Assembly (NCBI GenBank): GCA_011050465.1
Contig: DRFQ01000001.1
Coordinates: forward strand, 114,860 to 178,859
DNA from: Candidatus Nealsonbacteria bacterium
Lineage (GTDB): Bacteria; Patescibacteriota; Minisyncoccia; Minisyncoccales; RBG-13-36-15
DNA length: 64,000 nucleotides
Direction: 5' to 3'
The notes beneath the pieces are model-generated. The model was not told the DNA's origin and did not search any database. It worked only from the letters and a program-made list of their open reading frames with translations. Made by a program: the position numbers and the translations under genes. Of the stretch, positions 1-64,000 are shown in pieces. How positions within the stretch are numbered: position 1 is the stretch's first letter; every line of letters starts with the position of its first letter.

Positions 1-99
1 GAGCAATGGGACAACCAAAGCAATATAGCCCCAGATCAATAAAAACGGAGGCGGTTTCCGGGTACTTCTGAGCAATCTCTTTAATTGTCATTTCTTTTG

Positions 100-1167
100 T
101 TATTTTTTCCATAAAACTTTCTTTAGAAAAGATTTTACCTCTGTTGGTTTAATATTTTGAATAAATTTCCCCTTTTTAAAAATTGCGGCTTTCTTGTTTT
201 CCATTCCTACGATCGCCAAATCTACTTCCCGAGCTTCTCCTAATCCGTTAACAATACAACCCATTATTGCGATTTTAAGGGGTTTTTCTTCAAATTTATC
301 GGAAAAACCTTCAATATATTTTACAATATCTTCGACTGGAATTTTAGTCCTGGCGCAGGTTGGACAGCTAATAATCGTTAGTCCTCGGTCTCTTAGTCTT
401 AAGCTTTTTAAAATTTCCCAGCCAACTTTCACTTCTTCAATGGGCGAACCGCTCAAAGAAATCCTAATGGTATCGCCAATGCCTTCTAAGAGTAAACTGC
501 CAATACCAATGGAAGATTTGACGATTCCTGTTCTTGCCCTTCCGGCCTCGGTAATTCCTAAATGAAGCGGCCAATTCCCTCTGCCAGCCAAAATCTTATA
601 AGCTCTAATAGTGGTTAAAACATCAGTTGCTTTTAAAGAAACTACTATATCTTTAAATTTCAGCTTCTCTAAAAATCTAATTGACCTCATTGCAGATTCA
701 ACTAAAATTTCAGCTGTAATCTTTTCTCGATATTTTTTTAATAAATCTAATTCCAAAGAACCGCTATTGATCCCTATCCTTATTGGAATATTCTTCTTCT
801 TAGCTTTTTCAACTATCGCCTTTACTTTCTCTTTGTCGCCTATATTGCCCGGGTTAATTCGAATCTTATCGGCTCCCTGATTTATTGACTCAATGGCTAA
901 TTTATAATCAAAGTGAATATCAACAACTAAAGGAATATTTATTTGTTTTTTTATTTTTCTTATTGCTTTGGCTGATCTCATATCCGGCACCCCAACCCGT
1001 ACTATTTCGCAACCTGATCTTTCTAGCTCTTTAATTTGTCTTACTGTCGCTTTTACGTCTTTAGTTGCGGTATTGGTCATTGACTGAACAGAAATAGGAT
1101 TTTTACCGCCAATTTTTACATTGCCTACTTTTATTATTCTAGTTTTTCTTCTGTTTATCTTTTGCAT
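100..1167 (-). CDS. ispG: 4-hydroxy-3-methylbut-2-en-1-yl diphosphate synthase (IspG/GcpE)
   Basis: 355 aa; N-terminal 'RRKTRIIKVGNVKIGGKNPISVQSMTNT' and the TIM-barrel region are typical of GcpE. Confidence 0.85.
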   Translation of the reverse strand: MQKINRRKTRIIKVGNVKIGGKNPISVQSMTNTATKDVKATVRQIKELERSGCEIVRVGVPDMRSAKAIRKIKKQINIPLVVDIHFDYKLAIESINQGADKIRINPGNIGDKEKVKAIVEKAKKKNIPIRIGINSGSLELDLLKKYREKITAEILVESAMRSIRFLEKLKFKDIVVSLKATDVLTTIRAYKILAGRGNWPLHLGITEAGRARTGIVKSSIGIGSLLLEGIGDTIRISLSGSPIEEVKVGWEILKSLRLRDRGLTIISCPTCARTKIPVEDIVKYIEGFSDKFEEKPLKIAIMGCIVNGLGEAREVDLAIVGMENKKAAIFKKGKFIQNIKPTEVKSFLKKVLWKK

Positions 1168-1168
1168 A

Positions 1169-1355
1169 CCCCGTAGGAAATTAAATATTTTCCGTTGTTA
1201 TATTAAGACCTTTGGATATCTCCATAATTATTGTTATTTACATAATCAAGGGTTTTTGAAGGGAAAATATTTGAAAATGTCTATGTCCCAAGGAAATCTA
1301 ATATTGAACGCGCCATCTTGTCTTATCCACGAAAACCCTCTTGTTTCCTACGGGG
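1169..1355. mobile_element. MITE-like repeat, copy A (TIR CCCCGTAGGAAA ... TTTCCTACGGGG)
   Basis: Perfect 12-bp terminal inverted repeats; about 187 bp; AT-rich interior. Left end starts 2 bp after the ispG ATG and the right TIR contains the ispH stop codon. Shares both ends and internal blocks with copy B at 11081-11272. Confidence 0.6.
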
Positions 1356-2187
1356 CATAGCTTTTTAATTTTTGAATTACTTCTTTAATCAACCAATCGG
1401 GAGTAGATGTGCCAGTGGCTATCCCTAATGTTTTGACATTCAAAAACCGTTTCTTTTTTAATTGGCTTGCGTTTTCAATATGATAAACTGGTTTTCCAAC
1501 TGCTTTGGCAATTTCTACCAGCCTATTAGTATTAGCACTGGTTTTCGACCCAATAATTAACAATAAATCTACTCTTAAGGCTAATTCTTTTAGCCCTTCT
1601 TGATAGGCTGAAACACTTGGGCAAATGGTATTATAAAATTTAAGATTTTTAAATCTCTTCTTAAGTACTCTTATAATTTCTTTAACTTTTACTGGATTCT
1701 GAGTAGTCTGGGCTATTATTGCTAAAGACTTATTTTTTATTTCTAGCCTAAAGGCCTCTTCTTCACTATCGATAATGATTCCTCTTCTTTTTATAACTGC
1801 CTGAATTGATCTGATTTCTTTGTGTTCTTTGTCGCCAATAATAATTATCTGGTTTCCTTTCTCGTGAAGATCTTTCGTTAAGTCTTGAACATTTTTTACT
1901 AAAGGACAGGTCGCATCAACCATTTTAATGCCCATCTCCTTTATCCTTTGCAGGACTTCTGGATCCTCTCCATGAGTAGGAATGATTATCACACCACTTT
2001 TTGCTTCATCTAAAGAATTAATAAATTCTACGCCTGATTCTTGAAGTTTTCTTATAACGCTTTCGTTGTGAACCAAAGGGCCCAACACCTGACAAGGTCT
2101 TACTGCTTTTGACGTCTTTAATGCTAAATTAAAAGCTCTTTTTACCCCAAAACAAAATCCTACCTTTGTAGCTAAAATTATTTCCAT
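1348..2187 (-). CDS. ispH: 4-hydroxy-3-methylbut-2-enyl diphosphate reductase (IspH/LytB)
   Basis: 279 aa; 'ATKVGFCFGVKRA' and 'DATCPLVKNV' conserved Cys regions of LytB. Confidence 0.85.
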   Translation of the reverse strand: MEIILATKVGFCFGVKRAFNLALKTSKAVRPCQVLGPLVHNESVIRKLQESGVEFINSLDEAKSGVIIIPTHGEDPEVLQRIKEMGIKMVDATCPLVKNVQDLTKDLHEKGNQIIIIGDKEHKEIRSIQAVIKRRGIIIDSEEEAFRLEIKNKSLAIIAQTTQNPVKVKEIIRVLKKRFKNLKFYNTICPSVSAYQEGLKELALRVDLLLIIGSKTSANTNRLVEIAKAVGKPVYHIENASQLKKKRFLNVKTLGIATGTSTPDWLIKEVIQKLKSYAP

Positions 2188-2262
2188 AAACAGTAATTTT
2201 TCAAATTTTAATTGGTACTCCTTTTACACCTCTTGTTCTTATTATAGAATAAATAGAGATTT

Positions 2263-3342
2263 ATGAATAACGATTTAATTGAAATTGACGGATCTATTGG
2301 TGAAGCTGGCGGCCAAATATTAAGGACAGCTGTGGCTTTGGCGGCAGTAACTAAAAAACCCTGCCATGTATTTAATATTCGAGAGGGCAGGCCAAAGCCG
2401 GGGTTAGCAACCCAACATCTTTTGGGAATTCAGGCCTTAGCTCGGCTCTGTGATGGAAAATTAGAAGGAGATTATCTGGGTTCAGAAGAAATTAAATTCT
2501 ATCCAGGTGAAGTTTACAGAGGCCGGGCCTCTGTTAATATTACTACTGCAGGAAGTATAGCTTTGGTTTTGCAAGCTTTAATTTTGCCGGCTTTGTTCGC
2601 CCCAGAACCAATTAAAATTTATTTTGACGGTGGATCTACCGACACCTTTTTCTCTCCAACCATTGACCATTTCCGCTATGTATTTTTAAAAATCTTAGAA
2701 AAGATGGGGATGAAAATAGAGATAAATATAATCAGACGAGGTTTTTATCCTGAAGGTGGTGCAAAAGTTGAAGTTATAGTTCATCCCCTCCTTCGGCAAG
2801 CCCGCCTGCCGGCGAGGCAGGGTTCCGGCGGGCAGGCCTCTAAACTAAACAGTGTGAATTTAATTGAAAGAGGTAAGCTTAAAAAAATTACAGTAACTTC
2901 AGGCGCTTCAGAATTTTTACAAGACAAAAAGGTAGCTGAAAGGCAATTAGCTGGAGTAAAAGAAATTTTAGGAAAATTAAAATTGTCCCTTGAAGAAAAA
3001 ATTGAATATTATCAAACTTCCTGTCCGGGAAGCCAAATCTGCTTAATTGCTGAATTTAAAAATACAGTCATTGGGACTGATAATTTGGGGAAATTAGGGA
3101 AAAGAGCTGAAGATGTCGGCAAAGAAGCTGCTTTAGAATTATTAAAAGAACAAAAATCTGAAGCTTGTTTAGATAAACATTTAGCCGACCAAATTTTACC
3201 CTATATGGCTCTTGCCAAAGGCAAATCCCAAGTAACCGTCTCAGAAATAACCGATCACTGCAAAGCCAACATCTGGGTAATTGAAAAATTCATTGATGGA
3301 AAGTTTAAGATAGATGGTAATTTAATATCTTGGAGTCCATAA
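2263..3342 (+). CDS. rtcA: RNA 3'-terminal phosphate cyclase
   Basis: 359 aa; N-terminal 'IEIDGSIGEAGGQILRTAVALAAV' RtcA signature. Confidence 0.8.
   Translation: MNNDLIEIDGSIGEAGGQILRTAVALAAVTKKPCHVFNIREGRPKPGLATQHLLGIQALARLCDGKLEGDYLGSEEIKFYPGEVYRGRASVNITTAGSIALVLQALILPALFAPEPIKIYFDGGSTDTFFSPTIDHFRYVFLKILEKMGMKIEINIIRRGFYPEGGAKVEVIVHPLLRQARLPARQGSGGQASKLNSVNLIERGKLKKITVTSGASEFLQDKKVAERQLAGVKEILGKLKLSLEEKIEYYQTSCPGSQICLIAEFKNTVIGTDNLGKLGKRAEDVGKEAALELLKEQKSEACLDKHLADQILPYMALAKGKSQVTVSEITDHCKANIWVIEKFIDGKFKIDGNLISWSP
2785..2840. repeat. GC-rich palindromic mini-insertion in frame within rtcA
   Basis: About 56 bp at roughly 75% GC inside an AT-rich gene. Near-palindrome gcccgcctgccgg / ccggcgggcaggc. 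Encodes 'LLRQARLPARQGSGGQAS', an extra loop relative to typical RtcA. Confidence 0.45.
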
Positions 3343-3364
3343 AAAATATTGTCTGTTGGGATAA

Positions 3365-3392
3365 AAAAGCCCGCGCTAAAGCGCGGGCTTTT
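3365..3392. terminator. Bidirectional intrinsic terminator
   Basis: aaaagcccgcgctaaagcgcgggctttt: perfect GC stem with flanking A/T runs, between convergent genes. Confidence 0.7.
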
Positions 3393-3414
3393 ACAATCTC
3401 TTGCTAAAAATTTA

Positions 3415-3470
3415 CGGAACTTGCCCCGTGGTCCTGAGGTCATCGAAGGATTTTACGGGGAAAACCGAAA
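3415..3470. repeat. Short copy of the GC-rich 'GTCCTGAG ... TCGAAGGATTT' repeat family
   Basis: ccccgtggtcctgaggtcatcgaaggattttacgggg; CCCCG/CGGGG ends; same core as the 26020-26060 and 19897-19960 copies. Confidence 0.35.
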
Positions 3471-3514
3471 AGTAGAATAGTCAGTCAATAAATGTAATAG
3501 CAGAGAGGATTTGG

Positions 3515-4165
3515 TTATTCAGGAAGCTTAAAACTGTTCACAACAGTCTCAAATTCTTCTCGAAACTCATATTTTCCGTCTTTTACTTTTGGTGCGCCTG
3601 TGAGCCATAGACGGTAAATGTATTTTTTGCCGTAGAGAATATAGGTTTCACCCCAAGATGTTTCACCTTTAAGATCCTCAATATCAAAGATTACTTGGCC
3701 AGGAATATTATTAATGGTTGTATTTTGTACTTTTCTTGTCAGGATTGCTCCATATGATGTTTTTTCTTGGTCTATCTCTTCATACTTAAACGTCTCTCTT
3801 TCTGAAAGATTATGCACATTTAAATAGACGAGGAATGTACCTGCCCAAATGGTTATCACTCTCCCTGGTGACTCTGGAAATCCTTCATATAAAGTCCATT
3901 GACTAGGGTAAGCTAGAGAATAAAAGTATTCCGGGCTTTCATATCGAATTGTTTGTGGTATGGGGGTTAGTGTCACTTCCTCTGGGACTTCTATTGCTGG
4001 TGGCTTTACTTCGGGTAGTCTTATTTCTATTTCAGCTAATCTTGTTTCCAGGCCTGCTATCCATAAATAGTAATAACCTAAAGTCCCTCCGCCAACAATG
4101 GCAGCCAAAACAACAACAATTAAGATGTATTGCAGATTAATTTTACCTTGGGTAATGAATGGCAT
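3515..4165 (-). CDS. Hypothetical membrane-anchored protein (N-terminal TM helix, extracytoplasmic domain)
   Basis: 216 aa; single N-terminal hydrophobic helix 'LIVVVLAAIVGGGTLGYYYLWIAG'; no recognised domain. Confidence 0.5.
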   Translation of the reverse strand: MPFITQGKINLQYILIVVVLAAIVGGGTLGYYYLWIAGLETRLAEIEIRLPEVKPPAIEVPEEVTLTPIPQTIRYESPEYFYSLAYPSQWTLYEGFPESPGRVITIWAGTFLVYLNVHNLSERETFKYEEIDQEKTSYGAILTRKVQNTTINNIPGQVIFDIEDLKGETSWGETYILYGKKYIYRLWLTGAPKVKDGKYEFREEFETVVNSFKLPE

Positions 4166-4182
4166 ATTGGGTTATTATAGCA

Positions 4183-4207
4183 TGTTTAACACCCGACGTT
4201 AAACATC
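4183..4207. promoter_or_regulatory. Palindromic operator-like site ATGTTTAAC-N7-GTTAAACAT upstream of the 3515-4165 gene
   Basis: Perfect 9-bp inverted repeat about 20 bp upstream of the start codon. A near-identical palindrome lies upstream of the 40744 gene. Confidence 0.35.
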
Positions 4208-4272
4208 TTTACCACTTTTTTGATTATTCATATTTTCATTCTCCAACGATTTCTGGCTGGCCCCGTTAGAAA

Positions 4273-5367
4273 TTAATCAGTAATTTCTAAGCGGGGCTGG
4301 AAGAATTGATTAATTCTAATTTCGATTGGGATGACTTCTTTTAATTCCGCGCGGAACGAGGAATCAAGGTTCTGAGGGACTTTACTCCTCACGGTTCTTA
4401 TTTTACCGTCTTCAATCACAACTTTCAACATTAAGCCCTGCATTGTTTCTTTTGAAAAACCCTGGTCGAAAATAAAATTTCCTAAGGAATAGGCGATATA
4501 ACCATCTTTATAGCGTTCGATTTCTTGAACAACATGGGGATGATGGCCAATTATTAAATCTGCCCCAGTATCAATAGCTAGACGGGCGAAGTATTTTTGT
4601 TCTGAAGTTGGTTGGGATTTATATTCCTCGCCAAAATGCATTGAAACAACGATTAAATCTGCCTGATTTTTAGCTTTTTTTATATCTTCTTCTAATCTTT
4701 CTTCTGTCAGCCAGCTAATTCCTGAACGTTTTCCTGTAGCTTCCCAATTTTTAGAACCTAAATTAGTATAAGCTAAAAAGGCAATTTCTATATCATTAAT
4801 CTCTTTTATTATCGGCGAGTAAGCCTCTTTTTCGCTAAATCCTCCGCCAACATAATCTATTCCGGCCTCTCTTAGTCTCAAAAAAGTATCTTCCATTGCT
4901 TCCCGGCCATAATCAAAAATGTGATTATTAGCAACTGATAAAATATCAAAACCAGCATAATTGAATCCTTCGATTGCTTTAGGATTTGTCCGAAAAGAAT
5001 AAATTGAGCCGACTTTGCTGCCTTTATCAGAAATTGGGCTTTCTAAATTTCCGAATAAAATATCGGCCTTCTCTAAGTCTTCAGCAATTTCCAAAAATGG
5101 GAATTTCCAATCTCCTTTGCCGTATTTATTTATCGACCATTCCACTCCCCGATTAAGCATAATATCTCCGACGAAAAATAAAGTTATTTCTGAGGGTGGC
5201 TTTTTAAAAGATATTAATACTTGAGCTTGAGAAATTTCTGAAATTTCCTTTTCAAATTTCTGGAATTCAACAATAAAAAAGCTACTACCAAAGGCAGCGA
5301 TTAGTAAAATAATCAAAATAAAAATGAGTAAGTTTTGATACTTTTTTTTGAAAAAAAGAACGTGCAT
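4273..5367 (-). CDS. CapA/PgsA-family metallophosphatase (poly-gamma-glutamate capsule synthesis protein family)
   Basis: 364 aa; N-terminal TM; 'GNLESPIS', 'VANNHIFDYG', 'IIGHHPHVVQ' CapA motifs. Followed by a long hairpin terminator at about 4228-4266. Confidence 0.7.
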   Translation of the reverse strand: MHVLFFKKKYQNLLIFILIILLIAAFGSSFFIVEFQKFEKEISEISQAQVLISFKKPPSEITLFFVGDIMLNRGVEWSINKYGKGDWKFPFLEIAEDLEKADILFGNLESPISDKGSKVGSIYSFRTNPKAIEGFNYAGFDILSVANNHIFDYGREAMEDTFLRLREAGIDYVGGGFSEKEAYSPIIKEINDIEIAFLAYTNLGSKNWEATGKRSGISWLTEERLEEDIKKAKNQADLIVVSMHFGEEYKSQPTSEQKYFARLAIDTGADLIIGHHPHVVQEIERYKDGYIAYSLGNFIFDQGFSKETMQGLMLKVVIEDGKIRTVRSKVPQNLDSSFRAELKEVIPIEIRINQFFQPRLEITD

Positions 5368-5486
5368 GTTACTTTCTTAGTATAACAAAAAACCCCACGC
5401 GTGAAGCACGGGGTTGTCATACGCAAAAACCCCGCGTCTGACGCAAGGCTTTTTTGACTAACGGCAAAGCTGATTGCTTTATCTAT

Positions 5487-5849
5487 TTAGCAGGTCAAAT
5501 GAAAAAGGCCAATAACTTTATCTTGTTCTCCTTCTTCCTCTTCTGATTCTTCGTTTATTACATTAAAAGTTTTAGTAGCTTGCTCGGTTAAGTCAATTAT
5601 CAATTCAATCCCTTTCGATTTTATCTCGTTTTTAGCGGCTTCGGTAACTTCAGCCATCCCAGATTCCCCGGTCCCAATAATAATAGTGTCTGGATTTTGT
5701 TTTATTGCCCTTTTTATGTCTTCCACGCCTATAATATGACCTTCTTTTCTCCACCATTTCAAAACTTCGTCCGTCCATCTAAGCTCAACGTCGTGATTAT
5801 AAATTTTTCTATTCATAGTGATTGAACCAAATTTATACTCTTCAATCAT
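5487..5849 (-). CDS. Mth938-like (DUF498) domain protein
   Basis: 120 aa; 'FGSI...GTGESG' core and C-terminal 'HLTC' resemble the Mth938 family as recalled; not verifiable without a search. Confidence 0.45.
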   Translation of the reverse strand: MIEEYKFGSITMNRKIYNHDVELRWTDEVLKWWRKEGHIIGVEDIKRAIKQNPDTIIIGTGESGMAEVTEAAKNEIKSKGIELIIDLTEQATKTFNVINEESEEEEGEQDKVIGLFHLTC

Positions 5850-5853
5850 ATTT

Positions 5854-6636
5854 TTACTTTAGCTCAATTAAAGCAATTTCTGGGGGAGCGTTAAATCTAA
5901 TTGGCAAAAGAGTTGTTCCAATGCCTCGGCTTACATAAAGAAAAGTAGAATTCTCTTCAAAAAGCCCACTTTTATATTTCTTATCGTATTTTAAGGGCAG
6001 TAAAAGATTGGTGATAAAAGGAATATTTATTTGACCTCCGTGGGTATGGCCAACAAGAACTAGGTCCACACCTTTTCCCTTCACTTTTCTAAAAATCTCC
6101 GGAGAATGGGCAATTAATATTTTTGATGCACCAGCTTCAATGCCTGCCATTGCTTTTTCAACGTCATCGTAGCCTTCATGTGGATCATCGACGCCAATAA
6201 GGTAAACCCCGTTAGAAATCGAAAGCTTTCTAATGGGGTGAATAAAATCTTCATTTCTCCTTAATATTACTGCTTCGTTCTCAAGGATTTTAATTCCGCT
6301 TTCTTCCAAAAGATTATTTATAATTTTAAATTGTGGATGATAATGATCATGGTTTCCTAATACTCCGAAAACCTTTTTTGAATAACTTTCGGAAAGTTTT
6401 TTCCAAAAATTTTGACAAGACTCTAGATCTTTAGTCGTCTCATTTATAAAATCGCCGGTGATGAAAATAAAGTCTGGATTTAATGATTGTAAAATTTCTA
6501 AAACTTTATTCTCTTTTTCACTAAAATTCTTTGAATGCAAATCAGAAAGATGCGCGATTTTAACTCCTCTAAAAGACGGGGGTAGGTTTTTTATTTCTAT
6601 CGAAAATCTCTCGATTTTAATAGTTTTTGATTGCAT
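5854..6636 (-). CDS. Calcineurin-like metallophosphoesterase
   Basis: 260 aa; 'ITGDFI', 'GNHDHY', 'GHTHGGQ' phosphoesterase motifs. Confidence 0.7.
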   Translation of the reverse strand: MQSKTIKIERFSIEIKNLPPSFRGVKIAHLSDLHSKNFSEKENKVLEILQSLNPDFIFITGDFINETTKDLESCQNFWKKLSESYSKKVFGVLGNHDHYHPQFKIINNLLEESGIKILENEAVILRRNEDFIHPIRKLSISNGVYLIGVDDPHEGYDDVEKAMAGIEAGASKILIAHSPEIFRKVKGKGVDLVLVGHTHGGQINIPFITNLLLPLKYDKKYKSGLFEENSTFLYVSRGIGTTLLPIRFNAPPEIALIELK

Positions 6637-6689
6637 AAAAAAATCATAAATCCTAATAAAATAGCGGAAAACCAGATAGGCAATTAACC

Positions 6690-7646
6690 TTATTGAAATT
6701 TAAGGCTGGAATATTTACCACAACGGTCATTCCACATAGAAACTACTTTTCCTTCAATTCTGGCTTCAATGACCTCACATAAGTTGGGACAACCTTTACA
6801 TTGAAAAGAGGTACACTTTATGTCTTGATCGGAAACTCCCCAGCCCCTAAATTTGGTTTTCCCTTGGATATTTTCTTTGGCTAAAAGGGCTGCCCCCAAG
6901 GCTCCCATTACCGTGTTATGTTTTGGCACAATAACTTCTTCTCCTAAAACGTTATTAAAAGCTTTTCTCATTCCCAAATTTTCTGAAACCCCGCCTAAAA
7001 AAACTATTGGAGGTAAAATCTTTTTTCCTTTAGCTATATTGGCCAAAAAATTTCTGGCCAAACCGTGGCAAAGACCAGCAACAATATCTTCTCTGGAATG
7101 ACCTATCTGCTGTTTGTGAATCATATCAGATTCAGCAAAAACCGTGCACCTGGAACCTACGATTGTTGGTTGTTTTGATTTTAAAGCAATTTGGCCGAAT
7201 TCTTCTATTGGAATTCCCAACCTAAAAGCTTGGGCGTCAAGAAAACTTCCGGTACCCGCAGCACAAATAAGATTCATGGCAAAATCAACCACCACTCCGT
7301 TTTCTAAAATAATAATTTTCGAATCTTGTCCACCAATTTCAATAACTGTTTTGACTTCAGGAATAAAAAAGTTTACCCCCTTGGCGTGGGCAGAAATCTC
7401 ATTCTTAACTAAATCGGCTCCAACTACTACTCCGGCTAAATATCTGGCAGATCCTGTTGTTCCTACTCCGGTAATTTCGATATTGTGAGGAGTCTTTCCT
7501 CGAAGGCGTTTCAAACCATTCTGAATCGCCCTAATAGGATTACCTTCCGTTCGAAGATAAAGAGCGCACAACACATGGTTATTTTCGTCAATTAAGGTCA
7601 ATTTTGTTGAAATAGAACCAACGTCAACGCCAAGATAAGTATTCAT
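6690..7646 (-). CDS. CoA-substrate-specific enzyme activase (BadF/BadG/BcrA/BcrD ATPase family) with Cys-rich C-terminal extension
   Basis: 318 aa; 'LGVDVGSISTKLTLID' actin-like ATPase phosphate-1 motif and 'EIGGQDSKII' typical of HgdC-type activases; C-terminal CxxC...C cluster. Confidence 0.65.
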   Translation of the reverse strand: MNTYLGVDVGSISTKLTLIDENNHVLCALYLRTEGNPIRAIQNGLKRLRGKTPHNIEITGVGTTGSARYLAGVVVGADLVKNEISAHAKGVNFFIPEVKTVIEIGGQDSKIIILENGVVVDFAMNLICAAGTGSFLDAQAFRLGIPIEEFGQIALKSKQPTIVGSRCTVFAESDMIHKQQIGHSREDIVAGLCHGLARNFLANIAKGKKILPPIVFLGGVSENLGMRKAFNNVLGEEVIVPKHNTVMGALGAALLAKENIQGKTKFRGWGVSDQDIKCTSFQCKGCPNLCEVIEARIEGKVVSMWNDRCGKYSSLKFQ

Positions 7647-7712
7647 AATAAAGATAAAATTATTGATTACCTGCTCCGCACTGTTTCGAAGGAATTAGTG
7701 CGTGGTTAATTA

Positions 7713-8810
7713 TTACTTTGATTTCATTAAATCGACGAAAGCTTCTAATCTGGTTTGGATCCCTGCTTCGGCCGTCTGTTCATCTAAAGAGATAGAAAGA
7801 AATGGAAGTTTTTTTTCTTGGCTAATTTTTTGTAAGATTGGCCTAACGGTAACTTCCGGCATACAACCGAATGGTAATAAGTGAATAACACCGTCGAATC
7901 CCTTTCTAGCATATTCCAGTATTTCTTCAATTGCCTGACGACCGTGGCCGCCAACCGTTGTTTTTAGGTACGGATTTACTTTCCTTTGAAGTAACCATTC
8001 ATTCCAGGGAGGAAAACCGCCCTTTAAGTGCTGAGTAAGGTTTAATTTCCTATGCACCGTAATGTTCATCTCGCCTAATTTTTTATCTAAATCAAAATTG
8101 ACCCCTCCATCGATAATGGTATAAATTTCTCCGACTATCCCTACGCTCAAAATCTTTCGATTTTGATCTATTTTAATTTCGGAGAATTTTCCCCAAGTCT
8201 CTTTTTTAAGTTCAGATATTTTTTTTAAACTAGTGGTCTGCGTTAGTTTTTTTAGGGCCGTATTTAAAACTTTGTCTGTCTGACCCTTTTCTTTTTCTCT
8301 TGGTCTAAAGTATTGAGCTTTTTCTTCCAGTTTTTCAATAAAATTAATTTCTTTAAAAAAAACGCGGACTGCCTCGAGAAGTTTCCAAAATGAAATTTTG
8401 TTTGATTTTTTTATTTCTAAAATCCGGGAAAGAAGGTTTTGGGAATTGAAATTTAAAACTTTTATCTTGAAACCGGCCTCTCTTAAGGCTTTTTCTTGAA
8501 TTATCCAATAATATCTCAACCTACAACTCCCTCCAAGATTTTCCCACATTATAACGGTATCGGCTCCTTTTCTTATGGCTGGGAGATAGTTTCCAATATT
8601 AACCTTCAGTGGAAAACAAAAAAGTTCTGGAGAAAGTTTTACCCCTTCTTCAATGACTTTTGGGTTGGTTTTTTCCGGTAAGATAACTTCGAAGCCTAAT
8701 TTTCGAAGCAAGGTTTGAAAAGCTATGGTGTAATTTCCCCAATCTGCAAAAGTAATTTTCATAAACTTTATGGATTGCCTAATGTTTACATACAGCAAAT
8801 TTATATTCAC
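7713..8810 (-). CDS. HgdB/DUF2229-like partner protein of the activase (2-hydroxyacyl-CoA dehydratase-like subunit)
   Basis: 365 aa; C-terminal 'GCMPEV...DEQTAEAGIQTRLEAFVD' motif of dehydratase D-component-like proteins. Confidence 0.5.
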   Translation of the reverse strand: MNINLLYVNIRQSIKFMKITFADWGNYTIAFQTLLRKLGFEVILPEKTNPKVIEEGVKLSPELFCFPLKVNIGNYLPAIRKGADTVIMWENLGGSCRLRYYWIIQEKALREAGFKIKVLNFNSQNLLSRILEIKKSNKISFWKLLEAVRVFFKEINFIEKLEEKAQYFRPREKEKGQTDKVLNTALKKLTQTTSLKKISELKKETWGKFSEIKIDQNRKILSVGIVGEIYTIIDGGVNFDLDKKLGEMNITVHRKLNLTQHLKGGFPPWNEWLLQRKVNPYLKTTVGGHGRQAIEEILEYARKGFDGVIHLLPFGCMPEVTVRPILQKISQEKKLPFLSISLDEQTAEAGIQTRLEAFVDLMKSK

Positions 8811-8912
8811 CCCGCACCTAATCTTTGTAATAAATTCGCCTTAGACTTATAGTGGAGGCGAAAACCGTAAACCATAAGAGATTAGATGCGGGGCGGATAT
8901 GCGGATTTTTAA

Positions 8913-9827
8913 CTAATGTAATGTGTCGAAAAAAGCTTCTAATCTAGTTTGGAGGCCGGCCTCACCGGTGTGTTCGTCAATTAAAAGATACAAGAAAGGA
9001 ATCTTTTTGTTTTTAAATTCTTTTTCGACGAATTCTTTTAAAACTGCATCGCAACCACATTGAAAAGCAGATATTTCAATTGCTCCCGATATACTATCTT
9101 TAGCAATACCTTTAACCTGAGTCAATATTTCCTGCCCGAATTCCCAATGAAATTTAGGTGAAATATTTTCTTGATTTCCTGGTGATTGCCGGACAGGAAC
9201 TTCGTCAATAAATATAACCTCTGCCCCTAGATCAATAATCTTCTTTTTTATGCCTAAGTTAATATAATCATCATATAAATTATAAGGGTGGCTAACAATA
9301 ATTATTTTTTTCTTTTGAGATTGGATTTTCTTTAAATAGCCTTCTTCAATTCTTAATTCTTCTTTTTTTTCTTTCAAGAAAGCAGCCTTAATGGCTATTT
9401 TAACTAATTCTTTTTCCTTGCCAATCTTCCTGCTGAATTTCATTAAAATATCTTCGAGATTGGATTTGTCCAAATCAAGCCAGGGCGATAGAAGAGGAGT
9501 TTTTATCAATAAAGAAAACAAATCGGGTAGGGCGAAAAATTTGGGACAATATTCTAATTTTGCTTCACTTTTCAGTAATCTAGGGATAAAAATAAAATCT
9601 ACTTTCCCGTCTAGCCATAAAATGTGGCCGTAAAGAACTTTAACAGAAAAACAAGACTCTGGATCTGCCGCCTTTATTCCGATTTCAATAATCTCTTTAT
9701 TGCTCTCTGGGGAAAGAAGAACTTGGAAACCAAGCTTTTCGAAAAAGACTGGCCAGAAAAAAGGTTTTTTCCAATAGAATAAGGCTCTTGGAATACCAAC
9801 CGTCGGTCTTTTTTGTTTGGACTCTTT
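8913..9827 (-). CDS. HgdB-like paralogue (second dehydratase-like subunit)
   Basis: Same C-terminal 'CGCDAV...DEHTGEAGLQTRLEAFFD' motif. Start trimmed to the internal ATG at 9827 (MKESKQKRP...) because the longer ORF to 9923 would overlap the EndoQ-like gene. Confidence 0.5.
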   Translation of the reverse strand, partial: KESKQKRPTVGIPRALFYWKKPFFWPVFFEKLGFQVLLSPESNKEIIEIGIKAADPESCFSVKVLYGHILWLDGKVDFIFIPRLLKSEAKLEYCPKFFALPDLFSLLIKTPLLSPWLDLDKSNLEDILMKFSRKIGKEKELVKIAIKAAFLKEKKEELRIEEGYLKKIQSQKKKIIIVSHPYNLYDDYINLGIKKKIIDLGAEVIFIDEVPVRQSPGNQENISPKFHWEFGQEILTQVKGIAKDSISGAIEISAFQCGCDAVLKEFVEKEFKNKKIPFLYLLIDEHTGEAGLQTRLEAFFDTLH

Positions 9828-9831
9828 CATG

Positions 9832-11079
9832 TTAAAAAAGGGTTTTTTGGCGAGATGAAAGTTTTTTTCCTTCCTCTCCAAAAATCTTAATTTTCCCGTA
9901 AACACCATCGTAACCAGGTTCAATTTGAATTTTTCCTCCCCTAACCTTTACGATGCCTTCGCCGATTTCAGGTAAAGTGGCGGCTCTAAGGTCTGATTCG
10001 GAAACTTCAAGTAAAATATTCAATTCGTTACCGAATTTTTTAATCAGATTATTATATTCTTGAATTCCTTGCTTTGTTCCGGGTGAAACGCCCAGGGCAT
10101 CGGCAATTATTTCTTCTAGAGGAATAAGGCTCTTGAAAGGAATTGCATTTTCTGGTTTAAATCCTGCTTTTCTGTCGGCCAACTGCTCAACTCGATTTAA
10201 AACCCCAATTGTTAAAGGTTTTCTGCAGTTCGGGCAAATATTATTATACTTTTTTGTTTCTTGGGGATGAATATTAACCTGACAGTTTCGATGACCATCG
10301 TAATGGTATTTTCCTTCTTGAGGAAAGAATTCAATTGTGTAAAGAAATTTTTGAGGGTTTCTGGATTTTATAGCCTCTATAATTGCAGGATAACTAATTT
10401 CGGTATCAAAAACATTTGCCTCCCGGCCTATTTTTGCCGGACTATGGCTGTCGCTATTTGAAATCAAGGTAATCTTGTCTAGGGCTGACAATCGCCAGTT
10501 CATTTCAGGGTCTGAAGACAATCCTGTTTCTAGGGCGAAAATATATTTTGAATATTCCTCGAAACACTCTTCAATTGAGTCAAAACCAGAACGAGAACCA
10601 AAGAGGCTAAACCAGGGCGTCCAAATATGTGCCGGCACTATGAAACAACTCTCTGATACATCTAGAACAATCTTCGCCAACTCTTTGGCGTCTAGACCCA
10701 GAATTGGCCGGCCATCGGATTTTAAATTACCGATCCAACCAAGATGAGTATTAATTTTTTCAACGGCCTCAAAGGAAGGAGCAAAAACTATAATATGAAT
10801 CTTCCGAACTCTTTCTTTTTTAGAATAGATGCAGCTAATTTCGGTAGTCAGAATAAATCTTGTTTCTGAATGATTAGTTTTTAGCCGAAATAAACTTTCT
10901 TCAGCCGGCTCCAGCTTCTCTTTTAAGTTTTTAAACCATTCAGGATGAGTGAAATCCCCTGTGCTTAAAACCCTAATTCCCTTTATCTTTGCCCACCTAT
11001 CTAGGTTCTCCAGGTCCATATTCTTGGAAGTGGCTCGAGAATATTTAGAATGAAGATGAAAATCAGCAATAAATTTCAT
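9832..11079 (-). CDS. PHP-domain nuclease, endonuclease-Q-like (TIGR00375-type)
   Basis: 415 aa; N-terminal 'ADFHLHSKYSRA' PHP metal-binding motif and C-terminal zinc finger 'CPNCRKPL'. Confidence 0.5.
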   Translation of the reverse strand: MKFIADFHLHSKYSRATSKNMDLENLDRWAKIKGIRVLSTGDFTHPEWFKNLKEKLEPAEESLFRLKTNHSETRFILTTEISCIYSKKERVRKIHIIVFAPSFEAVEKINTHLGWIGNLKSDGRPILGLDAKELAKIVLDVSESCFIVPAHIWTPWFSLFGSRSGFDSIEECFEEYSKYIFALETGLSSDPEMNWRLSALDKITLISNSDSHSPAKIGREANVFDTEISYPAIIEAIKSRNPQKFLYTIEFFPQEGKYHYDGHRNCQVNIHPQETKKYNNICPNCRKPLTIGVLNRVEQLADRKAGFKPENAIPFKSLIPLEEIIADALGVSPGTKQGIQEYNNLIKKFGNELNILLEVSESDLRAATLPEIGEGIVKVRGGKIQIEPGYDGVYGKIKIFGEEGKKLSSRQKTLF

Positions 11080-11080
11080 A

Positions 11081-11272
11081 CCCCGTAGGAAGTTAAATAT
11101 TTTCCGTTGTTATTATATTTAGACCCTCTAAACAATTTTCTAATCATAGTGATTGATATAAAAAGGTTTTTGGATAGAAAATATTTGAGTTTTTATATAT
11201 GCCTCGAAGAAACTTACTTTTTATATTCTGTCTCGTTTTATCGACGAAAACCTTCTGTTTTCCTGCGGGCAT
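11081..11272. mobile_element. MITE-like repeat, copy B (TIR CCCCGTAGGAAG ... TTCCTGCGGGC)
   Basis: Same ends and shared internal blocks as copy A (ccccgtaggaaRttaaatattttccgttgttat; cgacgaaaaccYtctgtttYcctRcgggcata). Again begins 2 bp after the ATG of the adjacent minus-strand gene; junction 'cataccccgtagga' identical in both copies. Confidence 0.6.
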
Positions 11273-11339
11273 ATTTTTCCCTCTTTCATTTATATCATTT
11301 CTTGCATTAAAAAGAAATAAATAAAACCCGTTTTAATAA

Positions 11340-11880
11340 CGGGCGGAGGAATAGCTTTGTTTGGTCTTCTTTAAGGCTCTTGGCTGCTTTTTCTCGTAAC
11401 TCTTTCTTCAAACCATCTTAGGCAAGTTAAAATTATAATCGCAAAAGGTAACAAAAATGGCGGTCCAGTAAAGTTTTACGGCTACGGCCACCCCAATGCC
11501 CGCAGCAACCCAAAGACCAGTAGTAGTGGTTAGGCCTTCAACATGAAATTGTCGATAGATAATTAGACCGGCCCCAATAAAACCCACCCCCAAGACAATT
11601 TAACCAATTATCCGCGAAGGATCAAAATTAACACCAGACTTATCCCAAAACATTGCAGAAGCTTAAAAAGCAACAATTACAAATAAAGCTGCGCCCAGAG
11701 AAACCAGACTATACGTTCTCAATCCGGCTTCTTTTCTTTTATACTCCCGCTCTAGTCCCACTAGAGCTCCAAGAAAAGCAGCAAGTAGTAATTGAAAAAC
11801 AATTTGAATTTAGGGATTTTCTAAAAACCCAGCCACATATTAAACACTAATTTTAATCACTAATTATCGCGAATAAATTA
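11340..11880 (-). pseudogene. Degraded MgtC/SapB-family gene
   Basis: Minus-strand translation gives 'DPSRIIG*IVLGVGFIGAGLIIYRQFHVEGLTTTTGLWVAAGIGVAVA', the conserved MgtC core, interrupted by an in-frame TAA and further stops upstream. Only 61-aa and 65-aa ORF fragments survive. Confidence 0.5.
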
Positions 11881-11922
11881 TCAGCAGTTACTCGTGATTG
11901 AAATCCGTGCTTCTATTAGTGA

Positions 11923-12183
11923 TTACACTTTATAAACCGAATAACCCTCTCGAATCTTTTGTTCCACCTTTAAGCCAACAGATTCTCCAGTTTTAGCCTC
12001 GTCGACTTTTTGGTGTTCAACTTCCATCGATTCAACGCTCTGAGTAAAATCAATTTCTCCGCCAACTATTCGGATGTTATCGCCAGCCTTTAAAGTATCG
12101 GAAAGTTTAATTACCGCTACTCCAATTTTTCCAAAATAGTGAGTAATTTTACCTATTAATTGGCCTTCAATTTTTTCTGGCAT
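11923..12183 (-). CDS. Hypothetical small beta-rich protein
   Basis: 86 aa ORF with plausible composition; no motif recognised. Confidence 0.4.
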   Translation of the reverse strand: MPEKIEGQLIGKITHYFGKIGVAVIKLSDTLKAGDNIRIVGGEIDFTQSVESMEVEHQKVDEAKTGESVGLKVEQKIREGYSVYKV

Positions 12184-12312
12184 ATTTTTTTTAAAAATTA
12201 GCTATTATCTCGTCGACCTCGGGCCTTGTTCTGGTGTTTCTCTTTGTCAATAAGTTTAATTAATTTTTTGACTAGTTTTTTAGGATCTTTCTCATAAATA
12301 TTTTTTTTACCG

Positions 12313-12370
12313 CCCCCGAAAAGGGCCAGTTATTGTTCACGAAAATCCTTGTGTCTTCCTACGAGGCATA
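12313..12370. repeat. Internally deleted/partial copy of the CCCCGTAGGAA MITE
   Basis: cccccgaaaagggccagttattgttcacgaaaatccttgtgtcttcctacgaggcata matches the 3' arm of copy A (cacgaaaaccctcttgtttcctacggggcata). Confidence 0.4.
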
Positions 12371-12632
12371 TTTCTAAAGATATATTAATATTTTTATTAT
12401 AACAAATGTAAAAAAAATAAATAGGCGTTAGATAACACCTACTTATTTTTGAGGGGGAGCAGTCTTAACAAACTCGGTTTGCGCCTTAGGCTGGACGGAC
12501 AATTAGCCAGGGATATCCTTGATAACCTCCTTCATTAAGTTCCGCCTGTCCTTTGAGAATAAAATCTCGCACCCCCTCAATTCTTTATCTTAGTTTTTTA
12601 AAAATATCTGTCAAGAAGTGTTAAAGGCTACC

Positions 12633-12654
12633 TTATCCACATTCTATCCACAGT
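12633..12654 (+). promoter_or_regulatory. Pair of DnaA-box-like 9-mers (TTATCCACA and cTATCCACA) in direct orientation
   Basis: ccttatccacattctatccacag: one perfect consensus DnaA box and one with a single mismatch, 12 bp apart, in a 500-bp non-coding AT-rich stretch. Confidence 0.3.
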
Positions 12655-12720
12655 TTTTTATAGGTGCTTGGAAATTGTATTCTCAGTAAGAATTTTCACC
12701 CCGCACCAGATGCTTTTTAA

Positions 12721-12790
12721 TTATTGTACCACGAGGGGAGTCGAACCCCTGTCTCAGGCTCCGGAGGGCTACATAGCACTTGTCCCGCAC
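12721..12790 (-). tRNA. tRNA-like 3' fragment / pseudo-tRNA
   Basis: Minus strand carries a canonical T-arm (AGGGG-TTCGACT-CCCCT) followed by the acceptor 3' strand CGTGGTA-C. No complementary 5' acceptor strand, D-arm or proper anticodon arm can be found upstream. Confidence 0.3.
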
Positions 12791-12801
12791 TAAATTTAAT
12801 G

Positions 12802-12875
<74 letters not shown>

Positions 12876-12973
12876 ATATTGGTGAGGGTATCCAATTAAG
12901 CTATAGGGACTCTTTTTTATTATACCTTAATGAAGTTATATTCAAAAAGGCCCTCAGATAGGTTGATGTTGTA

Positions 12974-13213
12974 TCATCTTCGGGCCCTTTGCCGCAGTAT
13001 TGCAGCAGCGGTTCGAGTGGCTTTACTGTAAGCCACGGGGGAAATCCAGAGCGATTCTTTGCTCCAAATCCTTGCACCATCCAATCTCATTCTGCCTGAT
13101 TCTCGAGGATTTCCGTCGATAAGTACAAAGATAATGCGTTTGCCTTCAGTTTCAATTATAACCCTTCGGGCTTTCCCATTCTCTCTATCTACACTTATAA
13201 CTTCCAGCTTCAA
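12974..13213 (-). CDS. Hypothetical small protein (TTG start with strong AAGGAG Shine-Dalgarno)
   Basis: 79 aa; 'aaaggagaacggaaTTG' RBS plus start. N-terminal half is protein-like (MKLEVISVDRENGKARRVIIETEGKRIIFVLIDG). The C-terminal tail lies in a GC-richer structured stretch, so the 3' boundary is uncertain. Confidence 0.35.
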   Translation of the reverse strand: MKLEVISVDRENGKARRVIIETEGKRIIFVLIDGNPRESGRMRLDGARIWSKESLWISPVAYSKATRTAAAILRQRARR

Positions 13214-13311
13214 TTCCGTTCTCCTTTCAGGATCTATATTGATAAGCTAATGAACTACTTTATTTTAGCTTATTTTTTGTTTTGTCAACCCCGTAGAATA
13301 ATTTCGAAAAA

Positions 13312-14073
13312 TTATATTCTTATTGAATGGGGCTCATTCGAAATTTCTCTGCGAGGCCAAGGTTTTTCCGCTATAAGATAAATATTAGTCAATTTTTCCT
13401 TTTTATTTTTCCTTTCTAAGATCCCGATTTCTTTTATTCGAAATCCTACTTTCTTGAAAAGTTTTTTTAGTTCTTTTTGGGTAAAAAAATGGAAATAACG
13501 CTGCGCTATTATTTTTTTATCTGAATTTTTCCAGGGATAAAATATATCTCTAAAATCCAGCTGAGATCTTCTTAAAAGTTTAAGAATTGTGGTTTCAATT
13601 AGTAATTTCCATGCTGTTTTTCTCTGCCATAGATTCCAAACAGTTAGAGCCAGAAGACCGCCAGGTCGTAAAGTCCTTTTTGCTTCTTTCAAAAATTGAA
13701 GGCGGAACTCAATTGATGGAATATGGTGTAAAACTGCGACACTATAGATTTTATCAAAACAATTATCGGGGAATGGTAAATTTAAGGCATCGGCTACCTG
13801 GAAATTCTTTTGTGGGTATTTTTCTTTGGCTATTTTAATTAATTTTTCTGAATTATCTATCCCAATATATTCTATGTCTTGATCTTCAAAAATCTGTAAA
13901 AGTCTGCCATTACCACAACCTAGGTCTAAAACCTTATCGCCTGGCGTTATATACTGAACTAACAGCTTTAATTCATCCCAAGCAAAAGAACGCGTCCTTG
14001 AAAAATCATCAGCAATTAAGCTATAATCTTCTTTAGTCTTATTTAAAATATATTTGGCATATTCTCTTTCCAT
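13312..14073 (-). CDS. Class I SAM-dependent methyltransferase
   Basis: 253 aa; 'VLDLGCGNGRL' motif I, 'YIGIDNS' and 'FDKIYSVAVLHHI' Methyltransf_11-like. Confidence 0.75.
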   Translation of the reverse strand: MEREYAKYILNKTKEDYSLIADDFSRTRSFAWDELKLLVQYITPGDKVLDLGCGNGRLLQIFEDQDIEYIGIDNSEKLIKIAKEKYPQKNFQVADALNLPFPDNCFDKIYSVAVLHHIPSIEFRLQFLKEAKRTLRPGGLLALTVWNLWQRKTAWKLLIETTILKLLRRSQLDFRDIFYPWKNSDKKIIAQRYFHFFTQKELKKLFKKVGFRIKEIGILERKNKKEKLTNIYLIAEKPWPRREISNEPHSIRI

Positions 14074-14075
14074 TT

Positions 14076-15845
14076 ATGAAGAAAAGTAAACTAGCCCCAA
14101 AGGACCGAGCACTCAACACTTTGAGTGCTCGGCCTACGAGGCAGGCAGTTAAAGAATTAATTAAAGCTCGAGTTAAAACTTTGGCCGATTTAGCTAAGGT
14201 GAAAAGAAAAATAGCTAAAAAATACAAAACATTCTGTCTGGCCAATGTTGAACTCTTGAAAGCATATCATAAATTACTGAAAGGCAAAAGGATAAAAGAG
14301 AATAAGATTTTAGAAGAATTACTGCGAATAAGAAGAGTGCGCTCTCTGTCCGGGATAGCGGTAATTTCTGTTTTAACCAAGCCTTATCCTTGCCCCGGCC
14401 ATTGCCTTTATTGTCCTACCCAAGATGGCATTCCAAAGAGCTATTTGGACAATGAACCGGCTGTAATGAGGGCAATTTTGAATAAATTTGATCCTTATCT
14501 CCAGGTTAAAACACGGCTTAAATCCCTAAAATTAACCGGCCACCCAACAGATAAAATTGAATTAATAGTCATTGGAGGAACTTGGTCATATTTACCGAGA
14601 AAATATCAAGCCTGGTTCGTTAAAAGGTGCTTTGATGCTTGCAATAAATATGTTTCAAAAAATTTAGAAAGAGCTCAAAAAATAAACGAGAGGGCAAAAC
14701 ATAGAATCATCGGTATTACATTAGAAACTCGGCCAGACTATATCAATAAAAAAGAAATTGAAAGAATGAGGAAACTCGGAGCAACCAGGGTGGAAATGGG
14801 AGTTCAAAGTCTTTATGATAATGTTTTAAAAATAAATCAGCGGGACCATAAAGTAGAAACAGTTATTAAGGCAACTAAGCTTTTAAAAGACGCTGGTTTT
14901 AAGATCTGCTACCATATGATGCCAAATCTTCCTGGCTCGGATTTAAAAAAAGACAAAAAAATGTTTCAAGAATTATTTTCGAACCCTGATTTTCAGCCAG
15001 ATCTTTTGAAAATTTATCCCTGTGTTGTCTTAAAAGAAGCTCAACTTTATAAGCTATGGCAAGTTGGGCAATATAAACCCTACAACATTCACCAATTAAT
15101 AAAGCTTTTAAAAAATATTAAAAAGAGAATTCCATACTATTGTCGGATTCAAAGGCTAATTAGAGATATTCCTTCTCAAAGTATTATTGCGGGCTGTAAG
15201 ACCTCTAATTTACGTCAGATCATCTTTAAAGATATGAAAAAAGAAGGCTGGAAATGCCGTTGTATAAGATGTAGAGAGATAAGAGAAGCATACGACCCAA
15301 AAACGAAACTTTATCTTTTTAGAAAAGATTATGATGCTTCCGGAGGAAAGGAGATTTTTTTAAGCTATGAAGAAAAAAACCGCAAAAAGCTTTATAGTCT
15401 TTTGCGGTTAAGAATTCCTTCCTGCGTTCCTCCTTCGTCAAAGACTACGGAAGGATACAGTAAAACTTCGGAGGGCAGGCCTTCTCAAAAACATTTTTTG
15501 CCGGTTTTACAAAATGCGGCCATTATCAGAGAAGTCCACACTTACGGCCAGCTTGTTCCGATTTCTGAAAGCAAAACCGCCCCTCAACACCGGGGCCTTG
15601 GCAAAAAGTTAATTAAAACAGCTGAAAAAATAGTTTACACTGAGTTTGGTCGAAGTGCTAAAAATGAATTTGGCTTTCGCCCCCACACCAAACGAAGACA
15701 GGACACCAAGATTAGTAAAATTAGTCCTCGTTATGGTGTGGTGGGGGTAAAAAAAATAGCAGTAATTTCTGGAGTAGGAGTAAGAAATTATTGGCGGAAA
15801 TTAGGCTATCAATTAGAAAACGATTATATGGTAAAAAATCTATAA
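14076..15845 (+). CDS. elp3: Elp3-family radical-SAM / GNAT acetyltransferase (tRNA wobble-uridine modification enzyme homologue)
   Basis: 589 aa; 'VISVLTKPYPCPGHCLYCPTQ' Elp3-type radical-SAM cysteine motif; 'TLETRPDYI' and 'RVEMGVQSL'; C-terminal GNAT 'IAVISGVGVRNYWRKLGY'. Confidence 0.75.
   Translation: MKKSKLAPKDRALNTLSARPTRQAVKELIKARVKTLADLAKVKRKIAKKYKTFCLANVELLKAYHKLLKGKRIKENKILEELLRIRRVRSLSGIAVISVLTKPYPCPGHCLYCPTQDGIPKSYLDNEPAVMRAILNKFDPYLQVKTRLKSLKLTGHPTDKIELIVIGGTWSYLPRKYQAWFVKRCFDACNKYVSKNLERAQKINERAKHRIIGITLETRPDYINKKEIERMRKLGATRVEMGVQSLYDNVLKINQRDHKVETVIKATKLLKDAGFKICYHMMPNLPGSDLKKDKKMFQELFSNPDFQPDLLKIYPCVVLKEAQLYKLWQVGQYKPYNIHQLIKLLKNIKKRIPYYCRIQRLIRDIPSQSIIAGCKTSNLRQIIFKDMKKEGWKCRCIRCREIREAYDPKTKLYLFRKDYDASGGKEIFLSYEEKNRKKLYSLLRLRIPSCVPPSSKTTEGYSKTSEGRPSQKHFLPVLQNAAIIREVHTYGQLVPISESKTAPQHRGLGKKLIKTAEKIVYTEFGRSAKNEFGFRPHTKRRQDTKISKISPRYGVVGVKKIAVISGVGVRNYWRKLGYQLENDYMVKNL
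15680..15747. repeat. In-frame palindromic insertion in elp3 (CCCCCACACCAAACGA ... TCGTTATGGTGTGGTGGGGG family)
   Basis: Inverted-repeat arms cccccacaccaaacgaag / ctcgttatggtgtggtggggg inside the GNAT domain add about 35 aa ('EFGFRPHTKRRQDTKISKISPRYGVVGV'). The same element family occurs intergenically at 34131-34207. Confidence 0.45.
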
Positions 15846-16382
15846 TCTTTTAAGCTTTCTAAAGTCTCTTTCTAAAATTTTTCTGAACTTTAAGAATCTT
15901 ATTCCTGCTGCCGGATGATAGACAATAAAATATTCTTTACCATCTTTTTGAAGCCATTTCCCGCGATAATCTTTCAGTTTTTTATTTTTAAAAAATATTG
16001 AAAAAGCAACTTCGCCAAACAAAATAAATTTTTGAGGATTAATAATGTGAATCTGCTCTTTTAAATAAGGCAGGCAGATTTGAATTTCTTTTTGAGTCGG
16101 CTTTCGATTTTTGGGCGGGAAGCATTTTACTGGCGAAGTTATGAAAACTTTTTCTCTCTCGATTTTTACTAACCTTAAGAGTTGGCTTAAAAGCTTACCC
16201 GCTCTTCCTATAAAAGGCCTTCCTGTCTTATTTTCTTCGGCTCCCGGAGCCTGACCAATTATCATAATTTTAGCATTTGCTGGACCTTCTCCCGGTACGG
16301 TGTTTCTCCTCGTTTTCCATAATAAACATTTTTTACAGTGAGAAATCTTTTTATGAAGTTTTTTTAGTTTGACTGTTTTCAT
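15840..16382 (-). CDS. Uracil-DNA glycosylase, family 4
   Basis: 180 aa; 'CKKCLLW...VPGEGPANAKIMIIGQAPG...GRPFIGRAGKLL' family-4 UDG motifs. Confidence 0.8.
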   Translation of the reverse strand: MKTVKLKKLHKKISHCKKCLLWKTRRNTVPGEGPANAKIMIIGQAPGAEENKTGRPFIGRAGKLLSQLLRLVKIEREKVFITSPVKCFPPKNRKPTQKEIQICLPYLKEQIHIINPQKFILFGEVAFSIFFKNKKLKDYRGKWLQKDGKEYFIVYHPAAGIRFLKFRKILERDFRKLKRL

Positions 16383-16540
16383 CTTTAACTCTTTACTGTG
16401 ATTAGTTCTTAAAAATTAAGTTTTTTATTTTCTTTTCTTCTGAACCTTGTTCCGTAATATCAATTTATATTTTACGGGACTCGGTGTCCGATAAGTTGAT
16501 TTGCCTTTTTTAGCTTTTTTAGATGAATAATTTTTCATAG

Positions 16541-16640
16541 CCTCACCCCCCGACCCCCGTGTTAGACACCTTCGGTTTCTAACGTTTTCGCCCCTCGCTT
16601 CACTCGGAGCGAAGGCCTGTTTTTCCACCACGGGGTGAGT
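16541..16640. repeat. GC-rich element with CTCACCCC / GGGGTGAG terminal inverted repeat
   Basis: cctcaccccccgacccccgtgttagacacc...ttctaac...ttttccaccacggggtgag; closely related to 25993-26106 (shared ccccgacccc, ttagacacc, ttctaac, ttttccNccacgggg). Overlaps the 3' end of the DUF763-like gene. Confidence 0.45.
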
Positions 16641-17790
16641 TAGTTAGTCTTTTTAAGGCATTGATTTTTTCTTTTGGGTTTACCTTGCTTCTTTTAATTC
16701 CTTTTTCCATGATTTCAAGGGTTCTATCGTAAATATCTCTCTCAATAAAATAGGGCGTGCCGTCTTTGCCGCCATGAGCAAAAGAATACCTGGCTGGATC
16801 ATCATAAGAGGGTCTTGCCCCATAAATGATTTCAGCAACCAAAGAGAGGGCCCTTATGGTTCTTGGACCGACTCCTTTTATTGATAAAAGCTCTTCGAAA
16901 CTTTGAGGATCTTGTTCTGTTGCAAGAAATATTGATTTTTTCAATCTTTTTAAATCAAATTTTTCCTGCAGTACCGGATGCCAATGAAATTCAATATTAT
17001 TTAATTCCATCTCAGTAAAATTACTTAACCTTCTTTTCTTCATGAAAGAATTTGATTTACTTAAAACACTTTTAAGGTCTTTAAAGAATCTCTTTGGTTC
17101 TTCTTTGACCAGGCTGGCGCTAATTTTTCGATTCTCATCACTCTCTTTAGCTGTAAGATTCAGCGGCTTAACTTTGACATCAGAAATAATTCCAGAATGA
17201 GGTTCTTCAATAAAATTATACTCTGAGCCTGCTAAAGGATCTTTAATGTTAGAAGATAACCAATGGTAACGTCTGGCCCGAGAAAGCTGTTCTGACATCC
17301 CTTGTTGGACCACTGCCCACTGACCGGATTTTGTAAAGATTAAATTGTGGTGGTAAAGCTGGAAACCATCTTGAAGAGCAGTATTGTCTACTTTAGCTGA
17401 CATTTTGGAAGCATACACTAATTCATCTATTTTCTCCAAAGGAAAGCCTAAAAACTCACCCCAATCCTGAATTTGCTCTGGAGTTTTTCTCGAAGTTTTT
17501 CCTTTACCACCACAGATAAAAAGGCCAAGCTCATTTTCTAACCCCCGAAGGCCCTCTTTTAAAGCTCCCATAGTAATTGTGGTTAAACCACTACTATTCC
17601 AATCAAAACCCAAAACACAGCCTAAGCTCTGGAACCAAACGGGATCAGACAGTCTTTTTAATAACTCTTCTGACCCGAATTCTTCAACAATGGCTAAGGC
17701 TATTCCCCGTCCTAACGTACGCATTCTTTCAAAAAGCCAAGGAGGACATCTTCCGTAATCCAATGGAACCGTGGCAATTCCTGTTCTCAT
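16600..17790 (-). CDS. DUF763-like protein with C-terminal helix-hairpin-helix
   Basis: 396 aa; N-terminal 'MRTGIATVPLDYGRCPPWLF' recalled as DUF763-like; 'LLSIKGVGPRTIRAL' HhH. Confidence 0.45.
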   Translation of the reverse strand: MRTGIATVPLDYGRCPPWLFERMRTLGRGIALAIVEEFGSEELLKRLSDPVWFQSLGCVLGFDWNSSGLTTITMGALKEGLRGLENELGLFICGGKGKTSRKTPEQIQDWGEFLGFPLEKIDELVYASKMSAKVDNTALQDGFQLYHHNLIFTKSGQWAVVQQGMSEQLSRARRYHWLSSNIKDPLAGSEYNFIEEPHSGIISDVKVKPLNLTAKESDENRKISASLVKEEPKRFFKDLKSVLSKSNSFMKKRRLSNFTEMELNNIEFHWHPVLQEKFDLKRLKKSIFLATEQDPQSFEELLSIKGVGPRTIRALSLVAEIIYGARPSYDDPARYSFAHGGKDGTPYFIERDIYDRTLEIMEKGIKRSKVNPKEKINALKRLTNSPRGGKTGLRSE

Positions 17791-17848
17791 GGTTCGATAT
17801 ACTCATTATGACCCCAAATTTATTGAAAGGTCATAATTTTATTGTATC

Positions 17849-17876
17849 AAAAAATCTGGTTCTTCAACCAGATTTT
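17849..17876 (-). terminator. Intrinsic terminator downstream of rtcB
   Basis: aaaaatctggttcttcaaccagattttt: perfect 10-bp stem, 4-nt loop, flanking T/A runs. Confidence 0.6.
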
Positions 17877-18082
17877 TAATTTGTTTTTTCTTTGTTCTCG
17901 GTGGATATGTTTAGAAACTTTTGATACAACTCATTTATTAATTCTTCCTGTTTTTTCAAACTTAAGACACTCCGGCGAATCCGGGCCTTTTCTCTGCGAA
18001 TAAATTTCCTGAGACTTTTTGGAAGTTTTTTTTGTTTCATAAATAAAAAAGTGATTTAACAATGTAGCAATTTAACAATTTT

Positions 18083-19528
18083 TTATTCTCCTTTAATTAC
18101 GGCTAAAGGTACAAGTCTGGCTACTTTTTTAGACAAACCTGCCCGATGAACCACCTCAACAACATTATCGATGTCCTTATAGGCCTGAGGGGCCTCTTCG
18201 GCAATACCCCTCAAACTCCAACATTTAATTAATATCCCCTTATTCTTTAATTCTTGAATTAACTGCTGAGGATTAACTCTTCTAACTGCCTCTCTTCGGG
18301 ACATAGTTCTACCTGCGCCGTGGCAAGTACTAAACCAAGCTTCTTCCCCTTTCTGGGTTCCTACTAAAATGTAAGAGGCAGTACCCATAGAGCCTGGAAT
18401 TATAACTGGTTGTCCGGTTTCTCGATATTTTTCTGGGATTTCTGGGTGGCCCGACGGAAAAGCTCTGGTTGCCCCTTTTCGATGAACACAAACCTCTATT
18501 TCTTTTTCATTAATCTTATATTTCTCAATTTTAGCAATATTATGAGCAACATCATATAAAACAGTTAAAGATAAAGCTTTTTCCCCTAAAACCGATTTCC
18601 AGGCCTTTCTAATATAATGAGTAATCATCTGACGATTAGCCCAGGCGTAATTTGCCCCGCAAGCCATAGCTGAAAAATATCTCTGGCCTTCGCTTGATTT
18701 CAAGGGACAGGCAGCCAGCTCGCGATCGGGAAGATCTATTTGATATTTGGGCATGGCTTGCATCATCAACCTGATATAATCTGTGGCTATCTGATGACCA
18801 AGACCCCTAGAACCTGTATGAATCATAATAACTACTTGGTCTTGAACTAAGCCGAAATCTTCAGATATTTTTCCATCAAAAATTTCATCAACTTTCTGAA
18901 TTTCTAGAAAATGATTACCAGAGCCTAAGGTCCCCACTTGGTCTCTCCCTCGGTTCTTGGCCCTATCAGAAACCATTGAAGGATCGGCCTGTTGCAATTT
19001 CCCTTCGGTTTCACAATTTTCAATATCTTCTTTTTCGCCATACCCTTGCTCAACTAATCTTTGAGCGCCTCCTTCTAAAATTTTATTCAGAGAAGAAAAA
19101 TCGATTTTTATTTGTCTCCCCTGACCTAATCCCGAAGGAACTTCTTTTTGAATTTCAGTTGCTAAGTTTTCTAAATAAGGTTTAATATCTTTCTCTGAAT
19201 AATCAGATTTTAAAAGTCTCATTCCGCAATTAATATCATAACCTACCCCTCCTGGCGAAATTACCCCGTCTGAAAGACGGGTAGCAGCTATCCCTCCGAT
19301 CGGAAAACCATAACCCTCATGCATGTCAGGCATTGCCATGCTGTATTTTACAATGCCAGGCAGGGTGGCAATATTGACTAACTGCCCAAGCGACCTATCT
19401 TTAAATGACTCTTCTAACATCTTTTCTGAAACATAAGCTCTGGCCGGAACCTTCATATCTGACCGAAAACTCTTTGGGATCTCCCATAAATAATCATGGA
19501 TTTTTATAAAATCTTTTTTCTGAAGCAT
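18083..19528 (-). CDS. rtcB: RNA-splicing ligase RtcB
   Basis: 481 aa; 'DINCGMRL', 'GSGNHFLEIQ', 'HTGSRGLGHQ', 'CHGAGR' RtcB active-site motifs. Confidence 0.9.
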   Translation of the reverse strand: MLQKKDFIKIHDYLWEIPKSFRSDMKVPARAYVSEKMLEESFKDRSLGQLVNIATLPGIVKYSMAMPDMHEGYGFPIGGIAATRLSDGVISPGGVGYDINCGMRLLKSDYSEKDIKPYLENLATEIQKEVPSGLGQGRQIKIDFSSLNKILEGGAQRLVEQGYGEKEDIENCETEGKLQQADPSMVSDRAKNRGRDQVGTLGSGNHFLEIQKVDEIFDGKISEDFGLVQDQVVIMIHTGSRGLGHQIATDYIRLMMQAMPKYQIDLPDRELAACPLKSSEGQRYFSAMACGANYAWANRQMITHYIRKAWKSVLGEKALSLTVLYDVAHNIAKIEKYKINEKEIEVCVHRKGATRAFPSGHPEIPEKYRETGQPVIIPGSMGTASYILVGTQKGEEAWFSTCHGAGRTMSRREAVRRVNPQQLIQELKNKGILIKCWSLRGIAEEAPQAYKDIDNVVEVVHRAGLSKKVARLVPLAVIKGE

Positions 19529-19794
19529 ATTTTGATATACCCTGTTATTTTACTCGATTTCTTTAAAAATGAAAAGCCCCAAAGTAGAACAAAGTTCACT
19601 TCGGGACTAGTCCCGCACCGAGATTTGCTCTGGTGAGGGGGCCGTGAAAACACGGCAACATTTGGCTAAAATAGTCTATTGAATTTATTGGAGCATTTTT
19701 TCGCTTTTCTTAATTCTGCTTTAATTTTCTTTAAAACTTCCGCAATAAACTCTTTTCTGTTTTCAGTTTTTTGAAGATCAACGAAGTTCATATG

Positions 19795-20035
19795 TCAAAA
19801 AGTCGCTCGCTCTCCTCCAGTCTTCTCGCCTCGTCTTCGCCTCGGTGAAGCGGGCGACTGGCGCCATTCGGTCTTCGGGCTCACTCCTTAGAAACCCTCG
19901 GCACTTCGTCCTGAGCCCTTCGGCAGTGAGCTCAGGACGAATCTGCTCAGTATCGAAGGATTTCTGGCGTTTCTGCCTCAACGGCAGAAGCCTGTTTTTT
20001 TTCACCCCCCCCACCTTTCGAGGTGTTGACAATGT
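19795..20035. repeat. Composite GC-rich repeat region (GTCCTGAGC hairpin family)
   Basis: Perfect 12-bp inverted repeat ttcgtcctgagc/gctcaggacgaa, plus gtatcgaaggatttct and aagcctgtttttttt blocks shared with 26020-26060, 3420-3470, 40560-40600 and 16600-16640. The 84-aa ORF predicted across it is considered spurious. Confidence 0.4.
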
Positions 20036-20140
20036 AAATGTCTAAAGAATAATAAATTACGTAGAATAATTTACGAAAGGTGAGGGGGCAAGCGGGGAGA
20101 TACCCAATCTCCCCGACTCTTTCTGTATCTTTTTGACATT

Positions 20141-21916
20141 TTAAATGTCAAAAAGTACTGTTGCTTCCCAGGTGTCGTCTGTTCTCTGACGGATATTTAA
20201 GTCATGGTGGGTCACGGCCTTAATGTCTTCGCCAAAGTTTTTAACTTTTTGGCCAAAAAGTTCTCCTTCAAGATTAGCTTGCCCTGAACCCATTGAAGGG
20301 CTATCTGAAAATTTTCGGAATTTAACACTCGAATAAACCTCTTTATTGACCTGGTTTAAATAAAGAATTTCACTCAAGAAGTCGACCAGGAGGGCCGACA
20401 AATCAAGGGAGGTTATTTTAATTTCTCTGCTTATTTTTTGTTCAGATTTTCCAATCTTTGGCTTCATACTTTCTTCCATACCCGAGAGAGCGTTGGAAAA
20501 TAACTCTTTCTTAGTTGAGCCAAAAGCTTTAATTTTTAAATCTGCTTTATGCTCAAGTATTTCGTATTTTTTCCATAAATTCAGGTTTTGAAATTCTTCT
20601 CTAACAATTTTTTTATCATCCCAAGGAATTTTTTTTCCGCCAGCTACACATATCCAGGGCTCTGATCCCTTTCCGGTAATAATCAACTTGTCTCCAGGCT
20701 CTGCAAATTTCAAAGCCACCCTAATTGCCTCTTTTCTATCGAGAATTCTATGAAGCGGAACAGATATGTCTTCGTCTGCGGCAGCTCCTTCAACGCCATT
20801 GGCTACCTCCTCGATAATCTTCATTGGGTCTTCATCGTAAGGGTCCTCATTGGTGATAAAAATTCGATCACAATGTTGAGAAGCCAATTTTCCTAAAATC
20901 GGTCTTTTCCACTTATCTCTACCTCCTCCTGCCGCACCCAAAACACAAATCATTTTAGAATCGGACTTGTTAAGTTCTGGCCCCAGTTTCTTTATGGTTT
21001 TATAAACTTTTTCCAAGGCAGCAGGAGTAAAAGCGTAGTCAACAAAAACTTTGAAGGGTTTGGAAATTACAAGTTCCATTCTCCCTGGAATTCCCTCAAT
21101 TTCTTCCAGGGCTGATTTACAAATCTCTAGAGAAATAGCCTGAGATAAACCGACACATATTGCTGCTAGGGCATTATATATATTAAATTCACCGAGTAGA
21201 TTGAGCTTAAACTGGGTTTTCTCGATCCAAAAAGTAATTCCCTCTCTTTCTAGCATCCAAAAATAATTAGTGGCTCGTACTTGTTTATAGACTAACTCAT
21301 CATTTTCTTCATCTGCTGGCTGCCAGCTACCCGTTCCTAAGCCGTAACCATATTTTTCATCGGCTGGGAAATTTAAAAAATAACCAGCTGCTTCGTCATC
21401 CAAATTAACGATGCTGATTCTTCTGCCTTTTAGGGATTGAAATAATTTTCCTTTCGCTTCTTTGTATTTTTCAAAAGAGCCATGGGCTTCGATATGTTCC
21501 GGGGTTAAATTAGTAAATACGGATATATCAAAATTGATGAATTTGTGTCGATATTGTTTTATCCCCTCGGATGTTACTTCTAAAATTGCGTACTGGCACC
21601 CAGAATCTAAAGCCTTTCTTAAGAATTTTTGCAGTTGAAAACGACCGGGCATGGTTTGTTTCAAAAGATTCGACCATTCTTTCTCTCTAATTTTAAATTT
21701 AATAGACGACAGAGAAGCTATTTTATATCCTGCTTTTTCGAAAATTTTAGTTATTAGCTCTATTACCGTTGACTTTCCGTTAGTCCCGGTAACTCCAACA
21801 ACTTTTAAGCTTTTTGACGGAAACCGGTACAAAATAGCACCGCAAAAAGCTAAGAAAAAATGGTACCAACTGACTAAAAACGAAGGGATGAGTTTTTTGG
21901 CAATATTCTTTATCAT
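20141..21916 (-). CDS. Mur-ligase-family enzyme (N-terminal TM; MurE/MurF/PgsB-like) translationally fused to a C-terminal archease domain
   Basis: 591 aa; 'GVTGTNGKST' P-loop, 'TNLTPEHIEAHGS', 'DYAFTP' Mur ligase motifs in residues about 1-440. Residues about 450-591 'YEILEHKADLKIKAFGSTKKELFSNA...EDIKAVTHHDLNIRQ...WEATVLFDI' match the archease signature. No stop codon and no ATG separate the two parts. Confidence 0.7.
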   Translation of the reverse strand: MIKNIAKKLIPSFLVSWYHFFLAFCGAILYRFPSKSLKVVGVTGTNGKSTVIELITKIFEKAGYKIASLSSIKFKIREKEWSNLLKQTMPGRFQLQKFLRKALDSGCQYAILEVTSEGIKQYRHKFINFDISVFTNLTPEHIEAHGSFEKYKEAKGKLFQSLKGRRISIVNLDDEAAGYFLNFPADEKYGYGLGTGSWQPADEENDELVYKQVRATNYFWMLEREGITFWIEKTQFKLNLLGEFNIYNALAAICVGLSQAISLEICKSALEEIEGIPGRMELVISKPFKVFVDYAFTPAALEKVYKTIKKLGPELNKSDSKMICVLGAAGGGRDKWKRPILGKLASQHCDRIFITNEDPYDEDPMKIIEEVANGVEGAAADEDISVPLHRILDRKEAIRVALKFAEPGDKLIITGKGSEPWICVAGGKKIPWDDKKIVREEFQNLNLWKKYEILEHKADLKIKAFGSTKKELFSNALSGMEESMKPKIGKSEQKISREIKITSLDLSALLVDFLSEILYLNQVNKEVYSSVKFRKFSDSPSMGSGQANLEGELFGQKVKNFGEDIKAVTHHDLNIRQRTDDTWEATVLFDI

Positions 21917-22797
21917 TAAATTTGCCGGTCAATTGCTTCTGAAATTAATTTTAAATCTACCATTAATGTCTTAAATCCGAAGAAACTTAAAGATTGAGGA
22001 CCATCAGATAGGGCTTTTTCGGGTTGAGGATGGATTTCAATTAAAAGACCATCTGCTCCAGCAGCTACGGCTCCCTTAGCTAAAGAGGGAACAAATTCTC
22101 TCTGGCCGGCTGGATGGCTTGGATCGACAATAATAGGTAGGTGACTTATTTTTTTTACTACGGCGATTGAGCTTATATCAAGGGTAAATCTAGTTGAGGT
22201 TTCAAAGGTTCTTATCCCTCTTTCACATAAAAGAACCCGGGAATTACCCTCTTTTAGAATATATTCAGCTGCTGCCAACCATTCTTCAATAGTGGCCGCC
22301 AAGCCTCTCTTTAAAACTACTGGTTTTCGGCTTTTGCCTACCGACTTAAGTAAAGAGTAATTCTGCATATTTCTGGCACCAATTTGTAAAATATCTGCAT
22401 ATTTTGCCACCAGAGAAACATTTTCTGGTTTTAAAACCTCGGTAATTGTCAAAAGGCCTGTTTCTTTTCCTACCGAAGCTAAAATTTTCAACCCTTTTTC
22501 TTCTAAGCCCTGGAAGCTATAAGGAGAGGTTCTGGGTTTAAAAGCCCCTCCTCGCAATATTTTTCCACCTAATTTTTTTACTAGTCTTCCACAAGCTAAA
22601 AGTTGTTGTTTATTTTCAATAGCACAGGGACCGGCCATAATAATAATATCTTTTCCGCCAACCTTTAAGTCGCCTATTTTAATAATAGTTTTTCCTTGTT
22701 GAGTTGTTCGGCTAGCTAATTTATAGGGCTTATTTGCCATTTTGATTTTCTCACCTTTGAATTTACCACAATTTGCCAAAGAAAAAAAGCCGGACAA
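21916..22797 (-). CDS. 3-deoxy-7-phosphoheptulonate (DAHP) synthase, class I-beta (AroG/KdsA superfamily)
   Basis: 'LRGGAFKPRTSPYSFQG', 'ILQIGARNMQN', 'IVDPSHPAG' match Thermotoga-type DAHP synthase. The true start is probably the internal ATG at 22740 (MANKPYK...). Confidence 0.7.
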   Translation of the reverse strand: MSGFFSLANCGKFKGEKIKMANKPYKLASRTTQQGKTIIKIGDLKVGGKDIIIMAGPCAIENKQQLLACGRLVKKLGGKILRGGAFKPRTSPYSFQGLEEKGLKILASVGKETGLLTITEVLKPENVSLVAKYADILQIGARNMQNYSLLKSVGKSRKPVVLKRGLAATIEEWLAAAEYILKEGNSRVLLCERGIRTFETSTRFTLDISSIAVVKKISHLPIIVDPSHPAGQREFVPSLAKGAVAAGADGLLIEIHPQPEKALSDGPQSLSFFGFKTLMVDLKLISEAIDRQI

Positions 22798-22842
22798 AAG
22801 AGTCGGTTCCGGAATCCGGCTGATGAATTTGTTGCCTAAAAA

Positions 22843-23415
22843 TCATCTAAGACGTTTTCCTAAGATTTTAAGGGCTTCTTTCACTCTATCCTCGATGTCT
22901 GTCGTCTCTTCTGGGATTTTAGTCAAGGCCTCTTTTATTGTCTGGCGAGGGAAACCAAGATTAATTAAAATCTGGGAAGTCTCATCTTCCGGGGTGGATT
23001 TTTTCTTCGGAGGAGATTTTATCTTCCGAGACAACTCCAGAATGATTATTTGGGCTTTTTTCTTGCCGATACCAAAGATTTCTTTAATATTTTTTTCATC
23101 TTCTTGCTCAAGGGCCTCTTTAATTTTCTCTATTGGTCCTAGGGAAGAAATCTCTAGAGCGGCTTTAGGGCCAATACTGGGAAGACCTATTAAAAGTTCG
23201 AAAGATTCTAGCCCTTCTTGGCTCAAAAATCCATAAACATCCAGGGCTCGTTCTCTAACGTTCAAATAACAAAAAAGCTTGAAGTCATCTGTTTTTTGTG
23301 GTATCTTATTGAGTGTTTTCTGAGGTAAAAAAACTTTGTAACCCACTCCGTTAACATCCAGAATTATAAATTTTTCTCTTATAAGTATAATTTTTCCTCG
23401 AAGATAAGAAATCAT
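22843..23415 (-). CDS. ruvA: Holliday junction DNA helicase RuvA
   Basis: 190 aa; 'MISYLRGKI...VNGVGYKV' OB domain, tandem HhH 'LIGLPSIGPKAA' / 'IFGIGKKKAQ', C-terminal domain III. Confidence 0.85.
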   Translation of the reverse strand: MISYLRGKIILIREKFIILDVNGVGYKVFLPQKTLNKIPQKTDDFKLFCYLNVRERALDVYGFLSQEGLESFELLIGLPSIGPKAALEISSLGPIEKIKEALEQEDEKNIKEIFGIGKKKAQIIILELSRKIKSPPKKKSTPEDETSQILINLGFPRQTIKEALTKIPEETTDIEDRVKEALKILGKRLR

Positions 23416-23608
23416 AAACCCTTCACTGAAATGAACGATAAAATATAAGAACCTGCTTTGCAGAACCTTAATTCCTCGCTTTGCTCGTAATTAAAAGATA
23501 AAAAACAAATGTGCAAAGATGTGAAAATGTTTTTCTGTGTTTATATTTTTGTTTCTAATGTTTCTTCTTTGATCTTTTATTTTCCAGACATCAATAAGTT
23601 AATTATAC

Positions 23609-25834
23609 ATGAGATTTAAACTTTACTCAAAGTTCAGACCTACGGGCGGTCAGCCCAAGACAATCGAAAAGTTAACAAGAAATTTAAAGGCTGGGGTCCG
23701 CCATAATGTTTTATTAGGAGTAACAGGCTCTGGGAAAACAGCTATTATGAGTTGGATTATAGAAAAAATTCAAAAACCCGTGCTTTTGATAGTGGCCAAT
23801 AAAACCTTGGCCGCTCAATTATATCAAGAGTTCAAGGAATTTTTCCCAAAAAATGGCGTCCATTATTTTGTCTCCTACTATGATTATTATCAGCCGGAAG
23901 CCTACATCCCCCAAACAGATACATATATTGAAAAGGACGCTAAAATCAACGAAGAAATCGACAGATTAAGGCACGCTGCCATCCAGGATTTGTTGAATAG
24001 ACGAGACTGTGTTGTGATAGCCTCTGTCTCTTGTATCTATAATATCGGTTCTCCTAAGGTCTATCGAAAAGTATCCTTAGAAATTAAGTCTGGCCAAAAA
24101 ATTAAGAGGAGAACATTTTTAAAACACCTAACCGGCCTACGGTACCAGAGGAACGATATTGATTTTAAACCCGGATCATTCCGAGTCAGGGGGAATATTG
24201 TTGATATTTATTTGGTCACCGGAGAGAAGATTTTAAGAATAGAATTCTTGGGCGATAAAATAAATAATACTTTCATTACACCCGCCGCTTTGGCTCCTGG
24301 GTACCCACTGTTCGCACACAGTAAAGCACTGAACGCTAAATACCAACTTTTTCCTGCTCATTTTTGGGTTACTCCTCAAGAAAAACTGAATATTGCCATT
24401 GAAAATATAAAATTAGAGTTACAAGAAAAGTTAAAAGAATTCGGCAAGAAGAATAAAGAAGCTCCCGCCCTAAAAGGGCGAGGCTCGCTCAATTTGGTTG
24501 AGCGGCAAAGATTAGAACGACGAACAAAATATGATTTAGAAATGTTAAAAGAATCTGGTTTCTGTCATGGAATTGAAAATTATTCAAGGCATCTCGAATT
24601 TAGAAAGATTGGGGAACCGCCCTATACTTTGATGGATTATTTCTCTAAAGATTTCTTAATTTTTATCGACGAATCGCACTTGACCATACCTCAATTAAAA
24701 GCTATGGCGATCCAAGACAGAGCAAGAAAAGAAACTTTAATCGAACACGGCTTCAGACTTCCTTCGGCAGTTGATAATCGTCCGTTAACATTCGAAGAAT
24801 TTAATAAAAAGGCGGGCCAAATAATCTATTTTTCGGCTACTCCTAATAAATACGAGATAGAAAAAACTCTTCGACCCATTCAATCAATTCCCGTTCGAGG
24901 GCCTGAGCGGCCCCTCAGGGCCAGTCGAAGGCAGGGTCACCCCGAAGACCTTGAATGGCGACAATCCAAGGGTAAACTAGATAAAAAACTCGACACCAAA
25001 GCAAAGCACGGCGCCGAATCAGCCCGAGAATTAAACAAAATTTCCCCTCGGCCCGAGGACATTCGACCGAGCTCAGCCGAGGACCTCGGGACGAAGGCTG
25101 GTACGGAACACATCGTTGAACAATTAATTAGGCCAACTGGTCTCTTAGAGCCATCGATTGAAATTAGACCAACCAAGAATCAAGTTAAAGATTTAATTAA
25201 AGAAATCAAGAAAATGGTCGGGAAAAAACAAAGAACACTGGCCTTAACCTTGACCAAAAGATTAGCAGAAGATCTATCGGGTTATTTAACTGAAGAAGGA
25301 GTTTTGAGCCAATGGCTTCACTCAGAGATTAAAACATTAGAAAGACCGCAGATTCTAAAAGGTTTAAGAGAGGGAAAATATGATGTCTTGGTGGGAATTA
25401 ATCTTTTGAGGGAAGGCTTAGATTTACCAGAAGTAGCTTTGGTGGCTATTTTAGACGCTGATAAAGAAGGTTTTTTGAGGTCGAAAACCACCTTAATCCA
25501 AACAATGGGCAGGGCAGCCCGTCATCTCAATGGTCATGTTATTTTATATGCCGATAAAATCACCCGTTCTATACAAGAAGCAATTCAGGAAGTTAAAAGA
25601 AGACGGAAAATTCAGATGGAATATAATATGATTCACAAAATCACCCCTGCTCCAATTATAAAAGAAATTAGAGAATGGCCTTTTGCTAAAAAAGAGGCGA
25701 TTAAGTCTGAGTTTTGGTTAATTCAGGATAAAAAACTTTTAGAAAAAGAGATGGAAATAGCGGCTAAAAACTTAGATTTTGAAAGAGCGGCTAAAATTAG
25801 AGACCTAATCGAAAAGATTAAAAATAAAAAATAA
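23609..25834 (+). CDS. uvrB: Excinuclease ABC subunit B (UvrB) carrying an in-frame insert of about 80 aa
   Basis: 741 aa; 'GVTGSGKT', 'YFVSYYDYYQPEAY', 'VEQLIRPTGLLEP', C-terminal UVR 'LEKEMEIAAKNLDFERAAKIRD'. Insert lies between 'YEIEKT' and 'EHIVEQLIRPTGL'. Confidence 0.9.
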   Translation: MRFKLYSKFRPTGGQPKTIEKLTRNLKAGVRHNVLLGVTGSGKTAIMSWIIEKIQKPVLLIVANKTLAAQLYQEFKEFFPKNGVHYFVSYYDYYQPEAYIPQTDTYIEKDAKINEEIDRLRHAAIQDLLNRRDCVVIASVSCIYNIGSPKVYRKVSLEIKSGQKIKRRTFLKHLTGLRYQRNDIDFKPGSFRVRGNIVDIYLVTGEKILRIEFLGDKINNTFITPAALAPGYPLFAHSKALNAKYQLFPAHFWVTPQEKLNIAIENIKLELQEKLKEFGKKNKEAPALKGRGSLNLVERQRLERRTKYDLEMLKESGFCHGIENYSRHLEFRKIGEPPYTLMDYFSKDFLIFIDESHLTIPQLKAMAIQDRARKETLIEHGFRLPSAVDNRPLTFEEFNKKAGQIIYFSATPNKYEIEKTLRPIQSIPVRGPERPLRASRRQGHPEDLEWRQSKGKLDKKLDTKAKHGAESARELNKISPRPEDIRPSSAEDLGTKAGTEHIVEQLIRPTGLLEPSIEIRPTKNQVKDLIKEIKKMVGKKQRTLALTLTKRLAEDLSGYLTEEGVLSQWLHSEIKTLERPQILKGLREGKYDVLVGINLLREGLDLPEVALVAILDADKEGFLRSKTTLIQTMGRAARHLNGHVILYADKITRSIQEAIQEVKRRRKIQMEYNMIHKITPAPIIKEIREWPFAKKEAIKSEFWLIQDKKLLEKEMEIAAKNLDFERAAKIRDLIEKIKNKK
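24870..25110. repeat. GC-rich palindromic insertion, in frame, inside uvrB
   Basis: Two GC-rich modules (cgagggcctgagcggcccctcagggccagtcgaagg; cccctcggcccgaggacattcgaccgagctcagccgaggacctcggg) flank an A-rich spacer. Contains short palindromes ctcggcccgag and cgaggacctcg. Shares GTCGAAGG / GAGCTCAG blocks with the intergenic GC-rich repeats. Confidence 0.45.
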
Positions 25835-25992
25835 AAAAGCGAAAACACAAATTAAAAATTTAAAAATATTTACACCTAAAGACCTCTCACTTGCACAATG
25901 TAATTTTATATCGTATTATATTAAAGGATAAACATTTTGTATATTTAATTTTAGAGAGCAGCGCTTATGCCAATAATAAAATCACGATCACA

Positions 25993-26106
25993 CGATTTCC
26001 CCCGACCCCTCTCTTTTAGACACCCACGGCACTTCGTCCTGAGCTCAGTGTCGAAGGATTTCTAACTCTCACTCACTCCGTTCGTTTTCCTCCACGGGGG
26101 AAATCG
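25993..26106. repeat. GC-rich element with CGATTTCCCCCG / CGGGGGAAATCG terminal inverted repeat
   Basis: 12-bp perfect TIR; interior ccccgacccctctcttttagacacc...cttcgtcctgagctcagtgtcgaaggatttctaac... homologous to 16541-16640 and to the 19897-19960 hairpin. Confidence 0.45.
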
Positions 26107-26181
26107 AGATTTTGTTCTAATTGAACCAACCAAGATTTTCTTAAAAACAAAAATAATATCTAACTTCACGCTTAATTTAAA

Positions 26182-26448
26182 ATGCCCATCACAAAATCTG
26201 CTAAAAAAGCTCTCCGTCAGAGCATAAAAAGAAGGACTAAAAATCTTCTCTATAAAAATAAAATAAAAAATCTCATTAAAGAGGTGCAAAAATTAGTTGC
26301 CGATAAAAAAATTGAAGAGGCTAAGAAGATTTTACCTAAAGTTTATAAAATCCTTGATAAAGCAGGTAAAGTTGGGGTAATTAAATTAAGGACTGCCGAT
26401 AGAAGAAAATCTAGGATCGCCAGGTTGATCGGTGGGTCTAAAGCGTAG
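26182..26448 (+). CDS. rpsT: 30S ribosomal protein bS20
   Basis: 88 aa; 'MPITKSAKKALRQSIKRR' and overall basic helical composition typical of S20. Confidence 0.8.
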   Translation: MPITKSAKKALRQSIKRRTKNLLYKNKIKNLIKEVQKLVADKKIEEAKKILPKVYKILDKAGKVGVIKLRTADRRKSRIARLIGGSKA

Positions 26449-26460
26449 AAGTGGCAGAAA

Positions 26461-26496
26461 ATTATAGACATCATGAACGATGTCTATAATTTTTGC
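26461..26496 (+). terminator. Intrinsic terminator after rpsT
   Basis: attatagacatc-atgaac-gatgtctataat followed by ttttt. Confidence 0.65.
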
Positions 26497-26524
26497 ATTT
26501 TACTTCAAAACAGCTTAATTTTAG

Positions 26525-27460
26525 TCATATCTCGGCAACCAATAAGTCTAAGGCCGTTTTGGCATCCACCTTTCCTGTTTTGATAGCTAGATCAAATTGA
26601 AAGATCTTTTGATAGATCTTTTTTAATTCGTCTAAAGAAAATTTTCTTGATTGTTCTACGGCTTTCCTCGCCACATAAGGATGCATTCCCCACCTCTTTG
26701 GAGATGTTGACAGATAGCCTGTGTTAAATTTATGGGATTTCATTATTAGTAAATTCCGAAATTGAAAATTAATCATTGAAAGAAGGTATAAAGGAGAATC
26801 TCCTTTTTCTAAATGTTGGTGAATTAAAGAAAAGGCGCTTCTTCTATTTCTAGCAGCAATCGCATCAATGGTTTTAAAAATATCTGTTTCAATTTTCGGA
26901 CGGATTAAAAGCTCAATATCATTTGTTTCAATTTTCTGATTGTATTTGTAAGCAACTAATTTTTGGATTTCTTTATTAAGCCGCCAGAGATCATTACCAA
27001 TGAAAGCAATAAGTTTCTCTAAAGGTTTCTGGTCTATTGTTGATCCAAGGTTCTTAAATTCTTTTTTCACCCAATTTATCAGCGGTTGACCGCTTAATGA
27101 CCTAAATTCTTGAGACTTTACGTGTTTCTTAAGAAATTTAAAAAGCTTGCCCTTTACTGGAATATCTTTGTCTTCGTAAAATAAAATTATATCTTTAGAA
27201 TTAATAAGTTTTTTAGAATCTTTGATGAAGTTTGTTTGAAAATTTTCATTTAAAATTGCGTTTTTCAAAACTATTAATTTTTTCCCAGCAAACATTGGAA
27301 TAGATTGAATCTCATTCTGAAAATCATTATAATCGTCTTTCTTGAAATCAAAATGTTTTAAATTGAATCCGTCTTTGTAGGTTTTTTTATAGTGATCAAC
27401 AATTTCATTAACTTTCTGACGAGATCTATAAGTATCTTGACCGTAAAGAAAGATGATCAT
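26525..27460 (-). CDS. holA: DNA polymerase III delta subunit (HolA)
   Basis: 311 aa; 'IFLYGQDTY' N-terminus, 'DIFKTIDAIAARNRRSAFSLI' and C-terminal 'FQFDLAIKTGKVDAKTALDLL' HolA-like helices. Confidence 0.6.
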   Translation of the reverse strand: MIIFLYGQDTYRSRQKVNEIVDHYKKTYKDGFNLKHFDFKKDDYNDFQNEIQSIPMFAGKKLIVLKNAILNENFQTNFIKDSKKLINSKDIILFYEDKDIPVKGKLFKFLKKHVKSQEFRSLSGQPLINWVKKEFKNLGSTIDQKPLEKLIAFIGNDLWRLNKEIQKLVAYKYNQKIETNDIELLIRPKIETDIFKTIDAIAARNRRSAFSLIHQHLEKGDSPLYLLSMINFQFRNLLIMKSHKFNTGYLSTSPKRWGMHPYVARKAVEQSRKFSLDELKKIYQKIFQFDLAIKTGKVDAKTALDLLVAEI

Positions 27461-27538
27461 AATAAAATTTCTAATTAACTTAATTTCTAAAAACTTTAGT
27501 CATTTAATCATTGATTTTGACTAAACACTAGAAGTCAA

Positions 27539-28459
27539 TCATTTTTGGCATTTAGGACAGAAATGAGCACTTCTTCCTGCCAACTTTATCCGTTTTATTT
27601 TTGTACTACATCTGGGACATTTTTCTCCGTCTTTGCGATAAACTTTCCTAACTTTACCGAAAGATCCTCTTTTTCCCTCAAGGTCTCTAAAATCAGAGAT
27701 CGATGTTCCTCTAAGCTCAACTGCTTTTTTAAGAATTTTCTTAATTGCCTGATAAATTCTTTTTAATTCTGCTAAAGTTAGTCTTGGAGCTTCTTTAAGG
27801 GGACGAATTTTTGCCTCAAACAATATTTCATCAGAATAAATATTGCCAATTCCGGCAATTACTGTCTGATCCATTAAAATTTGTTTAATTTTCCTTTTTT
27901 CTTTCTTTAGGATTTCTTGGAATTTTTGAAAGGTAAAAGACTTCGCCAGGGGTTCTGGCCCCAAGCCTGTGAACTCTTTAGATTCTTTTAATTCTTGGCT
28001 ATTCCATAGTTCAACTTTGGCAAACTTCCTTAAATCAGAAAGGGCAAGCTGTTTAGGAATAGACAGATGATATTTATTGTCTAACCAAAAAATTAGGTGT
28101 AAAAATCGGTTTATAGGATCTTCTAATGGTCCTGGCTTGATTGGTCTCCAAGCTTTAACTTCTCTTTCCCAATCTCCTAAAAGTAAGTGGCCGGTTAATT
28201 TTTGGTGGATTAGAAGGGTTTTGCCCTCCGAAAGCTCAAAGAGAATATTTTTCCCTCTTCTCCAGACTTTTTTAATCTTTTTACCTTTGATCTCTTTCTT
28301 GAATTTCTTAAAACTATCTGGTCTTTTTACTTGTCCACCGAAGCCTTGGCGAAGGTGGATCATTTTCTTCCAGTCGGTCCAAACATCAACAAAGGCCCTA
28401 CCAAGGACCTTTCTGTTTAAATCACGGACAATAGTTTCCACCTCGGGAAGTTCCGGCAT
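27539..28459 (-). CDS. mutM: Formamidopyrimidine-DNA glycosylase (Fpg/MutM; Fpg/Nei family)
   Basis: 306 aa; 'MPELPEVETI' catalytic N-terminus, H2TH region, C-terminal zinc finger 'CPRCSTKI...GRSAHFCPKCQ'. Confidence 0.8.
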   Translation of the reverse strand: MPELPEVETIVRDLNRKVLGRAFVDVWTDWKKMIHLRQGFGGQVKRPDSFKKFKKEIKGKKIKKVWRRGKNILFELSEGKTLLIHQKLTGHLLLGDWEREVKAWRPIKPGPLEDPINRFLHLIFWLDNKYHLSIPKQLALSDLRKFAKVELWNSQELKESKEFTGLGPEPLAKSFTFQKFQEILKKEKRKIKQILMDQTVIAGIGNIYSDEILFEAKIRPLKEAPRLTLAELKRIYQAIKKILKKAVELRGTSISDFRDLEGKRGSFGKVRKVYRKDGEKCPRCSTKIKRIKLAGRSAHFCPKCQK

Positions 28460-28464
28460 CTCTT

Positions 28465-28510
28465 AAATTGCTAAACTGTTAAATTGTCAAATTGTTAAAC
28501 TGGGAATAAT
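28465..28510. promoter_or_regulatory. Array of 8-bp WAAWTGTT direct repeats upstream of mutM
   Basis: cttaaattgctaaactgttaaattgtcaaattgttaaactg: five consecutive units. The same unit recurs at 43330-43410, 49440-49480, 59370-59410 and 18050-18080. Confidence 0.3.
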
Positions 28511-28552
28511 AAAATTTCTTTTATCGACAAAACAATTTAATAATGTGGCCAT

Positions 28553-28921
28553 TTATTTCAGAACGTTTTTAATTTTCTCGATTATCTCCCCCGGAGTAAA
28601 GTGAGCTTTAATTAAGTAATCAATTGCACCTAATTTTAAGCCTCTTTCAACATCTTCTTTTTGACCAAGATTCGAAAGGATAATTACTGGTATCGAAGAC
28701 AAATTAGAATCCTCTCTCATCTTAGACAACACCTCAAACCCATCAATACCCGGCAGAATCAAATCAAGCAAAACCAGATCTGGCTTTTCTTCTTTTATTT
28801 TCTTTATTCCTTGTTCTCCATCAACGGCCTCGGAAACTTTATAATTTTCCTTGATGAGCTTCTGGACGATTAACTCTCTTAGAAATTTATCATCTTCAAT
28901 GACAAGAATTGTTGTAGACAT
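28553..28921 (-). CDS. Single-domain response regulator (CheY-like receiver)
   Basis: 122 aa; 'ILVIEDD', phospho-acceptor 'LVLLDLILPGIDG', 'AIDYLIK'. Confidence 0.8.
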   Translation of the reverse strand: MSTTILVIEDDKFLRELIVQKLIKENYKVSEAVDGEQGIKKIKEEKPDLVLLDLILPGIDGFEVLSKMREDSNLSSIPVIILSNLGQKEDVERGLKLGAIDYLIKAHFTPGEIIEKIKNVLK

Positions 28922-28924
28922 AAA

Positions 28925-29040
28925 ATAAGATAATCCGAATCTACGAATGATAATCCAAATGCTACGAATATTCGGATGGGCGCATTCGGATACCCCGAGC
29001 CTTAGCGAAAGTAAAGGCGAGGGTTGCGCTATTCGGATGC
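28925..29040. repeat. Intergenic cluster of ATTCGGAT/ATCCGAAT and CTACGAAT motifs
   Basis: taatccgaatctacgaatgataatccaaatgctacgaatattcggatgggcgcattcggatacc...ctattcggatgc; related to the TACGAAT repeat at 58664-58724. Confidence 0.3.
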
Positions 29041-29041
29041 T

Positions 29042-29428
29042 TTATTTACCAATCTGTTTTATTACTTTGTCAATCACTTCTTGGGGATCAAACTCGGTTT
29101 TAATCAACCAATCTTTAGCTCCCAATCTTTTTGCTCGATCAAGTTCTACTGGTTGACCAGAATTAGAAATAACAATAATCGGAATTTTTTTTAATTCTTC
29201 ATCTTCGCTCATTGTCTCCATCACTTCAAACCCCCCCATTTTTGGCATAATGATATCAAGCAAAACTAGATCAGGTTTTACTTCTTTTATTTTTTTTAGG
29301 CCCTCAACTCCGTCCCTGGCCACCGCAACCTCATAGCCTTCCCGAATAAGTCTTTTTTCTAAAAGTTCGATCATTAATTGTTCGTCTTCAATTAGTAATA
29401 TTTTTTTTGCCATAAAATCAATGAACAA
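29042..29428 (-). CDS. Single-domain response regulator (second CheY-like receiver)
   Basis: 128 aa; 'ILLIEDEQ', 'LVLLDIIMPKMGG', 'AKDWLIK'. Confidence 0.8.
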   Translation of the reverse strand: MFIDFMAKKILLIEDEQLMIELLEKRLIREGYEVAVARDGVEGLKKIKEVKPDLVLLDIIMPKMGGFEVMETMSEDEELKKIPIIVISNSGQPVELDRAKRLGAKDWLIKTEFDPQEVIDKVIKQIGK

Positions 29429-29568
29429 TGAACAGCAAACAGAGAGTAGTCTTTTTATTTAAGGCACTATCTTGTTCTTTGTTCTTTTATTCTTTGTTTT
29501 TTATTCTACTTCTATTATATCTTTACCTTAAAAACTTTTCAAGCCCTCCCACCGAGCACATAATAAAA

Positions 29569-31209
29569 TTATGTGCTTCGGTTGGAAGAGTGAGTCTTTA
29601 CTATTGGTAGAGTAAAACGGAAAGTAGAGCCTCTTCCTTCTTTTGATTCAAACCAAATAGTACCGCCGTGAGCTTCAATAATGTTTTTGGCTATAAACAA
29701 ACCAAGACCAGATCCCTCGGTTTCCATTCTTATCACATTAGCTCCTCGAAAGAATTTAGTAAAAATCCTATCTTGTTGATCTTTGGGAATACCAACCCCG
29801 GTATCTTTAACCGAAAACTCTATTTCTTTTTTACCACATTTCAAGGTAACTGTCACTTGACCTCCTGGAAAAGTGTATTTAAGGGCATTATCAATAAAAT
29901 TTTCAATAGCTAGCCCTATCTTTTCTTTATCGATCTTTACTTTCGACAATCTCGTTTTGGGTTTTTTAAAGGTAAAAGTAATTTTTTTTCGCTTCATCTC
30001 TTCTCGGTAAGACTTTATTATCGGGTTAATTACATCTTCGATCTGAGCCAAAGCAGGTTTAAAAAGATATCTTCCTTCTTCGATCCGAGTTACGTTTAAA
30101 AGATCATTAATTAAATGAATCATTCTTTCGTTGGACTGATAAGTTTTTTGGAGGAAATCTTCTTGTTCCCGGGTAATTTCCCCGAGATCTCCGTCAAGAA
30201 TCATCCTTAGGGTCCATTTGATCGCTGAAAGCGGAGTTCTTAGCTGGTGGGCAGCCAAAGAAACAAATTCTGTCTTCATTTGTTCAATGAATTTTTCTCG
30301 ACTGATATCGTGTAAGATAACCGACGTCCCAATCCTTGCTTTATTTCTTAAGATAGAGAAAGTAGAAACTTCTAGAACCAGGTTTTTCCTAAGATTAAAT
30401 TCTCGCCTAAAGATACTCTTAATTCCTTTGTCTATTATGCTTTTGTCAGAAGGGCTGTTATTCAGAAGTTGGAATAGAGAGTTTAAATTTGATATCTTAG
30501 TCAAGTCAGCAAATGACTGGCCTACTATTTCTCCTGCCTTTACTTTAAAGAAAGTTTCTACCTGAGGATTAGCCAAAATTAGAATATTTTCTTTATCAAA
30601 GACCAAAAGACCATCAACGAAATTAGTAATTATAGCCTGGGTTTTACTTCTTTCTTCTTCAGCCTTTATTCTTGCCTCCTCAACGTCTTCCAACATATTA
30701 ATTAAAGCTCTTCTTGTATCCTCTAGCTCTTTTGTTCTTTTCTCTAATGCCTTCGTTCTTTCTTGAACTCTTTCTTCTAATTCTGTCTGAAGTTTTTTAA
30801 GTCCACCAATACCAGAGAAAGTTAAAAAATATCCGACTATCTTACCTTTTTCATCCTTTCGAGGAGAAGCAGAAAACAAAGCCTCTATTCTTTCTTTATT
30901 CTTAGCCACCAGTATCATCTCTTTATTTTTAGTTATTTTTTGTTTTAGAGTCTTTTCTCTAAGAACTGAAGCTTCTTTTTTGTTCGAAAATAGGATATCT
31001 ACCTCTCCCCCCACTATCTCGGTCTTACTATATCCAGTAAAATCAGAGAAAGCTCTATTGATACTAATAATAATGCCTAGGGGATTAACTATACAAAAGG
31101 GCAAAGGCAAAAATGCCAAAAAACCTTCGATATATCTCTCGAGTTCTTTAATCTCTTGTCTGGCTCTCTCCAGTTCTTCTGTTTCGTTTTTATATTTATT
31201 GTTTCCCAT
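29569..31209 (-). CDS. Cytoplasmic PAS-domain sensor histidine kinase
   Basis: 546 aa; two PAS-like segments, signalling-helix 'ALINMLEDVEEAR', H-box 'SLAAHQLRTPLSAI', HATPase 'DTGVGIP...GSGLGL'. Confidence 0.8.
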   Translation of the reverse strand: MGNNKYKNETEELERARQEIKELERYIEGFLAFLPLPFCIVNPLGIIISINRAFSDFTGYSKTEIVGGEVDILFSNKKEASVLREKTLKQKITKNKEMILVAKNKERIEALFSASPRKDEKGKIVGYFLTFSGIGGLKKLQTELEERVQERTKALEKRTKELEDTRRALINMLEDVEEARIKAEEERSKTQAIITNFVDGLLVFDKENILILANPQVETFFKVKAGEIVGQSFADLTKISNLNSLFQLLNNSPSDKSIIDKGIKSIFRREFNLRKNLVLEVSTFSILRNKARIGTSVILHDISREKFIEQMKTEFVSLAAHQLRTPLSAIKWTLRMILDGDLGEITREQEDFLQKTYQSNERMIHLINDLLNVTRIEEGRYLFKPALAQIEDVINPIIKSYREEMKRKKITFTFKKPKTRLSKVKIDKEKIGLAIENFIDNALKYTFPGGQVTVTLKCGKKEIEFSVKDTGVGIPKDQQDRIFTKFFRGANVIRMETEGSGLGLFIAKNIIEAHGGTIWFESKEGRGSTFRFTLPIVKTHSSNRST

Positions 31210-31812
31210 TTATTCCCAACGGATTATGAATTCATGAAAAGAATCCCCTTGAAAATTACATTTTACTTCTTGACACCAGATTTTTTTAACTCCTCTAAGC
31301 ACGAATCCAGAAATTGTCTCAAAATAACCCTCTAAATAACGGCAAAAAAATGGATGGATGTTGAAATCCTTTATTCTTAGAATGCCGTATTTTTCTTTTT
31401 GATTAAGCTCTATGGTTTCTAATTTACCAAAGTTATAGGTCTTTTTCCAAAAAATTGTTGCCGCCTGATAAAGTCGCTTGATGGAAATGATATATTTCGC
31501 TAAATATTTTACCAAAAAAGACATTTTTGGCTCAACTTGCCCCATTTCTTTCATTTCTTTCTCACCCCAGTTCAACGTTTCGGAAATAGCAAAAAGCAAA
31601 GCAGCGGTAAGAGCAACCGGGTACCATCCCAAAGCTCTAATCTCTTTTAAAATTACTGGATAACCATACTGGGCCAATTTTTCTTCAATTTTAGAAACAG
31701 CTTCTTTACCTTCTTTTTTTTCAATATATTCAGCGATCGCTTTAATGCCGTTTCCTCTTTCTTGATATTTTGTTTTGGAAAGGCGATCAATAGTCTCTTT
31801 GAAATTTTCCAT
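31210..31812 (-). CDS. V4R/DUF2378-like putative ligand-binding protein (paralogue of 33493-34089)
   Basis: About 200 aa from the internal ATG at 31812 (MENFKETIDRL...), which aligns with the paralogue N-terminus and removes the overlap with the next gene. Shared 'FLVK(Y/F)', 'C.YLEG(Y/F).E' and C-terminal 'D(S/P).HE(F/Y)...W(E/K)'. Family assignment is tentative. Confidence 0.3.
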   Translation of the reverse strand: MENFKETIDRLSKTKYQERGNGIKAIAEYIEKKEGKEAVSKIEEKLAQYGYPVILKEIRALGWYPVALTAALLFAISETLNWGEKEMKEMGQVEPKMSFLVKYLAKYIISIKRLYQAATIFWKKTYNFGKLETIELNQKEKYGILRIKDFNIHPFFCRYLEGYFETISGFVLRGVKKIWCQEVKCNFQGDSFHEFIIRWE

Positions 31813-31819
31813 ATTTTTT

Positions 31820-32554
31820 TTATAAGTAGTTTTTATTTTTGTTATCCAAAGAGGTCTTTTGTTTGCCTGGCTCATCTTGTAGCTTCTTAATCTCTTCTTT
31901 AAGCTCTACCATTCGTAACTCTCTGCCTACAGCTAACTTATTAAACTTCTCCAATTCTTCTATTCTTTCGTGAAGAGCTAACCTCGCCTCCTCAACGTCT
32001 TCTAAAATATTCAAGGTCGCTAAACGATTTTCTTCTATTTCTTTCCTGGAATGCTCAAGGTCTCTTATTTTTTTAGATAGCTCTGAAGTTTTTTCTTCAA
32101 TTTCTTCTTCTTTAATTTTTAATTGCAACTGAGTTTCTTTTAAATTTTCAACGATTTTATTTAAAAGATAGGTAATTTCTCCTATTTCATTCCTGTCTTT
32201 TATCTTAATTTTAAAATTAAGGTCACCAGCTAAAATTTTTTTGAGGCCTGTAGAAATTTTTCCTAATCTTCTCGAGAAACGCCAAGAAATTAAGGTTCCT
32301 AGAAACAAAGCTAAAACGAGAGTTAGAACTAAAATTAATCTGGTCTGAAATTCGATATCTGTCATAATTAAGGGAAGTTTTCGAAGGGTCTCTTCAGGAG
32401 GATAAGGTAAAAAAACTTTGGCCAGGAAAGCCGAATAGCTAAGAATGATTATTGGTAGTCCTAAAAAAAGGAGAGGAATTAATATCTTTATAAAAATTCC
32501 TGTTTTCCTTTGAAAGATATTCTCCTTGTTTGGGTTTCTTTTAATTTTTCGCAT
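31820..32554 (-). CDS. Membrane sensor (2 TM + HAMP-like + coiled coil) ending in a 'VGRELKM' tail; no kinase domain
   Basis: 244 aa; TM helices, 'RLATLNILEDVEEARLAL' signalling helix (same motif as the HK), C-terminal 'FNKLAVGRELRMVELKEEIKKL'. Confidence 0.5.
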   Translation of the reverse strand: MRKIKRNPNKENIFQRKTGIFIKILIPLLFLGLPIIILSYSAFLAKVFLPYPPEETLRKLPLIMTDIEFQTRLILVLTLVLALFLGTLISWRFSRRLGKISTGLKKILAGDLNFKIKIKDRNEIGEITYLLNKIVENLKETQLQLKIKEEEIEEKTSELSKKIRDLEHSRKEIEENRLATLNILEDVEEARLALHERIEELEKFNKLAVGRELRMVELKEEIKKLQDEPGKQKTSLDNKNKNYL

Positions 32555-32560
32555 AATTTT

Positions 32561-32680
32561 TTAAGGCTTCAATTGCCCTTGAAGAACATTCAATTCATTT
32601 TGGAGTTCTTCTGGCTTTTCCTCGCGACCTAAAGCCATCTTTTTGAACCTTTCCAATTCTTCTGCCCTTTCCCGAAGGAT
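32561..32680 (-). pseudogene. Remnant of a VGRELKM-tail gene (tail only)
   Basis: Minus-strand frame bounded by stops translates 'ILRERAEELERFKKMALGREEKPEELQNELNVLQGQLKP', homologous to the C-terminal tails of the four intact family members. Confidence 0.45.
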
Positions 32681-32980
32681 TCATTGATTACTGTCTGTGG
32701 CTTCTTAATCTTAACCCTATTTATTAAAAGATCGATAGGAATAGAAGATAAAAGGAGGTTAGGAAAAACAAGATATCTGGCAAGGGAATTTTGGGGGCCA
32801 TTCTCAAAATAAATATTAAGAAAAGAAGGAAACTAGCTATAGGAAATCTTTGATTGATATCTACTTTAAGTCTTGGTAAAAATTCACTGGCTTCAATAAT
32901 AATATTTTTTCCATATTTATATTACTCAAATTATGAAAACAGGTTGGAGACTATAATATTTATCTTTTGCTCTGGATTTC

Positions 32981-33502
32981 TTATTTAAGTCTAGCTATTT
33001 CTTTTTTAAGCTCAATCATTTTTAACTCTCTGCCGGTGGCTAGTTGATTAAGCTTTTCCAATGCTTTAACCTTCTTTTGAAGCTCTTTTTCTTTCTCTTT
33101 AATTTCGGTCATATCTATAAAAGCGAAGAAATAACCAGTAATTATTCCTTTTTCATCTTCTCTCGTTTTTGCCGAAAGGTTAACTAAAATTTCTTTCTTT
33201 TCTTTTGTTAAAAAAATTGTCTCTTTGCCAAAAATAGTTTTCTTTATGTTGAGCTCTTTTTTAATTCCTTTGAAATATTTTAAGAAATCTTTTAAATGTT
33301 CCCCAATAATCTCAATTTCCTTATAGCCGGATACCTCCTTGAAAGCTTTACTTATATTCACAATGTTAAAAACTGGATTTGTTAAGCATACTGGAATCGG
33401 TAAAAAATGCCAAAGATCCTCGGTGTGAGTCTCAAGTTTCCCCAGGTTTTCTATTAACAAATTGATGTCTTTTTTCTGATAATCTTTATTCCTCATTTCC
33501 AT
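32981..33502 (-). CDS. PAS-domain protein with 'VGRELKM' coiled-coil tail
   Basis: 173 aa; PAS segment 'FLPIPVCLTNPVFNIVNISKAFKEVSGYKEIEIIG' parallels the HK PAS; C-terminal 'LNQLATGRELKMIELKKEIARLK'. Confidence 0.6.
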   Translation of the reverse strand: MEMRNKDYQKKDINLLIENLGKLETHTEDLWHFLPIPVCLTNPVFNIVNISKAFKEVSGYKEIEIIGEHLKDFLKYFKGIKKELNIKKTIFGKETIFLTKEKKEILVNLSAKTREDEKGIITGYFFAFIDMTEIKEKEKELQKKVKALEKLNQLATGRELKMIELKKEIARLK

Positions 33503-34089
33503 TGGGAAGTGTATTCGTGAGAAGGGTCACCTCTAAACATACACTTTGTTTCTTTAGTAACTACTCCTTGTTCTACGAATAGAAGAACTCTTTCAATAAA
33601 TCCTTCAAGGTATATACAAAAAATAGGGTCAATCTTAAAATCCTTTAAATGAAGGGCCATTTCTTTGTTTTCTTCATCAAATTTCAGCACTTCCATTTCT
33701 CCTATTGTATAATGTTCTTTCCAGTCTGAAGGGATTTCTTTGACTAATTTTTTTAATGGAGCAAAAAGCTTGAAGATAAATTTTACTAGAAAAGAAAATT
33801 TAGGAGCTCTCTTGCCTATTTCTCTTATCTCTGAATCTGTCCAGTCGAAGGTATCTTTAATAAGTAAAAGCGAAATTATTCTTAAACCGACCGGGTGCCA
33901 ATCTGTTGCTTTTCCCGACCTATAATCTATGTCATAACCTAAATCCTTAACCCGCTTTTCTAGTTTCTGAAGACCCTCTTCGCCTTCTTTTGCTAAAACA
34001 TTTTTAGCATCAGTTTGGAAAACTGCACCTCTGACTTTACCCTTAATTTCTATTAATTTATCTAATTTTTCTTTTGTTATTTTTTCCAT
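33493..34089 (-). CDS. V4R/DUF2378-like putative ligand-binding protein (paralogue of 31210-31812)
   Basis: 198 aa; paralogous blocks as above. Confidence 0.3.
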   Translation of the reverse strand: MEKITKEKLDKLIEIKGKVRGAVFQTDAKNVLAKEGEEGLQKLEKRVKDLGYDIDYRSGKATDWHPVGLRIISLLLIKDTFDWTDSEIREIGKRAPKFSFLVKFIFKLFAPLKKLVKEIPSDWKEHYTIGEMEVLKFDEENKEMALHLKDFKIDPIFCIYLEGFIERVLLFVEQGVVTKETKCMFRGDPSHEYTSQWK

Positions 34090-34130
34090 GGTTTTAATTT
34101 TTAAAAGTTTTTAATTTTCTCGACCTTTAC

Positions 34131-34207
34131 CCCCCCCACACCAAACGAGGACTGGATTTGGTCAATTTAGGCGCCTTCGGCGCCGTATCCTCGTTTGGTG
34201 TAGGGGT
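34131..34207. repeat. Palindromic element CCCCCCCACACCAAACGAGGA ... TCCTCGTTTGGTGTAGGGG (intergenic copy)
   Basis: 19-bp terminal inverted repeat enclosing the ggcgccttcggcgcc hairpin; same family as the in-frame insert in elp3 (15680-15747). Confidence 0.45.
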
Positions 34208-34225
34208 TTTCCAAACAGATATTTT

Positions 34226-35101
34226 TTATCTGCTCGATGATTTTTTAAGAGCTTTTTCTAATTTCTCAATTTCTTTTTTAAGCGCTCTCATTTTTAGCTC
34301 CCGGCCAACAGCTACTTTGCGGAATCTCTCCAGTTCCACTATCCTTTTTGTCAATTCCTTTCTTCCACCCTCTAACTCCCTTGTCCTTTCTCTAACTTTC
34401 TCTTCCAGGCTTTCTCTTTCCTCCGAAAGCTCCTCTGTCCTAGCCCTCACCCGAATTTCTAAAGAAGCCCTTTCTTCTTTGAGCATCTCTTTTGTTTTTT
34501 GTAGTACCTTAATTTTCTCTTGTAAAAATTTATAAAAAGTATCGCCGTAATAACCAAAAAGCCAGAAGAAAATAATAGCCGCTATCCAAGCGGAAAATGC
34601 ATAAGGGAAATTTTGAGGAATCCTTTCTTCTAAAGAAAAACTGGATTGGAGAGGCAAAATTTCTAAATATTGAACAATGACCAATGCGGTATATAAAAAA
34701 GAGCAATAGAAAATAAAAAAAAGTGAGTAAATTCTGGGAAAGAGTAAAAAGCCAGTATAGATATAAAGACCATAAAAAATAAACCCAAGCCAGGTTATTC
34801 CGCCAACAAGATAAATAACTATAGATAAAATAATTACATCAAAAAGCAGGTAACCAAAATAACCATTAACAATTTGAGAGCTTTTAGGTTCTTTAATCTG
34901 CCTAAAGAGAAAGTCATAAATAATTGTTGAGATAAGCATAAACGAAATAAGAAAAAATAATAAGTTAGGGGAGGAAACGTTAAAAGAAACTTTTAAAATA
35001 AAAGCGGCGAAAAGAAAAGCAGTCATTGCCGGAAACCTAATATTTATCAACTGATCGTATCTTCGTAAAGCCTCCTCTTTTTCAATGAAAAATTGGGCCA
35101 T
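34226..35101 (-). CDS. Polytopic membrane sensor (about 6 TM) with coiled coil and 'VGRELKM' tail
   Basis: 291 aa; 'EERASLEIRVRARTEEL' signalling-helix motif; C-terminal 'FRKVAVGRELKMRALKKEIEKL'. Confidence 0.55.
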   Translation of the reverse strand: MAQFFIEKEEALRRYDQLINIRFPAMTAFLFAAFILKVSFNVSSPNLLFFLISFMLISTIIYDFLFRQIKEPKSSQIVNGYFGYLLFDVIILSIVIYLVGGITWLGFIFYGLYIYTGFLLFPRIYSLFFIFYCSFLYTALVIVQYLEILPLQSSFSLEERIPQNFPYAFSAWIAAIIFFWLFGYYGDTFYKFLQEKIKVLQKTKEMLKEERASLEIRVRARTEELSEERESLEEKVRERTRELEGGRKELTKRIVELERFRKVAVGRELKMRALKKEIEKLEKALKKSSSR

Positions 35102-35115
35102 GTTTTAATTTATTT

Positions 35116-35976
35116 TTACTTTTTTCTTTTTTTAAGTCTTTCGATTTCTCTTTTTAACTGAGTCATCTTTAATTCTCTGCCAACCGTTAGCTTGTGAAAC
35201 TCTTCTAATTCTCCAACCCTCTTTGTTAGTTTTTCTCTTCCTCTTTGTAACTCCCTTGTCCTTTCTTTAACTTTCTTTTCAAGGCTTTTTCTTTCTTCCC
35301 AGAGCTCTTTTGTCCTGGCCCCGACCCGAATTTCTAGAGATGCCCTTTCTTCTTCGAGTATTTTTTGGGTTTTTTGGAGTCCTTCAATTTTTTTCTGCAA
35401 CATTTTATAAAAGACATCGCCGTAAAGACCCAAAATCAAGAGAAAAATGACAGCCACCGCCCAAGAAGCTACTACATAATTCAAATTTTGAGGAACCATT
35501 TCTTCTGAGGAAAAAATGTATCGATAAGGTAAAATTTCTAAATATTGAACAATGACCAATGTGGTATATAAAAAAGAGCAATAGAAAGTATAAGAAATAG
35601 AGTAAATCCTGGGAAAGAGTAAAAAACCAAAATAAATATAAAGACCATAATAGATAAAGCCGGTCCAGGTTACTCCGCCAATAATATAAATAATTATGGT
35701 TAAAGTAATTGTATCGAAAAGCAGGTAACCAAAATAACCACGAATGATCTGAGAGGTTTTAGGTTCTTTAATCTGCCGAAAGAGAAGGTCGTAAACAATT
35801 GTTGAGATGGCTATAAGGCAAATAAAGAAAAATACAGGATCTGGAAAATGAATCTTGAAAAATATTTTTAAAATAAGGACAAGGAGAAGGTAAGCACTGA
35901 CTGCCAAAAGTTTAATATTTATCAGTTGATTGTATCTTATCAGGGTTTCTTCTTTTTTAATGAAAGTTTCTGCCAT
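35116..35976 (-). CDS. Paralogue of 34226-35101 (polytopic membrane sensor with 'VGRELKM' tail)
   Basis: 286 aa; near-identical TM core 'LFRQIKEPK(S/T)SQI(V/I)(N/R)GYFGYLLFD', C-terminal 'FHKLTVGRELKMTQLKREIERLK'. Confidence 0.55.
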   Translation of the reverse strand: MAETFIKKEETLIRYNQLINIKLLAVSAYLLLVLILKIFFKIHFPDPVFFFICLIAISTIVYDLLFRQIKEPKTSQIIRGYFGYLLFDTITLTIIIYIIGGVTWTGFIYYGLYIYFGFLLFPRIYSISYTFYCSFLYTTLVIVQYLEILPYRYIFSSEEMVPQNLNYVVASWAVAVIFLLILGLYGDVFYKMLQKKIEGLQKTQKILEEERASLEIRVGARTKELWEERKSLEKKVKERTRELQRGREKLTKRVGELEEFHKLTVGRELKMTQLKREIERLKKRKK

Positions 35977-36055
35977 TTTTATTTTTTTTAACTTTCGAGT
36001 TTTAAAACTTTAAAGAATGGAGGTTGACTTTATTTTAACAGAAATAAAGAAATTC

Positions 36056-36955
36056 TTAAGGCAGACGGCTAACTAAGCTGAAAAATTCAAGGTTCTTAAG
36101 AAGTTGAGATGTTTTCTCTTTATCATATTTACTCCAGATATATTTCTCTAAATTAAAATCAATTTCAACATTTCTGTCAATTGTGGCTAACATTTTTGAC
36201 AAAAATACTTGCTCTTTTGATTGAATTAATATTTCTCTGATTCTGACTTTCAGTTTCTTTGCTTTTTCTGTCTTTAATTCTAGCTCTTTATAAAGGCTTT
36301 CTATTGTGCCAAACTTTGTCAGGAGTTCAATGGCTGTTTTTTCTCCAATTCCTGGCGCTCCCGGAATATTGTCTGAAGGATCTCCTCTTAAAGCTTTATA
36401 ATCAGAAAGTTGGTCTGGCCTTAACCCTTGATATCTTGTGCCAACTGCCCCCTCATCATACAAGACAATATCTTTCACTCCTTTTCTTAAAAACCAAACT
36501 TTAGTTTGAGGGTTAATTAATTGTAGAACATCTAAATCGCCGCTCAAAATAATAGTGTTTATCTTTGGTAAAGCTTGTTTTTTGGGAATAAGACGAGCAA
36601 TAGTTCCAATAAGGTCATCTGCTTCGTATCCTTCTTTTTCAAAAATAGCAACATTAAAACTCTTTAAAATTTCTTTAATCCTGGGAATTTGCAGGTAGAA
36701 TTCTTCTGGGGTTTTGGGTCGAGTGGCTTTATAAGCCTCAAATTTTTTGTGGCGAAAAGTTGGGCCTGGCAAATCAAAGGTAGCAACAATATAATCCGGC
36801 TGGAGTTCTTTTATGGCTTTAAAAAAAACCAACAGAAATCCATAGACAGCTGAAACTAACTCTCCTTTTTTAGTAGTAAGGGGGGGTAAAGCATGATAGG
36901 CCCGATGCAAAATAGCATGACCATCGATTATAATAAAGCGCTTTTCATCTTTCAT
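36056..36955 (-). CDS. 5'-3' exonuclease (Pol I N-terminal / FEN-like domain protein)
   Basis: 299 aa; 'IIIDGHAILHRAYHAL', 'ATFD', 'EGYEADDLIGT', H3TH region. Confidence 0.8.
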   Translation of the reverse strand: MKDEKRFIIIDGHAILHRAYHALPPLTTKKGELVSAVYGFLLVFFKAIKELQPDYIVATFDLPGPTFRHKKFEAYKATRPKTPEEFYLQIPRIKEILKSFNVAIFEKEGYEADDLIGTIARLIPKKQALPKINTIILSGDLDVLQLINPQTKVWFLRKGVKDIVLYDEGAVGTRYQGLRPDQLSDYKALRGDPSDNIPGAPGIGEKTAIELLTKFGTIESLYKELELKTEKAKKLKVRIREILIQSKEQVFLSKMLATIDRNVEIDFNLEKYIWSKYDKEKTSQLLKNLEFFSLVSRLP

Positions 36956-36958
36956 CGT

Positions 36959-37519
36959 CTATTTTACCATAATTGGTTTAATTAGAAAGGTAATTTTTCT
37001 TGTATTCTTATTGATGACCGTCAATTGAATCCAAAGAGTATTTTGTGGCAAGATTTTTAAGATTCTTTCTGCCCACTCAATGGTTATAATATTTTGGGGG
37101 TTAGAAACTATCTTTTGAAAACCTAAGGCTAAAATTTCTCTTGGTTTTTGAATCCGGTAACAATCGATATGGTAAAACCTAGAATACAAACTCTGCCGTT
37201 TTTGACTTGTTTCGCCCTCACTTTTGGTAGAAATCCTTGAAGATTTTTTGTTGAGTTTTTTCGTGTTTTGTAATTCGTACTTTTTCAATATAACGAAAGT
37301 GGGACTTAAAATATTCTCTTGTATCCCTAATCCTTTGGCAAAACCTTGCAAAAAAGTAGTTTTGCCTGCTCCCAAATTACCCTTTAACCCTAAAACAACA
37401 GCCTTATCGCTGTGTAAATATAAATTCAAAATGCTCTTAGCCAAAATAGTGCCAATTTTTTTAGTCTGGCTTGGTTGTTTCGTTAAATATTTTGATCTAA
37501 GTAAAGTTTTTTTTGCCAA
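36959..37519 (-). CDS. tsaE: tRNA threonylcarbamoyladenosine biosynthesis ATPase TsaE (YjeE) with a lineage-specific insertion of about 30 aa
   Basis: 186 aa; 'LKGNLGAGKTTFLQGF', 'SPTFVILKKYE', 'YHIDCYRI'. Confidence 0.7.
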   Translation of the reverse strand: MAKKTLLRSKYLTKQPSQTKKIGTILAKSILNLYLHSDKAVVLGLKGNLGAGKTTFLQGFAKGLGIQENILSPTFVILKKYELQNTKKLNKKSSRISTKSEGETSQKRQSLYSRFYHIDCYRIQKPREILALGFQKIVSNPQNIITIEWAERILKILPQNTLWIQLTVINKNTRKITFLIKPIMVK

Positions 37520-37632
37520 AGTTGACTATTTTAAAAAGATAGTATAAAGTTAAATAATCCGAATTGAATTTCGGTTCCTTATTACACTTTAAAATAGATA
37601 GATAAAAATGTAAATTACCTAGAGGTTCTCAG

Positions 37633-38961
37633 ATGATGAATCCTTCTAATTCGAAAATTACTGGCGAAATTAGAATTTCTCCAGTCATCTTAACTAAGCT
37701 CCAAAAAAAAGTAAAAAACATCTCTCTCTTTAAAAAGATAGTCGAAGATTATTTAGAAAAAAAAATTACTGAGCTCTCAGAGGTTTTGTTGGGAGGAGGG
37801 ATATTGCTAGAAGCTTCTGATTTACATATCGAACCAGAAAAAAATCAGGCCAAATTAAGACTAAGAGTGGATGGTATTTTGCAGGATGTTACGTTTTTCA
37901 ATTTAAAAACATATGAAGTTCTCCTCTCTCGAATAAAACTTCTGTCTGGTATCAAATTTAATATCACTGATCGCCCTCAAGATGGGCGATTTTCTATTTT
38001 ACTGACCCCAAAAAAAGATAAAAAAGAAGAGTCGATTGAAATTAGGACGTCTACTCTCCCCACGGAATACGGAGAGTCAATTGTTTTGCGAATTTTAAAC
38101 CCGAAAAACTTAATTACAATGGAAGCTTTGGGTTTAAGAAAAGACCTTCTGTCTCTTTTTAAAAATAAGATTAAACAACCAAACGGAATGATTATTGTCA
38201 CCGGCCCTACCGGTTCTGGAAAAACAACTACTCTTTATGCTTTTCTGAAAGGAATCCAAAAACCAGAAATTAAAATCATTACTATCGAAGATCCTATAGA
38301 ATATCATTTAGGGAGCATCTCTCAAACCCAAGTGAATCCTGCGAAAAAATATGACTTTGCTAATGGCCTCCGTTCAATTGTCAGGCAAGATCCAGACGTT
38401 ATTTTGGTTGGTGAAATTAGAGATTTAGAAACTGCCAAAATTTCTCTTCAAGCCGCCCTGACGGGGCATTTGGTTTTAACTACTTTGCACACAAACGATG
38501 CCGCCGGCACCATCGCCCGTCTCCAGGCTTTAGGAGAAAAACCAGTCAACATCGCCCCAGCTATTAGCTTAGCTATTGCCCAAAGATTGGTTAGAAAAAT
38601 TTGCAAAAAATGCGGGAAATTAACTGCTGTTTCTCCAGCTGCTTTAAAAAAGATAAAAAGTGAACTTAGAAAACTTTCTAAAGAGGTTGAAATTTCTATC
38701 CCAAAATCAAACCTAAAAATCCCCGCAATTAAAGGCTGTACGGCTTGCAACTTGACTGGTTATCGTGGAAGAATTGGGATTTTTGAAGCTTTTTTGGTTG
38801 ACGATGAAATGGAAAAATTTATTATGTCTTCGCCCTCAATTGCTGCTCTGAGAAAAAAGGCAATAGAAAAAGGAATGTTAACTATGCGGCAGGATGGTCT
38901 GATTAAAGTGCTTCAAGGAACAACTACCTTAGAAGAAGTGGAAAGGGTAGCTGGAGAATAA
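37633..38961 (+). CDS. pilB: Type II/IV secretion / type IV pilus assembly ATPase (GspE/PilB family)
   Basis: 442 aa; Walker A 'GPTGSGKTTTL', Asp box, His box 'LTTLHTND', C-terminal tetracysteine 'CKKCGK...CTACNLTGYRGRIGIFE'. Confidence 0.75.
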   Translation: MMNPSNSKITGEIRISPVILTKLQKKVKNISLFKKIVEDYLEKKITELSEVLLGGGILLEASDLHIEPEKNQAKLRLRVDGILQDVTFFNLKTYEVLLSRIKLLSGIKFNITDRPQDGRFSILLTPKKDKKEESIEIRTSTLPTEYGESIVLRILNPKNLITMEALGLRKDLLSLFKNKIKQPNGMIIVTGPTGSGKTTTLYAFLKGIQKPEIKIITIEDPIEYHLGSISQTQVNPAKKYDFANGLRSIVRQDPDVILVGEIRDLETAKISLQAALTGHLVLTTLHTNDAAGTIARLQALGEKPVNIAPAISLAIAQRLVRKICKKCGKLTAVSPAALKKIKSELRKLSKEVEISIPKSNLKIPAIKGCTACNLTGYRGRIGIFEAFLVDDEMEKFIMSSPSIAALRKKAIEKGMLTMRQDGLIKVLQGTTTLEEVERVAGE

Positions 38962-38988
38962 ACCGAGCACATAAATGATGTGCTCGGT
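38962..38988 (+). terminator. Hairpin terminator after pilB
   Basis: accgagcacataaatgatgtgctcggt. The same CCGAGCACAT...ATGTGCTCGG hairpin also occurs at 29549-29585 after the HK gene. Confidence 0.5.
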
Positions 38989-38995
38989 GAAATTA

Positions 38996-39183
38996 GCCTG
39001 GAGCTGGGGGCAAGGCTTTAGTGTTAGAACGTAAAGTTTGGAATTTTTCCGAGGAATAACCCAGCCCCCCACCATCTTTACCATCTTTTATAAAGCCTTT
39101 ATAAAGCCTTTTGGATTAATTCTAAAAAATGGTAGAGGGCCAGGTTATCCAACTGAGAAAAATTCCAACCCCCAGCTCCAGGC
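38996..39183. repeat. 188-bp palindromic element with 15-bp perfect TIR GCCTGGAGCTGGGGG / CCCCCAGCTCCAGGC
   Basis: Nested inner inverted repeat ttggaatttttc / gaaaaattccaa; AT-rich interior; intergenic between pilB and ruvB. Confidence 0.45.
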
Positions 39184-39217
39184 TAACAACTATATATAAT
39201 AACAGATTATTAAATTT

Positions 39218-40258
39218 ATGTCAAGACCAAATAGGATTTTCCCTTCGAGTCCGCCTATTCTTCAAAAAAAGGTCACTGAAGAAGATAGGGTTTTAGATGT
39301 AACGCTTAGGCCAAGAAATTGGGAAGAATATATTGGTCAAGCAAAAATAAAAAGAAACTTGGGGATAATTATCCAAGCGGCCCAAAAAAGAAAGGAAAAT
39401 CCTGAACACCTTTTATTTTACGGCGGAAGCGGACTAGGTAAAACCACCATTTCTTATATTATTGCCAAAGAGCTAGGAGTTAATATTAAAGTTACTTCCG
39501 GCCCAGCTATTGAAAAAGCTGGTGACTTGGCCGCTATTTTAACCAATCTTTCAGAGGGTGATATCCTTTTTGTCGATGAGCTTCATCGGCTTAATAAACT
39601 TTGCGAGGAAATATTATATCCAGCTCTGGAAGAATTTAAATTAAATTTAATTGTGGGTAAAGGACCGATGGCCAGAACCATGGAGCTTAAACTCCCCCGT
39701 TTTACTTTAATTGGAGCCACAACCCGAATTGCTCTTTTGTCCTCTCCTTTAAGGTCACGCTTTGGAGCTACTTTCCAGTTAAATTTTTATGAGATTGAAG
39801 ATATTGAAAAAATTCTTCAAAGATCAAGCCGGATTTTAGGATTAGAAACCGAACCTGAATCTATAAAGATTATTGCCCAACGTTCGAGGTCCACGCCAAG
39901 GGTAGCCAACCGGCTCTTAAAAAGAGTGAGAGACTTTGCCCAAGTAGAAGGTCAGGGAATAATAACTAAAGAAATTGCCCGATCTGCCTTAGAATTTTTA
40001 GAAATTGATGAAAAAGGCTTAGAATCTGGCGATCGAAAAATCTTAGAAGTAATTATTAAAAAGTTTGATGGTGGGCCAGTCGGTTTACAAGCACTAGCTG
40101 CTTCCACCTCAGAAGAAGAAGATACAGTTTTAGATATCTATGAGCCTTATTTAATGCAATTGGGCTTTATCGAAAGAACATCCCGAGGCAGAATGGTGAC
40201 CAAATCTGCCTATCAACATTTAGGAATAAAATATAAGGGGGCTCAAACTTTGCTTTAA
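39218..40258 (+). CDS. ruvB: Holliday junction DNA helicase RuvB
   Basis: 346 aa; 'LRPRNWEEYIGQ', Walker A 'GGSGLGKTT', 'ILFVDELHRL', sensor and winged-helix regions. Confidence 0.9.
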   Translation: MSRPNRIFPSSPPILQKKVTEEDRVLDVTLRPRNWEEYIGQAKIKRNLGIIIQAAQKRKENPEHLLFYGGSGLGKTTISYIIAKELGVNIKVTSGPAIEKAGDLAAILTNLSEGDILFVDELHRLNKLCEEILYPALEEFKLNLIVGKGPMARTMELKLPRFTLIGATTRIALLSSPLRSRFGATFQLNFYEIEDIEKILQRSSRILGLETEPESIKIIAQRSRSTPRVANRLLKRVRDFAQVEGQGIITKEIARSALEFLEIDEKGLESGDRKILEVIIKKFDGGPVGLQALAASTSEEEDTVLDIYEPYLMQLGFIERTSRGRMVTKSAYQHLGIKYKGAQTLL

Positions 40259-40353
40259 ATAAAGAAAGGGGGTAGCTAAAGTTGTTGGGCGTCTGGAGTC
40301 ATTATTATAAAATCGCTATTTTGGCGGTTTTTATTTTAAAAAATTATCCACTT

Positions 40354-40525
40354 GCCCCCCACCTATTTTACTGCTCAATCTTAAGTCTAACCAAAATACA
40401 CAAAATAGAGGGGTAAAATTCCGGAAACACACTCTCATGAACAGTAAGGTTCACCTTCGGTGGACTGGCTGATTCATCCACCGTGTGCCGCCAGTATATC
40501 AGCTGGCAAAATAGGTGGGGGGGGC
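40354..40525 (+). ncRNA. Candidate structured RNA closed by a 16-bp terminal helix (identity unknown; 6S/SRP-like size)
   Basis: GCCCCCCACCTATTTT ... AAAATAGGTGGGGGGGGC flank about 140 nt containing mutually exclusive hairpins (CACC-TTCG-GTGG versus GGTGGA...TCCACC) and GCCAG-tatatca-CTGGC. The segment CGTGTGCCG...AGCTGGCA resembles the 3' half of 4.5S RNA, but the GGAAGCAGCC domain-IV motif is absent. Confidence 0.25.
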
Positions 40526-40630
40526 TTGACAGCCAGGGGCCTTTTTATTTTTAGAAAGAGACTCGTCCTGAGTTTGTCGAAGGAGTTTACCTTGAACTTA
40601 CTGAAGGGTTGCCTCGGGAAATAAAAACTG

Positions 40631-40652
40631 CCCAGCGATGGGCTTTTTTTTG
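40631..40652 (+). terminator. Intrinsic terminator
   Basis: gcccagcgatgggc followed by tttttttt. Confidence 0.55.
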
Positions 40653-40685
40653 CTGTAACACTTCTCTCTTTATTGTTCGTTGTTT

Positions 40686-40712
40686 AACATCGGATGTTAA
40701 ACATGTCTAAAT
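40686..40712. promoter_or_regulatory. Palindromic operator-like site GTTTAACAT-cgg-ATGTTAAAC upstream of the LTD-repeat protein gene
   Basis: Perfect 9-bp inverted repeat about 35 bp upstream of the 40744 ATG; same half-site as the 4183-4207 palindrome. Confidence 0.35.
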
Positions 40713-40743
40713 TATAGACTATCCTCCAATAATTTGTTAAAGT

Positions 40744-42600
40744 TTGGGTAGGATCATGAAAATTAGATTCTTGGAAATCGCCGTTTTTTTCTTTCTTGTT
40801 TTATTTATCTTCGTTCTGTCGAATGCGTCAGTTCAAGCTGCTAATCCTTTGGACGTGGTTATCAACGAGATAGCGTGGATGGGCACTCAGACAGCCCACC
40901 AAGACGAATGGATTGAGTTATACAATAACACGTCTTCTCTGATAAGTCTTGAGGGTTGGCAGCTGGTGGCTCAAGACGGAGTCCCAGAGATTATCCTGGC
41001 GAGAACTATTCCCGCTAACGGCTATTATCTCTTAGAAAGAACCGACAACACTACTGTTCCCAATATTGCTGCCGATAAAATTTATATTGGAAATTTAGGT
41101 AATAACGGTGAGTATTTAAAAATTTTTGATGCTCAGGATGATTTAATTGATGGAATAAATTATAGCAAAGGTTGGCCTGCTGGCGACAATTCAACTAAAC
41201 AAACAATGGAAAGGGTAAATTCTAACTTAACGGGAACTATTCCCACTAATTGGCAAACGAGCCAAAATTCTGGTGGAACTCCCAAGGCTGAAAATAGTAC
41301 TATTGAATCCGAACCGGAACCAGAACCTGTATGTGAACCCACTGAAGAAATTTGCGATGGAATAGACAATGATTGTGATGGAGAAATAGACGAAGACGGC
41401 ATCTGTGAAACGCCTGAGCCTCCGACCAGCCAACCTGAGCCAATAATTTATCCATCGGGTATTTTTATTAATGAATTTTTGCCATCACCTGAGGGACCCG
41501 ATCTGGATGAGGAATGGATTGAGATTTACAATAACAATCCAACGTCGATTGATTTCTCTGGGTGGACAATCGAAGACACACAAGGCAGCATCAAAATCTA
41601 CACCCTGCCTCAGGGTATTAATATCCAAGGTTATGGATTCTTGGTGTTGAATCGCCCGACATCTAAAATAGTACTGAATAACGATGGAGAGGGATTGATT
41701 TTAAAAGATCCCTTAGGAAAATTAGTAAATTCTGTTAATTATAATGACAAAGCGCCGGAAGGGCAGTCTTATGCCAGGAAAACTAACGGAATTTGGCAAT
41801 GGACTTCAGTCCTTACGCCGGAGCAAGAAAATCGTTTTGCAATTCCAGCAGAAGCTAATCTTGAGGCCGAGGCTGAACCAGAGCCCCAATCCTCCTCCGA
41901 TAAATCTTCGACGGACAAGTCGGAGGACAGACCCAAACCTCAGCCGAAACTTGAGGCCGAAGCCTCCTCCGTTCCACAGAACGGAACTTCGAAAGATAAG
42001 CCTCGGTTTGAATTGACTACCTATCCATCTGGAATTGTTATTAATGAAATTTTACCTTCTCCTGATGGGCCGGACAAAGACAATGAATGGATTGAGATTT
42101 TTAACCAAAACAATTTCGAAGTTAACCTTTCCGATTGGCAAATCCAAGACATGAAGGGCAAAACAAGGACTTATACCTTCTCTCAGGAAACAAAAATTAT
42201 CCCCCGAGGATTTTTGATATTACCCCGACCAACAACAAAAATTACTTTAAATAACGATGGTGATGGATTGAATTTAGTCCAACCCAATGATAACATCGTA
42301 GATCAGGTTATTTATGATAAGGCTCCTTTGAATTCTTCTTACAGCCGAACCCACTCTGGATGGGCATGGAGTAATATTCTAACTCCGGGTTCTGAAAATA
42401 CCGTCCCGGCCAAGACTTCTCAAGGGGCTAAAGAAAATGAAAGCAGCTATTCTAAAATATCAGACAAAGAGCTGGCAGCCGTTGGAAAACAACTTCCGAA
42501 AGCATCTCGTTCTTTGTTTATTCTGTTGGTCGCCGTAGTCATCGCTATTTTTTCCGGAGCAACAGTTTTGGTTTTGAAAAATAAAATCAAGTTAAACTAA
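40744..42600 (+). CDS. Secreted cell-surface protein with three lamin-tail-domain (LTD) repeats, a Cys-rich acidic linker and a C-terminal membrane anchor
   Basis: 618 aa; signal peptide; three copies of 'INE(F/I)(L/A)...(D/E)EWIE(L/I)(Y/F)N...(D/S)(F/L)SGW.I.D'; 'CEPTEEICDGIDNDCDGEIDEDGIC'; C-terminal 'LPKASRSLFILLVAVVIAIFSGATVLVLKNKIK'. Confidence 0.65.
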   Translation: MGRIMKIRFLEIAVFFFLVLFIFVLSNASVQAANPLDVVINEIAWMGTQTAHQDEWIELYNNTSSLISLEGWQLVAQDGVPEIILARTIPANGYYLLERTDNTTVPNIAADKIYIGNLGNNGEYLKIFDAQDDLIDGINYSKGWPAGDNSTKQTMERVNSNLTGTIPTNWQTSQNSGGTPKAENSTIESEPEPEPVCEPTEEICDGIDNDCDGEIDEDGICETPEPPTSQPEPIIYPSGIFINEFLPSPEGPDLDEEWIEIYNNNPTSIDFSGWTIEDTQGSIKIYTLPQGINIQGYGFLVLNRPTSKIVLNNDGEGLILKDPLGKLVNSVNYNDKAPEGQSYARKTNGIWQWTSVLTPEQENRFAIPAEANLEAEAEPEPQSSSDKSSTDKSEDRPKPQPKLEAEASSVPQNGTSKDKPRFELTTYPSGIVINEILPSPDGPDKDNEWIEIFNQNNFEVNLSDWQIQDMKGKTRTYTFSQETKIIPRGFLILPRPTTKITLNNDGDGLNLVQPNDNIVDQVIYDKAPLNSSYSRTHSGWAWSNILTPGSENTVPAKTSQGAKENESSYSKISDKELAAVGKQLPKASRSLFILLVAVVIAIFSGATVLVLKNKIKLN

Positions 42601-42604
42601 AATT

Positions 42605-43336
42605 ATGTCAGGCCATTCGCATTGGAAAAGTATAAAACACAAAAAAGGGATCGCCGACAAGGCGAAAAGTAAGGTTTTCTCGAAGCTTTCTCAGGCAATC
42701 TCGATTGCGGTCCAAGAAAAAGGGCCAGATCCAGAAACAAATTCTAAATTAAGGTTAGCTATAGAAACGGCGCGTTCTTTTAGTTTACCGAGAGATACTA
42801 TTGAACGTGCGATCAAAAAAGGAAGCGGCGAGCTTGAGGGAAAAAAATTAGAACCGATAACCTTTGAAGCTTATGGCCCCGGCGGAATCGCTATTATCGT
42901 CGAGAGTATTACCGATAATAAAAACCGTACTGTAAACGAAATTAAGCAAATTCTAAATCAGAACAACGGGAAACTTGCCGATGCTGGCGCGGTAAAGTGG
43001 CTCTTTGAAAGGAGAGGAATCATCACCCTACGAATTACGAATCAGTACGAATATACAAATAAAGAAGATCTAGAATTAAAAGTGATTGAGGCGGGGGCCG
43101 AAGATATTACTTGGAATAATAACGCCCTGAATATTTACACAAAAATTGAAGATTTCGATAAGGTTAAAAAAAACCTTGAAAGTCAGGAAATCAAGATAGA
43201 ATCCGCCTCTCTGGACTGGGTGGCTAAAGAGAATGTCCAGACCGCGCAAAAATACAAAGAAGCAACTGAAAAATTATTTGCGGCCTTAGACGAATCAGAT
43301 AGCGTTCAAGAAATATATTCAAACCTTAAAGTTTAA
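42605..43336 (+). CDS. yebC: YebC/PmpR-family transcriptional regulator
   Basis: 243 aa; 'MSGHSHWKSIKHKKG' N-terminus and three-domain YebC architecture; contains the 32-nt TACGAAT repeat in frame. Confidence 0.85.
   Translation: MSGHSHWKSIKHKKGIADKAKSKVFSKLSQAISIAVQEKGPDPETNSKLRLAIETARSFSLPRDTIERAIKKGSGELEGKKLEPITFEAYGPGGIAIIVESITDNKNRTVNEIKQILNQNNGKLADAGAVKWLFERRGIITLRITNQYEYTNKEDLELKVIEAGAEDITWNNNALNIYTKIEDFDKVKKNLESQEIKIESASLDWVAKENVQTAQKYKEATEKLFAALDESDSVQEIYSNLKV
43024..43055. repeat. TACGAAT-repeat segment inserted in frame in yebC
   Basis: accctacgaattacgaatcagtacgaatatac is identical over 32 nt to intergenic 58678-58709. Encodes 'TLRITNQYEYT', an extra loop relative to typical YebC. 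Confidence 0.5.
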
Positions 43337-43410
43337 TTGTTAAACTGTTACATTGTTATAGTGACTTCAATTGAACAATGTGACAATATAACAATGTAGT
43401 AATGTAATAA
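43330..43410. promoter_or_regulatory. Inverted array of 8-bp WAAWTGTT units upstream of ruvC
   Basis: aattgttaaactgttacattgttatagtgacttcaattgaacaatgtgacaatataacaatgtagtaatgtaataatgg; contains the 11-bp inverted repeat acattgttata / tataacaatgt. Confidence 0.3.
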
Positions 43411-43955
43411 TGGTAATATTAGGTATTGATCCCGGAACGGCTAAAGTGGGATATGGAGTGATTAGAAAAATCCAAAACCCACCGAACCGAACGAAGTTCG
43501 GGACTCCCCGTAGGGTTGCATCTAAAACTCAATATGGATTAAAATGTTTGAGTTATGGATTAATTCAAACTAGTTCTTCTTCGCCTCCGGCTGAGCGTTT
43601 AAAAAAAATAAGCCAAGAGTTGGGCCAGTTAATAAATAAATACCGGCCAGAGATTTTGGCCGTTGAAAATGTTTATTTCTTTAGAAACTTAAAAACTGCT
43701 CTACCCGTTTCTCAGGCTAAAGGGGTAATTTTACTCGCTGCCGCTAATCACAATATTCCGGTTTACGAATTTACTCCTTCACAGGTAAAAATGGCGGTGG
43801 TGGGATACGGTCGGGCCGAAAAAAGACAAGTCCAAGAAATGGTTAAAATCTTACTTAATTTAAAAGAGCTGCCCCGTTCAGATGACGCAGCAGACGCACT
43901 TGCGATAGCAATCTGTTACACGATTTCCCCTCAAGAACAATATCTTGCGAAGTAA
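43410..43955 (+). CDS. ruvC: Crossover junction endodeoxyribonuclease RuvC with an in-frame insert of about 20 aa
   Basis: 181 aa; 'ILGIDPGTAKVGYGVI', 'AVENVYFF', 'AKGVILLAAA', 'DAADALAIAICY'. Insert 'QNPPNRTKFGTPRRVASKTQYG' is encoded by the GC-rich stretch 43468-43510. Confidence 0.85.
   Translation: MVILGIDPGTAKVGYGVIRKIQNPPNRTKFGTPRRVASKTQYGLKCLSYGLIQTSSSSPPAERLKKISQELGQLINKYRPEILAVENVYFFRNLKTALPVSQAKGVILLAAANHNIPVYEFTPSQVKMAVVGYGRAEKRQVQEMVKILLNLKELPRSDDAADALAIAICYTISPQEQYLAK
43468..43510. repeat. GC-rich palindromic mini-insertion in frame within ruvC
   Basis: cccaccgaaccgaacgaagttcgggactccccgtagggttgc: palindrome ccgaacgaagttcgg plus the CCCCGTAGGG motif that matches the MITE TIR. 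Confidence 0.4.
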
Positions 43956-44062
43956 CTGATACTCAAACCATCGCTCTTGGCTGTGGAAATCTAACTAAAA
44001 AATAAGGTGAATTTCCTATTCTTTCCGATAAAAAACAATGATTTGTTTTGAAAAGAAAAACC

Positions 44063-44090
44063 TTGACAGAGTGTCTTAAAAATCTATAAT
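44063..44090 (+). promoter_or_regulatory. Consensus sigma-70 promoter (TTGACA-16 nt-TATAAT)
   Basis: ccTTGACAgagtgtcttaaaaatcTATAATag, about 100 nt upstream of the small acidic ORF. Confidence 0.5.
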
Positions 44091-44196
44091 AGTTTTAAGC
44101 TGCTGGAAAAGGGGGACGGTAATCAAGAAAAAAAATAAAAACAGGGTTATTATCTCGTTTTTCAAGCGAGCAAAGGTCGCAAAAAACAGGAATACA

Positions 44197-44328
44197 ATGA
44201 AAACTATGTTTTACGAAGAAGATTTTTTTGATCCTCTCGGCCAAGACGAGGAAGGAGTAGGGGTCCCGGAAGAACCATCTGAAGAAAAAACAGAAGAGGA
44301 AGAAGAAACCGAAGAAGAAACTCAATAA
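44197..44328 (+). CDS. Small, highly acidic protein (43 aa), unannotated because under the ORF-track length cut-off
   Basis: ATG...TAA ORF 'MKTMFYEEDFFDPLGQDEEGVGVPEEPSEEKTEEEEETEEETQ' bracketed by a consensus promoter and a strong terminator. The 76-aa antisense ORF called on the minus strand is poly-Phe and looks spurious. Confidence 0.4.
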   Translation: MKTMFYEEDFFDPLGQDEEGVGVPEEPSEEKTEEEEETEEETQ

Positions 44329-44330
44329 AC

Positions 44331-44355
44331 AAAGCCCCGTTTCAAACGGGGTTTT
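44331..44355 (+). terminator. Intrinsic terminator
   Basis: aaagccccgtttcaaacggggtttt. Confidence 0.65.
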
Positions 44356-44413
44356 ACTTTTTAAAAACTTATTGCCGTAATGGCAGAAATTTAGTGAAAT
44401 AATTCAAATAATA

Positions 44414-46333
44414 ATGGCTCAAAGAAAATACTATCGCCATACTTTTCGAAAGAAAGAAAAGTATAAATTGCTTTTAAAAATCTTATCTGGTTTTCTTTTT
44501 TTTATTGTTGCTATCTTTCTAATGGTCGCTTTTTTGTTTGTCTTTTATGCCAAAGATTTGCCTCGTCCGGAAAAATTTACCGAACGTACTTTCATTGAAT
44601 CTTCAAAAATATTTGACCGTTCAGGAGAAATTCTCTTATATGAAATTTATGGAGAAGAAAGAAGAGAAATTGTCCCCATAGGTATTGTTCCCGAATATTT
44701 GAAAAACGCTGTTATTGTTACGGAAGATATCGAATTCTATCATCACTTTGGTATCAGCTTTAAGGCAATCGCCCGAGCTATCCTGATCGATTTGAAATTA
44801 GGAAAACCGGCTCAAGGAGGTTCTACAATTTCTCAACAGTTAATCCGTTCCTCATTTTTAACTCCCTCGAAAACGGCAAAAAGAAAAATTCGAGAAATTA
44901 TTTTGACTCTTGAGCTAGAAAGACGTTATTCTAAGGAGCAAATTTTAGAATTTTATTTGAACCAAATCCCTTTTGGCGAGAACGCTTATGGTGTCGAAGC
45001 TGCCAGTCAGGTTTATTTTGGAAAATCGGTTTCAAACATCTCGATAACAGAAGCTGCTATTTTAGCTAGTTTAATCCAGGCTCCCAGTCGTCTCTCACCT
45101 TACGGAGAACATAAAGAAGATCTTCTAATAAGGAAAGATTATGTTTTAGAGAAAATGGCAGAATATAATTTTTTAACCCAAGAAGAAGTCGAAGACGCAA
45201 AGAGCCAAACCTTAAAATTTATTTCTCCTCGTCTTATTAAAGCTCCTCATTTTGTTGTATATGTGAGAGACTACTTGCTTAATCAATATAGTGAGGATTT
45301 TTTAAAAGAAAAAGGGTTAAAGATAATAACTACTTTAGACTGGGGGCTACAAAAATGGGCAGAAGAAGTGGTGCAGGAAGGAGCCCGAATTAACCAGGCG
45401 TCACGAGCTCATAATGCTGCCCTAGTGGCTATTGATCCAAAAACTGGAGAAATTTTAGCGATGGTGGGGTCGAAAGATTTTTGGGCCGATTCTTATCCTG
45501 AAAACTGTATGCCTGGCGAAAATTGTCTTTTCGATCCTCAGTATAACGTAGCGACTGGAATTTCCGGTCGTCAACCAGGATCAGCTTTTAAGCCTTTTGT
45601 TTATGTTACCGCCTTTAAGAATGGGTATTCAGACGAAACAATTGTGATTGATGAAAAAACTGATTTCAATGGCTATATCCCTCAGAATTATGATGGAATT
45701 TTCCGTGGGGCTGTAACTTTAAGAGAAGCCTTGGCGCAGTCTCTTAATGTCCCTTCAGTCAAAGTTCTGGCTAATTTTGCCGGCGTAGAAGATTCAATAA
45801 AGACCGCAAAGAGCTTTGGAATTACCACTTTGAATCAACCTCTTTCTTATTATGGCTTATCTTTAGTTTTAGGAGGAGGAGAAGTAAGGCTTCTTGATAT
45901 GGTCTCAGCATACGGAGTTTTTGCCACCGGCGGCTTTCGGTTCCCGCCGAGAAACATATTAAGAATAGAAGACTCTTCGGGGAATATCCTTGAAAAAAGA
46001 GAAAATAATGGCCGGAGAGTAATGAATCCCGAACCAATTTATTTAATCAACAGTATTCTCTCTGACAATGAGGCCAGGGCTCCAACATTTGGTTTAAATT
46101 CTCTTTTATATTTTAAAGACTATCAGGTGGCGGCCAAAACCGGCACGACCCAAAACTATAAAGATGGTTGGATTATCGGTTATACCTCTTCTATTGTCGT
46201 TGGAGTATGGGTTGGCAACAACGATAATTCTCCAATGTATGAAAAACCCGGAGTTTCCGTGGCTGCCCCTATATGGAGAAGATTTATAGAAAAAGCTCTT
46301 CTAGAATTTCCTAAAGAGCTTTTGTTTGAATAA
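44414..46333 (+). CDS. Bifunctional penicillin-binding protein 1A (glycosyltransferase GT51 + transpeptidase)
   Basis: 639 aa; N-terminal TM; GT51 motifs 'TEDIEFYHHFGI', 'GGSTISQQL'; transpeptidase 'SAFKPF', 'SLN', 'KTGTT'. Confidence 0.85.
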   Translation: MAQRKYYRHTFRKKEKYKLLLKILSGFLFFIVAIFLMVAFLFVFYAKDLPRPEKFTERTFIESSKIFDRSGEILLYEIYGEERREIVPIGIVPEYLKNAVIVTEDIEFYHHFGISFKAIARAILIDLKLGKPAQGGSTISQQLIRSSFLTPSKTAKRKIREIILTLELERRYSKEQILEFYLNQIPFGENAYGVEAASQVYFGKSVSNISITEAAILASLIQAPSRLSPYGEHKEDLLIRKDYVLEKMAEYNFLTQEEVEDAKSQTLKFISPRLIKAPHFVVYVRDYLLNQYSEDFLKEKGLKIITTLDWGLQKWAEEVVQEGARINQASRAHNAALVAIDPKTGEILAMVGSKDFWADSYPENCMPGENCLFDPQYNVATGISGRQPGSAFKPFVYVTAFKNGYSDETIVIDEKTDFNGYIPQNYDGIFRGAVTLREALAQSLNVPSVKVLANFAGVEDSIKTAKSFGITTLNQPLSYYGLSLVLGGGEVRLLDMVSAYGVFATGGFRFPPRNILRIEDSSGNILEKRENNGRRVMNPEPIYLINSILSDNEARAPTFGLNSLLYFKDYQVAAKTGTTQNYKDGWIIGYTSSIVVGVWVGNNDNSPMYEKPGVSVAAPIWRRFIEKALLEFPKELLFE

Positions 46334-46370
46334 TTTCCGAGCCGTTGGTGTTTTCGTATGGTTGAGTAGG

Positions 46371-47495
46371 TTAAGTGGCTTTAATCGGCATTATAACGTA
46401 AAAATAACTTTGGTCGTCCACTGGTTTTAGAATTGCCGGCCCTTCTTCCCCGCTTAATTCGAAAACGACCTCCCGGCTTTTAATATTTGAAAGTCCTTCG
46501 GCAAGAAAGCGCCAGTTAAAGGAAACTTCTACTGCTTCGCCTTTTACTTCGCCAGAGAAAGAAGACTTATTCTCTCCCAAGTCGGGACTTTGAGAGAAAA
46601 CTTCTATTGTTTTTTGTTTTGGGTTAATTTTTAATTTAACTTCGTTGATTTTGCCGCAAAAAAGACCCGCTGTTTTAACTTGGTTTAAAAAGGTTGGCCT
46701 GGGAACGGTAATTTGAGTACTATGTTTTTGGGGGATAATTTCTTGATAATTCGGGTAATCCCCTTCAATTAAACGAGAGAAAATTTGAATGCGAGGCTGC
46801 GTTATTTCATCAACTAAAAATTCAAAAACAACTTGATTTTTTGTGAAATAAATAATTAGTTTGCCTTTTTTTTCGGAGAAAATATTCACTAATTCACGAG
46901 CTGTTTTTTGAGGGATAATAAAAGCAGTTTTTTGTTTTTCTTTTTTTTCAAAGAAAAGGGTTTTTTCGGCCAACCGGAAACTGTCGGTAGCTACTAACTT
47001 TAAAGTGTCGGGGCTAAAATCCAGAAAAACACCGGATATTTCTGGTTTCGTTTGAGAAGGGGAAGTAATTTCGATAATTTGTTTCAAACCTTCGACGAAA
47101 GGAATGGTGTTGATTTGGATAGAATTTTTTTCATCGAAAGAAGGAAAAAGAGGAAAATCCTCTGTTGTCGTTTTTTTAATTTTAGTTTGAAAATTTTTAC
47201 TCTCAATATTGAGAAAATTTCCCTCTTCTTTTAGACAAATTTTATCTGGCTCTAATGAATTTATATAATTTGAAAGAAACTTGGCTGGAAGAGCAACGCT
47301 TCCCTCTATTTCGATTTTGGCCAAAATCCAACATTTAATAGCCGTTTCAAGATCTGTGGTTGTTAGAATTAAGAAATTTTTCTCTGTTGATATTAAAACA
47401 TTTTCTAAAATAGGAAAATTAATATTTTTATTCGCCACTCTTTCTACAATTTGAAGGCCGGATTTAAAATTATTTTTCAAAATAAAAACTTTCAT
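46371..47495 (-). CDS. dnaN: DNA polymerase III beta sliding clamp
   Basis: 374 aa; three-domain clamp architecture; position immediately downstream of dnaA. Confidence 0.85.
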   Translation of the reverse strand: MKVFILKNNFKSGLQIVERVANKNINFPILENVLISTEKNFLILTTTDLETAIKCWILAKIEIEGSVALPAKFLSNYINSLEPDKICLKEEGNFLNIESKNFQTKIKKTTTEDFPLFPSFDEKNSIQINTIPFVEGLKQIIEITSPSQTKPEISGVFLDFSPDTLKLVATDSFRLAEKTLFFEKKEKQKTAFIIPQKTARELVNIFSEKKGKLIIYFTKNQVVFEFLVDEITQPRIQIFSRLIEGDYPNYQEIIPQKHSTQITVPRPTFLNQVKTAGLFCGKINEVKLKINPKQKTIEVFSQSPDLGENKSSFSGEVKGEAVEVSFNWRFLAEGLSNIKSREVVFELSGEEGPAILKPVDDQSYFYVIMPIKAT

Positions 47496-47679
47496 ATAAT
47501 AATAATAAATTTATAATAAACTTATTTATAGTTATTGTTATAGAGGGGTAAATTTTAAATAAATAAGGTTAATTTGATTGGGGAAAAACTTTGTTTTTCC
47601 TTTGGGAAAGACATGGGAATGATATATAAGAAAATGAAGAAAACAATTTTAAAATTACAGCGGGTTATTTTTACACCCG

Positions 47680-49032
47680 TTATGCACTGAAAATCCGCTG
47701 GCGAATTAGGTTTAATTCCTCTTTTAAATTTTCATTAGAATTAAGTTCTTTTTTGATTTTTTCGTAGGAATGGATAGCAGTAGTGTGGTCTTTCCCCCCT
47801 ATTTTCCTCCCAATGAAAGGGAATGAATTTTTTAATTCTTCCCTTAAAAAATAAACAATAATTTGTCTTGGTTGAACAATTTCTCTCTTTCGAGACGAAG
47901 ATAAAATATCTTTCTCTTTTACGTCATAAAATTCAACAACCGTTTGGATTATTTTTTTAGGACTGACTATTTTTTTAGGAGACTGAATTAAATTTTTCAA
48001 AAGATTTTTTGTAATCTCTAACCCAGGAATTTGCTTATTTAATTTTTGGAAAGCAATTAACCTGTTAAGGGCACCCTCTAATTCTCTGATATTCCGTTGA
48101 ATATTATTGGCTAAATAAGTCAAAATTTCGTCTGAGAAATTCATTTTTCTTTCCTGGGCTTTGACCTTGAGAATAGCTATCCTTGTTTCGAAATCAGGCA
48201 AGCCAATATCGGCTATCATTCCCCCTTCAAACCTTGAACGTAATCTTTCTTCGAGAGAAGGGATGGCTTTTGGGGGACGATCAGAGGAAAGAATTATTTG
48301 TTTGTTATTTTCATACAAAGTATTAAAAATATGAAAAAATTCTTCTTGGGTTTTTTCTTTGCCAGCCAAGAACTGGATGTCGTCAATAATTAAAACGTCT
48401 ACCTGACGATATTTATTTTTAAAAGCTTCTACATTATGGTTGCGAATGGAGAGGACAACCTCAGAAGTGAATTTCTCGGACGGTATGTACTTAACCTTTT
48501 TTGAGGATAATTTTTTTGTCACCTCGTTTCCGATTGATTGCAAAAGATGGGTTTTGCCCAGGCCGACACCGCCGTATACAAACAAAGGATTATATACTAA
48601 CCCCGGCTCTTTGGCGACAGCAATGGCCGCGGCATGGGGCAGTTCGTTGAAAGAACCAACGATGAAATTTTCAAACGTATAACGAGGATTTAGGTTAGTT
48701 GTTTTATCAATCTTAAACTCCGAAAACTCCAATTGATCAGATTCCGGCATGGTAATAGTTTCTTTCATACGAAGACCTTTTGGTTGTATAGATTCAACAG
48801 AGTATTTCACCTCCTTAATTTCTCCATCAAGGCTGCGAAGAGTTGTTAAGATTAATTTATGATATTTGTTTTCTATCCATTCTTTTGAAAAAGAGTTAGG
48901 GACAGCAATTTGAACCTCATTCTCCTTTTGAGAGAGAATATTAGTGTTTTTAAACCAAGTTTCGAAATTAGCCGGAGAAATATGAAATTGAATTTGGGCA
49001 AGGACAGCTTGCCAGAGTTCTTCTTGTTGCAT
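47680..49032 (-). CDS. dnaA: Chromosomal replication initiator DnaA
   Basis: 450 aa; AAA+ 'GGVGLGKTHLLQSIGN', 'LIIDDIQFLAGKEKTQEEFFHIFN', C-terminal DNA-binding domain 'VQPRQIIVYF...GGKDHTTAIHSYEKI'. Confidence 0.9.
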   Translation of the reverse strand: MQQEELWQAVLAQIQFHISPANFETWFKNTNILSQKENEVQIAVPNSFSKEWIENKYHKLILTTLRSLDGEIKEVKYSVESIQPKGLRMKETITMPESDQLEFSEFKIDKTTNLNPRYTFENFIVGSFNELPHAAAIAVAKEPGLVYNPLFVYGGVGLGKTHLLQSIGNEVTKKLSSKKVKYIPSEKFTSEVVLSIRNHNVEAFKNKYRQVDVLIIDDIQFLAGKEKTQEEFFHIFNTLYENNKQIILSSDRPPKAIPSLEERLRSRFEGGMIADIGLPDFETRIAILKVKAQERKMNFSDEILTYLANNIQRNIRELEGALNRLIAFQKLNKQIPGLEITKNLLKNLIQSPKKIVSPKKIIQTVVEFYDVKEKDILSSSRKREIVQPRQIIVYFLREELKNSFPFIGRKIGGKDHTTAIHSYEKIKKELNSNENLKEELNLIRQRIFSA

Positions 49033-49240
49033 AGCTTTTATTTTTTATCTTTCTTTGATTATAGCATTAAAAGAAAAGAAGATGTCAAATAGAATTAAAA
49101 CCAAACCGCAAGACCAAATTTTGTTAATAAAATGGGGGAAATCTGTGGATTCTTAAATGAAAATGAACCGGCGATTCCGATTGACTAAAACAAAAATTTT
49201 TGATATCTTAGTCTATAAAGTCTAAAATGAATTTTTCAAA

Positions 49241-49375
49241 ATGTCAATTACTTATCAACCCAAAAAAAGAAAAAGAAAAAAATCCCATGGTTTCAGAAAA
49301 AGGAAGAGAACAAAAGGCGGAAGGACAACATTGACCAGGAGGAGAAGAAAAAAAAGACAGCGACTAACCGTTTAA
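49241..49375 (+). CDS. rpmH: 50S ribosomal protein bL34 (below ORF-track cut-off)
   Basis: 44 aa '[44 protein letters not shown]'; classic L34 sequence and position upstream of rnpA. Confidence 0.8.
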
Positions 49376-49483
49376 ATTGACATACCGTCACATTATTGCA
49401 TTATTCAATTAGTTTTATTGAGCAAAGAAATTTCGTTATTTTTAGTGCAACAGTTTACCAATTTAACAGTTTAACAATTTATT

Positions 49484-49846
49484 TTGTTGCCCAGAGAAAA
49501 TCGACTTAACCAAAAAAAAGACTTCCAGAGAGTTTTTCAAAAAGGAAAGGGTCTTAGAGAAAATTTATTAACATTCAAATGGGCTCCAAATAATTTAAAA
49601 GTAAGTCGTTTCGGTTTCATTGTCAGTAAAAAAATTTCCAAAAAAGCCATTGTAAGAAATCAAATTAAAAGAAGGTTAAGAGAAAAAGTGAGAATAGAAC
49701 TTCCTCGTCTTAAGAAAGGCATAGATGGAGTAATCATTGTCCGGCCCGGAGTAGCAAAAGAAAAAAATCAGGAAATTTCCAAAAATTTAAACAAAATTTT
49801 TCTTAGAGCAAAATTAATTAGAAAAAATGGAAGCAGCAATTTCTAA
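49484..49846 (+). CDS. rnpA: Ribonuclease P protein component
   Basis: 120 aa; '[19 protein letters not shown]', '[10 protein letters not shown]' RNR-like basic motif. Confidence 0.8.
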
Positions 49847-50033
49847 AGCTATAAAATTTTATCAGAACTTTATCTCTCCAGGACTGGGTTTGCATTGTCG
49901 TTTTTGGCCCAGCTGCTCAGAATACACCAATCAGGCGATAAAAAAGTACGGCCTTAAAAAAGGCTCTCTTCTTTTTTTTAAAAGAATATTAAAGTGTCAT
50001 CCCTGGCATCCGGGCGGCATAGACCTACCTTAA
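49827..50033 (+). CDS. yidD: Membrane protein insertion efficiency factor YidD
   Basis: 68 aa; '[23 protein letters not shown]...[12 protein letters not shown]' YidD signature. Confidence 0.75.
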
Positions 50034-50039
50034 AAAAAT

Positions 50040-50777
50040 ATGGATTTTATAATTACTTTTTTCAATACATTTTTATATAGACCGTTATTTAATCTTTTGG
50101 TTTTGCTTTATCAATATTTGCCCGGACACGATTTCGGAATAGCGGTTATCGCTTTAACCGTTTTAGTAAGAGTCGTTTTTTATCCTTTGAACCTCAAGGC
50201 CATTAAATCACAGAAACTTCTTCAAGAGTTACAGCCCAAAATTCAAGAAATTCAAAGAAAATTTAAAAACGATAAGGAAAAACTAACCAAAGCCACTATT
50301 GAGCTTTATCAAAAAGGTAAGGTCAATCCTTTGTCTGGATGTTTGCCGATTTTAATCCAATTCCCAATTTTAATTGCTCTTTTCTGGGTATTTCAAAAAG
50401 GACTTCGAGTTGAAGAAATGGTTAATCTTTACAGTTTCGTTCCTAATCCCGGGCAAATTGTCCCTACTTTTTTGGGGATTTTAAATTTAGCCCAGCCTTC
50501 GGCTGTTTTGGCAGTCCTTTGCGGTTTCGCCCAGTTCGTTCAGACAAAAATGTTGACCCCTAAAACCCAGACTAAAAAAGGCAAGGCCGATTTTTCTACG
50601 ATGATGCAAAAACAAATGCTTTATTTTTTTCCAATTTTTACAGTTTTTATCCTTTGGAACCTTCCCTCTGCCATTGCTCTTTACTGGCTGGTTACCTCCC
50701 TTTTCTCGATTTTCCAGCAATATTTAATCTTTAGACCCAACACTAAAACTTCACTTAATGCAGAGCAGAAGACATAA
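50040..50777 (+). CDS. yidC: Membrane protein insertase YidC (short form)
   Basis: 245 aa; 'GCLPILIQFPILIALFWV' conserved TM and basic C-terminus. Confidence 0.8.
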   Translation: MDFIITFFNTFLYRPLFNLLVLLYQYLPGHDFGIAVIALTVLVRVVFYPLNLKAIKSQKLLQELQPKIQEIQRKFKNDKEKLTKATIELYQKGKVNPLSGCLPILIQFPILIALFWVFQKGLRVEEMVNLYSFVPNPGQIVPTFLGILNLAQPSAVLAVLCGFAQFVQTKMLTPKTQTKKGKADFSTMMQKQMLYFFPIFTVFILWNLPSAIALYWLVTSLFSIFQQYLIFRPNTKTSLNAEQKT

Positions 50778-50780
50778 AAT

Positions 50781-51260
50781 ATGATTTCTCAAAAAGACTT
50801 AGAAAAAGCCAAAGAAATCACAGAAAAGTTTTTTCAGAAAATGACCATTCAGGTAGAAATTAAAGTAAAAGCCCAAAAAGAGCAAACTTTTTCGATTGAT
50901 TTAGAAACAGAAAATCCTCAGATTTTAATTGGCGAAGGGGGCAGGACCCTTGCGGAGATTCAACATCTTCTCAGGTTAATTCTAAGAAAAAAACTTTTTT
51001 CTTCTAAAGAAAATGATAAAATTTTCTTCGTTGATCTTGATATAGTAGATTACAAAAAGAAAAAATATCAACACTTAAAAGAACTGGCACGTTCCATAGC
51101 TGACGAGGTTGCTCTGTCTAAAAAAGAAAAAAATCTTCCTTCAATGTCGGCCGCAGAAAGAAGAATTATTCACCTGGAATTAGCTGATAGATCAGACGTT
51201 GTTACCGAAAGCCTTGGCCAAGAGCCAGAAAGAAGTATAGTCATTCGACCCCATCCTTAA
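50781..51260 (+). CDS. jag: Jag/KhpB R3H RNA-binding protein
   Basis: 159 aa; KH-like 'ILIGEGGRTL' and R3H 'ERRIIHLELADRSDVVTESLGQEPERSIVI'. Confidence 0.7.
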   Translation: MISQKDLEKAKEITEKFFQKMTIQVEIKVKAQKEQTFSIDLETENPQILIGEGGRTLAEIQHLLRLILRKKLFSSKENDKIFFVDLDIVDYKKKKYQHLKELARSIADEVALSKKEKNLPSMSAAERRIIHLELADRSDVVTESLGQEPERSIVIRPHP

Positions 51261-51280
51261 ATCATAATCAGTATTTTTCT

Positions 51281-51327
51281 AAAGACCTAAAAAGAGCTGC
51301 CAGTGGCAGCTCTTTTTAGGTCTTACT
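51281..51327. terminator. Long bidirectional terminator hairpin
   Basis: aagacctaaaaagagctgcc-agt-ggcagctctttttaggtctt (20-bp perfect stem) between jag and the convergent type-IV locus. Confidence 0.7.
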
Positions 51328-51339
51328 CGATATCAAAAC

Positions 51340-52830
51340 CTACATACCTTTTTTAATAACCGGAATAACTAACATAGCTCTTGTTTGGTTATCACCAATA
51401 TGGTTATCTTTAAGCCTGATATCACTCGCCGTAAACACTTCTCCTCTTCCATCCCCTCGGAATAAAACAGCACTAAAATTACCTTCAACTCTCAGCGAGG
51501 AGATTCCGTTACTATCAGTAAAGGTTGGACACCACCCCGCATCTATCCACTGGGGATAGTCTAGGGCCATTGGCGGGATAGGATAAATACCACACTCAGC
51601 CCCATTCTCATCTTCGTTAAAATTATAATTTTGATAAAGAGTTATTCCTCCAGAAGGTAAAGAGCTATCTGGTGGACGCTGAACAAAAACACTGATTGAT
51701 GAAACTCTGTCTTTTTCGACGTGCTCGACACAATATGAGTTATCCATACCAATAAGAGGATTACATTCAGGGATTGCACCTCCTTCGCTTAAGGGAATAC
51801 ATCTTGGAGGCCATTCGTCAATTGTGCCACCAAAAAAGACCTCAGCATCGCCTCGGAAATCATTGTGTTCGTGCAGAACTGCTCCGAGCTTACCGACGAT
51901 GACCATTTCTCCTCTACAACACTGTGGATTAATGTTACAGTCGATAACCCATGGCCCAGGGCATAAACCATCATCCCACACTAAATTTTCCGGCTTTTCT
52001 ATTCTTCGTGGTATTATTTTAATCGATTTGGCTTTGTTGTCAAAATTTATAGAACCACTCAAGTCAGACACGCTGCTTGTAAAAAGATGAGGATCTGCTT
52101 TACAACCGTCATCAGAGAAAAGATAAACCCCGGGCATTTTCCAGATTAATCTAACAGATTGGCTGTTTCCACTGATTGGTTTACAATCATCTCCATCATG
52201 ATCATCAGATTCCCAAGGTGTTCCTTCATAATTTTCTTCAGGGAAAATTTTGATCTCCATTTCTTCTGCAGAATCATAAAAATAAACTGATGTGGCCTCA
52301 TTGTTGAAGTCTCCCAGCGAAGAATAGTTGCTTCTTACTCTTAAAAAGTCTTCTCCCTCTATTAATCCCGAAGTGTCACTTTTGAGAGAATTACAATCAA
52401 TTCCCGGCCTTTCTTTGTACAAAATAACCCCTTTATTAAATTCTACTTTTCCTATTTTTAAAACCACCAACTCCGGATTAAGTTGGATTAAAATGACATA
52501 AGCAATAAGTAGAATAATTAAACCTAAAATGCCAGCTGTAATCTGGCTTTTGGCATCAGATATGGCTAAAGGGTTGCCGGCTGAAGCTAAATAGCGAAAG
52601 CCGCCGTAAACTAAACTACCAAAAGTAACCAAAGCGGCAATAAGCAAGGCGAGATTGAACAGATATTTAATATAATCTGGTAAAAAAGTTTTGACTGTCC
52701 TTGGGGTTTCTGCCCCCGAAACCTGAGGATAATCCACTTCTGTTTTTTGCGCCAGCGCTAAGCCGTTCAAAACCAAAAAACAGAAACTGGCAAGAATCAA
52801 AATTAAAAAGATTTTTTTAAAGCTTTTCAT
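51340..52830 (-). CDS. Secreted Cys-rich protein with N-terminal VirB2/TrbC-like two-helix pilin module
   Basis: 496 aa; signal peptide; 'LPDYIKYLFNLALLIAALVTFGSLVYGGFRYLASAGNPLAISDAKSQITAGILGLIILLIAYVILIQLNPE' (helix-loop-helix); C-terminal domain with about 16 Cys. Confidence 0.6.
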   Translation of the reverse strand: MKSFKKIFLILILASFCFLVLNGLALAQKTEVDYPQVSGAETPRTVKTFLPDYIKYLFNLALLIAALVTFGSLVYGGFRYLASAGNPLAISDAKSQITAGILGLIILLIAYVILIQLNPELVVLKIGKVEFNKGVILYKERPGIDCNSLKSDTSGLIEGEDFLRVRSNYSSLGDFNNEATSVYFYDSAEEMEIKIFPEENYEGTPWESDDHDGDDCKPISGNSQSVRLIWKMPGVYLFSDDGCKADPHLFTSSVSDLSGSINFDNKAKSIKIIPRRIEKPENLVWDDGLCPGPWVIDCNINPQCCRGEMVIVGKLGAVLHEHNDFRGDAEVFFGGTIDEWPPRCIPLSEGGAIPECNPLIGMDNSYCVEHVEKDRVSSISVFVQRPPDSSLPSGGITLYQNYNFNEDENGAECGIYPIPPMALDYPQWIDAGWCPTFTDSNGISSLRVEGNFSAVLFRGDGRGEVFTASDIRLKDNHIGDNQTRAMLVIPVIKKGM

Positions 52831-52848
52831 TTTTAGCTTGGATAAAAA

Positions 52849-54168
52849 TTATTTCTCTATTGGTTCGCAGCAAAAGAAATTAGTTAAATAGCACTCTTCC
52901 TGGTCGTCTGATAACATTCTTAACCATTTAGCTTCGTCACAACTAACAAGAGTTTCAACAAGCTGAACTTCCTCTGTTGGTTCGTATCCCGAAGCCGGAG
53001 TGGTGCACGCTGCCAGTCCTATCCTTGCTTTTTCCAACATAGCTCTAAGTCCCGGCGCCTTTTGAACTTCAGTGTTTATTGCAGCTGCGTAGTTAGCGAT
53101 TTGTAATGATCTGATATAAATTATAGCTCTCTGATCCCCTAATTCGACAATAGCATCTATGGGGCAGGCATTACCCGTGCAAGAGGAAATCCCGCAGTCG
53201 AAGTCTCGAACATATTTTTCTTCACAGGCACCACCAAAAGACTTATCAAAACATTCATTATCTCCCCAACACTGCGTTTCTGTCCCAATATTAAAACAGG
53301 TAGGGTCTATTGCCGGGTCACAAGAACCAACCGGCCCACAATCACAGGCCCCTATGCCCGGTCCATACCAGCAAGTTTCCCCTGTGACGACATCAGTCCA
53401 ACAGCATTCGTCAGAGGGAGCCGGAGGAAAAAATATACACATTTCCGGACCACATGATGATATTGCACAGACGCCAAAATCACTACATTCATCATCTCCC
53501 CAGACCCATGTTTCAGGATCATTAGATATTTTAAAACAGGTGGGGTCTGTCGGGTTTGCCGGGTTGCAGGTATTTCCATATTCGCAAAAATCTCCTTTTT
53601 CTTCCCAAGTACACAACCAACTACCACAGACACAGCTGCCTGGAAGTGCCTCGGGTGGGCAGCCCGGCGGATTTAGTCCGGTACGTGATATAGTTACATC
53701 CGCACAATTAGCGGTACACTCTTGATAAAGACAATTATCTGGATTCGGGTCGCAAAACTGTTCTGTTACAGTAACAGCATCACATTCGCCCCAGTAATTT
53801 TCACTATAATTCATCCAACAGTCTGTATTGCAATTTTCAGCTTGACATTCGTCAGGCAGAGGAAGCTCATAAACTGCATTGGCAGCTGCAACCACTTGTC
53901 CTCCTGCCGGCAGCATTTGATCATAATTCCAGATAATAGCCGTAGCCATTGCATAAGTGCCGTCCATTGCTTCTCCAATCGGGATTTCTCCACCCCCTAA
54001 ATATTGTCCAAATGCGCCAATTTCTTCTTCCTGGCATTCCCAATCCCATTGCTCTACAGCTGAAATTGCCTCCTCTTTATTATAGAAGAAAGAAAAGGTA
54101 AAGAAAAGCAGTCCCAAAAGCATAACAGGGAAAATAATCTTTTTATAGTTTCGTAATTTCATAAACAT
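52849..54168 (-). CDS. Secreted, extremely cysteine-rich protein (about 45 Cys, Trp-rich internal repeats)
   Basis: 439 aa; signal peptide; repeated 'C.P..DPTCF.I....(T)W.WGD(D/N)EC' units. The overlapping plus-strand ORFs are antisense artefacts of Cys/Gly codons. Confidence 0.6.
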   Translation of the reverse strand: MFMKLRNYKKIIFPVMLLGLLFFTFSFFYNKEEAISAVEQWDWECQEEEIGAFGQYLGGGEIPIGEAMDGTYAMATAIIWNYDQMLPAGGQVVAAANAVYELPLPDECQAENCNTDCWMNYSENYWGECDAVTVTEQFCDPNPDNCLYQECTANCADVTISRTGLNPPGCPPEALPGSCVCGSWLCTWEEKGDFCEYGNTCNPANPTDPTCFKISNDPETWVWGDDECSDFGVCAISSCGPEMCIFFPPAPSDECCWTDVVTGETCWYGPGIGACDCGPVGSCDPAIDPTCFNIGTETQCWGDNECFDKSFGGACEEKYVRDFDCGISSCTGNACPIDAIVELGDQRAIIYIRSLQIANYAAAINTEVQKAPGLRAMLEKARIGLAACTTPASGYEPTEEVQLVETLVSCDEAKWLRMLSDDQEECYLTNFFCCEPIEK

Positions 54169-54176
54169 AAATTAAA

Positions 54177-56414
54177 TTACCAGCATAAAGCAGGGTCATC
54201 TCTTCGATCAGGACCGCAAATCCCAGCAGTCCAATCGGGAGCTGCATCAACACATTCAAGTTGTACACATTCTGCCGGGTAAGGATTTACTGTGTCTGGA
54301 AAATAACCCATATGGAGGTGGTCGCCTTCACTAAAACCAGTATCATCGACATGGCCAATTAAGTCTCCTTTCAAGATTCCTATGCTGGCTTCATTCGCAA
54401 GACATATATTCTCGCCACAGGTGTCTAAAAGGTGGCAATAGCGAAATTCGCCGAATTCTGTAAAAAGTCTAATGGCAATACCACAGCTGCCAAAAGGATG
54501 ATAAGCAGTAATCGTACCATCAGCTACTGCATAAACAGGATCGCCTCTTGCGGCAGAAAGATCAATTCCATGATGCCCGGGATATCCTTCCCAGCCGCAG
54601 GTAAAACCAAAACCAGGCTGAAGGGGACAACCCGCTAATTCGGGAGGCAGAGGACCGCCGCCGCCAGGGGCTGTCGTGGTGCAGCTGCCCGTAGGATATG
54701 CCGGGTTTTCTTCAGCTTCTTGCTCGCCAAGATCAGGGAACAAGCTGATATAGAGTGGAAAAAAATTGGGCCAAAAGTTGGGGTTATTGGAAAGGGTGCA
54801 ACTAGCTCCTCCTGACCAACAGCGCATAAAAGAACAAAAGTCAGTGTTATCTTCTCCGCAAAAACCGCTACAATTACTTACTATGTCGAGGAAACATTGT
54901 AATTGGGCAGGAACGCCCCGGCCAGCTGGGCAGTCTACTATTCCTAAAGTCCAACAGAGTTCACCGCCAATATCGCACGGCGTACCATCATCATCAAACC
55001 CAGACTCTTCTCCCCACATAGTTAAAATCAAAGCTTGGTTCCAGTTGTTAGCTTGCGCCCAGTTTACTATATAATCCCAGCAATCAATTCCACCAGGACA
55101 GGTTGTGTTTTTTATTGTCGGATATGTAGCAGCTAAATCTTCTTTGATGCTTGCTGGTATGTCAAAATCATTAAAATAGAGGTCAATTTCGCACTCGTTA
55201 CAACCAGCGAGGGTATCTAAGATGGGGAAGGAAGGCCAACCCCCGCTGGCCATTAGCTCTTTTACTTGTTCTTCGTCAGTATAAAAAGTAGCAGGGTCGC
55301 CTTTTCCCCTAATCGTCTGGCCCAAAAAAGTAAAGGGAACAATCTCCACATCTCCGCCCAGTTCCAGTATAATCTGTTTCATCTCCAACATATTGTCGTA
55401 ATTTATGGGGTAAATCGTTTCTCTGATGATTTTTATCCCTAATTCTAATCTCTGGTTATCTTTTTTGAAACTGGTCAGATCGGGAAGTATTGCTTCCATT
55501 TCAGCCGCCAAAACCGCAGCCAGATTGCGAATATCTATTTTTAGATTTTCAGCGTCATCTCGTTTATCCAAACAAGGTTCGCCCGTGCAAATCACTGGCT
55601 CTGGATCCCAGTCCTGACAGGGACCTCCACAAAACTCAACGTCTAAACAGGGATCACCTGCACATTGCATCGGCAGACAATAATTTAACCCAAAATCAGG
55701 AGGAGGATCAGCACCGGATTGTCCAAGATCGCACTCTGAAGGATCGGGTTCGGTGTTGCCGCATACATTACAAGGATTATTGATTATGTCTTCAAATTGG
55801 ATTGTTTTGTCGGAAATTTGTGCTGAGAGGTTCTTAATGCTCTGGGCAGAACTATTGAGTCGATTTAGCCTGTTTGATTCTAAAACCCTTTCGATTAACT
55901 TTCCAATGGGAATTTCATAGAGTCTATAAACTTTGGCCGTTAACTGAAGCGGTTTAATTGGCACCATACAAACTCCACCATTACATTCCTGGCCTTCGTA
56001 ACAATCTGCATCAACACTGCATTCTAAGGCGAGGTCAAGAGGGCCGATGCGTAAAATGGTTAATTCGGGGTTAACAGCCACTAAAAATAAATAAGAGCCC
56101 AGTAAAATCATTAAACCGACAATTCCAGCTGTGATTTGGTCTTTGGCGTCTGACATGGCAGCTGGTTGGCCTACTGAAAACATATAACGAAAGCCGCCAT
56201 ATATTAGAGAGAAAAAAGCTATCAGGCCGGCAATAATTAGTGCGAAGTTATAAATATATTTTATATATTCCGGCAAAGTAGGTTCTGCCGGAAGAGGCGC
56301 TCCCGGGATGGTTGGATAGGTAACCTCTAAGTCCTGGGCAAAAACAAAAACAGCAAAAAACAGGAGGAAAGAAACTAAAAAAATTAATTTGTATTTTTTT
56401 ACTTTCTTGTTCAT
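54177..56414 (-). CDS. Secreted protein: VirB2-like pilin module + Cys-rich region + C-terminal M23 (LytM) peptidase
   Basis: 745 aa; N-terminus 'LPEYIKYIYNFALIIAGLIAFFSLIYGGFRYMFSVGQPAAMSDAKDQITAGIVGLMILLGSYLFLVAVNPE' paralogous to the 496-aa protein; M23 motifs 'HHGIDL...DPVYAVADG' and 'GDHLHMGYF'. Confidence 0.7.
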   Translation of the reverse strand: MNKKVKKYKLIFLVSFLLFFAVFVFAQDLEVTYPTIPGAPLPAEPTLPEYIKYIYNFALIIAGLIAFFSLIYGGFRYMFSVGQPAAMSDAKDQITAGIVGLMILLGSYLFLVAVNPELTILRIGPLDLALECSVDADCYEGQECNGGVCMVPIKPLQLTAKVYRLYEIPIGKLIERVLESNRLNRLNSSAQSIKNLSAQISDKTIQFEDIINNPCNVCGNTEPDPSECDLGQSGADPPPDFGLNYCLPMQCAGDPCLDVEFCGGPCQDWDPEPVICTGEPCLDKRDDAENLKIDIRNLAAVLAAEMEAILPDLTSFKKDNQRLELGIKIIRETIYPINYDNMLEMKQIILELGGDVEIVPFTFLGQTIRGKGDPATFYTDEEQVKELMASGGWPSFPILDTLAGCNECEIDLYFNDFDIPASIKEDLAATYPTIKNTTCPGGIDCWDYIVNWAQANNWNQALILTMWGEESGFDDDGTPCDIGGELCWTLGIVDCPAGRGVPAQLQCFLDIVSNCSGFCGEDNTDFCSFMRCWSGGASCTLSNNPNFWPNFFPLYISLFPDLGEQEAEENPAYPTGSCTTTAPGGGGPLPPELAGCPLQPGFGFTCGWEGYPGHHGIDLSAARGDPVYAVADGTITAYHPFGSCGIAIRLFTEFGEFRYCHLLDTCGENICLANEASIGILKGDLIGHVDDTGFSEGDHLHMGYFPDTVNPYPAECVQLECVDAAPDWTAGICGPDRRDDPALCW

Positions 56415-56833
56415 TGCTTAAGTTCGAAATAAACCAATAGAACCCAGAGAGGGAGCATTCCCACAATAGGGATGAACTCTATGGCAATTAGCAGGGGTCT
56501 TAACCATCTTAGTCTTTTTGCCCATTTGGCTGCTTTTCCTAATCTGGCCGTTGCCCCCCGGGTGGCTTTAAGCTGTCCAGAGCGGGAATAAATCCAGCCC
56601 CCGATTACAAGTATTGCGACGATATCAAGAATAAGAAGACTTCCAATGAAGAAATCGATTATATCTATTATAGCGGCAAGAGGCAGCATAATCAATCCTG
56701 CCGGGCTAAGTAGAGCTCCTTGTCTTTCGATTTCTGCCGTTTCTATTTGTTCTTTTATTTTCTTTTCTAGAGATTTATTTTTCTTTTCTAAAGGCTTAGT
56801 AGTCGTTTTTAAAGATTTAATAGCCATAGTCAT
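56411..56833 (-). CDS. Small polytopic membrane protein (type-IV-secretion-associated; VirB3-like by context)
   Basis: 140 aa, 3 predicted TM; 4-nt overlap with the upstream gene, suggesting translational coupling. Confidence 0.45.
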   Translation of the reverse strand: MTMAIKSLKTTTKPLEKKNKSLEKKIKEQIETAEIERQGALLSPAGLIMLPLAAIIDIIDFFIGSLLILDIVAILVIGGWIYSRSGQLKATRGATARLGKAAKWAKRLRWLRPLLIAIEFIPIVGMLPLWVLLVYFELKQ

Positions 56834-56872
56834 TATCTTTTTTCTTTACCCGCTCAAGTTTTCCCAAAAAAT

Positions 56873-58678
56873 TTAGGTGGGTTTACCCAGTTCTTTCTTT
56901 GCTTTTCTTATTTTCAGGATTTCTTCGGGAGTAGTAGTGATTAACTGATCTTCCCCGTAAGAGGCAACGATCTTGAGCGCCACATGTTTTTGGCCGGCAA
57001 AAAACAATCCTTCTCCGACCGATGATTCTAATAATAAATATTTTTCTTCTTCAGTCAGATTAAAAGTTTTTTTAACAATGTCTATGGTGGCAGGGCTTTG
57101 TTTCATTAAAAGCTGTAGGGCGGAGTTGGCGATTATTGGTTGGCCGTATTCTGATTTCATAAAATCATTTACATCCTGGGTAATCGTTGTTACTCCCAAC
57201 CAGTACTTTCTTGCTCTTTTTGCTATTCCAAACAAGAAAGAAGCCCCATCTTCGGTCTGCATTAACCACCAGGCCTCGTCTACCACTAAAATTCTTTTTT
57301 TCAATTTTGAGCGGATGGTATTCCAAACATACCTCAAGACTATAAACATTGCCATTTGTTTTAATTCTTCTTCCATGTCTCTGATGCCAAAACAGACAAA
57401 GTGGCCCGTTGTTTTAATGTTTGATGGCTGGTTGAAAAAACTGGCAAAAGTTCCTCGGGTAAATTTTCTCACCCTTGTAACCAGACTTTCTGCTCCTTCC
57501 ATGCTATCCAAAACGGATTCTAAATCTTGCATTAAAGGCGGTTCAATCTTAGAAAAATCAGACTCCGGAGTAATATCTTTAGCGGCATAAGTTTCGGTTA
57601 AAGCCCGGTCAATGATAGCATCTTCTTCCGGGGTTAATCCCCCCAGCATAATTCTCAAAAGACCAACCAAGTTGATAATATTCGATCTTAAAATATCTTC
57701 CGGTCTTTCATCTTCTCTGGGAATTGGCAAATCAAAAGGATTAAGGTGATTGGGAGAGGTCAGGGAAATTTTAAAGAAGGAGCCGTCAACAGCATCAGAC
57801 AAAGACTCATATTCATTTTCAGGGTCAATAATAATAACATCTACGCCCTGCATTAGAAGTCGTAAAATTTCTAATTTTACTGCATAACTTTTTCCTCCGC
57901 CTGCCTTTCCGAAAACGACCGAATTCGCATTTTCCAGACTGAAGCGGTCAAATAAGACCAAAGAATTATTGTGAAGGTTAAGGCCGTATAAAATCCCTTC
58001 ATTTGAAGAAAGGTCAAAAGAGATAAAAGGAAAACAACTTGAAAGAGGGCCGGTATTCATTGGGGTATAAACCTGCATGAGGTCTAATCCGTAAGGAGAG
58101 GTTGAGACAAACCCTTCTCTTTGCCGAAAGAGGGCCGGTTTAATGTAGATTAAGCGCGATTCAAAAATTGAACGTAGAGTATTCTCGGTATTTTTTAATT
58201 CTTGTTCGTTATCGCCATAGATAGTTAAATAAAGGCCGAATTTAAACATTCTTTCCTGGGCCGACATAAGCTTATCTCTTAAAGACTCAAGGTCTCGATA
58301 GGCTGTTTCTAGGGCGGGGTCGCGTACCAGCCCTTTTTCTTCTTTATCGATAATTTCAGATTGGATTTCGGTAACTTTTTTCCGTAGCTTCTTTAAAATT
58401 GTGCCTGTGTCAGTTGGGTTAATAAATAGTGAAATATCAAGAGGGCTTTCTAAATTTACAAGGGGTGAAAACCAGCCAGAGCCAATATATCTAGGAAAGG
58501 AGAAAACAAAAAAAGATCTGGCCATTCTATCACCGAATTTAAGATTACTTTGACCTACTTCAATAGACGAGGGCGCAATAATATCAACAGCTGTGATTGG
58601 CTCGTCTTCAAAAATTTTTTCTGGAATTTTTATTTTCTTTTTTAAAAAAGGTATTTTCATATCCCTGCGAATTACCAA
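56873..58678 (-). CDS. virB4: Type IV secretion ATPase VirB4/TrbE/TraC family
   Basis: 601 aa; N-terminal 'PSSIEVGQSNLKFGDRMARSFFVFSFPRYIGSGWFSPL' VirB4 N-domain; Walker A 'GKAGGGKSYAVK'; 'VIIIDPENEY'; Walker B 'LVVDEAW'. Confidence 0.8.
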   Translation of the reverse strand: MVIRRDMKIPFLKKKIKIPEKIFEDEPITAVDIIAPSSIEVGQSNLKFGDRMARSFFVFSFPRYIGSGWFSPLVNLESPLDISLFINPTDTGTILKKLRKKVTEIQSEIIDKEEKGLVRDPALETAYRDLESLRDKLMSAQERMFKFGLYLTIYGDNEQELKNTENTLRSIFESRLIYIKPALFRQREGFVSTSPYGLDLMQVYTPMNTGPLSSCFPFISFDLSSNEGILYGLNLHNNSLVLFDRFSLENANSVVFGKAGGGKSYAVKLEILRLLMQGVDVIIIDPENEYESLSDAVDGSFFKISLTSPNHLNPFDLPIPREDERPEDILRSNIINLVGLLRIMLGGLTPEEDAIIDRALTETYAAKDITPESDFSKIEPPLMQDLESVLDSMEGAESLVTRVRKFTRGTFASFFNQPSNIKTTGHFVCFGIRDMEEELKQMAMFIVLRYVWNTIRSKLKKRILVVDEAWWLMQTEDGASFLFGIAKRARKYWLGVTTITQDVNDFMKSEYGQPIIANSALQLLMKQSPATIDIVKKTFNLTEEEKYLLLESSVGEGLFFAGQKHVALKIVASYGEDQLITTTPEEILKIRKAKKELGKPT

Positions 58679-58724
58679 CCCTACGAATTACGAATCAGTA
58701 CGAATATACGAATTTGTAGGGTTA
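58664..58724. repeat. TACGAAT tandem repeat flanked by inverted CCCTAC/GTAGGG
   Basis: ccctgcgaattaccaaccctacgaattacgaatcagtacgaatatacgaatttgtagggtta; the central 32 nt are identical to the in-frame segment of yebC (43024-43055). Confidence 0.5.
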
Positions 58725-59366
58725 TTAGATACTTAGTTCGGGAGGAATTTCTGGGTAATAGCCAAATTCAGATTCTCTTGGGTGATGAAGACCCCAGAGA
58801 AGTTCGATTAATTCTTCGGTAGTTAGGGGAATCGCTCGTAGTCCGGATCTTCTTAATCCCAAGGCCACAAACTCCATTCTCTGCCAAAGTTGAGATTTGC
58901 ATCTTTGAAATTCTCCCTCGTTCAAAACAGACATTTTCTGGGCTTTAAGTAATTGCAGCGGAGTTTTTATCCCCTGGGCTTCAAAAATAGTGAAAGGAAC
59001 AACCACATAAAAAGATTTTGTCATTATTGTGCCTGACTCAACCAAACTCTTTATAAAATCATAATATCCACCCGTTTGAATTTTAAGCAGTTCGTTTTTC
59101 TGATTTTTTTCCAGCTCTTTTATTTTTTCAAGGTATCCCGTAATATTTAATCTCCTTGAGTGAACTAAAATTTGGCAAGGGAAATCAAGCGAATTTAAGA
59201 AATTCTGAAATTGATAGATGGTGGCATTTTGTTCGTCTTCAGATTTTAAGGCAAAATTTAAAGAAGACACCATTAAAACTCCTCTTAGGGCTCTATTTTT
59301 TAAAACAATTACCCCTTCTCTTATTTGTTTAACCTCCAAAAATTGTTGAGTAGTTGCTTGTGCCAT
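58725..59366 (-). CDS. Hypothetical protein of the type-IV locus (VirB4-N-domain-like fold suspected)
   Basis: 213 aa; 'EVKQIREGVIVLKNRALRGVLMVSSLNFALKSEDEQNATIYQFQNFLNSLDFPCQILV' resembles the N-terminal region of conjugative ATPases; no ATPase motifs. Confidence 0.4.
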   Translation of the reverse strand: MAQATTQQFLEVKQIREGVIVLKNRALRGVLMVSSLNFALKSEDEQNATIYQFQNFLNSLDFPCQILVHSRRLNITGYLEKIKELEKNQKNELLKIQTGGYYDFIKSLVESGTIMTKSFYVVVPFTIFEAQGIKTPLQLLKAQKMSVLNEGEFQRCKSQLWQRMEFVALGLRRSGLRAIPLTTEELIELLWGLHHPRESEFGYYPEIPPELSI

Positions 59367-59443
59367 AAAACTACATTGTTACATTGTCAAATTGCCACAT
59401 TGTTAAATCGAAAATTTCTGATTGGTAAATTGAATTAGAGAAT

Positions 59444-59863
59444 TTATTTCGTTTTGAGTTCAATTTGAGTTGATAAATCTTTTAAACGGCCTTGCTTGGT
59501 TATTTTCAATAAAGCAGCTGGTTCGGCTTTTTCTTTTCCGGCCTTTACTTTTTCTTTTTTATAAACAAGCCTTGGCTCTGTTTGTTTTTTTCTCCAGGTA
59601 TAGACTTTCGATGAAATATTAAAAAATACAAAGCTTATTAATACGCTTAACAAGGGCCGGTTCCCAATTTTAATTAAGGCGAAGCTGAAGGCTGTAATTG
59701 CCAGAATAAAAGCAATGACAAGGAAAAGGTAAAAATTACTTAAGATAAAATAGAGAAAAAAAATAATAATTCCAGCTCCACCAAGAAAAATAAACTGGCG
59801 CCAAGTAAAAGGACCAACTATCTTCGTTTCCATTTCAATAAATTGGGGAATAGAAAATTCCAT
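59444..59863 (-). CDS. PrgI/VirB3-like two-TM membrane protein
   Basis: 139 aa; 'VGPFTWRQFIFLGGAGIIIFFLYF' followed by a second TM and a basic tail. Confidence 0.4.
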   Translation of the reverse strand: MEFSIPQFIEMETKIVGPFTWRQFIFLGGAGIIIFFLYFILSNFYLFLVIAFILAITAFSFALIKIGNRPLLSVLISFVFFNISSKVYTWRKKQTEPRLVYKKEKVKAGKEKAEPAALLKITKQGRLKDLSTQIELKTK

Positions 59864-60004
59864 GTTGTTATTTATCTTTAAGAATAAAAAACTATTTAAT
59901 TAAACCGCGCTAAGTAATTATCTTAATTATATCACAAACAAAAAATAGTAGTAAATAACATCAAAGACAATAAACATCAAGGCGTCAAAAAGAAGACATT
60001 GTTA

Positions 60005-60032
60005 TTGACAAATTATGAGGGTATGCTATAAT
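60005..60032 (+). promoter_or_regulatory. Consensus sigma-70 promoter (TTGACA-16 nt-TATAAT) driving a structured leader
   Basis: atTTGACAaattatgagggtatgcTATAATac. Downstream leader contains hairpins ggagagagc...gctctctcc, ccgcaacaatgcgg and ctccgag-taat-ctcggag before the AGGGAGG RBS. Confidence 0.55.
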
Positions 60033-60232
60033 ACAGGCGTAAGAGGAGAGAGCAAGTATTTTCATATTAAATTCGTCATAGACGGCTCTCTCCGAGGGCC
60101 TTGTTTTTTAGGAGAGTTCTTTTTTCCGCAAAGTTCATCGAAATTGGTGGATTCTACGGAGAGAAAAACGAATTTCCGCAACAATGCGGACTCCGAGTAA
60201 TCTCGGAGAAAAAGAACAGAAAGGGAGGAAAA

Positions 60233-60586
60233 ATGGAATCCAATTCTGGCTTTGTTGTTGATGCTGGGTTTATCCTGGGAATGGTAGGCAATTACCTTGT
60301 CCTGGGGATCTTCATCCAGCGGGCAGTGGGGAAAGAAAGGTGCGGGGGTGCTCTCTGCACTTATCAAGCTTCCCACCATCCCGGGATTGAGGGTAGCCAT
60401 AGCAGCATCGCTTGGCCTCGACGGCTGGCAATCATTGTCGGCTGGCTTCCCTGGTTCGTACTCCGTGTTATCCGCTTTGTCTTCCAGACTCTGGGTTGGA
60501 CAATCAGCAGGTTCCGTCCTCGGAGGATCTGGATGAGCCTTTGTGTCACAGGCCGAGCGGTGCGCTGGACAGTCCAGGGCACCTAA
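60233..60586 (+). CDS. Possible small two-TM protein encoded in a 58%-GC islet (alternatively a structured RNA)
   Basis: Strong SD 'aagggaggaaaaATG'. 118-aa ORF 'MESNSGFVVDAGFILGMVGNYLVLGIFIQ...LAIIVGWLPWFVLRVIRFVFQTLGW' has two hydrophobic helices. All six frames are open here because of GC-richness, so coding status is unproven. Confidence 0.3.
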   Translation: MESNSGFVVDAGFILGMVGNYLVLGIFIQRAVGKERCGGALCTYQASHHPGIEGSHSSIAWPRRLAIIVGWLPWFVLRVIRFVFQTLGWTISRFRPRRIWMSLCVTGRAVRWTVQGT

Positions 60587-60751
60587 TACCAAGGGGAGGA
60601 GGGCCTCATGATTCGTAGTCGATGAGACCGCGATCTGGCCTTCCCCCCTTACCCAATTTTTCTAGCAAAGAAAATTTTTAAACTATTTAACATTATCTAA
60701 TCCGAGGAAGTCCTAAAAGGGGCTCTTTTTTATTTTTGTATTAGCAAAAAC

Positions 60752-60779
60752 TTGACAAAAAACTTAAATCTTATATAAT
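60752..60779 (+). promoter_or_regulatory. Consensus sigma-70 promoter (TTGACA-16 nt-TATAAT) for the SPFH gene
   Basis: cTTGACAaaaaacttaaatcttaTATAATtaaa; RBS aggaggtgcaaaATG. Confidence 0.5.
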
Positions 60780-60845
60780 TAAAAAGCTAAGAAAAGGAGA
60801 AATCTTGGCAAAAAGTTATTTAACAACTGCATTAGGAGGTGCAAA

Positions 60846-62018
60846 ATGGTAGCAACGATAGTAACTGGAATAGTCTTCGGAGTAGTCTTCCTTTCACTCT
60901 TCACCATTGTCTATATAAAGTTAGGATGGTGGAAGTTTCCCATAATACCCCAGATAGTGAAGCCAGAAGAGATGGCAATAAAAGTTATCCTGGGAAGACC
61001 AGAAGAGTTTTTCGACAGCGGCCTTCGCTGGATTCCTCTCTGGTTTAGCTCTCTCAGAAGGTTTCCCAAAACGATGTATAACCTGGATTATCCGGCCAGA
61101 GAGGCTGTGACTAAAAGAGAAACGATAGATGGAATAGAATATGGAGCCCAGGTATTAAAAGTAGATTCAGTAGCTTATGTGAGCTTCCCGCAGTGCTACG
61201 TATGGCTTCGGTACAAAGACCAGCAGGGGAAACTGCAAATAGCGAGGGTGAACAGCGAAACGGCCCTAACAAAGAAAAAAGATGAACTCAAGAAAGCAGG
61301 AATGACAGACATTGAAGCCAAAGGCGGGCTTGTCGAAATATACCGGCGACAGATTCCCATTGACGAAGGAAAGCTAAAGGATTTCACTGGAGAGGCAATA
61401 GTCGCAGCCCTGCGTGTAGCTATGGGTAAGGTTACCTGGAGACAGGCAACCGAGGATATTGAAGACGTTAGAAAGGCAGCTGAGGACGTTTTTAAGTCTA
61501 GCGATGGTGCTTTGCTTGCGGCAGGATTCCATCCAGACGATTTGAGACTGGCTATTGAGGAAGTAAAGCTTCCTCAAGAACTGGAGCAAGCTCTGCCAGG
61601 GCCCGACAGGGCAAGGCTAGAGGCTCAAGCGGCAAAGTTTGTTTCTCAGACTCGGGCCACCGAAACGGTCGGAACAGTCATTGAAATGATGGCTCAAAGC
61701 AGAGGCAAGTCGCTTCAGGAAGTTCAGGCGGAAATTGAAGCTGACCCCGACGCCAGAAAGGAATTCCTAGCCCTGTCCAAGGACTTGATTGTTCGAAGGA
61801 TGGGTCTTGACAAGAATGCCTACCTTGACATCCGGGTAGAGGGAGCCGATGGAATTGAGAAATCTCTCTTGAACCTTGTTGCTGCCTGGCAAAGAATGCC
61901 AGGGGGCGGAAAAGAAAAAGAAGAAAAAGAAGAAAAAAAAGGCCGTAGAAGAGTCCGCGTTCCAGGCGGAACCAGAGAGATGGATGAAGAAGAGAGAAGA
62001 AGGTATGGGATACCCTAA
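60846..62018 (+). CDS. SPFH/band-7 (stomatin/flotillin-like) membrane protein with charged C-terminal tail
   Basis: 390 aa; N-terminal TM 'IVTGIVFGVVFLSLFTIVYI', SPFH-like core, Ala/Glu-rich coiled coil, 'KEKEEKEEKKGRRR' tail. Codon usage (ATA Ile, AGA/AGG Arg, about 48% GC) differs from neighbouring genes. Confidence 0.55.
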   Translation: MVATIVTGIVFGVVFLSLFTIVYIKLGWWKFPIIPQIVKPEEMAIKVILGRPEEFFDSGLRWIPLWFSSLRRFPKTMYNLDYPAREAVTKRETIDGIEYGAQVLKVDSVAYVSFPQCYVWLRYKDQQGKLQIARVNSETALTKKKDELKKAGMTDIEAKGGLVEIYRRQIPIDEGKLKDFTGEAIVAALRVAMGKVTWRQATEDIEDVRKAAEDVFKSSDGALLAAGFHPDDLRLAIEEVKLPQELEQALPGPDRARLEAQAAKFVSQTRATETVGTVIEMMAQSRGKSLQEVQAEIEADPDARKEFLALSKDLIVRRMGLDKNAYLDIRVEGADGIEKSLLNLVAAWQRMPGGGKEKEEKEEKKGRRRVRVPGGTREMDEEERRRYGIP

Positions 62019-62068
62019 TTATAAAGGGGCGACTACTGTCGCCCCTCTTTTGTTATTTATATCAATAT

Positions 62069-62629
62069 TTATTCAAATGGTTCCCGGTAAGTATCTTCTT
62101 TCCGCGGCATAGGTTTTTCTTCTTCTAAGGGAGTTTCAGGCTTTTCTATTTTTGGTGGAACAGTCTCTGGTTCAGATGGAGCCGGAGTTTTTAAGGATTC
62201 CTCTGGCGGCGGAGGAGCAACTGGCAGAGGTTTAATCGGAACTCTTTTCCTGGTAAGAGGAGTAATTTCCCTTTCGATTACGACTTTTCTGGCAAAAGTA
62301 AGAACGTTTTTCTCAAGGTCTTTAGCTAAATCTTTTGCAATTTTCGGAGAAATATTAAAAATTTGCCGAAGTTCTTCTGGAAAATCCTTAATCATTATTT
62401 TTTCCTCAGCCATATCCTTGATAAGTCTTGCTATTTTTCTTTCCGGCTGTTTTCCAGTAATTTTCTCCTTTTCTTTAAAAGTTTGAGCTTCTTTTAACTC
62501 TTGTGCCAACTTCTCCATTATTTCTTTCGGCTCTCTGTGCAGTTTATACTTTTTCAGTATTTCTTGGATGACAAAATGAGATTCGTCCGGGAAAATTATT
62601 TCTTGATTTTTGGATAGTTTTTGAGCCAT
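62069..62629 (-). CDS. Hypothetical protein with Pro-rich C-terminus (type-IV locus)
   Basis: 186 aa; charged helical N-terminal half, 'PLPVAPPPPEESLKTPAPSEPETVPP' tail. Confidence 0.45.
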   Translation of the reverse strand: MAQKLSKNQEIIFPDESHFVIQEILKKYKLHREPKEIMEKLAQELKEAQTFKEKEKITGKQPERKIARLIKDMAEEKIMIKDFPEELRQIFNISPKIAKDLAKDLEKNVLTFARKVVIEREITPLTRKRVPIKPLPVAPPPPEESLKTPAPSEPETVPPKIEKPETPLEEEKPMPRKEDTYREPFE

Positions 62630-62645
62630 ATTTTTTACATTTTAT

Positions 62646-63977
62646 TTAGGTTTGATAATTTGGATTACCTTGAATATTGATCCACATCGCTTCTACTTTT
62701 TCAGCCTCTCTTATTGCTTTGGGGGTGCCTGTAAGTGTCAAGCCACGAATCATATCGGTGATATCTTGCTCCCTTTGGTTGATAAGATTTCTCAGAGCGT
62801 CTTTTTGCAGTTTGTTTCCTGTGCGGCCTAACTCCTGCACCTTTGCCATGTCCATAGAGTAAAATACTTGAAGATTTTCGTCGGTGTACTTTGGCCCACC
62901 AGGTGTTTGAGTTTCAAAGGCTTGGGGCAGAATGTTTCTCCTGAATTCTCTAGTTTCTTGTCTTTCTATATGCCCACGGATACTTTCTTCTGTAGTCATG
63001 CCGGGAGAAACACCGGGAGCTCCCGCTACTGCCGCAGTCGGCATTTTACCATAAAGCATTCTAGGAGAAACCCCATATTTGATGGCTTCACCGAAATATC
63101 TTTGATCTTTTGCCTCGAGCCGGTCTCTCTTAGCCAGCTCTTCTATGGCCGCTGCCCGCGTTAATCTACCCTCTCGGGTCATAACACCCTTTTCCGCAAT
63201 CCCTCGAATGTTTTCTACACTTTCAGCCCCAAGATTTCTCCCTGCTTTTTTTCTATCTCTTTCTAATTCTGATGCATAAGCCCCAGGCCCTCCCACAAGC
63301 CCACTAAGAGGTGTTCTTTCCAGCCTTTGCCTTATTCTTTGTTCTGTCCTTGCGACAGCCGGAATGCCTCTGGCCGTTGATACTCCCGCAGCTCCTGCTA
63401 TTTTAGGCATCGCTTTTCCCGCCTTTTGAGCTATAGAAATAACTCCGGAGGCTCCCATGGCTGAGGTGCTCAGGGCGGCAAAAAATCCAAGTAAAAGGAA
63501 AGCCAAAGCTATTCCATAAGGCAAAACCTCGTTTAAAATAGCAGCGACAGGATTGGGGTCTCCTACTGCTCCTGTCAGGCCGCCTCTACTGGCTATCCCA
63601 ATCATATGGTCTCCTAACCATAAGAAAAAGGCGGCAAAGACTCCAATGAATGTCCATTGAAGAAATTGACTCCACCATGTTCGGAACCAACCCCTGGTAG
63701 CGGGTAGAACATAAAAGACAAAGGCAATTGGGGACATGATAACCAACAGCCAAATAGCCACCCTTCTCATTATAAAAAGGATGGCAAAGAGAAAGAAAAC
63801 AATAGCAGCAAAGAACATAAATAGCGCAATAACTATAATTTTAATGAAAAAACTTAAAAGCGCAATAGGATTAAAAAAGTTAAACCCTCCCAAGTCGCTG
63901 GCAATCATATTGCTTATATTAGTGAACACGCTACCTATAATTTTTCCTCCGGTTAAGCCCCCCAAAAAAAAGTTCAT
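62646..63977 (-). CDS. VirB6/TrbL-like polytopic membrane protein (may extend beyond the window end)
   Basis: At least 443 aa; five or more TM helices in the N-terminal 190 aa followed by a Gly/Ala-rich then charged extramembrane domain; placement in the type-IV cluster. Confidence 0.55.
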   Translation of the reverse strand: MNFFLGGLTGGKIIGSVFTNISNMIASDLGGFNFFNPIALLSFFIKIIVIALFMFFAAIVFFLFAILFIMRRVAIWLLVIMSPIAFVFYVLPATRGWFRTWWSQFLQWTFIGVFAAFFLWLGDHMIGIASRGGLTGAVGDPNPVAAILNEVLPYGIALAFLLLGFFAALSTSAMGASGVISIAQKAGKAMPKIAGAAGVSTARGIPAVARTEQRIRQRLERTPLSGLVGGPGAYASELERDRKKAGRNLGAESVENIRGIAEKGVMTREGRLTRAAAIEELAKRDRLEAKDQRYFGEAIKYGVSPRMLYGKMPTAAVAGAPGVSPGMTTEESIRGHIERQETREFRRNILPQAFETQTPGGPKYTDENLQVFYSMDMAKVQELGRTGNKLQKDALRNLINQREQDITDMIRGLTLTGTPKAIREAEKVEAMWINIQGNPNYQT

Positions 63978-64000
63978 CAGAATGTTGGCAAAATCTACAA

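What the first reader, a model, noticed from the sequence alone, without database searches (positions are those of the whole stretch)
1169..12370. MITE family with CCCCGTAGGAA terminal inverted repeats, each full copy abutting the ATG of a gene
Two full copies (1169-1355, 11081-11272; about 190 bp; 12-bp TIRs; shared internal blocks) and a shortened copy (12313-12370) are present. In both full copies the element begins exactly 2 bp after the start codon of a minus-strand gene (ispG, the EndoQ-like gene) with the identical junction 'cat-a-ccccgtagga'. In copy A the other TIR contains the ispH stop codon. The element therefore constitutes the whole intergenic region and must supply the promoter and 5' UTR of the downstream gene. 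The gene finder called 79-aa and 67-aa ORFs inside them, which are probably artefacts.
Basis: seen in the sequence. Interest (0 to 1): 0.65.

Follow-up and report, generated by a model that had tools for sequence, protein, structure and literature searches.

The report
Miniature transposon inserted at start codons
A 125-215 bp non-coding mobile element, common in small-genome Patescibacteria, inserts by duplicating the four bases T-ATG, so it usually sits directly in front of a gene's start codon in one fixed orientation and must either carry or tolerate the signals that express that gene.

Summary
Copy A (1169-1355), copy B (11081-11269) and a remnant C (12331-12366) belong to one repeat family.

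Among 134 oriented full copies:
- 93 have an exact 4-bp direct flank repeat, consensus TATG. Only 1 has a 5-bp repeat.
- 79 have the same "proximal" arm ending 0-1 nt before the ATG of a long ORF.
- The reverse orientation (CATA) occurs about once.

Empty orthologous sites show that the element is mobile. Three relatives have ispH and ispG overlapping with no element. Two window genes (start codons at 50040 and 4165) are unoccupied sites that carry the element in other genomes.

No transposase partner, Rfam family or publication was found. How the downstream gene stays expressed is inferred, not shown: either an outward promoter in the proximal arm, or unmasking of the hairpin-buried AUG by translation of the distal arm. 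I class it as a new variant of a known kind.

The parts
1165..1168 (-). Proximal copy of the 4-bp target duplication of copy A (TATG on the gene strand). Bases 1165-1167 are the ispG start codon.
   Evidence: Family statistics.
1169..1355 (-). Copy A, a full element of the ~185-nt subfamily. The proximal arm is at 1169-1200 and the distal arm at about 1320-1355.
   Evidence: nhmmer E = 1e-55.
1183..1193 (-). Conserved AAATATTTTCC block of the proximal arm. It is complementary to the internal block at 1262-1272.
   Evidence: 9 near-invariant pairs, no covariation.
1262..1272 (-). Internal inverted copy (GGAAAATATTT on the + strand) of the proximal-arm block.
1348..1350 (-). ispH stop codon (TAG), supplied by the distal terminal repeat of copy A.
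   Evidence: The same arrangement occurs in 8 other family members. Relatives without the element have ispH overlapping ispG.
1356..1359 (-). Distal copy of the 4-bp target duplication of copy A.
11077..11080 (-). Proximal target duplication of copy B. Bases 11077-11079 are the start codon of the PHP-type gene (9832-11079).
11081..11269 (-). Copy B, a full element with a decayed distal terminal repeat (TTCCTGCGGG).
   Evidence: E = 5e-41.
11270..11273 (-). Distal target duplication of copy B. Its ATG, preceded by AGAGGG-N6, now opens a 42-codon upstream ORF that runs into the element.
12331..12366 (-). Copy C, a remnant consisting of the distal arm only (profile positions ~3-48).
   Evidence: E = 4e-7 to 1e-4.
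12367..12370 (-). CATA flank of remnant C.
50039..50042 (+). Unoccupied target site: TATG at the start codon of gene 50040-50777. The orthologous site in locus L022 carries a full element flanked by TATG.
   Evidence: flanks 79% identical over 203 nt.
4163..4166 (-). Unoccupied target site: TATG at the start codon of gene 3515-4165, preceded by TGCTATAAT-N8. Orthologues in L046, L083 and L107 carry an element exactly here.

Best explanation
SHOWN
- A, B and C are members of a large family of non-autonomous DNA transposons (MITEs) of Patescibacteria. Elements are 125-215 bp and non-coding.
- The ends are 11-13 nt terminal inverted repeats, CCCCGTAGGAA(A)...(T)TTCCTACGGGG. The two sub-terminal arms differ:
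  - the 'proximal' arm reads ...CGGAAAATATTTAATTTCCTACGGGG;
  - the 'distal' arm reads CCCCGTAGGAAAC.AAGGGTTTTCGTTGATAA....
- Insertion duplicates exactly 4 bp, usually T-A-T-G.
- In about 60% of copies that ATG is the start codon of a gene, and the proximal arm always faces the gene. The duplication therefore leaves the ORF intact and leaves a second ATG at the far end.
- Insertions are recent in some genomes and recur independently at the same start codons.

INFERRED
- A trans-acting transposase that makes 4-bp staggered cuts moves the element. It was not found. The type is guessed to be DDE; an IS1380-like family is only a lead recalled from memory.
- The genes behind the element include housekeeping genes, so the element must be compatible with their expression.
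  - My preferred reading (about 40%) is that the proximal arm carries outward expression signals, that is, a weak promoter giving a very short-leader or ~25-nt-leader mRNA. This would explain the fixed orientation and the need to lie against the ATG.
  - The main alternative (about 30%) is that the gene is read from run-through mRNA. There the two ends plus the duplicated UAUG form a long stem that buries the start codon. Ribosomes translating the distal arm, either the upstream gene or the short ORF MPRRK... opened by the distal ATG, would melt the stem and unmask the codon.
For: Family size and host range:
- The closest named IspG homologues are Patescibacteria/Parcubacteria.

Target duplication:
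- 93/134 have an exact 4-mer at both flanks and 1/134 a 5-mer.
- Rare variants co-vary on both sides (TAAA/TAAA, TAAG/TAAG, CTTG/CTTG, CTCG/CTCG).
- Consensus is T .85, A .91, T .82, G .81, with no conserved base outside it.

Start-codon abutment:
- A long ORF starts at offset 0-1 in 79/134, and at 3-8 nt in 10 more.
- 78/82 TATG/CATG-flanked copies open an ORF with a median length of 240 aa.
- Reconstructed sites have an in-frame stop a median ~6 codons upstream.
- Pfam profiles of 9 of 10 sampled downstream proteins begin at residues 1-32. They are unrelated housekeeping functions: ATP synthase a, signal peptidase, RecO, UppP, dCTP deaminase and others.

Chance expectation:
- Only about 25 of 332 TATG sites in the window are start codons, 35 are other intergenic sites, and there are 70 intergenic TATA sites.

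Mobility:
- Empty sites for L008 (in L019/L067) and L022 (in the window at 50040), and for L046/L083/L107 (in the window at 4165).
- ispH and ispG overlap by 4-17 nt with no element in relatives whose IspG is 92% and 79% identical. A 75% relative carries a different subfamily at the same codon.
- Copies in one contig are 96-98% identical.
- Head-to-tail tandems are joined by TATG.

Expression models:
- The start-codon unpaired probability is 0.06 in run-through RNA, against 0.47 at reconstructed empty sites, 0.44 for a transcript starting at -25, and 0.38 when the distal arm is held open.
- The distal ATG opens an ORF of at least 5 codons that covers the whole distal repeat in 67/67 cases. The upstream gene stops at the repeat's TAG in 8 cases.
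- A TANNNT hexamer (TAATTT) lies 10 nt before the ATG in 72/74 copies. A strong TATAAT-like box lies at -38..-33 in about 55%.
- These genomes are SD-poor (14%) and use TGnTATAAT-N6-8-ATG leaderless-type promoters.
Against: - No autonomous copy with a transposase was found in 1.1 Mb of retrieved loci or in viral contigs, so the mobilising enzyme and its family are unknown.
- All copies were retrieved with a motif from the proximal arm. Conservation of that arm is therefore partly an ascertainment effect, although 22 copies found only through their end repeats show the same polarity.
- Promoter model: there is no -35 or TGn. A simple sigma-70 scan finds nothing on the gene strand in A or B. The A at position 2 of the TAATTT hexamer is not kept in variant subfamilies.
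- Unmasking model: it rests on thermodynamic prediction only, and it does not by itself explain the fixed orientation.
- The helices are almost invariant, so there is no covariation support for an RNA role.
- The bases just upstream of the ATG in the element (UUCCUACGGGGU) are unlike the A-rich native context, so insertions may simply lower expression and be tolerated.
Confidence: 0.8

Rival explanations
1. The element is moved by a single-strand HUH (Y1) transposase, as IS200/IS605-derived palindromic elements or REPINs are. Such an enzyme inserts 3' of an asymmetric tetranucleotide (here TATG) in one orientation. The fixed orientation would then be mechanistic rather than selected.
For: - The target is an asymmetric 4-mer, and orientation relative to it is almost absolute: TATG in 59 or more copies against CATA in about 1, TAAA 5:0 over TTTA, and TAAG 5:0 over CTTA.
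- The end repeat contains GTAG, the tetranucleotide recalled (from my own knowledge) as the head of REP sequences.
Against: - Both flanks carry the same 4-mer and co-vary across independent insertions, including sibling copies in one locus (L008: TAAA/TAAA and TAAG/TAAG). That is a true duplication, which HUH transposition does not make.
- The ends are true terminal inverted repeats extending to about 33 nt, not sub-terminal hairpins.
Confidence: 0.08
2. The start-codon position and orientation come from active targeting by the transposition machinery, for example recognition of open promoter complexes at leaderless genes. The element would then have no expression function and would be merely tolerated.
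For: - 95% of TATG-flanked copies are at start codons, although start codons are only about 40% of the non-disruptive TATG sites.
- TANNNT boxes ending 6-9 nt before the distal ATG occur in 28/66 copies, so many targets are leaderless-type promoters.
- Independent insertions recur at the same start codons.
Against: - No base outside the 4-mer is conserved at target sites.
- 45/68 insertions are operon-internal, behind a co-directional gene that ends within 80 nt, where no transcription start is expected.
- Essential-looking genes lie behind the element, so some provision for expression is needed whatever the targeting.
Confidence: 0.2
3. It is not mobile DNA but a conserved structured leader RNA (riboswitch-like or protein-binding) that regulates the genes downstream.
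For: - It always lies 5' of genes on the gene strand.
- Copy A folds into a stable closed structure (z = -3.2).
- The conserved helices P1 and AAAUAUUUU/AAAAUAUUU are seen in 48 aligned copies.
Against: - Exact 4-bp flank duplications, empty orthologous sites and tandem copies show insertion.
- The downstream genes are functionally unrelated.
- There is no Rfam match even at relaxed thresholds.
- The helices are invariant, the covariation term is only -0.16 kcal/mol, and the interior is poorly conserved.
Confidence: 0.03
4. The two copies are a local segmental duplication or a chance similarity in AT-rich DNA.
For: Only three copies are present in the 64-kb window, and A and B are only 71.5% identical.
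Against: - Similarity stops exactly at the 4-bp flanks.
- Hundreds of copies exist in other genomes in front of unrelated genes.
Confidence: 0.01

Closest known systems
Correia elements (CREE/NEMIS) of Neisseria, the classic bacterial MITEs
   Same: - Both are ~100-190 bp non-coding elements with terminal inverted repeats and a short target duplication.
- Both are many-copy, often lie 5' of genes, are co-transcribed, and form long hairpins.
- Correia elements carry functional promoters (review PMC3184786).
   Different: - Correia elements duplicate TA (from my own knowledge) and show no start-codon rule or fixed orientation.
- The present family duplicates 4 bp (TATG), regenerates the start codon, and occurs in Patescibacteria.
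- There is no sequence similarity between the two.
Neisseria REP2 repeats and Borrelia IR-A/IR-B
   Same: These are repeats found immediately upstream of many genes. They contain a promoter, a ribosome-binding site and the ATG itself, and so in effect are a repeated 'start region' (PMC3184786).
   Different: - REP2 has no terminal inverted repeats, and its mode of spread is unknown.
- Here the spread mechanism is visible (inverted ends plus a 4-bp duplication), the ATG comes from the target rather than the element, and a promoter or RBS is not demonstrated.
IS elements with outward promoters that activate the adjacent gene (e.g. ISEcp1 / IS1380 family upstream of bla genes)
   Same: - They act polarly on the gene next to one specific end.
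- IS1380-family elements are recalled to have ends beginning CC and 4-5 bp duplications. This comes from my own knowledge and was not tested.
   Different: - Those are autonomous 1.5-2 kb elements with a transposase and no start-codon precision.
- No such partner was found here.
IS200/IS605-derived palindromic elements and REPINs
   Same: They are small non-autonomous elements with asymmetric tetranucleotide targets and strict orientation.
   Different: They make no target duplication and lack terminal inverted repeats. Here the duplication is exact and co-varies on both flanks.
Rickettsia palindromic elements (RPE)
   Same: They are small palindromic mobile repeats in reduced genomes that insert at positions that keep genes functional (listed in PMC3184786).
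   Different: RPEs insert in frame inside coding sequences and are translated (from my own knowledge). This family sits just outside the ORF, at the start codon.

Membership tests
MITE (non-autonomous DNA transposon) | Short and without coding capacity | tested here: met
   Elements are 125-215 nt. The plus-strand ORFs have no Pfam hit. The alignment is rich in indels.
MITE (non-autonomous DNA transposon) | Terminal inverted repeats | tested here: met
   CCCCGTAGGAA / TTCCTACGGGG. 115/124 copies have the far repeat within 2 mismatches, and 13 pairs are near-invariant in 48 copies.
MITE (non-autonomous DNA transposon) | Target-site duplication of fixed length | tested here: met
   An exact 4-bp repeat in 93/134 copies and a 5-bp repeat in 1/134. 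Rare 4-mers co-vary on both flanks.
MITE (non-autonomous DNA transposon) | Many dispersed copies within and between genomes | tested here: met
MITE (non-autonomous DNA transposon) | Presence/absence polymorphism at orthologous sites (empty sites) | tested here: met
   L008 against L019/L067. L022 against window 50040. L046/L083/L107 against window 4165. ispH-ispG in L158, L160 and L163 against copy A.
MITE (non-autonomous DNA transposon) | A cognate autonomous element with the same ends that encodes the transposase | tested here: inconclusive
   No end pair 0.4-4 kb apart encloses an ORF in 1.1 Mb of loci, and there were no viral hits. Whole genomes could not be scanned.
IS1380-like (or any named DDE family) derivative | Ends and duplication length match a named transposase family | not testable with these tools
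   There was no access to an IS reference library. The resemblance (CC ends, 4-bp duplication) is recalled from memory only.
IS200/IS605-derived element / REPIN | No target duplication; the target tetranucleotide lies on one side only | tested here: not met
   Both flanks carry the same 4-mer and co-vary.
IS200/IS605-derived element / REPIN | Sub-terminal hairpins instead of terminal inverted repeats | tested here: not met
   The inverted repeats start at the first base of the element and extend imperfectly to ~33 nt.
Riboswitch or other cis-regulatory RNA family | Match to a curated RNA family | tested here: not met
   Rfam 15 gave nothing at gathering scores or at relaxed E-values.
Riboswitch or other cis-regulatory RNA family | Secondary structure supported by compensatory changes | tested here: inconclusive
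   Both conserved helices are almost invariant, and the covariation term is -0.16 kcal/mol.
Riboswitch or other cis-regulatory RNA family | Association with functionally related genes | tested here: not met
   The downstream genes are unrelated housekeeping genes.
Neisseria REP2-type 'start region' repeat | Lies immediately upstream of ORFs, with the ATG at its end | tested here: met
   79/134 copies at offset 0-1.
Neisseria REP2-type 'start region' repeat | No terminal inverted repeats | tested here: not met
   This family has perfect terminal inverted repeats. REP2 has none.
Neisseria REP2-type 'start region' repeat | Contains a promoter and a ribosome-binding site | tested here: inconclusive
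   Only weak -10-like boxes and no SD. The sigma-70 scan was negative for A and B.

The most novel reading that the evidence does not exclude
The element is a mobile 'start-codon cassette'. Its machinery actively seeks T-ATG start codons in one orientation. Its two ends then clamp the start codon in a stem, so that the gene is translated only when ribosomes run over the distal arm, either from the upstream gene or from the 5-20-codon ORF MPRRK... opened by the duplicated ATG. It would be a transposable translational-coupling device that has rewired the initiation of dozens of housekeeping genes per genome across Patescibacteria.
Probability: 0.2. Interest if true: 0.85.

Novelty: new variant of a known kind. 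Interest (0 to 1): 0.62.

Why it matters
- Patescibacteria have very small, tightly packed genomes and are thought to have little room for mobile DNA. This family shows one way a selfish element can persist there: it lands on the start codon, regenerates it through the target duplication, and faces the gene with a fixed arm.
- If the proximal arm carries expression signals, the element spreads a common promoter or leader in front of unrelated housekeeping genes. That could impose common regulation on them.
- If instead the hairpin gates the start codon, it would be a natural, transposable translational-coupling module.
- The family offers a visible mechanism for how 'start-region repeats' such as Neisseria REP2, whose mode of spread is unknown, might proliferate.
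- There are practical consequences. The repeats break short-read assemblies: two contigs holding ispG begin inside copy A. They also create spurious ORF calls.
- The conserved 30-nt end is a specific marker for these lineages in metagenomes.

Tried and rejected
- Rfam at gathering and relaxed thresholds found no family for the element.
- A sigma-70 and terminator consensus scan of A and B found no gene-strand promoter.
- The covariation analysis of 48 aligned copies was uninformative, because the helices are invariant.
- The search for an autonomous partner found nothing usable:
  - Every pair of ends 0.4-4 kb apart turned out to be neighbouring separate elements.
  - The one exception is window 11081-12366 (B's proximal end plus C's distal end, both flanked by CATA). 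It encloses a MgtC remnant and an 86-aa ORF, not a transposase.
  - The few unpaired ends were chance matches or copies with a decayed far end.
- A viral-contig scan with the end motif gave 0 hits.
- Eight literature searches found no description of this family or of start-codon-specific MITEs.
- A conserved peptide encoded by the element was rejected. The ORF from the distal ATG always begins MPRRK, because it reads the end repeat. After that, indels change the frame, and lengths scatter from 5 to 55 codons.
- GGGG as a Shine-Dalgarno sequence was rejected. It lies 1 nt from the ATG, and these genomes rarely use SD.
- Archaeal TATA-box/leaderless and BHB-intron ideas were dropped, because the host is bacterial and nothing supported them.
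- I did not fetch an empty site for copy B, to save a costly search.

Full report
**1. Observation**

The three stretches are present as described.
- Copy A (1169-1355) has perfect 11-nt inverted ends.
- Copy B (11081-11269) has one decayed end.
- Copy C is only a ~36-nt remnant of one arm (12331-12366).

A and B align at 71.5% over 200 nt (E = 4e-27). Profiles built later from the family hit A (E = 1e-55), B (E = 5e-41) and C, and nothing else in the window.

Pfam confirms IspG (100-1167, -), IspH (1348-2187, -) and a PHP-type protein (9832-11079, -). It finds nothing for the 79-aa and 67-aa plus-strand ORFs.

**2. The family is large and not private to this genome**

An exact search with 21 nt of the gene-side end (CCCCGTAGGAANTTAAATATT) returned two sets of hits:
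These came from freshwater and marine sediments and from the Hainich and Rifle aquifers.
- 33 stretches from about 14 MAGs. They are labelled Candidatus Nealsonbacteria, Liptonbacteria, 'Saccharibacteria' or Patescibacteria.

The window comes from a 385-kb JGI contig. Its IspG is closest to proteins named Patescibacteria/Parcubacteria.

Two short-read contigs that carry this ispG begin inside copy A, as expected for a repeat that breaks assemblies.

**3. Target duplication**

I paired ends and oriented 134 distinct full copies by their asymmetric arms.
- 93 have an identical 4-mer abutting both ends. Only one has an identical 5-mer.
- The consensus on the gene strand is T(.85) A(.91) T(.82) G(.81).
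- Rare 4-mers are the same on both sides (TAAA, TAAG, CTTG, CTCG, TTGA, TACA), including two sibling copies in one locus.
- No position outside the 4-mer is conserved.

This is the signature of a staggered 4-bp cut, not of a one-sided target as in HUH transposition.

**4. Start codons and orientation**

The arm ending ...GAAAATATTTAATTTCCTACGGGG lies 0-1 nt from the ATG of an ORF of at least 60 codons in 79/134 copies. In 10 more it lies 3-8 nt away.
- Of 82 TATG/CATG-flanked copies, 78 open a long ORF (median 240 aa).
- In reconstructed pre-insertion sites, an in-frame stop lies a median of about 6 codons upstream.
- Ten randomly sampled downstream proteins include a GT2 glycosyltransferase, a transketolase-type subunit, dCTP deaminase, signal peptidase I, FemAB, GalT, UppP, RecO and ATP synthase a. 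Their Pfam matches begin at residues 1-32. These ATGs are therefore real starts of unrelated housekeeping genes.
- The reverse orientation (CATA relative to the element) occurs about once. TAAA and TAAG also occur only in one orientation (5:0 each).

For comparison, the window holds 332 TATG sites on both strands. About 25 are start codons, 35 are other intergenic sites and 272 are coding. It also holds 70 intergenic TATA sites. The start-codon excess and the polarity therefore cannot come from the 4-mer preference alone.

**5. Mobility**

Joining the two flanks of each copy and searching the other loci gave clean empty sites.
- The L008 element is absent from orthologous DNA in L019 and L067, where the flanks are 88% identical and the 4-mer is single.
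- The L022 element sits at a TATG that is unoccupied in the window, at the start of gene 50040-50777.
- L046, L083 and L107 carry elements at the start codon of the orthologue of window gene 3515-4165. The window's own site reads TGCTATAAT-AACCCAAT-ATG, which is a leaderless-type promoter.

For copy A itself I fetched the ispH-ispG junction from relatives.
- Relatives with IspG 92%, 79% and 79% identical have ispH and ispG overlapping by 17, 4 and 11 nt, with no element. L160 reads ...AAAGAGT TATG CTTCTTAA.
- A 75% relative (L161) has a 432-nt gap at the same start codon. It holds an element of a different subfamily with another element nested inside.

So copy A split a formerly overlapping gene pair. 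ispH now ends three codons into the end repeat, at its TAG. The same start codon was hit independently in another lineage.

Two further observations fit ongoing activity:
- Copies within single contigs are 96-98% identical.
- Head-to-tail tandems are joined by TATG.

**6. Anatomy**

There are size classes of about 125, 150, 185 and 215 nt.
- All share the end repeats.
- All share the proximal block CGGAAAATATTTAATTTCC.
- All share an internal inverted copy, AAATATTTTC, about 70-80 nt away.
- All share a distal block, AAGGGTTTTCG, which is complementary to an internal AAAACCCTT.

RNAalifold on 48 copies predicts the end stem and the AAAUAUUUU/AAAAUAUUU helix. Both are nearly invariant, so there is no covariation for or against an RNA role. 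Rfam has no match.

No pair of ends at IS-like spacing encloses an ORF in 1.1 Mb of retrieved DNA. A viral-contig scan was empty. The transposase is therefore unknown.

**7. Context for expression**

These genomes rarely use Shine-Dalgarno sequences. Among 461 element-free genes with non-coding DNA upstream:
- 14% have an SD-like motif.
- About a fifth have a TANNNT box, often TGnTATAAT, ending 6-8 nt before the ATG. These are leaderless-type promoters.
- T precedes the ATG in about 45%.

Of 68 start-codon insertions with enough flank:
- 45 lie behind a co-directional gene ending within 80 nt.
- 8 of those genes end at the repeat's TAG, as ispH does.
- 8 insertions face a divergent gene.

The duplicated ATG at the distal end always opens a short ORF (MPRRK..., 5-55 codons, modes at 5 and 10) that covers the whole distal repeat.

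Because UAUG can pair with UAUG, the end stem extends over both ATGs. Predicted unpaired probabilities for the start codon are:

| RNA modelled | Unpaired probability |
|---|---|
| Run-through RNA (below 0.2 in 91% of copies) | 0.06 |
| Reconstructed empty sites | 0.47 |
| Transcript starting 25 nt upstream | 0.44 |
| Distal arm held single-stranded | 0.38 |

The proximal arm has TAATTT 10 nt before the ATG in 72/74 copies, and a strong TATAAT-like box at -38..-33 in about 55%. There is no -35 or TGn, and the consensus scan is negative for A and B.

**8. What is shown and what is inferred**

Shown:
- It is a MITE with 4-bp TATG duplications.
- It is mobile and recurrent.
- It is placed at start codons in one orientation, across Patescibacteria.

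Inferred:
- The transposase makes 4-bp staggered cuts and is probably DDE. An IS1380-like origin is only a recollection.
- The element is compatible with expression of the gene behind it.

I favour outward expression signals in the proximal arm (about 40%). Only an asymmetric function explains the polarity and the need to touch the ATG, and Correia elements and some IS elements provide precedent (PMC3184786).

Translation-dependent unmasking of the buried AUG is the main alternative (about 30%). The remaining probability goes to active targeting with mere tolerance.

**9. Comparison with what is known**

It passes every MITE criterion tested except the unfound autonomous partner. It fails the defining features of IS200/IS605-type elements and REPINs, of riboswitch-like leaders, and of Neisseria REP2, which lacks inverted ends.

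Functionally it is closest to two things:
- Promoter-bearing Correia elements.

The new points are the 4-bp TATG duplication that regenerates the start codon, the near-absolute polarity, and the host group. Eight literature searches found no prior description. That is absence from the searchable library only.

**10. Limits**

- All copies were reached through one exact 21-mer from the proximal arm. Proportions may differ in an unbiased census, although 22 copies found only through their end repeats behave the same way.
- Gene calls are simple ORF calls.
- RNA results are thermodynamic predictions.
- No expression data were available.

Noticed in passing
window 11408-11850 (-): A MgtC-family gene remnant. 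ORF 11408-11593 matches Pfam MgtC (E = 5e-12). The same frame continues upstream through two in-frame TAA codons (about 11665-11663 and 11602-11600). One of them falls where I recall MgtC homologues having Gln; this was not checked against homologues. It is probably a pseudogene decaying by CAA>TAA changes.
   Followed up: partly
window 11081-12366: Copy B's proximal end and remnant C's distal end are correctly oriented as one pair, and both are flanked by CATA. They enclose 1.29 kb holding the MgtC remnant, a terminator-like hairpin and an 86-aa ORF with weak EF-Tu-domain-2 similarity. This could be a composite unit, or a coincidence given the preferred target.
   Followed up: partly
window 12726-12778 (-): A tRNA-like fragment (Rfam tRNA 20 bits, E = 0.6, below threshold) lies just downstream of tRNA-Arg(CCG) at 12801-12875. 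It is perhaps a decayed tRNA.
   Followed up: no
window 18041-18084, 28463-28538, 43323-43424, 49407-49483, 59363-59418: Arrays of an 8-nt-periodic motif (TTAAATTG / ACAATGTA type), some directly upstream of start codons (e.g. genes ending at 28459 and 59366 on the minus strand, and 43410 on the plus strand). This is a second kind of repeat in front of genes, possibly a regulator-binding array.
   Followed up: no
whole window and loci L005-L157: - Genes rarely have a Shine-Dalgarno motif (14% of 461 element-free genes).
- About a fifth have TGnTATAAT-like boxes ending 6-8 nt before the ATG, which are leaderless-type promoters.
- T precedes the ATG in 27/55 window genes, so TATG start sites are abundant.
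   Followed up: yes
L161 2054-2499 and 806-992: In a relative (Ga0315289_10000008) the ispG start codon carries an element of another subfamily (proximal arm ...AACGGAAAATACTTTATTTCCTACGGGG) with a second element nested inside it. A third element lies 9 nt from the rtcA start codon. The corresponding sites in the window are empty.
   Followed up: partly
L005 3690-4003, L013 3422-3737, L017 558-871, L024, L121: A recurrent 212-nt composite. The first ~98 nt of one element (up to ...GGTAGA) are joined directly to a complete second element, giving two proximal-arm motifs 97-98 nt apart. Copies at different places in one contig are 97-98% identical, so the composite itself seems to transpose.
   Followed up: partly
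window 31800-35430: A cluster of paralogous minus-strand genes, with 70-300 nt direct repeats at 63-77% identity recurring at 400-1300 nt spacing. It looks like a tandem gene family and is unrelated to the finding.
   Followed up: no

Follow-up and report, generated by a model that had tools for sequence, protein, structure and literature searches.

The locus described here raises the question of whether short palindromic repeats can lodge in frame inside conserved housekeeping genes of a bacterium unrelated to Rickettsia. The window, a stretch of 64,000 nucleotides, comes from a Nealsonbacteria-like contig of Patescibacteria with a GC content of ~37%. According to the original prediction, at least five of its genes (rtcA, elp3, uvrB, yebC and ruvC) carry such segments, which add loops to the proteins in the manner of Rickettsia palindromic elements (RPE). 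All five gene identities are confirmed by Pfam, and the flagged segments lie where they had been placed, in frame and without stops. The RPE-like core of the reading holds and is broader than claimed, with several distinct hairpin-repeat families in frame within conserved genes (Table 1). Assemblies from JGI, ENA and NCBI contain the same sequences, as does a strain of 99.7% identity obtained from a different sample. Artefacts of assembly, or chimeras, at GC-rich hairpins could be read from the N gap that falls exactly at the rtcA insert, and inside it, in one strain scaffold, but they have next to no probability: independent assemblies and samples agree, among them a 98-kb scaffold that is 99.7% identical over 12 kb and has identical uvrB inserts, and a homologous ruvC insert is found on sister contigs.

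Table 1. Inserts and repeat elements located in the window
Feature	Position	Strand	Description
rtcA insert PLLRQARLPARQGSGGQAS	2785..2841	+	in frame, aa 175-193
CCTGAG..TCGAAGG intergenic copy	3424..3460	+	directly downstream of rtcA
elp3 insert	15651..15743	+	in frame, 30 aa, GNAT/KAT domain
PSTRAK intergenic copy	19576..19640	-	upstream of rtcB; 65 nt, not a multiple of 3
CCTGAG..TCGAAGG intergenic copy	19900..19965	+	long form with GCTCAGGACG hairpin
uvrB small insert	24452..24505	+	double hairpin NKEAPALKGRGSLNLVER, in frame, helical-hairpin tip
uvrB main insert	24866..25108	+	81 aa between YEIEK and IVEQLIRPTGL
CCTGAG..TCGAAGG module in uvrB main insert	24885..24947	+	composite motif
Degenerate PSTRAK copy in uvrB main insert	24989..25105	+	covariance model R1
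CCTGAG..TCGAAGG intergenic copy	26028..26063	+	downstream of uvrB
fpg insert HLRQGFGGQV	28328..28357	-	in-frame 10-aa hairpin
elp3-family intact intergenic copy	34131..34207		19-bp arms, inner GGCGCC hairpin
CCTGAG..TCGAAGG intergenic copy	40560..40590	+	
yebC TACGAAT-array copy TLRITNQYEYTN	43025..43060	+	repeat copy, exact over 32 nt
ruvC insert	43470..43538	+	in frame, aa 21-43, beta2-beta3 hairpin tip
TACGAAT-array intergenic element	58676..58724		8-bp terminal inverted repeat AACCCTAC/GTAGGGTT

Dispersed families with both genic and intergenic copies are present, and the repeat origin of the elp3 and uvrB inserts is demonstrated. The in-frame insert in elp3 exists, although it is smaller than predicted, with +30 aa relative to PDB 6IAZ instead of about +35; the segment is also missing from the Elp3 C-terminus of L005. 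The core at 15680-15747 has the arms CCCCCACACCAAACGAAGAC / GTCCTCGTTATGGTGTGGTGGGGG of a long but degenerate hairpin, and the insert folds as a long hairpin with z -4.6. Kinship with the intergenic element at 34131-34207, also predicted, is borne out by matching arms (29 nt at 93% and 16 nt at 100%). This intact copy corresponds to inverted repeat I8, is 95% complementary, folds with z -5.8 and gave no credible Rfam match. Its stem recurs, with variable loops, in seven JGI metagenome loci (five distinct sequences), where it lies only in short open frames (≤130 aa); these copies are thus apparently intergenic.

In uvrB, where about 80 additional amino acids had been announced, the alignment with PDB structures leaves a gap between aa 419 and 501, located between helicase domain 1 and domain 3. 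This main insert is missing from most orthologues and is made up of several repeat modules, nested or decayed; in all, three or more dispersed families have members in the uvrB inserts. Blocks GTCGAAGG and GAGCTCAG, said to be common to uvrB and intergenic repeats, indeed belong to one composite motif, CCTGAG..TCGAAGG, which has five copies in the window against 0.02 expected from shuffling, all of those outside uvrB being intergenic. The other end of the insert is recognised by the PSTRAK covariance model R1 with 21.4 bits (E 0.009), and the sister genome's insert with 37.6 bits (E 1.7e-6). The ends of the window copy encode TKAKHGA...AGT, like the intact element of L005, and additional GC-rich DNA is nested at ~25043-25095. 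Only the central core of the main insert is kept in the sister genome (~83% identity), with other GC-rich blocks on each side.

A second and smaller uvrB insert was missed by the earlier prediction. It adds 12 aa relative to PDB 2FDC and folds with z -2.9. Its DNA is identical over 43/43 nt, at the same site, in the distant relative L004, whose UvrB protein shares 62% BLASTP identity with that of the window (76% when aligned columns are counted); at third codon positions the identity between the two genes is 15/15 in the element and 0.27-0.73 in the flanks. Copies remain near-identical even where the genes and genomes around them have strongly diverged. Close relatives also differ at insert sites, as the sister genome, with 91-98% identity in the flanks of uvrB, lacks the small insert, has other DNA at that site and diverges sharply from the window inside both inserts. 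The same protein sites are occupied repeatedly by different elements: at the helical-hairpin tip of UvrB, at least five different peptides occupy the same spot among 15 of 74 orthologues.

The PSTRAK family was surveyed by a pattern scan of species-representative genomes, which gave 16 matches in 14 loci, nearly all labelled as Patescibacteria lineages. The 66-nt consensus folds with z -6.7 against shuffles, and the hairpins carry compensatory base changes, with double changes at eight pairs and an observed score reached by 0 of 500 shuffles; the apparent invariance of the first hairpin is partly due to the search pattern, which demanded it. The intergenic copy of the window shows 91-94% BLAST identity to L005 and L007-L020, scores 72 bits with R1 and folds with z -4.3. 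Across Patescibacteria genomes, the hosts of in-frame copies belong to nine protein families that are unrelated to one another: PRPP synthetase, TatD, an HDAC-like protein, PolX, PNPase, a GT4 glycosyltransferase, a Cdc48-like AAA ATPase, peptidyl-tRNA hydrolase and UvrB. A single uvrB even carries two copies, 100% identical, at two sites. The element inserts precisely and without duplicating its target site, since comparison of the uvrB of L005 with empty sites in three genomes reveals a clean gain of 66 nt (AAAAAA/element/CTTTT). An A-run precedes the element in 3/3 uvrB events and in about half of the 18 copies.

Genic copies favour one reading frame. Among the 12 copies within open frames of >200 aa, 10 use the PSTRAKLGAGLVPHRNEVSGAG frame (p ~4e-5 for the pre-specified frame and ~1.5e-4 for any of four open frames, a statistic based on about a dozen events). 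This bears on a further explanation, in which the inserts are intervening sequences excised either from the mRNA, by hairpin cleavage and RtcB ligation, or from the protein, in the manner of mini-inteins. The window does encode RtcA, RtcB and an archease fusion, and the elements fold into strong hairpins. Excision is nonetheless very unlikely, as it requires neither lengths that are multiples of three, nor the absence of stops, nor the predominance of one frame, all of which characterise the genic copies; the elements also fall far short of the size of an intein or a self-splicing intron, and no splicing endonuclease was seen. Inteins and self-splicing introns as such were considered and rejected, with inserts of 10-81 aa, no such Pfam domain and no Rfam intron family.

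The situation in yebC is of another kind. The 32-nt exact copy of an intergenic repeat is real (43025-43056 against 58678-58709; 32/32 nt, and 35/36 nt against 58678-58713), but the loop that it was thought to add is not. YebC is 243 aa long, as in its orthologues (238-249 aa in 116/120), and the element takes the place of a loop of equal length; as there is no net gain in length, it is a repeat copy and not an insertion. Compared with shuffles, the yebC copy has no fold of its own. Of 120 orthologues, 19 have the 33-mer or the same peptide at these codons. Between genomes, identity is 89-94% in the element DNA but 68-80% in the flanks, and the site holds unrelated sequence of equal length in the sister genome and in L024. 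The intergenic element at 58676-58724 lies directly upstream of a VirB4-like gene and folds with z -4.4. The element is also present in L004, within the 40-nt spacer that separates holA from fpg (13043-13077), and in L014 (304-346); it is intergenic or ORF-external in three genomes.

Among the points against the explanation favoured below, simple insertion does not account for the unchanged length of yebC, and the extreme conservation of the elements across species could reflect a cellular function of DNA or RNA motifs. Selected cis-acting nucleic-acid signals, be they protein-binding, promoter- or terminator-like, RNA-processing or DNA-uptake signals, would then explain the motifs in open reading frames without selfish spread. 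Such a role would suit the very high cross-species conservation of sequence, the covarying stems, the position of the TACGAAT array directly upstream of start codons in two genomes, its resemblance to other periodic intergenic arrays of the window, and the recurrence at the same yebC codons with length unchanged. It is an unlikely explanation all the same, given the unrelated host genes and insertion sites, the nested and decayed copies, the differences in presence among closest relatives, the lack of Rfam family matches and the strong one-frame bias, which indicates a filter at the protein level and not a nucleic-acid function. DNA uptake sequences (DUS/USS), 10-12-nt motifs of very high genomic density that arise by point mutation rather than insertion, were rejected as candidates, the elements here being 30-95 nt long and discrete insertions relative to orthologues.

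Two further genes share what looks like one small hairpin. The fpg insert, a new case that was not among the five genes, is missing from the Fpg of a syntenic relative and matches a copy in L010 at 26/29 nt; between the two, the stem changes in a compensatory way, CCACC/GGTGG becoming CCGCC/GGCGG. The rtcA insert has the expected size, +16-18 aa relative to the solved RtcA structures PDB 4O89 and 1QMH against +18 aa predicted, and a GC content of 0.77 against 0.39 for the whole gene. Its hairpin energy is no better than that of shuffles (z -0.6), with no further copy in the window and no full copy found elsewhere. Local matches of 13/15 nt to the fpg and L010 copies (p ~0.005-0.02) suggest that it probably belongs to this LRQGxGGQ hairpin family and has been expanded internally by 21 nt, a link of moderate strength. 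In P0242, a near-identical rtcA variant, the insert is shorter by 5 internal aa.

The ruvC insert is real, but it is at most a candidate for repeat origin. The predicted gain of about 20 aa corresponds to +19 aa relative to PDB 1HJR and to the modal spacing in 150 representative RuvCs, and to +12 aa relative to L024. The GC-rich core spans 43482-43517 (PNRTKFGTPRRV). The insert had been said to contain a MITE terminal-inverted-repeat motif; the CCCCGTAGGG link rests on a 9-10-mer, and CCCCGTAGG, inside the insert, occurs four times in the window against 0.16 expected. The ends of the insert resemble the element at 58676, the sole hint of repeat origin. The insert is not significantly palindromic (z -0.7), no second copy was found, and the sister genome has it with ~90% DNA identity. 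The AF2 model, which has a pLDDT of 91, shows residues 21-43 as coil with values of 63-69, and the 19-aa addition is predicted to be a disordered hairpin-tip loop. Among close variants, 7/16 variable columns fall inside the insert.

A rival explanation is that the segments are local, lineage-specific loop expansions by slippage or duplication, the GC content then coming from Arg, Pro, Gly and Ala codons and no mobile DNA being involved. The ruvC insert, with no second copy, shuffle-like folding and a sister identity close to that of its flanks, would fit, as would the Lys-rich extensions of +9-11 aa at the same hairpin in other Patescibacteria RuvCs, the 15-nt slippage-type variant of the rtcA insert and a second elp3 insert (15435-15494) devoid of repeat features. 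Loop expansion fails, however, to explain identical DNA across different genes and genomes, intergenic copies of the same sequences, and the clean gain of 66 nt seen against empty sites, and is improbable to the same degree as a cis-acting role.

Several predictions can be settled at this point. Had the segments been conserved protein features, their DNA would have diverged at synonymous sites; for uvrB, elp3 and yebC the inserted DNA is instead near-identical across genomes or genes, while third codon positions of the host genes are near saturation. Folding z values of -2.9 to -6.7 against shuffles were obtained for the elp3 and small uvrB inserts, the elements at 34131, 19577 and 58676 and the PSTRAK consensus; the palindromic character claimed for the genic segments thus applies to elp3 and to the small uvrB insert, but not to those of rtcA, ruvC and yebC. 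Differences between sister genomes, which had been anticipated, are seen at the uvrB insert sites, but the ruvC insert is common to the sister. In alignments with PDB structures, the inserts of UvrB, RtcA and Elp3 fall between blocks that are conserved, and in the RuvC model the low-confidence coil sits at the tip of a beta-hairpin with the core fold intact. Most likely, the in-frame repeats add extra surface loops to their host proteins.

The explanation that we favour, with a probability of roughly 70%, is that Patescibacteria host several families of short hairpin elements that are copied between and into genes, where frame-keeping copies in loops survive. The families would consist of non-autonomous hairpin elements of ~30-95 nt, present in this genome and in Patescibacteria more widely, and would be copied into A/T-rich DNA, intergenic and intragenic alike. 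Survivors would be only the frame-keeping, stop-free copies in tolerant surface loops of essential proteins; once translated, they would form extra hydrophilic loops, mostly disordered, and would later decay, slip and take up nested insertions. The most likely copying route would be a trans-acting enzyme of the IS200/IS605 or REP type that recognises hairpins, and short-patch gene conversion from other copies would be an alternative route. No transposase or other mobilising gene was detected among the scanned open reading frames of the window, and the copying mechanism is therefore a conjecture. Spread between lineages would have been horizontal. A bolder version, possible but doubtful, is that phylum-wide families of ~30-70 nt move horizontally, reoccupy the same codons of orthologous essential genes and form a standing, translated 'loop library' in these reduced proteomes. 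A site-preferring or gene-conversion-like process would then operate, for example at the helical-hairpin tip of UvrB and at the yebC loop, and would keep element DNA near-identical while the genes that host it diverge until saturated.

Much of bacterial diversity belongs to the Patescibacteria (CPR), whose small genomes are assumed to have been streamlined. If the favoured explanation is true, core repair and RNA-modification enzymes of these bacteria are riddled with selfish hairpin elements, which would constitute a second bacterial case, independent of Rickettsia and extending over many species, of selfish DNA remodelling essential proteins. It would account for many puzzling lineage-specific inserts and length differences in CPR proteins, may account for some assembly breaks, and would make the elements usable as markers of horizontal exchange between CPR lineages. 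Recurrence at the same sites and identity across species make the copying mechanism directly testable. No description of these Patescibacteria elements was found in the searchable literature.

Comparable elements occur in other systems. Paquin, Laforest and Lang reportedly described, in 2000, mobile double-hairpin elements in chytrid and other fungal mitochondrial DNA. Such elements consist of two hairpins, are mobile and reside in intergenic DNA and variable parts of genes, as here; they are, however, mitochondrial and unrelated in sequence to the Patescibacteria families. Hairpin MITEs derived from IS200/IS605 (PATEs) and the REP/RAYT system have end hairpins, produce no target duplication and prefer short insertion sequences, and REPs are typically extragenic and species-specific. 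PSTRAK resembles them in its covariation-supported double hairpin and the lack of target duplication. The A-run 5' of all three uvrB events is a candidate target sequence, and the open reading frames scanned in the window include no Y1 transposase. With respect to classical MITEs, terminal inverted repeats are present (19-26-bp terminal arms in the elp3 family, 8 bp at 58676), whereas the L005 uvrB insertion has no target-site duplication. The GC clusters of yeast mitochondria are likewise GC-rich, palindromic and dispersed in an AT-rich genome, mostly in non-coding DNA; they also occur in frame in a protein gene (VAR1/rps3), altering the size of the product, and are tied to recombination or gene conversion (PMC4464245). 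They belong to an organelle, affect one protein gene and are unrelated in sequence, whereas many genes are hit here, in bacteria of a lineage that is free-living or episymbiotic. PARCELs (palindromic amphipathic repeat coding elements) are likewise palindromic coding repeats distributed horizontally among small-genome bacteria, but as PMC2996958 presents them they form tandem intragenic arrays in surface proteins, in contrast to the single copies in housekeeping enzymes found here.

The closest parallel in behaviour is that of the RPE, palindromic repeats of ~100-150 bp (Ogata et al. 2000, via PMC10969869). As portrayed in that source, they too are non-autonomous and form several families per genome, with intergenic copies alongside in-frame copies in unrelated housekeeping genes, a conserved peptide per family and insertions thought to be compatible with the fold. 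The present elements are shorter, at ~30-95 nt, and their hosts belong to an unrelated phylum, Patescibacteria; judged by length and host, they fall outside RPE-1 to RPE-10. They differ further in being near-identical across many species and nested or composite, in the recurrence of different elements at one protein site, and in the replacement of a loop by the yebC element. Their behaviour is RPE-like, while the element families are new, smaller and phylum-wide.

In-frame insertion of short palindromic repeats into conserved genes, similar to the behaviour of Rickettsia palindromic elements (RPEs), finds support in uvrB, elp3 and fpg and is probable in rtcA. The original prediction, which had read rtcA, elp3, uvrB, yebC and ruvC in this way, is largely correct: uvrB and elp3 stand, rtcA is a probable case, ruvC is unproven and yebC needs a different description. 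The window is AT-rich (GC 0.32-0.47); its 385.5-kb contig (JGI 3300005253, Ga0073583_1159780) originates from a marine-sediment metagenome, and NCBI MAGs list the same proteins under Candidatus Nealsonbacteria. Alignment with orthologues and solved structures, proposed with the prediction, locates inserts in UvrB, RuvC, RtcA and Elp3. UvrB aligns with the Bacillus structure in two blocks that leave residues 420-500 unmatched, and has 12 additional residues at ~283-296. The excess is ~19 residues in RuvC (between positions 22 and 44), 16-18 in RtcA (around 177-195) and 30 in Elp3 (between 526 and 557), and Elp3 has a second excess of ~17-19 around 455-475. YebC exceeds distant homologues by no more than 4-5 residues at the flagged spot, and its length is that of its 120 closest orthologues. 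Segment GC is 0.77 in rtcA, 0.56 in the uvrB main insert and 0.61 in the ruvC core, for host genes of 0.37-0.41.

Genes, inserts and repeat elements, with positions in the window unless another locus is named
Feature	Position	Fold z	Remark
RtcA	2263-3342		Pfam
rtcA segment		-0.6	
Elp3-type radical-SAM/GNAT enzyme	14076-15845		Pfam
elp3 insert		-4.6	
34131 element	34131-34207	-5.8	intergenic hairpin
UvrB	23609-25834		Pfam
uvrB small insert	24452-24505	-2.9	
uvrB main insert	24866-25108		81 aa
PSTRAK copy	19576-19640		intergenic
19577 element (the same PSTRAK copy)		-4.3	
YebC	42605-43336		Pfam
yebC copy		0.8	no stable fold, MFE -0.6 kcal/mol
58676 element	58676-58724	-4.4	intergenic TACGAAT array
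RuvC	43410-43955		Pfam
ruvC segment		-0.7	
~195-nt units	1165-1358, 11077-11270; L004 5254-5450		
AT-rich ~8-nt arrays	18041-18084, 28464-28555, 43337-43409, 49449-49483, 59371-59419; L020 3929-3977		
RNA-repair genes	2263-3342, 16600-21916		
Paralogous gene array	31200-36000		
Type-IV-secretion-like block	51340-59863		
rpsT-holA hairpin	26458-26493		
ORF-poor region	11100-13300		
tRNA-Arg(CCG)	12801-12875		
T-arm-like sequence	12735-12749		adjoins the tRNA
15-bp inverted repeat	40355-40522		

Across the 64 kb, DNA copies are significant for only two of the flagged segments: the elp3 arms, which match the 34131 element, and the yebC segment, which matches 58678-58713 (32 nt exact, 35/36 overall). 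BLAST within the window finds only chance-level 10-16-mers for the rtcA, ruvC and uvrB main inserts, and the repeat link of uvrB comes solely from cross-genome comparison and composite motifs. Folding predicts strong hairpins in several elements. Rfam searches of the window and element regions, at gathering and permissive thresholds, return only tRNA-Arg and one chance miRNA-like match, while the concatenated insert peptides, compared with a 5.8-billion-protein index, gave 6 candidates, none of which scored.

In the case of uvrB, comparison with a sister genome (L003), a check proposed with the prediction, shows a difference at the inserts: the flanks share 91-98% DNA identity with the window, and precisely at the two insert sites identity falls to 38-62%, with gaps. 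A 99.7%-identical strain shows no presence/absence difference from the window for these inserts. In the syntenic relative L004, whose UvrB is 62% identical to that of the window (76% over aligned columns), the small-insert DNA is found at the same site with 43/43 nt identical. Third-position identity is 15/15 in this block and 0.27-0.73 elsewhere, and the identity is therefore the element's own and not that of a long recombination tract. Another relative, L005, has two 100% identical double-hairpin copies of ~70 nt at two different sites of uvrB. The main insert is composite. The covariance model of the PSTRAK family, a 66-nt double-hairpin element, matches the main inserts of the sister (E 1.7e-6) and of the window (24989-25053, E 0.009), and the 5′ part contains a CCTGAG..TCGAAGG module with further intergenic copies at 3433, 19910, 26038 and 40567 (5 copies in the window versus 0.02 expected). 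These copies bear out the earlier statement that GTCGAAGG and GAGCTCAG blocks are common to the uvrB insert and intergenic repeats; the C-terminal tail of L005 UvrB belongs to the same family. AlphaFold modelling of UvrB from a 12-sequence alignment is uninformative (mean pLDDT 45).

With each species represented by one genome, the PSTRAK pattern has 16 matches in 14 loci, nearly all labelled as Patescibacteria lineages; in viral contigs it has 0 matches, which gives no sign of a phage vector. The consensus consists of two tandem hairpins (fold z -6.7) with compensatory changes in 8 pairs and 96% of cells paired, and its covariation score is reached by 0/500 shuffles. The element is stop-free in four of the six frames, and 10 of the 12 copies lying in open frames >200 aa read as PSTRAKLGAGLVPHRNEVSGAG (p ~4e-5 for a pre-specified frame, ~1.5e-4 if any of the four open frames may count). 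Of the two exceptions, the one in L015 lies upstream of its gene's start codon. Hosts are unrelated housekeeping proteins. Genic copies measure 66 or 72 nt, and the apparently non-coding ones (the window's intergenic copy and L016a) 65 nt. A nested copy is found in L007 and an in-frame single-hairpin half-element in the DUF763 gene of L004. Intein or intron insertion is ruled out by size and frame bias. Comparison of the filled L005 uvrB site with the empty sites of three genomes reveals a clean 66-nt insertion, AAAAAA/CCCAGCACC...GGTACGGGG/CTTTT, with no target duplication. The elements are discrete insertions, which rules out their being DNA uptake sequences.

Orthologue comparison points to the tip of the UvrB helical hairpin (KK/LLEAQR) as an insertion hot spot. 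This tip is insert-free in 59 of 74 scorable orthologues and carries at least five different peptides in the other 15 (PSTRAK; EAPALKGRGSLN; PAVHTQG; TTIPARQ; YNPPSASSHSLCERAP; one Lys-rich stretch). The PSTRAK insertions at the tip and at the L005 C-terminal site are both preceded by an A-run and followed by CTTTTRGAA. The YNPP peptide also occurs in the Mur-ligase gene of L004 (equivalent to window ~21736): the insert YNPP[ST]ASS[RH]SL[RC]ERAP is shared with UvrB P0083, hence by two unrelated genes in two genomes, has a DNA GC of 0.75 and looks like another in-frame repeat family. RNA-repair genes are clustered in the window (rtcA, DUF763, rtcB and a Mur-ligase::archease fusion). In a relative (L005/L006), archease and Mur ligase are encoded separately, and two ORFs, one of reverse-transcriptase and one of LAGLIDADG-like type, lie in the Mur-ligase/archease/rtcB region (3646-7306); this suggests that intron-type mobile elements occur in that neighbourhood.

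The elp3 insert is missing from archaeal Elp3 structures and from the Elp3 C-terminus of one relative. A scan of JGI metagenomes with the two-arm hairpin pattern finds 7 loci (5 distinct sequences) on contigs of 43-56% GC, with identical stem and variable loops; all of them lie only in short open frames (≤130 aa) and are apparently intergenic. The hairpin family is therefore real and mostly intergenic, and the window elp3 copy is a decayed genic member of it. The matching arms confirm that the elp3 insert and the 34131 element belong to one family, as had been proposed. Separately, paralogous genes for PAS-domain and uncharacterised proteins form an array and share a 70-nt conserved block at one end, in 5 copies of 63-77% identity. 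The array is only 76-93% identical to strain L034, elsewhere 99.7% identical, and is thus fast-evolving.

A systematic indel scan against the syntenic relative reveals a 10-aa in-frame insert in fpg. Its DNA agrees with a copy in L010 at 26/29 nt, and the differences include a compensatory change in the stem. The rtcA insert matches the start of the fpg family at 13/15 nt (p ~0.005-0.02); the two have the peptide motif RQGxGGQ in common, and the rtcA insert has a 21-nt internal expansion. In a natural rtcA variant, 15 nt are missing from within the insert, and one strain scaffold breaks at this insert. An assembly artefact is ruled out by the agreement of independent assemblies.

The element in yebC consists of arrayed TACGAAT motifs. 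It recurs outside long ORFs in the window, where it has a terminal inverted repeat of 8 bp, in L014, and in L004, where it lies in the 40-nt spacer between holA and fpg. The exact 32-nt intergenic copy claimed for yebC holds, but the added loop does not: length is as in orthologues, and a loop is replaced. At this site the sister and L024 carry sequence that is equally long but unrelated, and the LRITNQ peptide is present in 19/120 YebC orthologues. The segment is accordingly a repeat copy within coding sequence and not an added loop. In the window, L023 and L025 the 33-mer uses the same codons and is 89-94% identical, versus 68-80% in the flanks, with third-position identity of 0.83 versus 0.40-0.62. 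An ancient insertion held uniform by conversion is possible, and so is a functional DNA signal. In the window, the intergenic TACGAAT element is located directly upstream of a VirB4/TraG-like ATPase gene. This gene is part of a type-IV-secretion-like block (GC 0.40-0.47, above the rest of the window), which also encodes a T4SS-pilin plus M23 peptidase protein and a PrgI-like protein.

The ruvC insert is real, while its repeat origin is unproven. It is the largest at its hairpin among 150 representative RuvCs (spacing 56, modal value 37), is common to the window and the sister genome, and forms a disordered loop from beta2 to beta3 in the RuvC model (pLDDT 91). Its evolution outpaces that of the remaining protein, as 7 of 16 variable columns fall within it. 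The insert (~19 aa) with the MITE-TIR motif CCCCGTAGG holds as predicted. The motif is over-represented in the window (4 copies versus 0.16 expected), but its three other copies belong to an unrelated ~195-nt element. A link with the 58676 element through common ends ACCC.AC...GT.GGGT (2 observed versus 0.2 expected) is too weak. The ~195-nt unit is MITE-like: its terminal inverted repeats measure 12 bp (CCCCGTAGGAAA/TTTCCTACGGGG), and it has three copies of ~70% column identity in a three-way alignment. Every copy adjoins the start codon of a downstream minus-strand gene (ispG-like, ORF 9832-11079, L004 rtcB), and the unit is possibly a mobile cassette that serves as 5′ leader or promoter.

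Several intergenic spacers are filled by AT-rich arrays with a period of ~8 nt (TTAACAAT / ACAATGT type), which may be promoter or operator arrays; the entire yebC-ruvC spacer is such an array and forms an imperfect palindrome. The rpsT-holA spacer contains a perfect hairpin with 15-bp arms and a 6-nt loop, ATGAAC, which in L034 is the reverse complement GTTCAT, a flip-flop inversion of the loop. Elsewhere, 2.2 kb of this otherwise compact genome lack any ORF >86 aa; Rfam finds there nothing besides tRNA-Arg(CCG), adjoined by the T-arm-like GGGGAGTCGAACCCC. Upstream of an LTD-domain gene, 138 nt lie between the arms of a perfect inverted repeat of 15 bp (CCCCCCACCTATTTT / AAAATAGGTGGGGGG); this feature has no Rfam match and may be an uncharacterised structured RNA or element.

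The full-text open-access literature yielded nothing relevant on palindromic elements, MITEs or RPEs in CPR, Patescibacteria or Parcubacteria. A 2024 review of MITEs singles out RPEs as the prime example of in-frame insertion, and the passages retrieved from it leave CPR unmentioned (PMC10969869). The elements of the window behave like RPEs, yet they fall outside them as judged by size and taxon. They also differ from classical MITEs, which have a target-site duplication where these elements have none. An organellar counterpart is provided by the GC clusters of yeast mitochondria, which are inserted in frame into VAR1 (PMC4464245).

Follow-up and report, generated by a model that had tools for sequence, protein, structure and literature searches.

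Archease is described as a stand-alone protein whose gene lies with rtcB in a "tRNA splicing operon," as in P. horikoshii and T. thermophilus (Desai et al. 2014, 2015; PMC3973293, PMC4604427). In the human RTCB-Archease complex, the ligands of a third Mn, termed Mn(C), are D51, D178, and the carboxylate at the end of I179, and phosphate is bound by K156 of archease; the D51A and K156A substitutions abolish RTCB guanylylation (PMC10944509). The archease that we describe here shares with these stand-alone proteins the full length of the PF01951 domain, the metal- and phosphate-binding residues, the DI-COOH end, and a co-oriented rtcB downstream. Unlike them, however, it lacks a separate start codon, being the C-terminal domain of a 591-aa protein. 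The locus also differs from the stand-alone archease operon in the stretch before rtcB, which consists of a GC-rich spacer and the decayed remainder of a DUF362 gene.

The N-terminal part of the protein belongs with canonical MurE enzymes, the UDP-MurNAc-L-Ala-D-Glu amino-acid ligases (E. coli 1e8c, S. aureus 4c13, and T. maritima 4bub), with which it shares the middle ATPase and C-terminal domains, the P-loop, and K155. In contrast to these enzymes, it lacks domain 1, carries NEDPY in place of DNPR, falls below the cutoff of the equivalog NF001126, and bears archease at its C terminus. A MurE-MurF fusion (8f5d) illustrates that a MurE-type protein likewise tolerates fusion, but that fusion joins consecutive steps of one pathway; in plastid RNA polymerase, the MurE homologue PAP11 of plants (8r5o, 8w9z) has been co-opted into an RNA-related complex, although as a eukaryotic structural subunit. 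Neither case involves archease or RtcB. A literature search for a fusion of archease with a Mur ligase yielded no paper.

A single reading frame encodes a Mur ligase and a complete archease

The DNA analyzed is a stretch of 64,000 nucleotides (hereafter the window) from Candidatus Nealsonbacteria bacterium, a member of the Patescibacteria, in which the fused gene and its parts occupy the following positions:

20141..21916, minus strand: fused ORF murE::archease (591 aa plus stop, one reading frame, three Pfam domains)
20582..21916, minus strand: MurE module, residues 1-445 (delimited by TIGR01085, PDB alignments, Foldseek, and motif positions)
20573..20581, minus strand: junction codons AAT TTA TGG, i.e., N446 L447 W448 (delimited by comparison with the unfused locus L009)
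20141..20572, minus strand: archease module, residues 449-591 plus stop (PF01951 at full length, 1.5e-30; 4n2p alignment)

The initial annotation, made from the sequence alone, had read this gene as one polypeptide composed of a Mur-family ligase and an archease, and the single frame and its three Pfam domains bear this out: Mur_ligase_M covers residues 42-255 (2.2e-43), Mur_ligase_C residues 278-417 (2.7e-20), and Archease (PF01951) residues 451-591, the last matching positions 1-136 of the 136-position profile with 106.8 bits against a cutoff of 25 (1.5e-30). The same annotation had found neither a stop codon nor an ATG between the halves. Consistently, the reading frame of 20141..21916 holds no stop codon between the MurE and archease parts, and across residues 412-479 there is no in-frame ATG, nor is there an in-frame GTG or TTG. 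An AlphaFold2 model of the fused protein, computed from a 148-sequence alignment, reached a mean pLDDT of 91 and a pTM of 0.83; the latter hints that the domains may adopt a fixed arrangement in the fused protein.

The C-terminal half carries the features of an RtcB-activating archease

The placement of archease at the C terminus, also part of the initial annotation, was upheld both by the full-length PF01951 match and by an end-to-end alignment of this half with the P. horikoshii archease 4n2p (residues 2-143, 6e-15). Its key residues are D459 (within EHKAD), K566 (within DIKAVT), D590, and the C-terminal carboxylate of I591. Judged from sequence comparison, these are the counterparts of human D51, K156, D178, and I179, and their predicted roles are taken from the human complex (PMC10944509). 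D459 is aspartate in 18/18 fused sequences, and K566 is lysine in 17 of 18 fused rows, the exception being the incomplete P0003. The fused protein ends in LFDI followed by the stop, and every complete fused homologue ends in FDI or FDV.

The end of the polypeptide is also where archease is found in other fusions. In a search of representatives clustered at 50% identity, archease stood at the last residue in every long archease-containing protein listed. These include LigT/2H-phosphoesterase-archease (P0358 and P0371) and PDDEXK_3-archease (P0243) proteins, in which archease is likewise C-terminal and ends at the last residue, as fits a need for a free carboxylate. The LigT and PDDEXK_3 partners are RNA- or nucleic-acid-processing proteins with an obvious functional link to RtcB, whereas MurE has no such link. 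Archease thus occupies the C-terminal end of the fusion because it requires a free C terminus; at the other end, human archease has ~40 additional N-terminal residues, which indicates that N-terminal extensions are tolerated.

The N-terminal half is a short MurE

The ligase scored 346.8 bits against the murE subfamily TIGR01085, for which the cutoff is 257.3, over positions 71-469 of the 472-position profile, and 343.7 bits against the meso-DAP-adding equivalog NF001126, which is below the cutoff of 373 (both NCBIfam). A Foldseek search with the model returned MurE enzymes as the top PDB matches (S. aureus 4c13, rmsd 2.8 Å), the MurE fold matches spanning ~430 columns at an rmsd of 2.8-3.7 Å. 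The description of this enzyme as "PgsB-like" in the initial annotation is not supported by these results, as TIGR01085 is matched above cutoff and the top PDB matches by sequence and by fold are MurE enzymes; in addition, no PgsB or CapB family was among the best 25 NCBIfam matches of the ligase. A search for a further Mur ligase or for a dcw cluster gave exactly one Mur ligase match in the window and one in each of the related loci.

In alignments with solved bacterial MurE structures, the query starts at residue 19 and the structure at residue 85-92 (residue 90 in E. coli 1e8c). The start of the ORF itself is bounded by the gene upstream:

21916..22797, minus strand: DAHP-synthase-family gene, whose stop overlaps the fusion ATG (TAATG)

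As the two genes share one base in this TAATG, the N terminus of the short MurE is fixed and an upstream extension is precluded. Since the matches begin past domain 1 and the ORF leaves no room for such an extension, the MurE half lacks domain 1, which in canonical MurE is N-terminal, binds UDP, and measures about 85-90 residues. Mur-family enzymes that act on substrates other than UDP derivatives, such as MurT, FolC, and cyanophycin synthetase, typically do without this domain.

The initial annotation had also called the ligase "membrane-anchored," and this is not supported, given that residues 19-35 align with the pre-P-loop segment of soluble MurE proteins, such as plant PAP11. The hydrophobicity of the N terminus is borderline (best 19-residue Kyte-Doolittle mean, 1.53) and equals that of an internal ligase segment (residues 248-266), and residues 12-29 form a helix in the AlphaFold2 model with block-mean pLDDT values of 90-96.

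The P-loop GVTGTNGKST occupies residues 41-50, and K155 is present. Nine positions, namely K48, E113, H141, K155, N245, R279, D293, R333, and D334, are invariant across 22 aligned sequences; their functional roles we assign, as an assumption, from general Mur ligase background. From the conserved motif that surrounds it, rather than from a residue-level alignment, we infer that K155 is the likely counterpart of the carbamylated lysine. Where DAP-type MurE has DNPR, the motif by which meso-DAP is selected, residues 356-360 read NEDPY, which is invariant in the clade except for one P359S. A homologue of 898 aa (P0014), considered as a MurE-RtcB fusion, was rejected as such and is a tandem double MurE.

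rtcB lies downstream in a co-oriented gene string

The genes and other elements that follow the fusion on the same strand are these:

19792..20140, minus strand: non-coding spacer 3' of the fusion gene (from composition, Rfam, folding, and homology to L009 9707-10053)
19666..19791, minus strand: truncated DUF362 remnant of 41 codons (from its alignment with the 5'-terminal part of DUF362 in L009)
18083..19528, minus strand: rtcB, RNA 3'-phosphate/2',3'-cyclic-phosphate ligase, 481 aa, no intein (PF01139, 593 bits, profile positions 1-426 of 426)
17876..18040, minus strand: small basic ORF of 54 aa directly 3' of rtcB (from a conserved motif)
16600..17790, minus strand: DUF763 gene, the last examined in the same-strand string (PF05559, 422.8 bits)

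The initial annotation placed rtcB at 18083-19528 immediately downstream. The gene and its position on the downstream side stand, but rtcB does not abut the fusion gene, starting 612 nt downstream of it in the same orientation. Within this interval, a conserved hairpin of the non-coding spacer directly follows the stop of the fusion gene, and strong hairpins occur in a segment with a GC content of 51-59%; folding in the spacer gave z-scores of -2.6 and -3.5. A search of the 612 nt for Rfam families gave none at gathering thresholds, only chance-level matches with E values of up to 10. The DUF362 gene, which is reduced to a remnant in the window, is intact between archease and rtcB in L001, L009, and L090. 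The small basic ORF, for which Pfam gave no match, carries the motif LPKSLRKFIRREKARIRREVL.LKEQE.LINELYQKF in 8/9 aligned loci. DUF763 holds the equivalent position in L001, L009, and L090, and a literature search on it returned nothing relevant.

A co-oriented downstream rtcB is a feature of all eight fused loci examined (the window, L001, L003, L005, L090, L091, L092, and L094), with zero to two genes inserted before it (DUF362, a Zn-ribbon protein, or PhoU plus PHO4). As the initial annotation had it, rtcA lies apart:

2263..3342, plus strand: rtcA

The fusion is a genuine gene

At the junction, the window reads AAT TTA TGG AAA AAA TAC, that is GAATTTATGGAAAAAATAC (NLWKKY). A spurious 1-nt indel at the run of six A's, introduced by sequencing or assembly, could in principle have joined two separate genes: the junction adjoins a homopolymer (ATGGAAAAAATAC), and if a base were removed, a typical archease start, MEKYEILEH, would begin at the out-of-frame ATG. 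The identical protein is nevertheless deposited in three independent GenBank records (HDZ54220.1, HEB46236.1, and KKN97094.1) from three contigs, the longest of 385 kb, and a 98%-identical variant occurs on 14 further contigs in Logan. The in-frame LW junction is common to the window and P0001-P0003, of which P0002 (78%) and P0003 (71%) preserve it in different DNA. We rejected a sequencing error at the A6 run on these grounds, the identical protein in three records and the junction kept in diverged relatives.

The initial annotation had proposed looking for the fusion in homologous genomes, and this returned 17 fused homologues at 49-98% identity from independent datasets (JGI, ENA, NCBI, and Logan), and the fused proteins retain the catalytic residues of each half. 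When the window was compared with L090, dN/dS was 0.072 in MurE and 0.13 in archease. Both values are far under 1, indicating purifying selection on both halves since the fusion. The artefact reading is thus effectively refuted, and we regard it as scarcely credible.

Simple mutations at touching gene ends account for the fusion

In the unfused relatives L007, L008, L009, and L095, murE, archease, and rtcB are separate, adjacent, and co-oriented, and the murE-archease boundary is a 14-nt overlap in L007, a 17-nt gap in L008, an ATGA overlap in L009, and a 35-nt gap in L095. The L009 boundary, AAATTTATGAAAGG, encodes NL-stop for murE and MKG for archease. The TGG of the window occupies the site of the murE stop TGA in unfused relatives, and an ATG at 20574-20576, followed by six A's, lies out of frame in the window junction and meets a stop after seven codons. 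This ATG is apparently left over from the start codon of archease. Compared with the ATGA overlap, the window lineage has a single additional base, by which TGA is read as TGG and archease comes to lie in the murE frame. L090 reads TTG TGG at its junction, so the relic ATG has already been lost there. Across the junction, the fused protein reads NLNLWKKYEILEH.

A second route, a deletion, is seen in the fused L093: about 44 nt that hold the stop and the intervening spacer in its unfused sister L095 (MurE 90.7% identical) are gone, and the Met of archease remains in frame. "Recent fusion" had been one option in the initial annotation; for the window lineage this is not supported, as the fusion is old enough to be common to relatives at 70-78% identity.

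These junctions also bear on whether free archease might still be made, by internal initiation or by proteolysis of the linker, such that the fusion would be only apparent at the protein level. The original ATG does survive as an in-frame Met before archease in fused L001, L091, and L093 (KEYE, KKYE, and KYE), and in the window an in-frame TTG at residue 411 is preceded, at a distance of 6 nt, by a GGAG. In the window, however, residues 412-479 are devoid of in-frame starts and the relic ATG is out of frame; that ATG is lost in the sister L090, and the junctions of L003, L005, and L092 are without Met. Moreover, the GGAG, at residues 408-409, is explained by a conserved PGD protein motif. Of the non-ATG start and ribosome-binding site for which the initial annotation had suggested searching, the GGAG/TTG combination at residue 411 exists, but it is followed by no further start across residues 412-479. 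We rejected an internal canonical archease start, as there is none at the junction in the window, and we consider separate production of archease very improbable.

Fusion has occurred repeatedly among relatives

In a neighbor-joining tree of MurE, fused proteins were interspersed with unfused ones at ~10 distinct positions; as the branches carry no support values, the number of events is approximate, and at least three independent fusion events are secure. P0005 and P0007 are 90% identical to the closest unfused protein, as against 77-79% for the closest fused protein from outside their group. The linkers between the conserved IPWDD motif and archease in the fused proteins are non-homologous and measure 14-37 residues. 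In two groups the fusion is inherited by descent: one comprises the window and P0001-P0003, and the other P0011, P0012, P0021, P0023, and P0025, whose mutual identity is 65-75%.

We scanned the GTDB species representatives and took the best 80 loci, which are labeled as Patescibacteria lineages or unclassified bacteria, with one record titled Gammaproteobacteria. Archease and/or rtcB was downstream of murE in ~22 of these 80 loci, and neither was nearby in ~58. Adjacent but unfused murE and archease genes were found in 12/80; three of the 12 (L010, L041, and L083) are in the same frame with no ORF between the genes, which in L041 are parted by a single stop codon. In seven of the 80 loci, murE is linked to rtcB without archease nearby, and in four, rtcB begins 2-26 nt after murE with no archease. 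Not one of the best 80 was fused (0/12 among the adjacent pairs), and none was a close relative of the window's species, the top match being 62% identical. Among the matches listed in the 50%-identity library, two representatives were MurE-archease proteins, a small number that is probably due to the clustering of fused proteins together with unfused MurE. A word search for archease only listed almost exclusively stand-alone archeases, with no fused protein among the matches listed.

Persistent murE-rtcB linkage and repeated fusion could also indicate a functional link. In that case, one pathway or complex would unite the short MurE-like ligase with archease and RtcB, and the fusion would be a Rosetta-stone signal; as examples, the ligase might act on a non-UDP substrate linked to RNA repair, archease might assist the ligase, or the fusion might recruit RtcB to MurE. 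Such coupling would be in keeping with the ~22 loci in which archease and/or rtcB follows murE, with rtcB as close as 2-26 nt in four, with the ~10 independent fusions, with the missing UDP-binding domain 1 and the replacement of DNPR by NEDPY, with the role of the MurE homologue PAP11 as a structural subunit of RNA polymerase in plants, and with the pTM of the model (0.83). It is at odds with the ~58 of 80 murE orthologues that have neither gene nearby, with the rarity of fusion even among adjacent gene pairs (0/12), and with a ligase that scores above the curated murE subfamily threshold. Linkers that vary in length and sequence are, moreover, what is expected for passive tethering, and the fusions come about through mutations of the simplest kind where gene ends overlap or abut. 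We know of no chemistry that links Mur ligases with archease. Overall, we consider functional coupling unlikely. The "coupled or moonlighting function" suggested in the initial annotation accordingly finds no support, as the gene order of relatives shows a repeated merger of neighbors by trivial mutations, and such a merger explains the fusion without functional coupling.

Improbable, too, is the proposal that short MurE, archease, and RtcB make up a functional module peculiar to Paceibacteria-type Patescibacteria, with fusions selected for physical coupling. Possible forms of such a module would be RtcB activation tethered to a non-UDP ligase, or archease aiding the nucleotide or metal handling of the Mur ligase.

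DISCUSSION

We favor the reading that murE-archease is a genuine, selectively maintained fusion whose product would be bifunctional, each half keeping its own job and the two not being chemically coupled, and we give it a probability of about 0.75. In the ancestral order of murE, archease, and rtcB, the stop of murE and the start of archease overlapped or came close to touching; the single base by which the window lineage exceeds the ATGA arrangement makes TGA read as TGG and joins archease to the short MurE of the clade. The N-terminal 445 residues would act as an ATP-dependent amino-acid ligase, and the C-terminal 143 residues would dock on RtcB, where the third metal site (D459, D590, and the I591 carboxylate) together with K566 would promote guanylylation. 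The fusion would be tolerated because archease needs a free C terminus but not a free N terminus. The architecture, its conservation, its origin by mutation, its recurrence, and purifying selection on both halves are demonstrated by the sequences, and from there we infer that both activities are retained and are not chemically coupled.

Observations that stand against this bifunctional reading are the pTM of 0.83, the murE-rtcB linkage without archease in seven GTDB loci, the repeated occurrence of fusion, and the lack of fusion in all 12 adjacent loci.

Archease can work, or at least persists under purifying selection, when it forms the C-terminal part of a large enzyme unrelated to it, which fits the structural finding that only its C terminus must be free. 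The relatives preserve a stepwise record of how overlapping stop and start codons in compact genomes give rise to multi-domain proteins, through a 1-nt indel, deletion of a spacer, or loss of a single stop. If coupling with RtcB were true, it would amount to an unknown link between Mur-type ligation (cell-envelope or peptide) and RNA repair or splicing. Independently of the fusion, a widespread Patescibacteria MurE in which the UDP-binding domain is missing and the specificity motif is changed deserves biochemical attention. For annotators, it matters that the database names of the fused proteins are automatic, either "archease" or "UDP-N-acetylmuramyl-tripeptide synthetase," and that each name conceals half of the protein.

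Adjacency of murE and rtcB

At four loci from the GTDB species-representative scan (L013, L021, L024, and L050), which represent several Patescibacteria species, rtcB starts 2 to 26 nt past murE, and an archease gene is found neither between these two genes nor nearby. The murE-rtcB adjacency is therefore retained even where archease is missing. The rtcB gene of the window encodes 481 aa without an intein, and that of the unfused relative L009 (10943-13684) bears an intein and encodes 913 aa.

Domain architecture of MurE and of other archease fusions

Throughout the clade (window 20582-21916, minus strand, and >576 GTDB loci), MurE has no UDP-binding domain at its N-terminus, and its DNPR specificity motif is replaced by NEDPY. 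The short-MurE module occurs twice in tandem in the 898-aa protein P0014, giving two Mur_ligase_M and two Mur_ligase_C domains; this arrangement indicates that the short-MurE ligase has been duplicated in some Patescibacteria. Further archease fusion types, namely LigT/2H-phosphoesterase-archease and PDDEXK_3 nuclease-archease, were recovered from the representative library (P0358, P0371, and P0243), and in these proteins archease is always the C-terminal domain, its end coinciding with the last residue.

Spacer downstream of the fusion gene

The following features were located in the window.

Spacer-associated features (window positions)
19792-20140, minus strand, GC-rich spacer between the fusion gene and a DUF362 remnant
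20026-20053, plus strand, sigma-70-like promoter match (11/12), in the spacer
19969-20001, plus strand, terminator-like hairpin with T-run, in the spacer
19888-19941, GC-rich palindrome, copy 1, within the archease-rtcB spacer
19666-19791, minus strand, truncated DUF362 remnant of 41 codons
26016-26057, GC-rich palindrome, copy 2, downstream of uvrB

The spacer, whose counterpart in L009 lies at 9707-10053, has a GC content of 51-59% versus about 37% elsewhere, and forms strong hairpins (fold z-scores of -2.6 and -3.5 for the plus and minus strands, respectively). An Rfam search of the spacer matched no family; the spacer may represent a small RNA, or else a mobile insert rich in GC. The two copies of the palindromic element TTAGAAACCCTCGGCACTTCGTCCTGAGC...GCTCAGGACGAA are 92-93% identical, and the element looks like a REP-like dispersed hairpin. 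As the DUF362 gene is intact (267-279 aa) in the archease-rtcB interval of L001, L009, and L090, it is decaying in the window lineage.

Small basic ORF and AT-rich repeats

Directly 3' of rtcB, the window and the relatives listed below carry a very basic ORF of 50-60 aa.

Positions of the small basic ORF
Window, 17876-18040, minus strand
L001 (fused), 12307-12483
L003 (fused), 11759-11908
L005 (fused), 11194-11364
L090 (fused), 10348-10521
L091 (fused), 9361-9549
L007 (unfused), 11381-11566
L009 (unfused), 13854-14024

The motif LPKSLRKFIRREKARIRREVL.LKEQE.LINELYQKF is common to the ORF in 8 of 9 aligned loci, and a Pfam search with the ORF returned no match; its product could be an RtcB-associated or RNA-binding small protein.

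AT-rich repeats with units such as ATTGTTAAACTGTTACATTGT, in both direct and inverted copies, occupy intergenic positions 18053-18079, 28464-28538, 43323-43424, 49407-49481, and 59370-59419, and may constitute a regulatory or promoter-associated motif. One copy separates rtcB from the small basic ORF.
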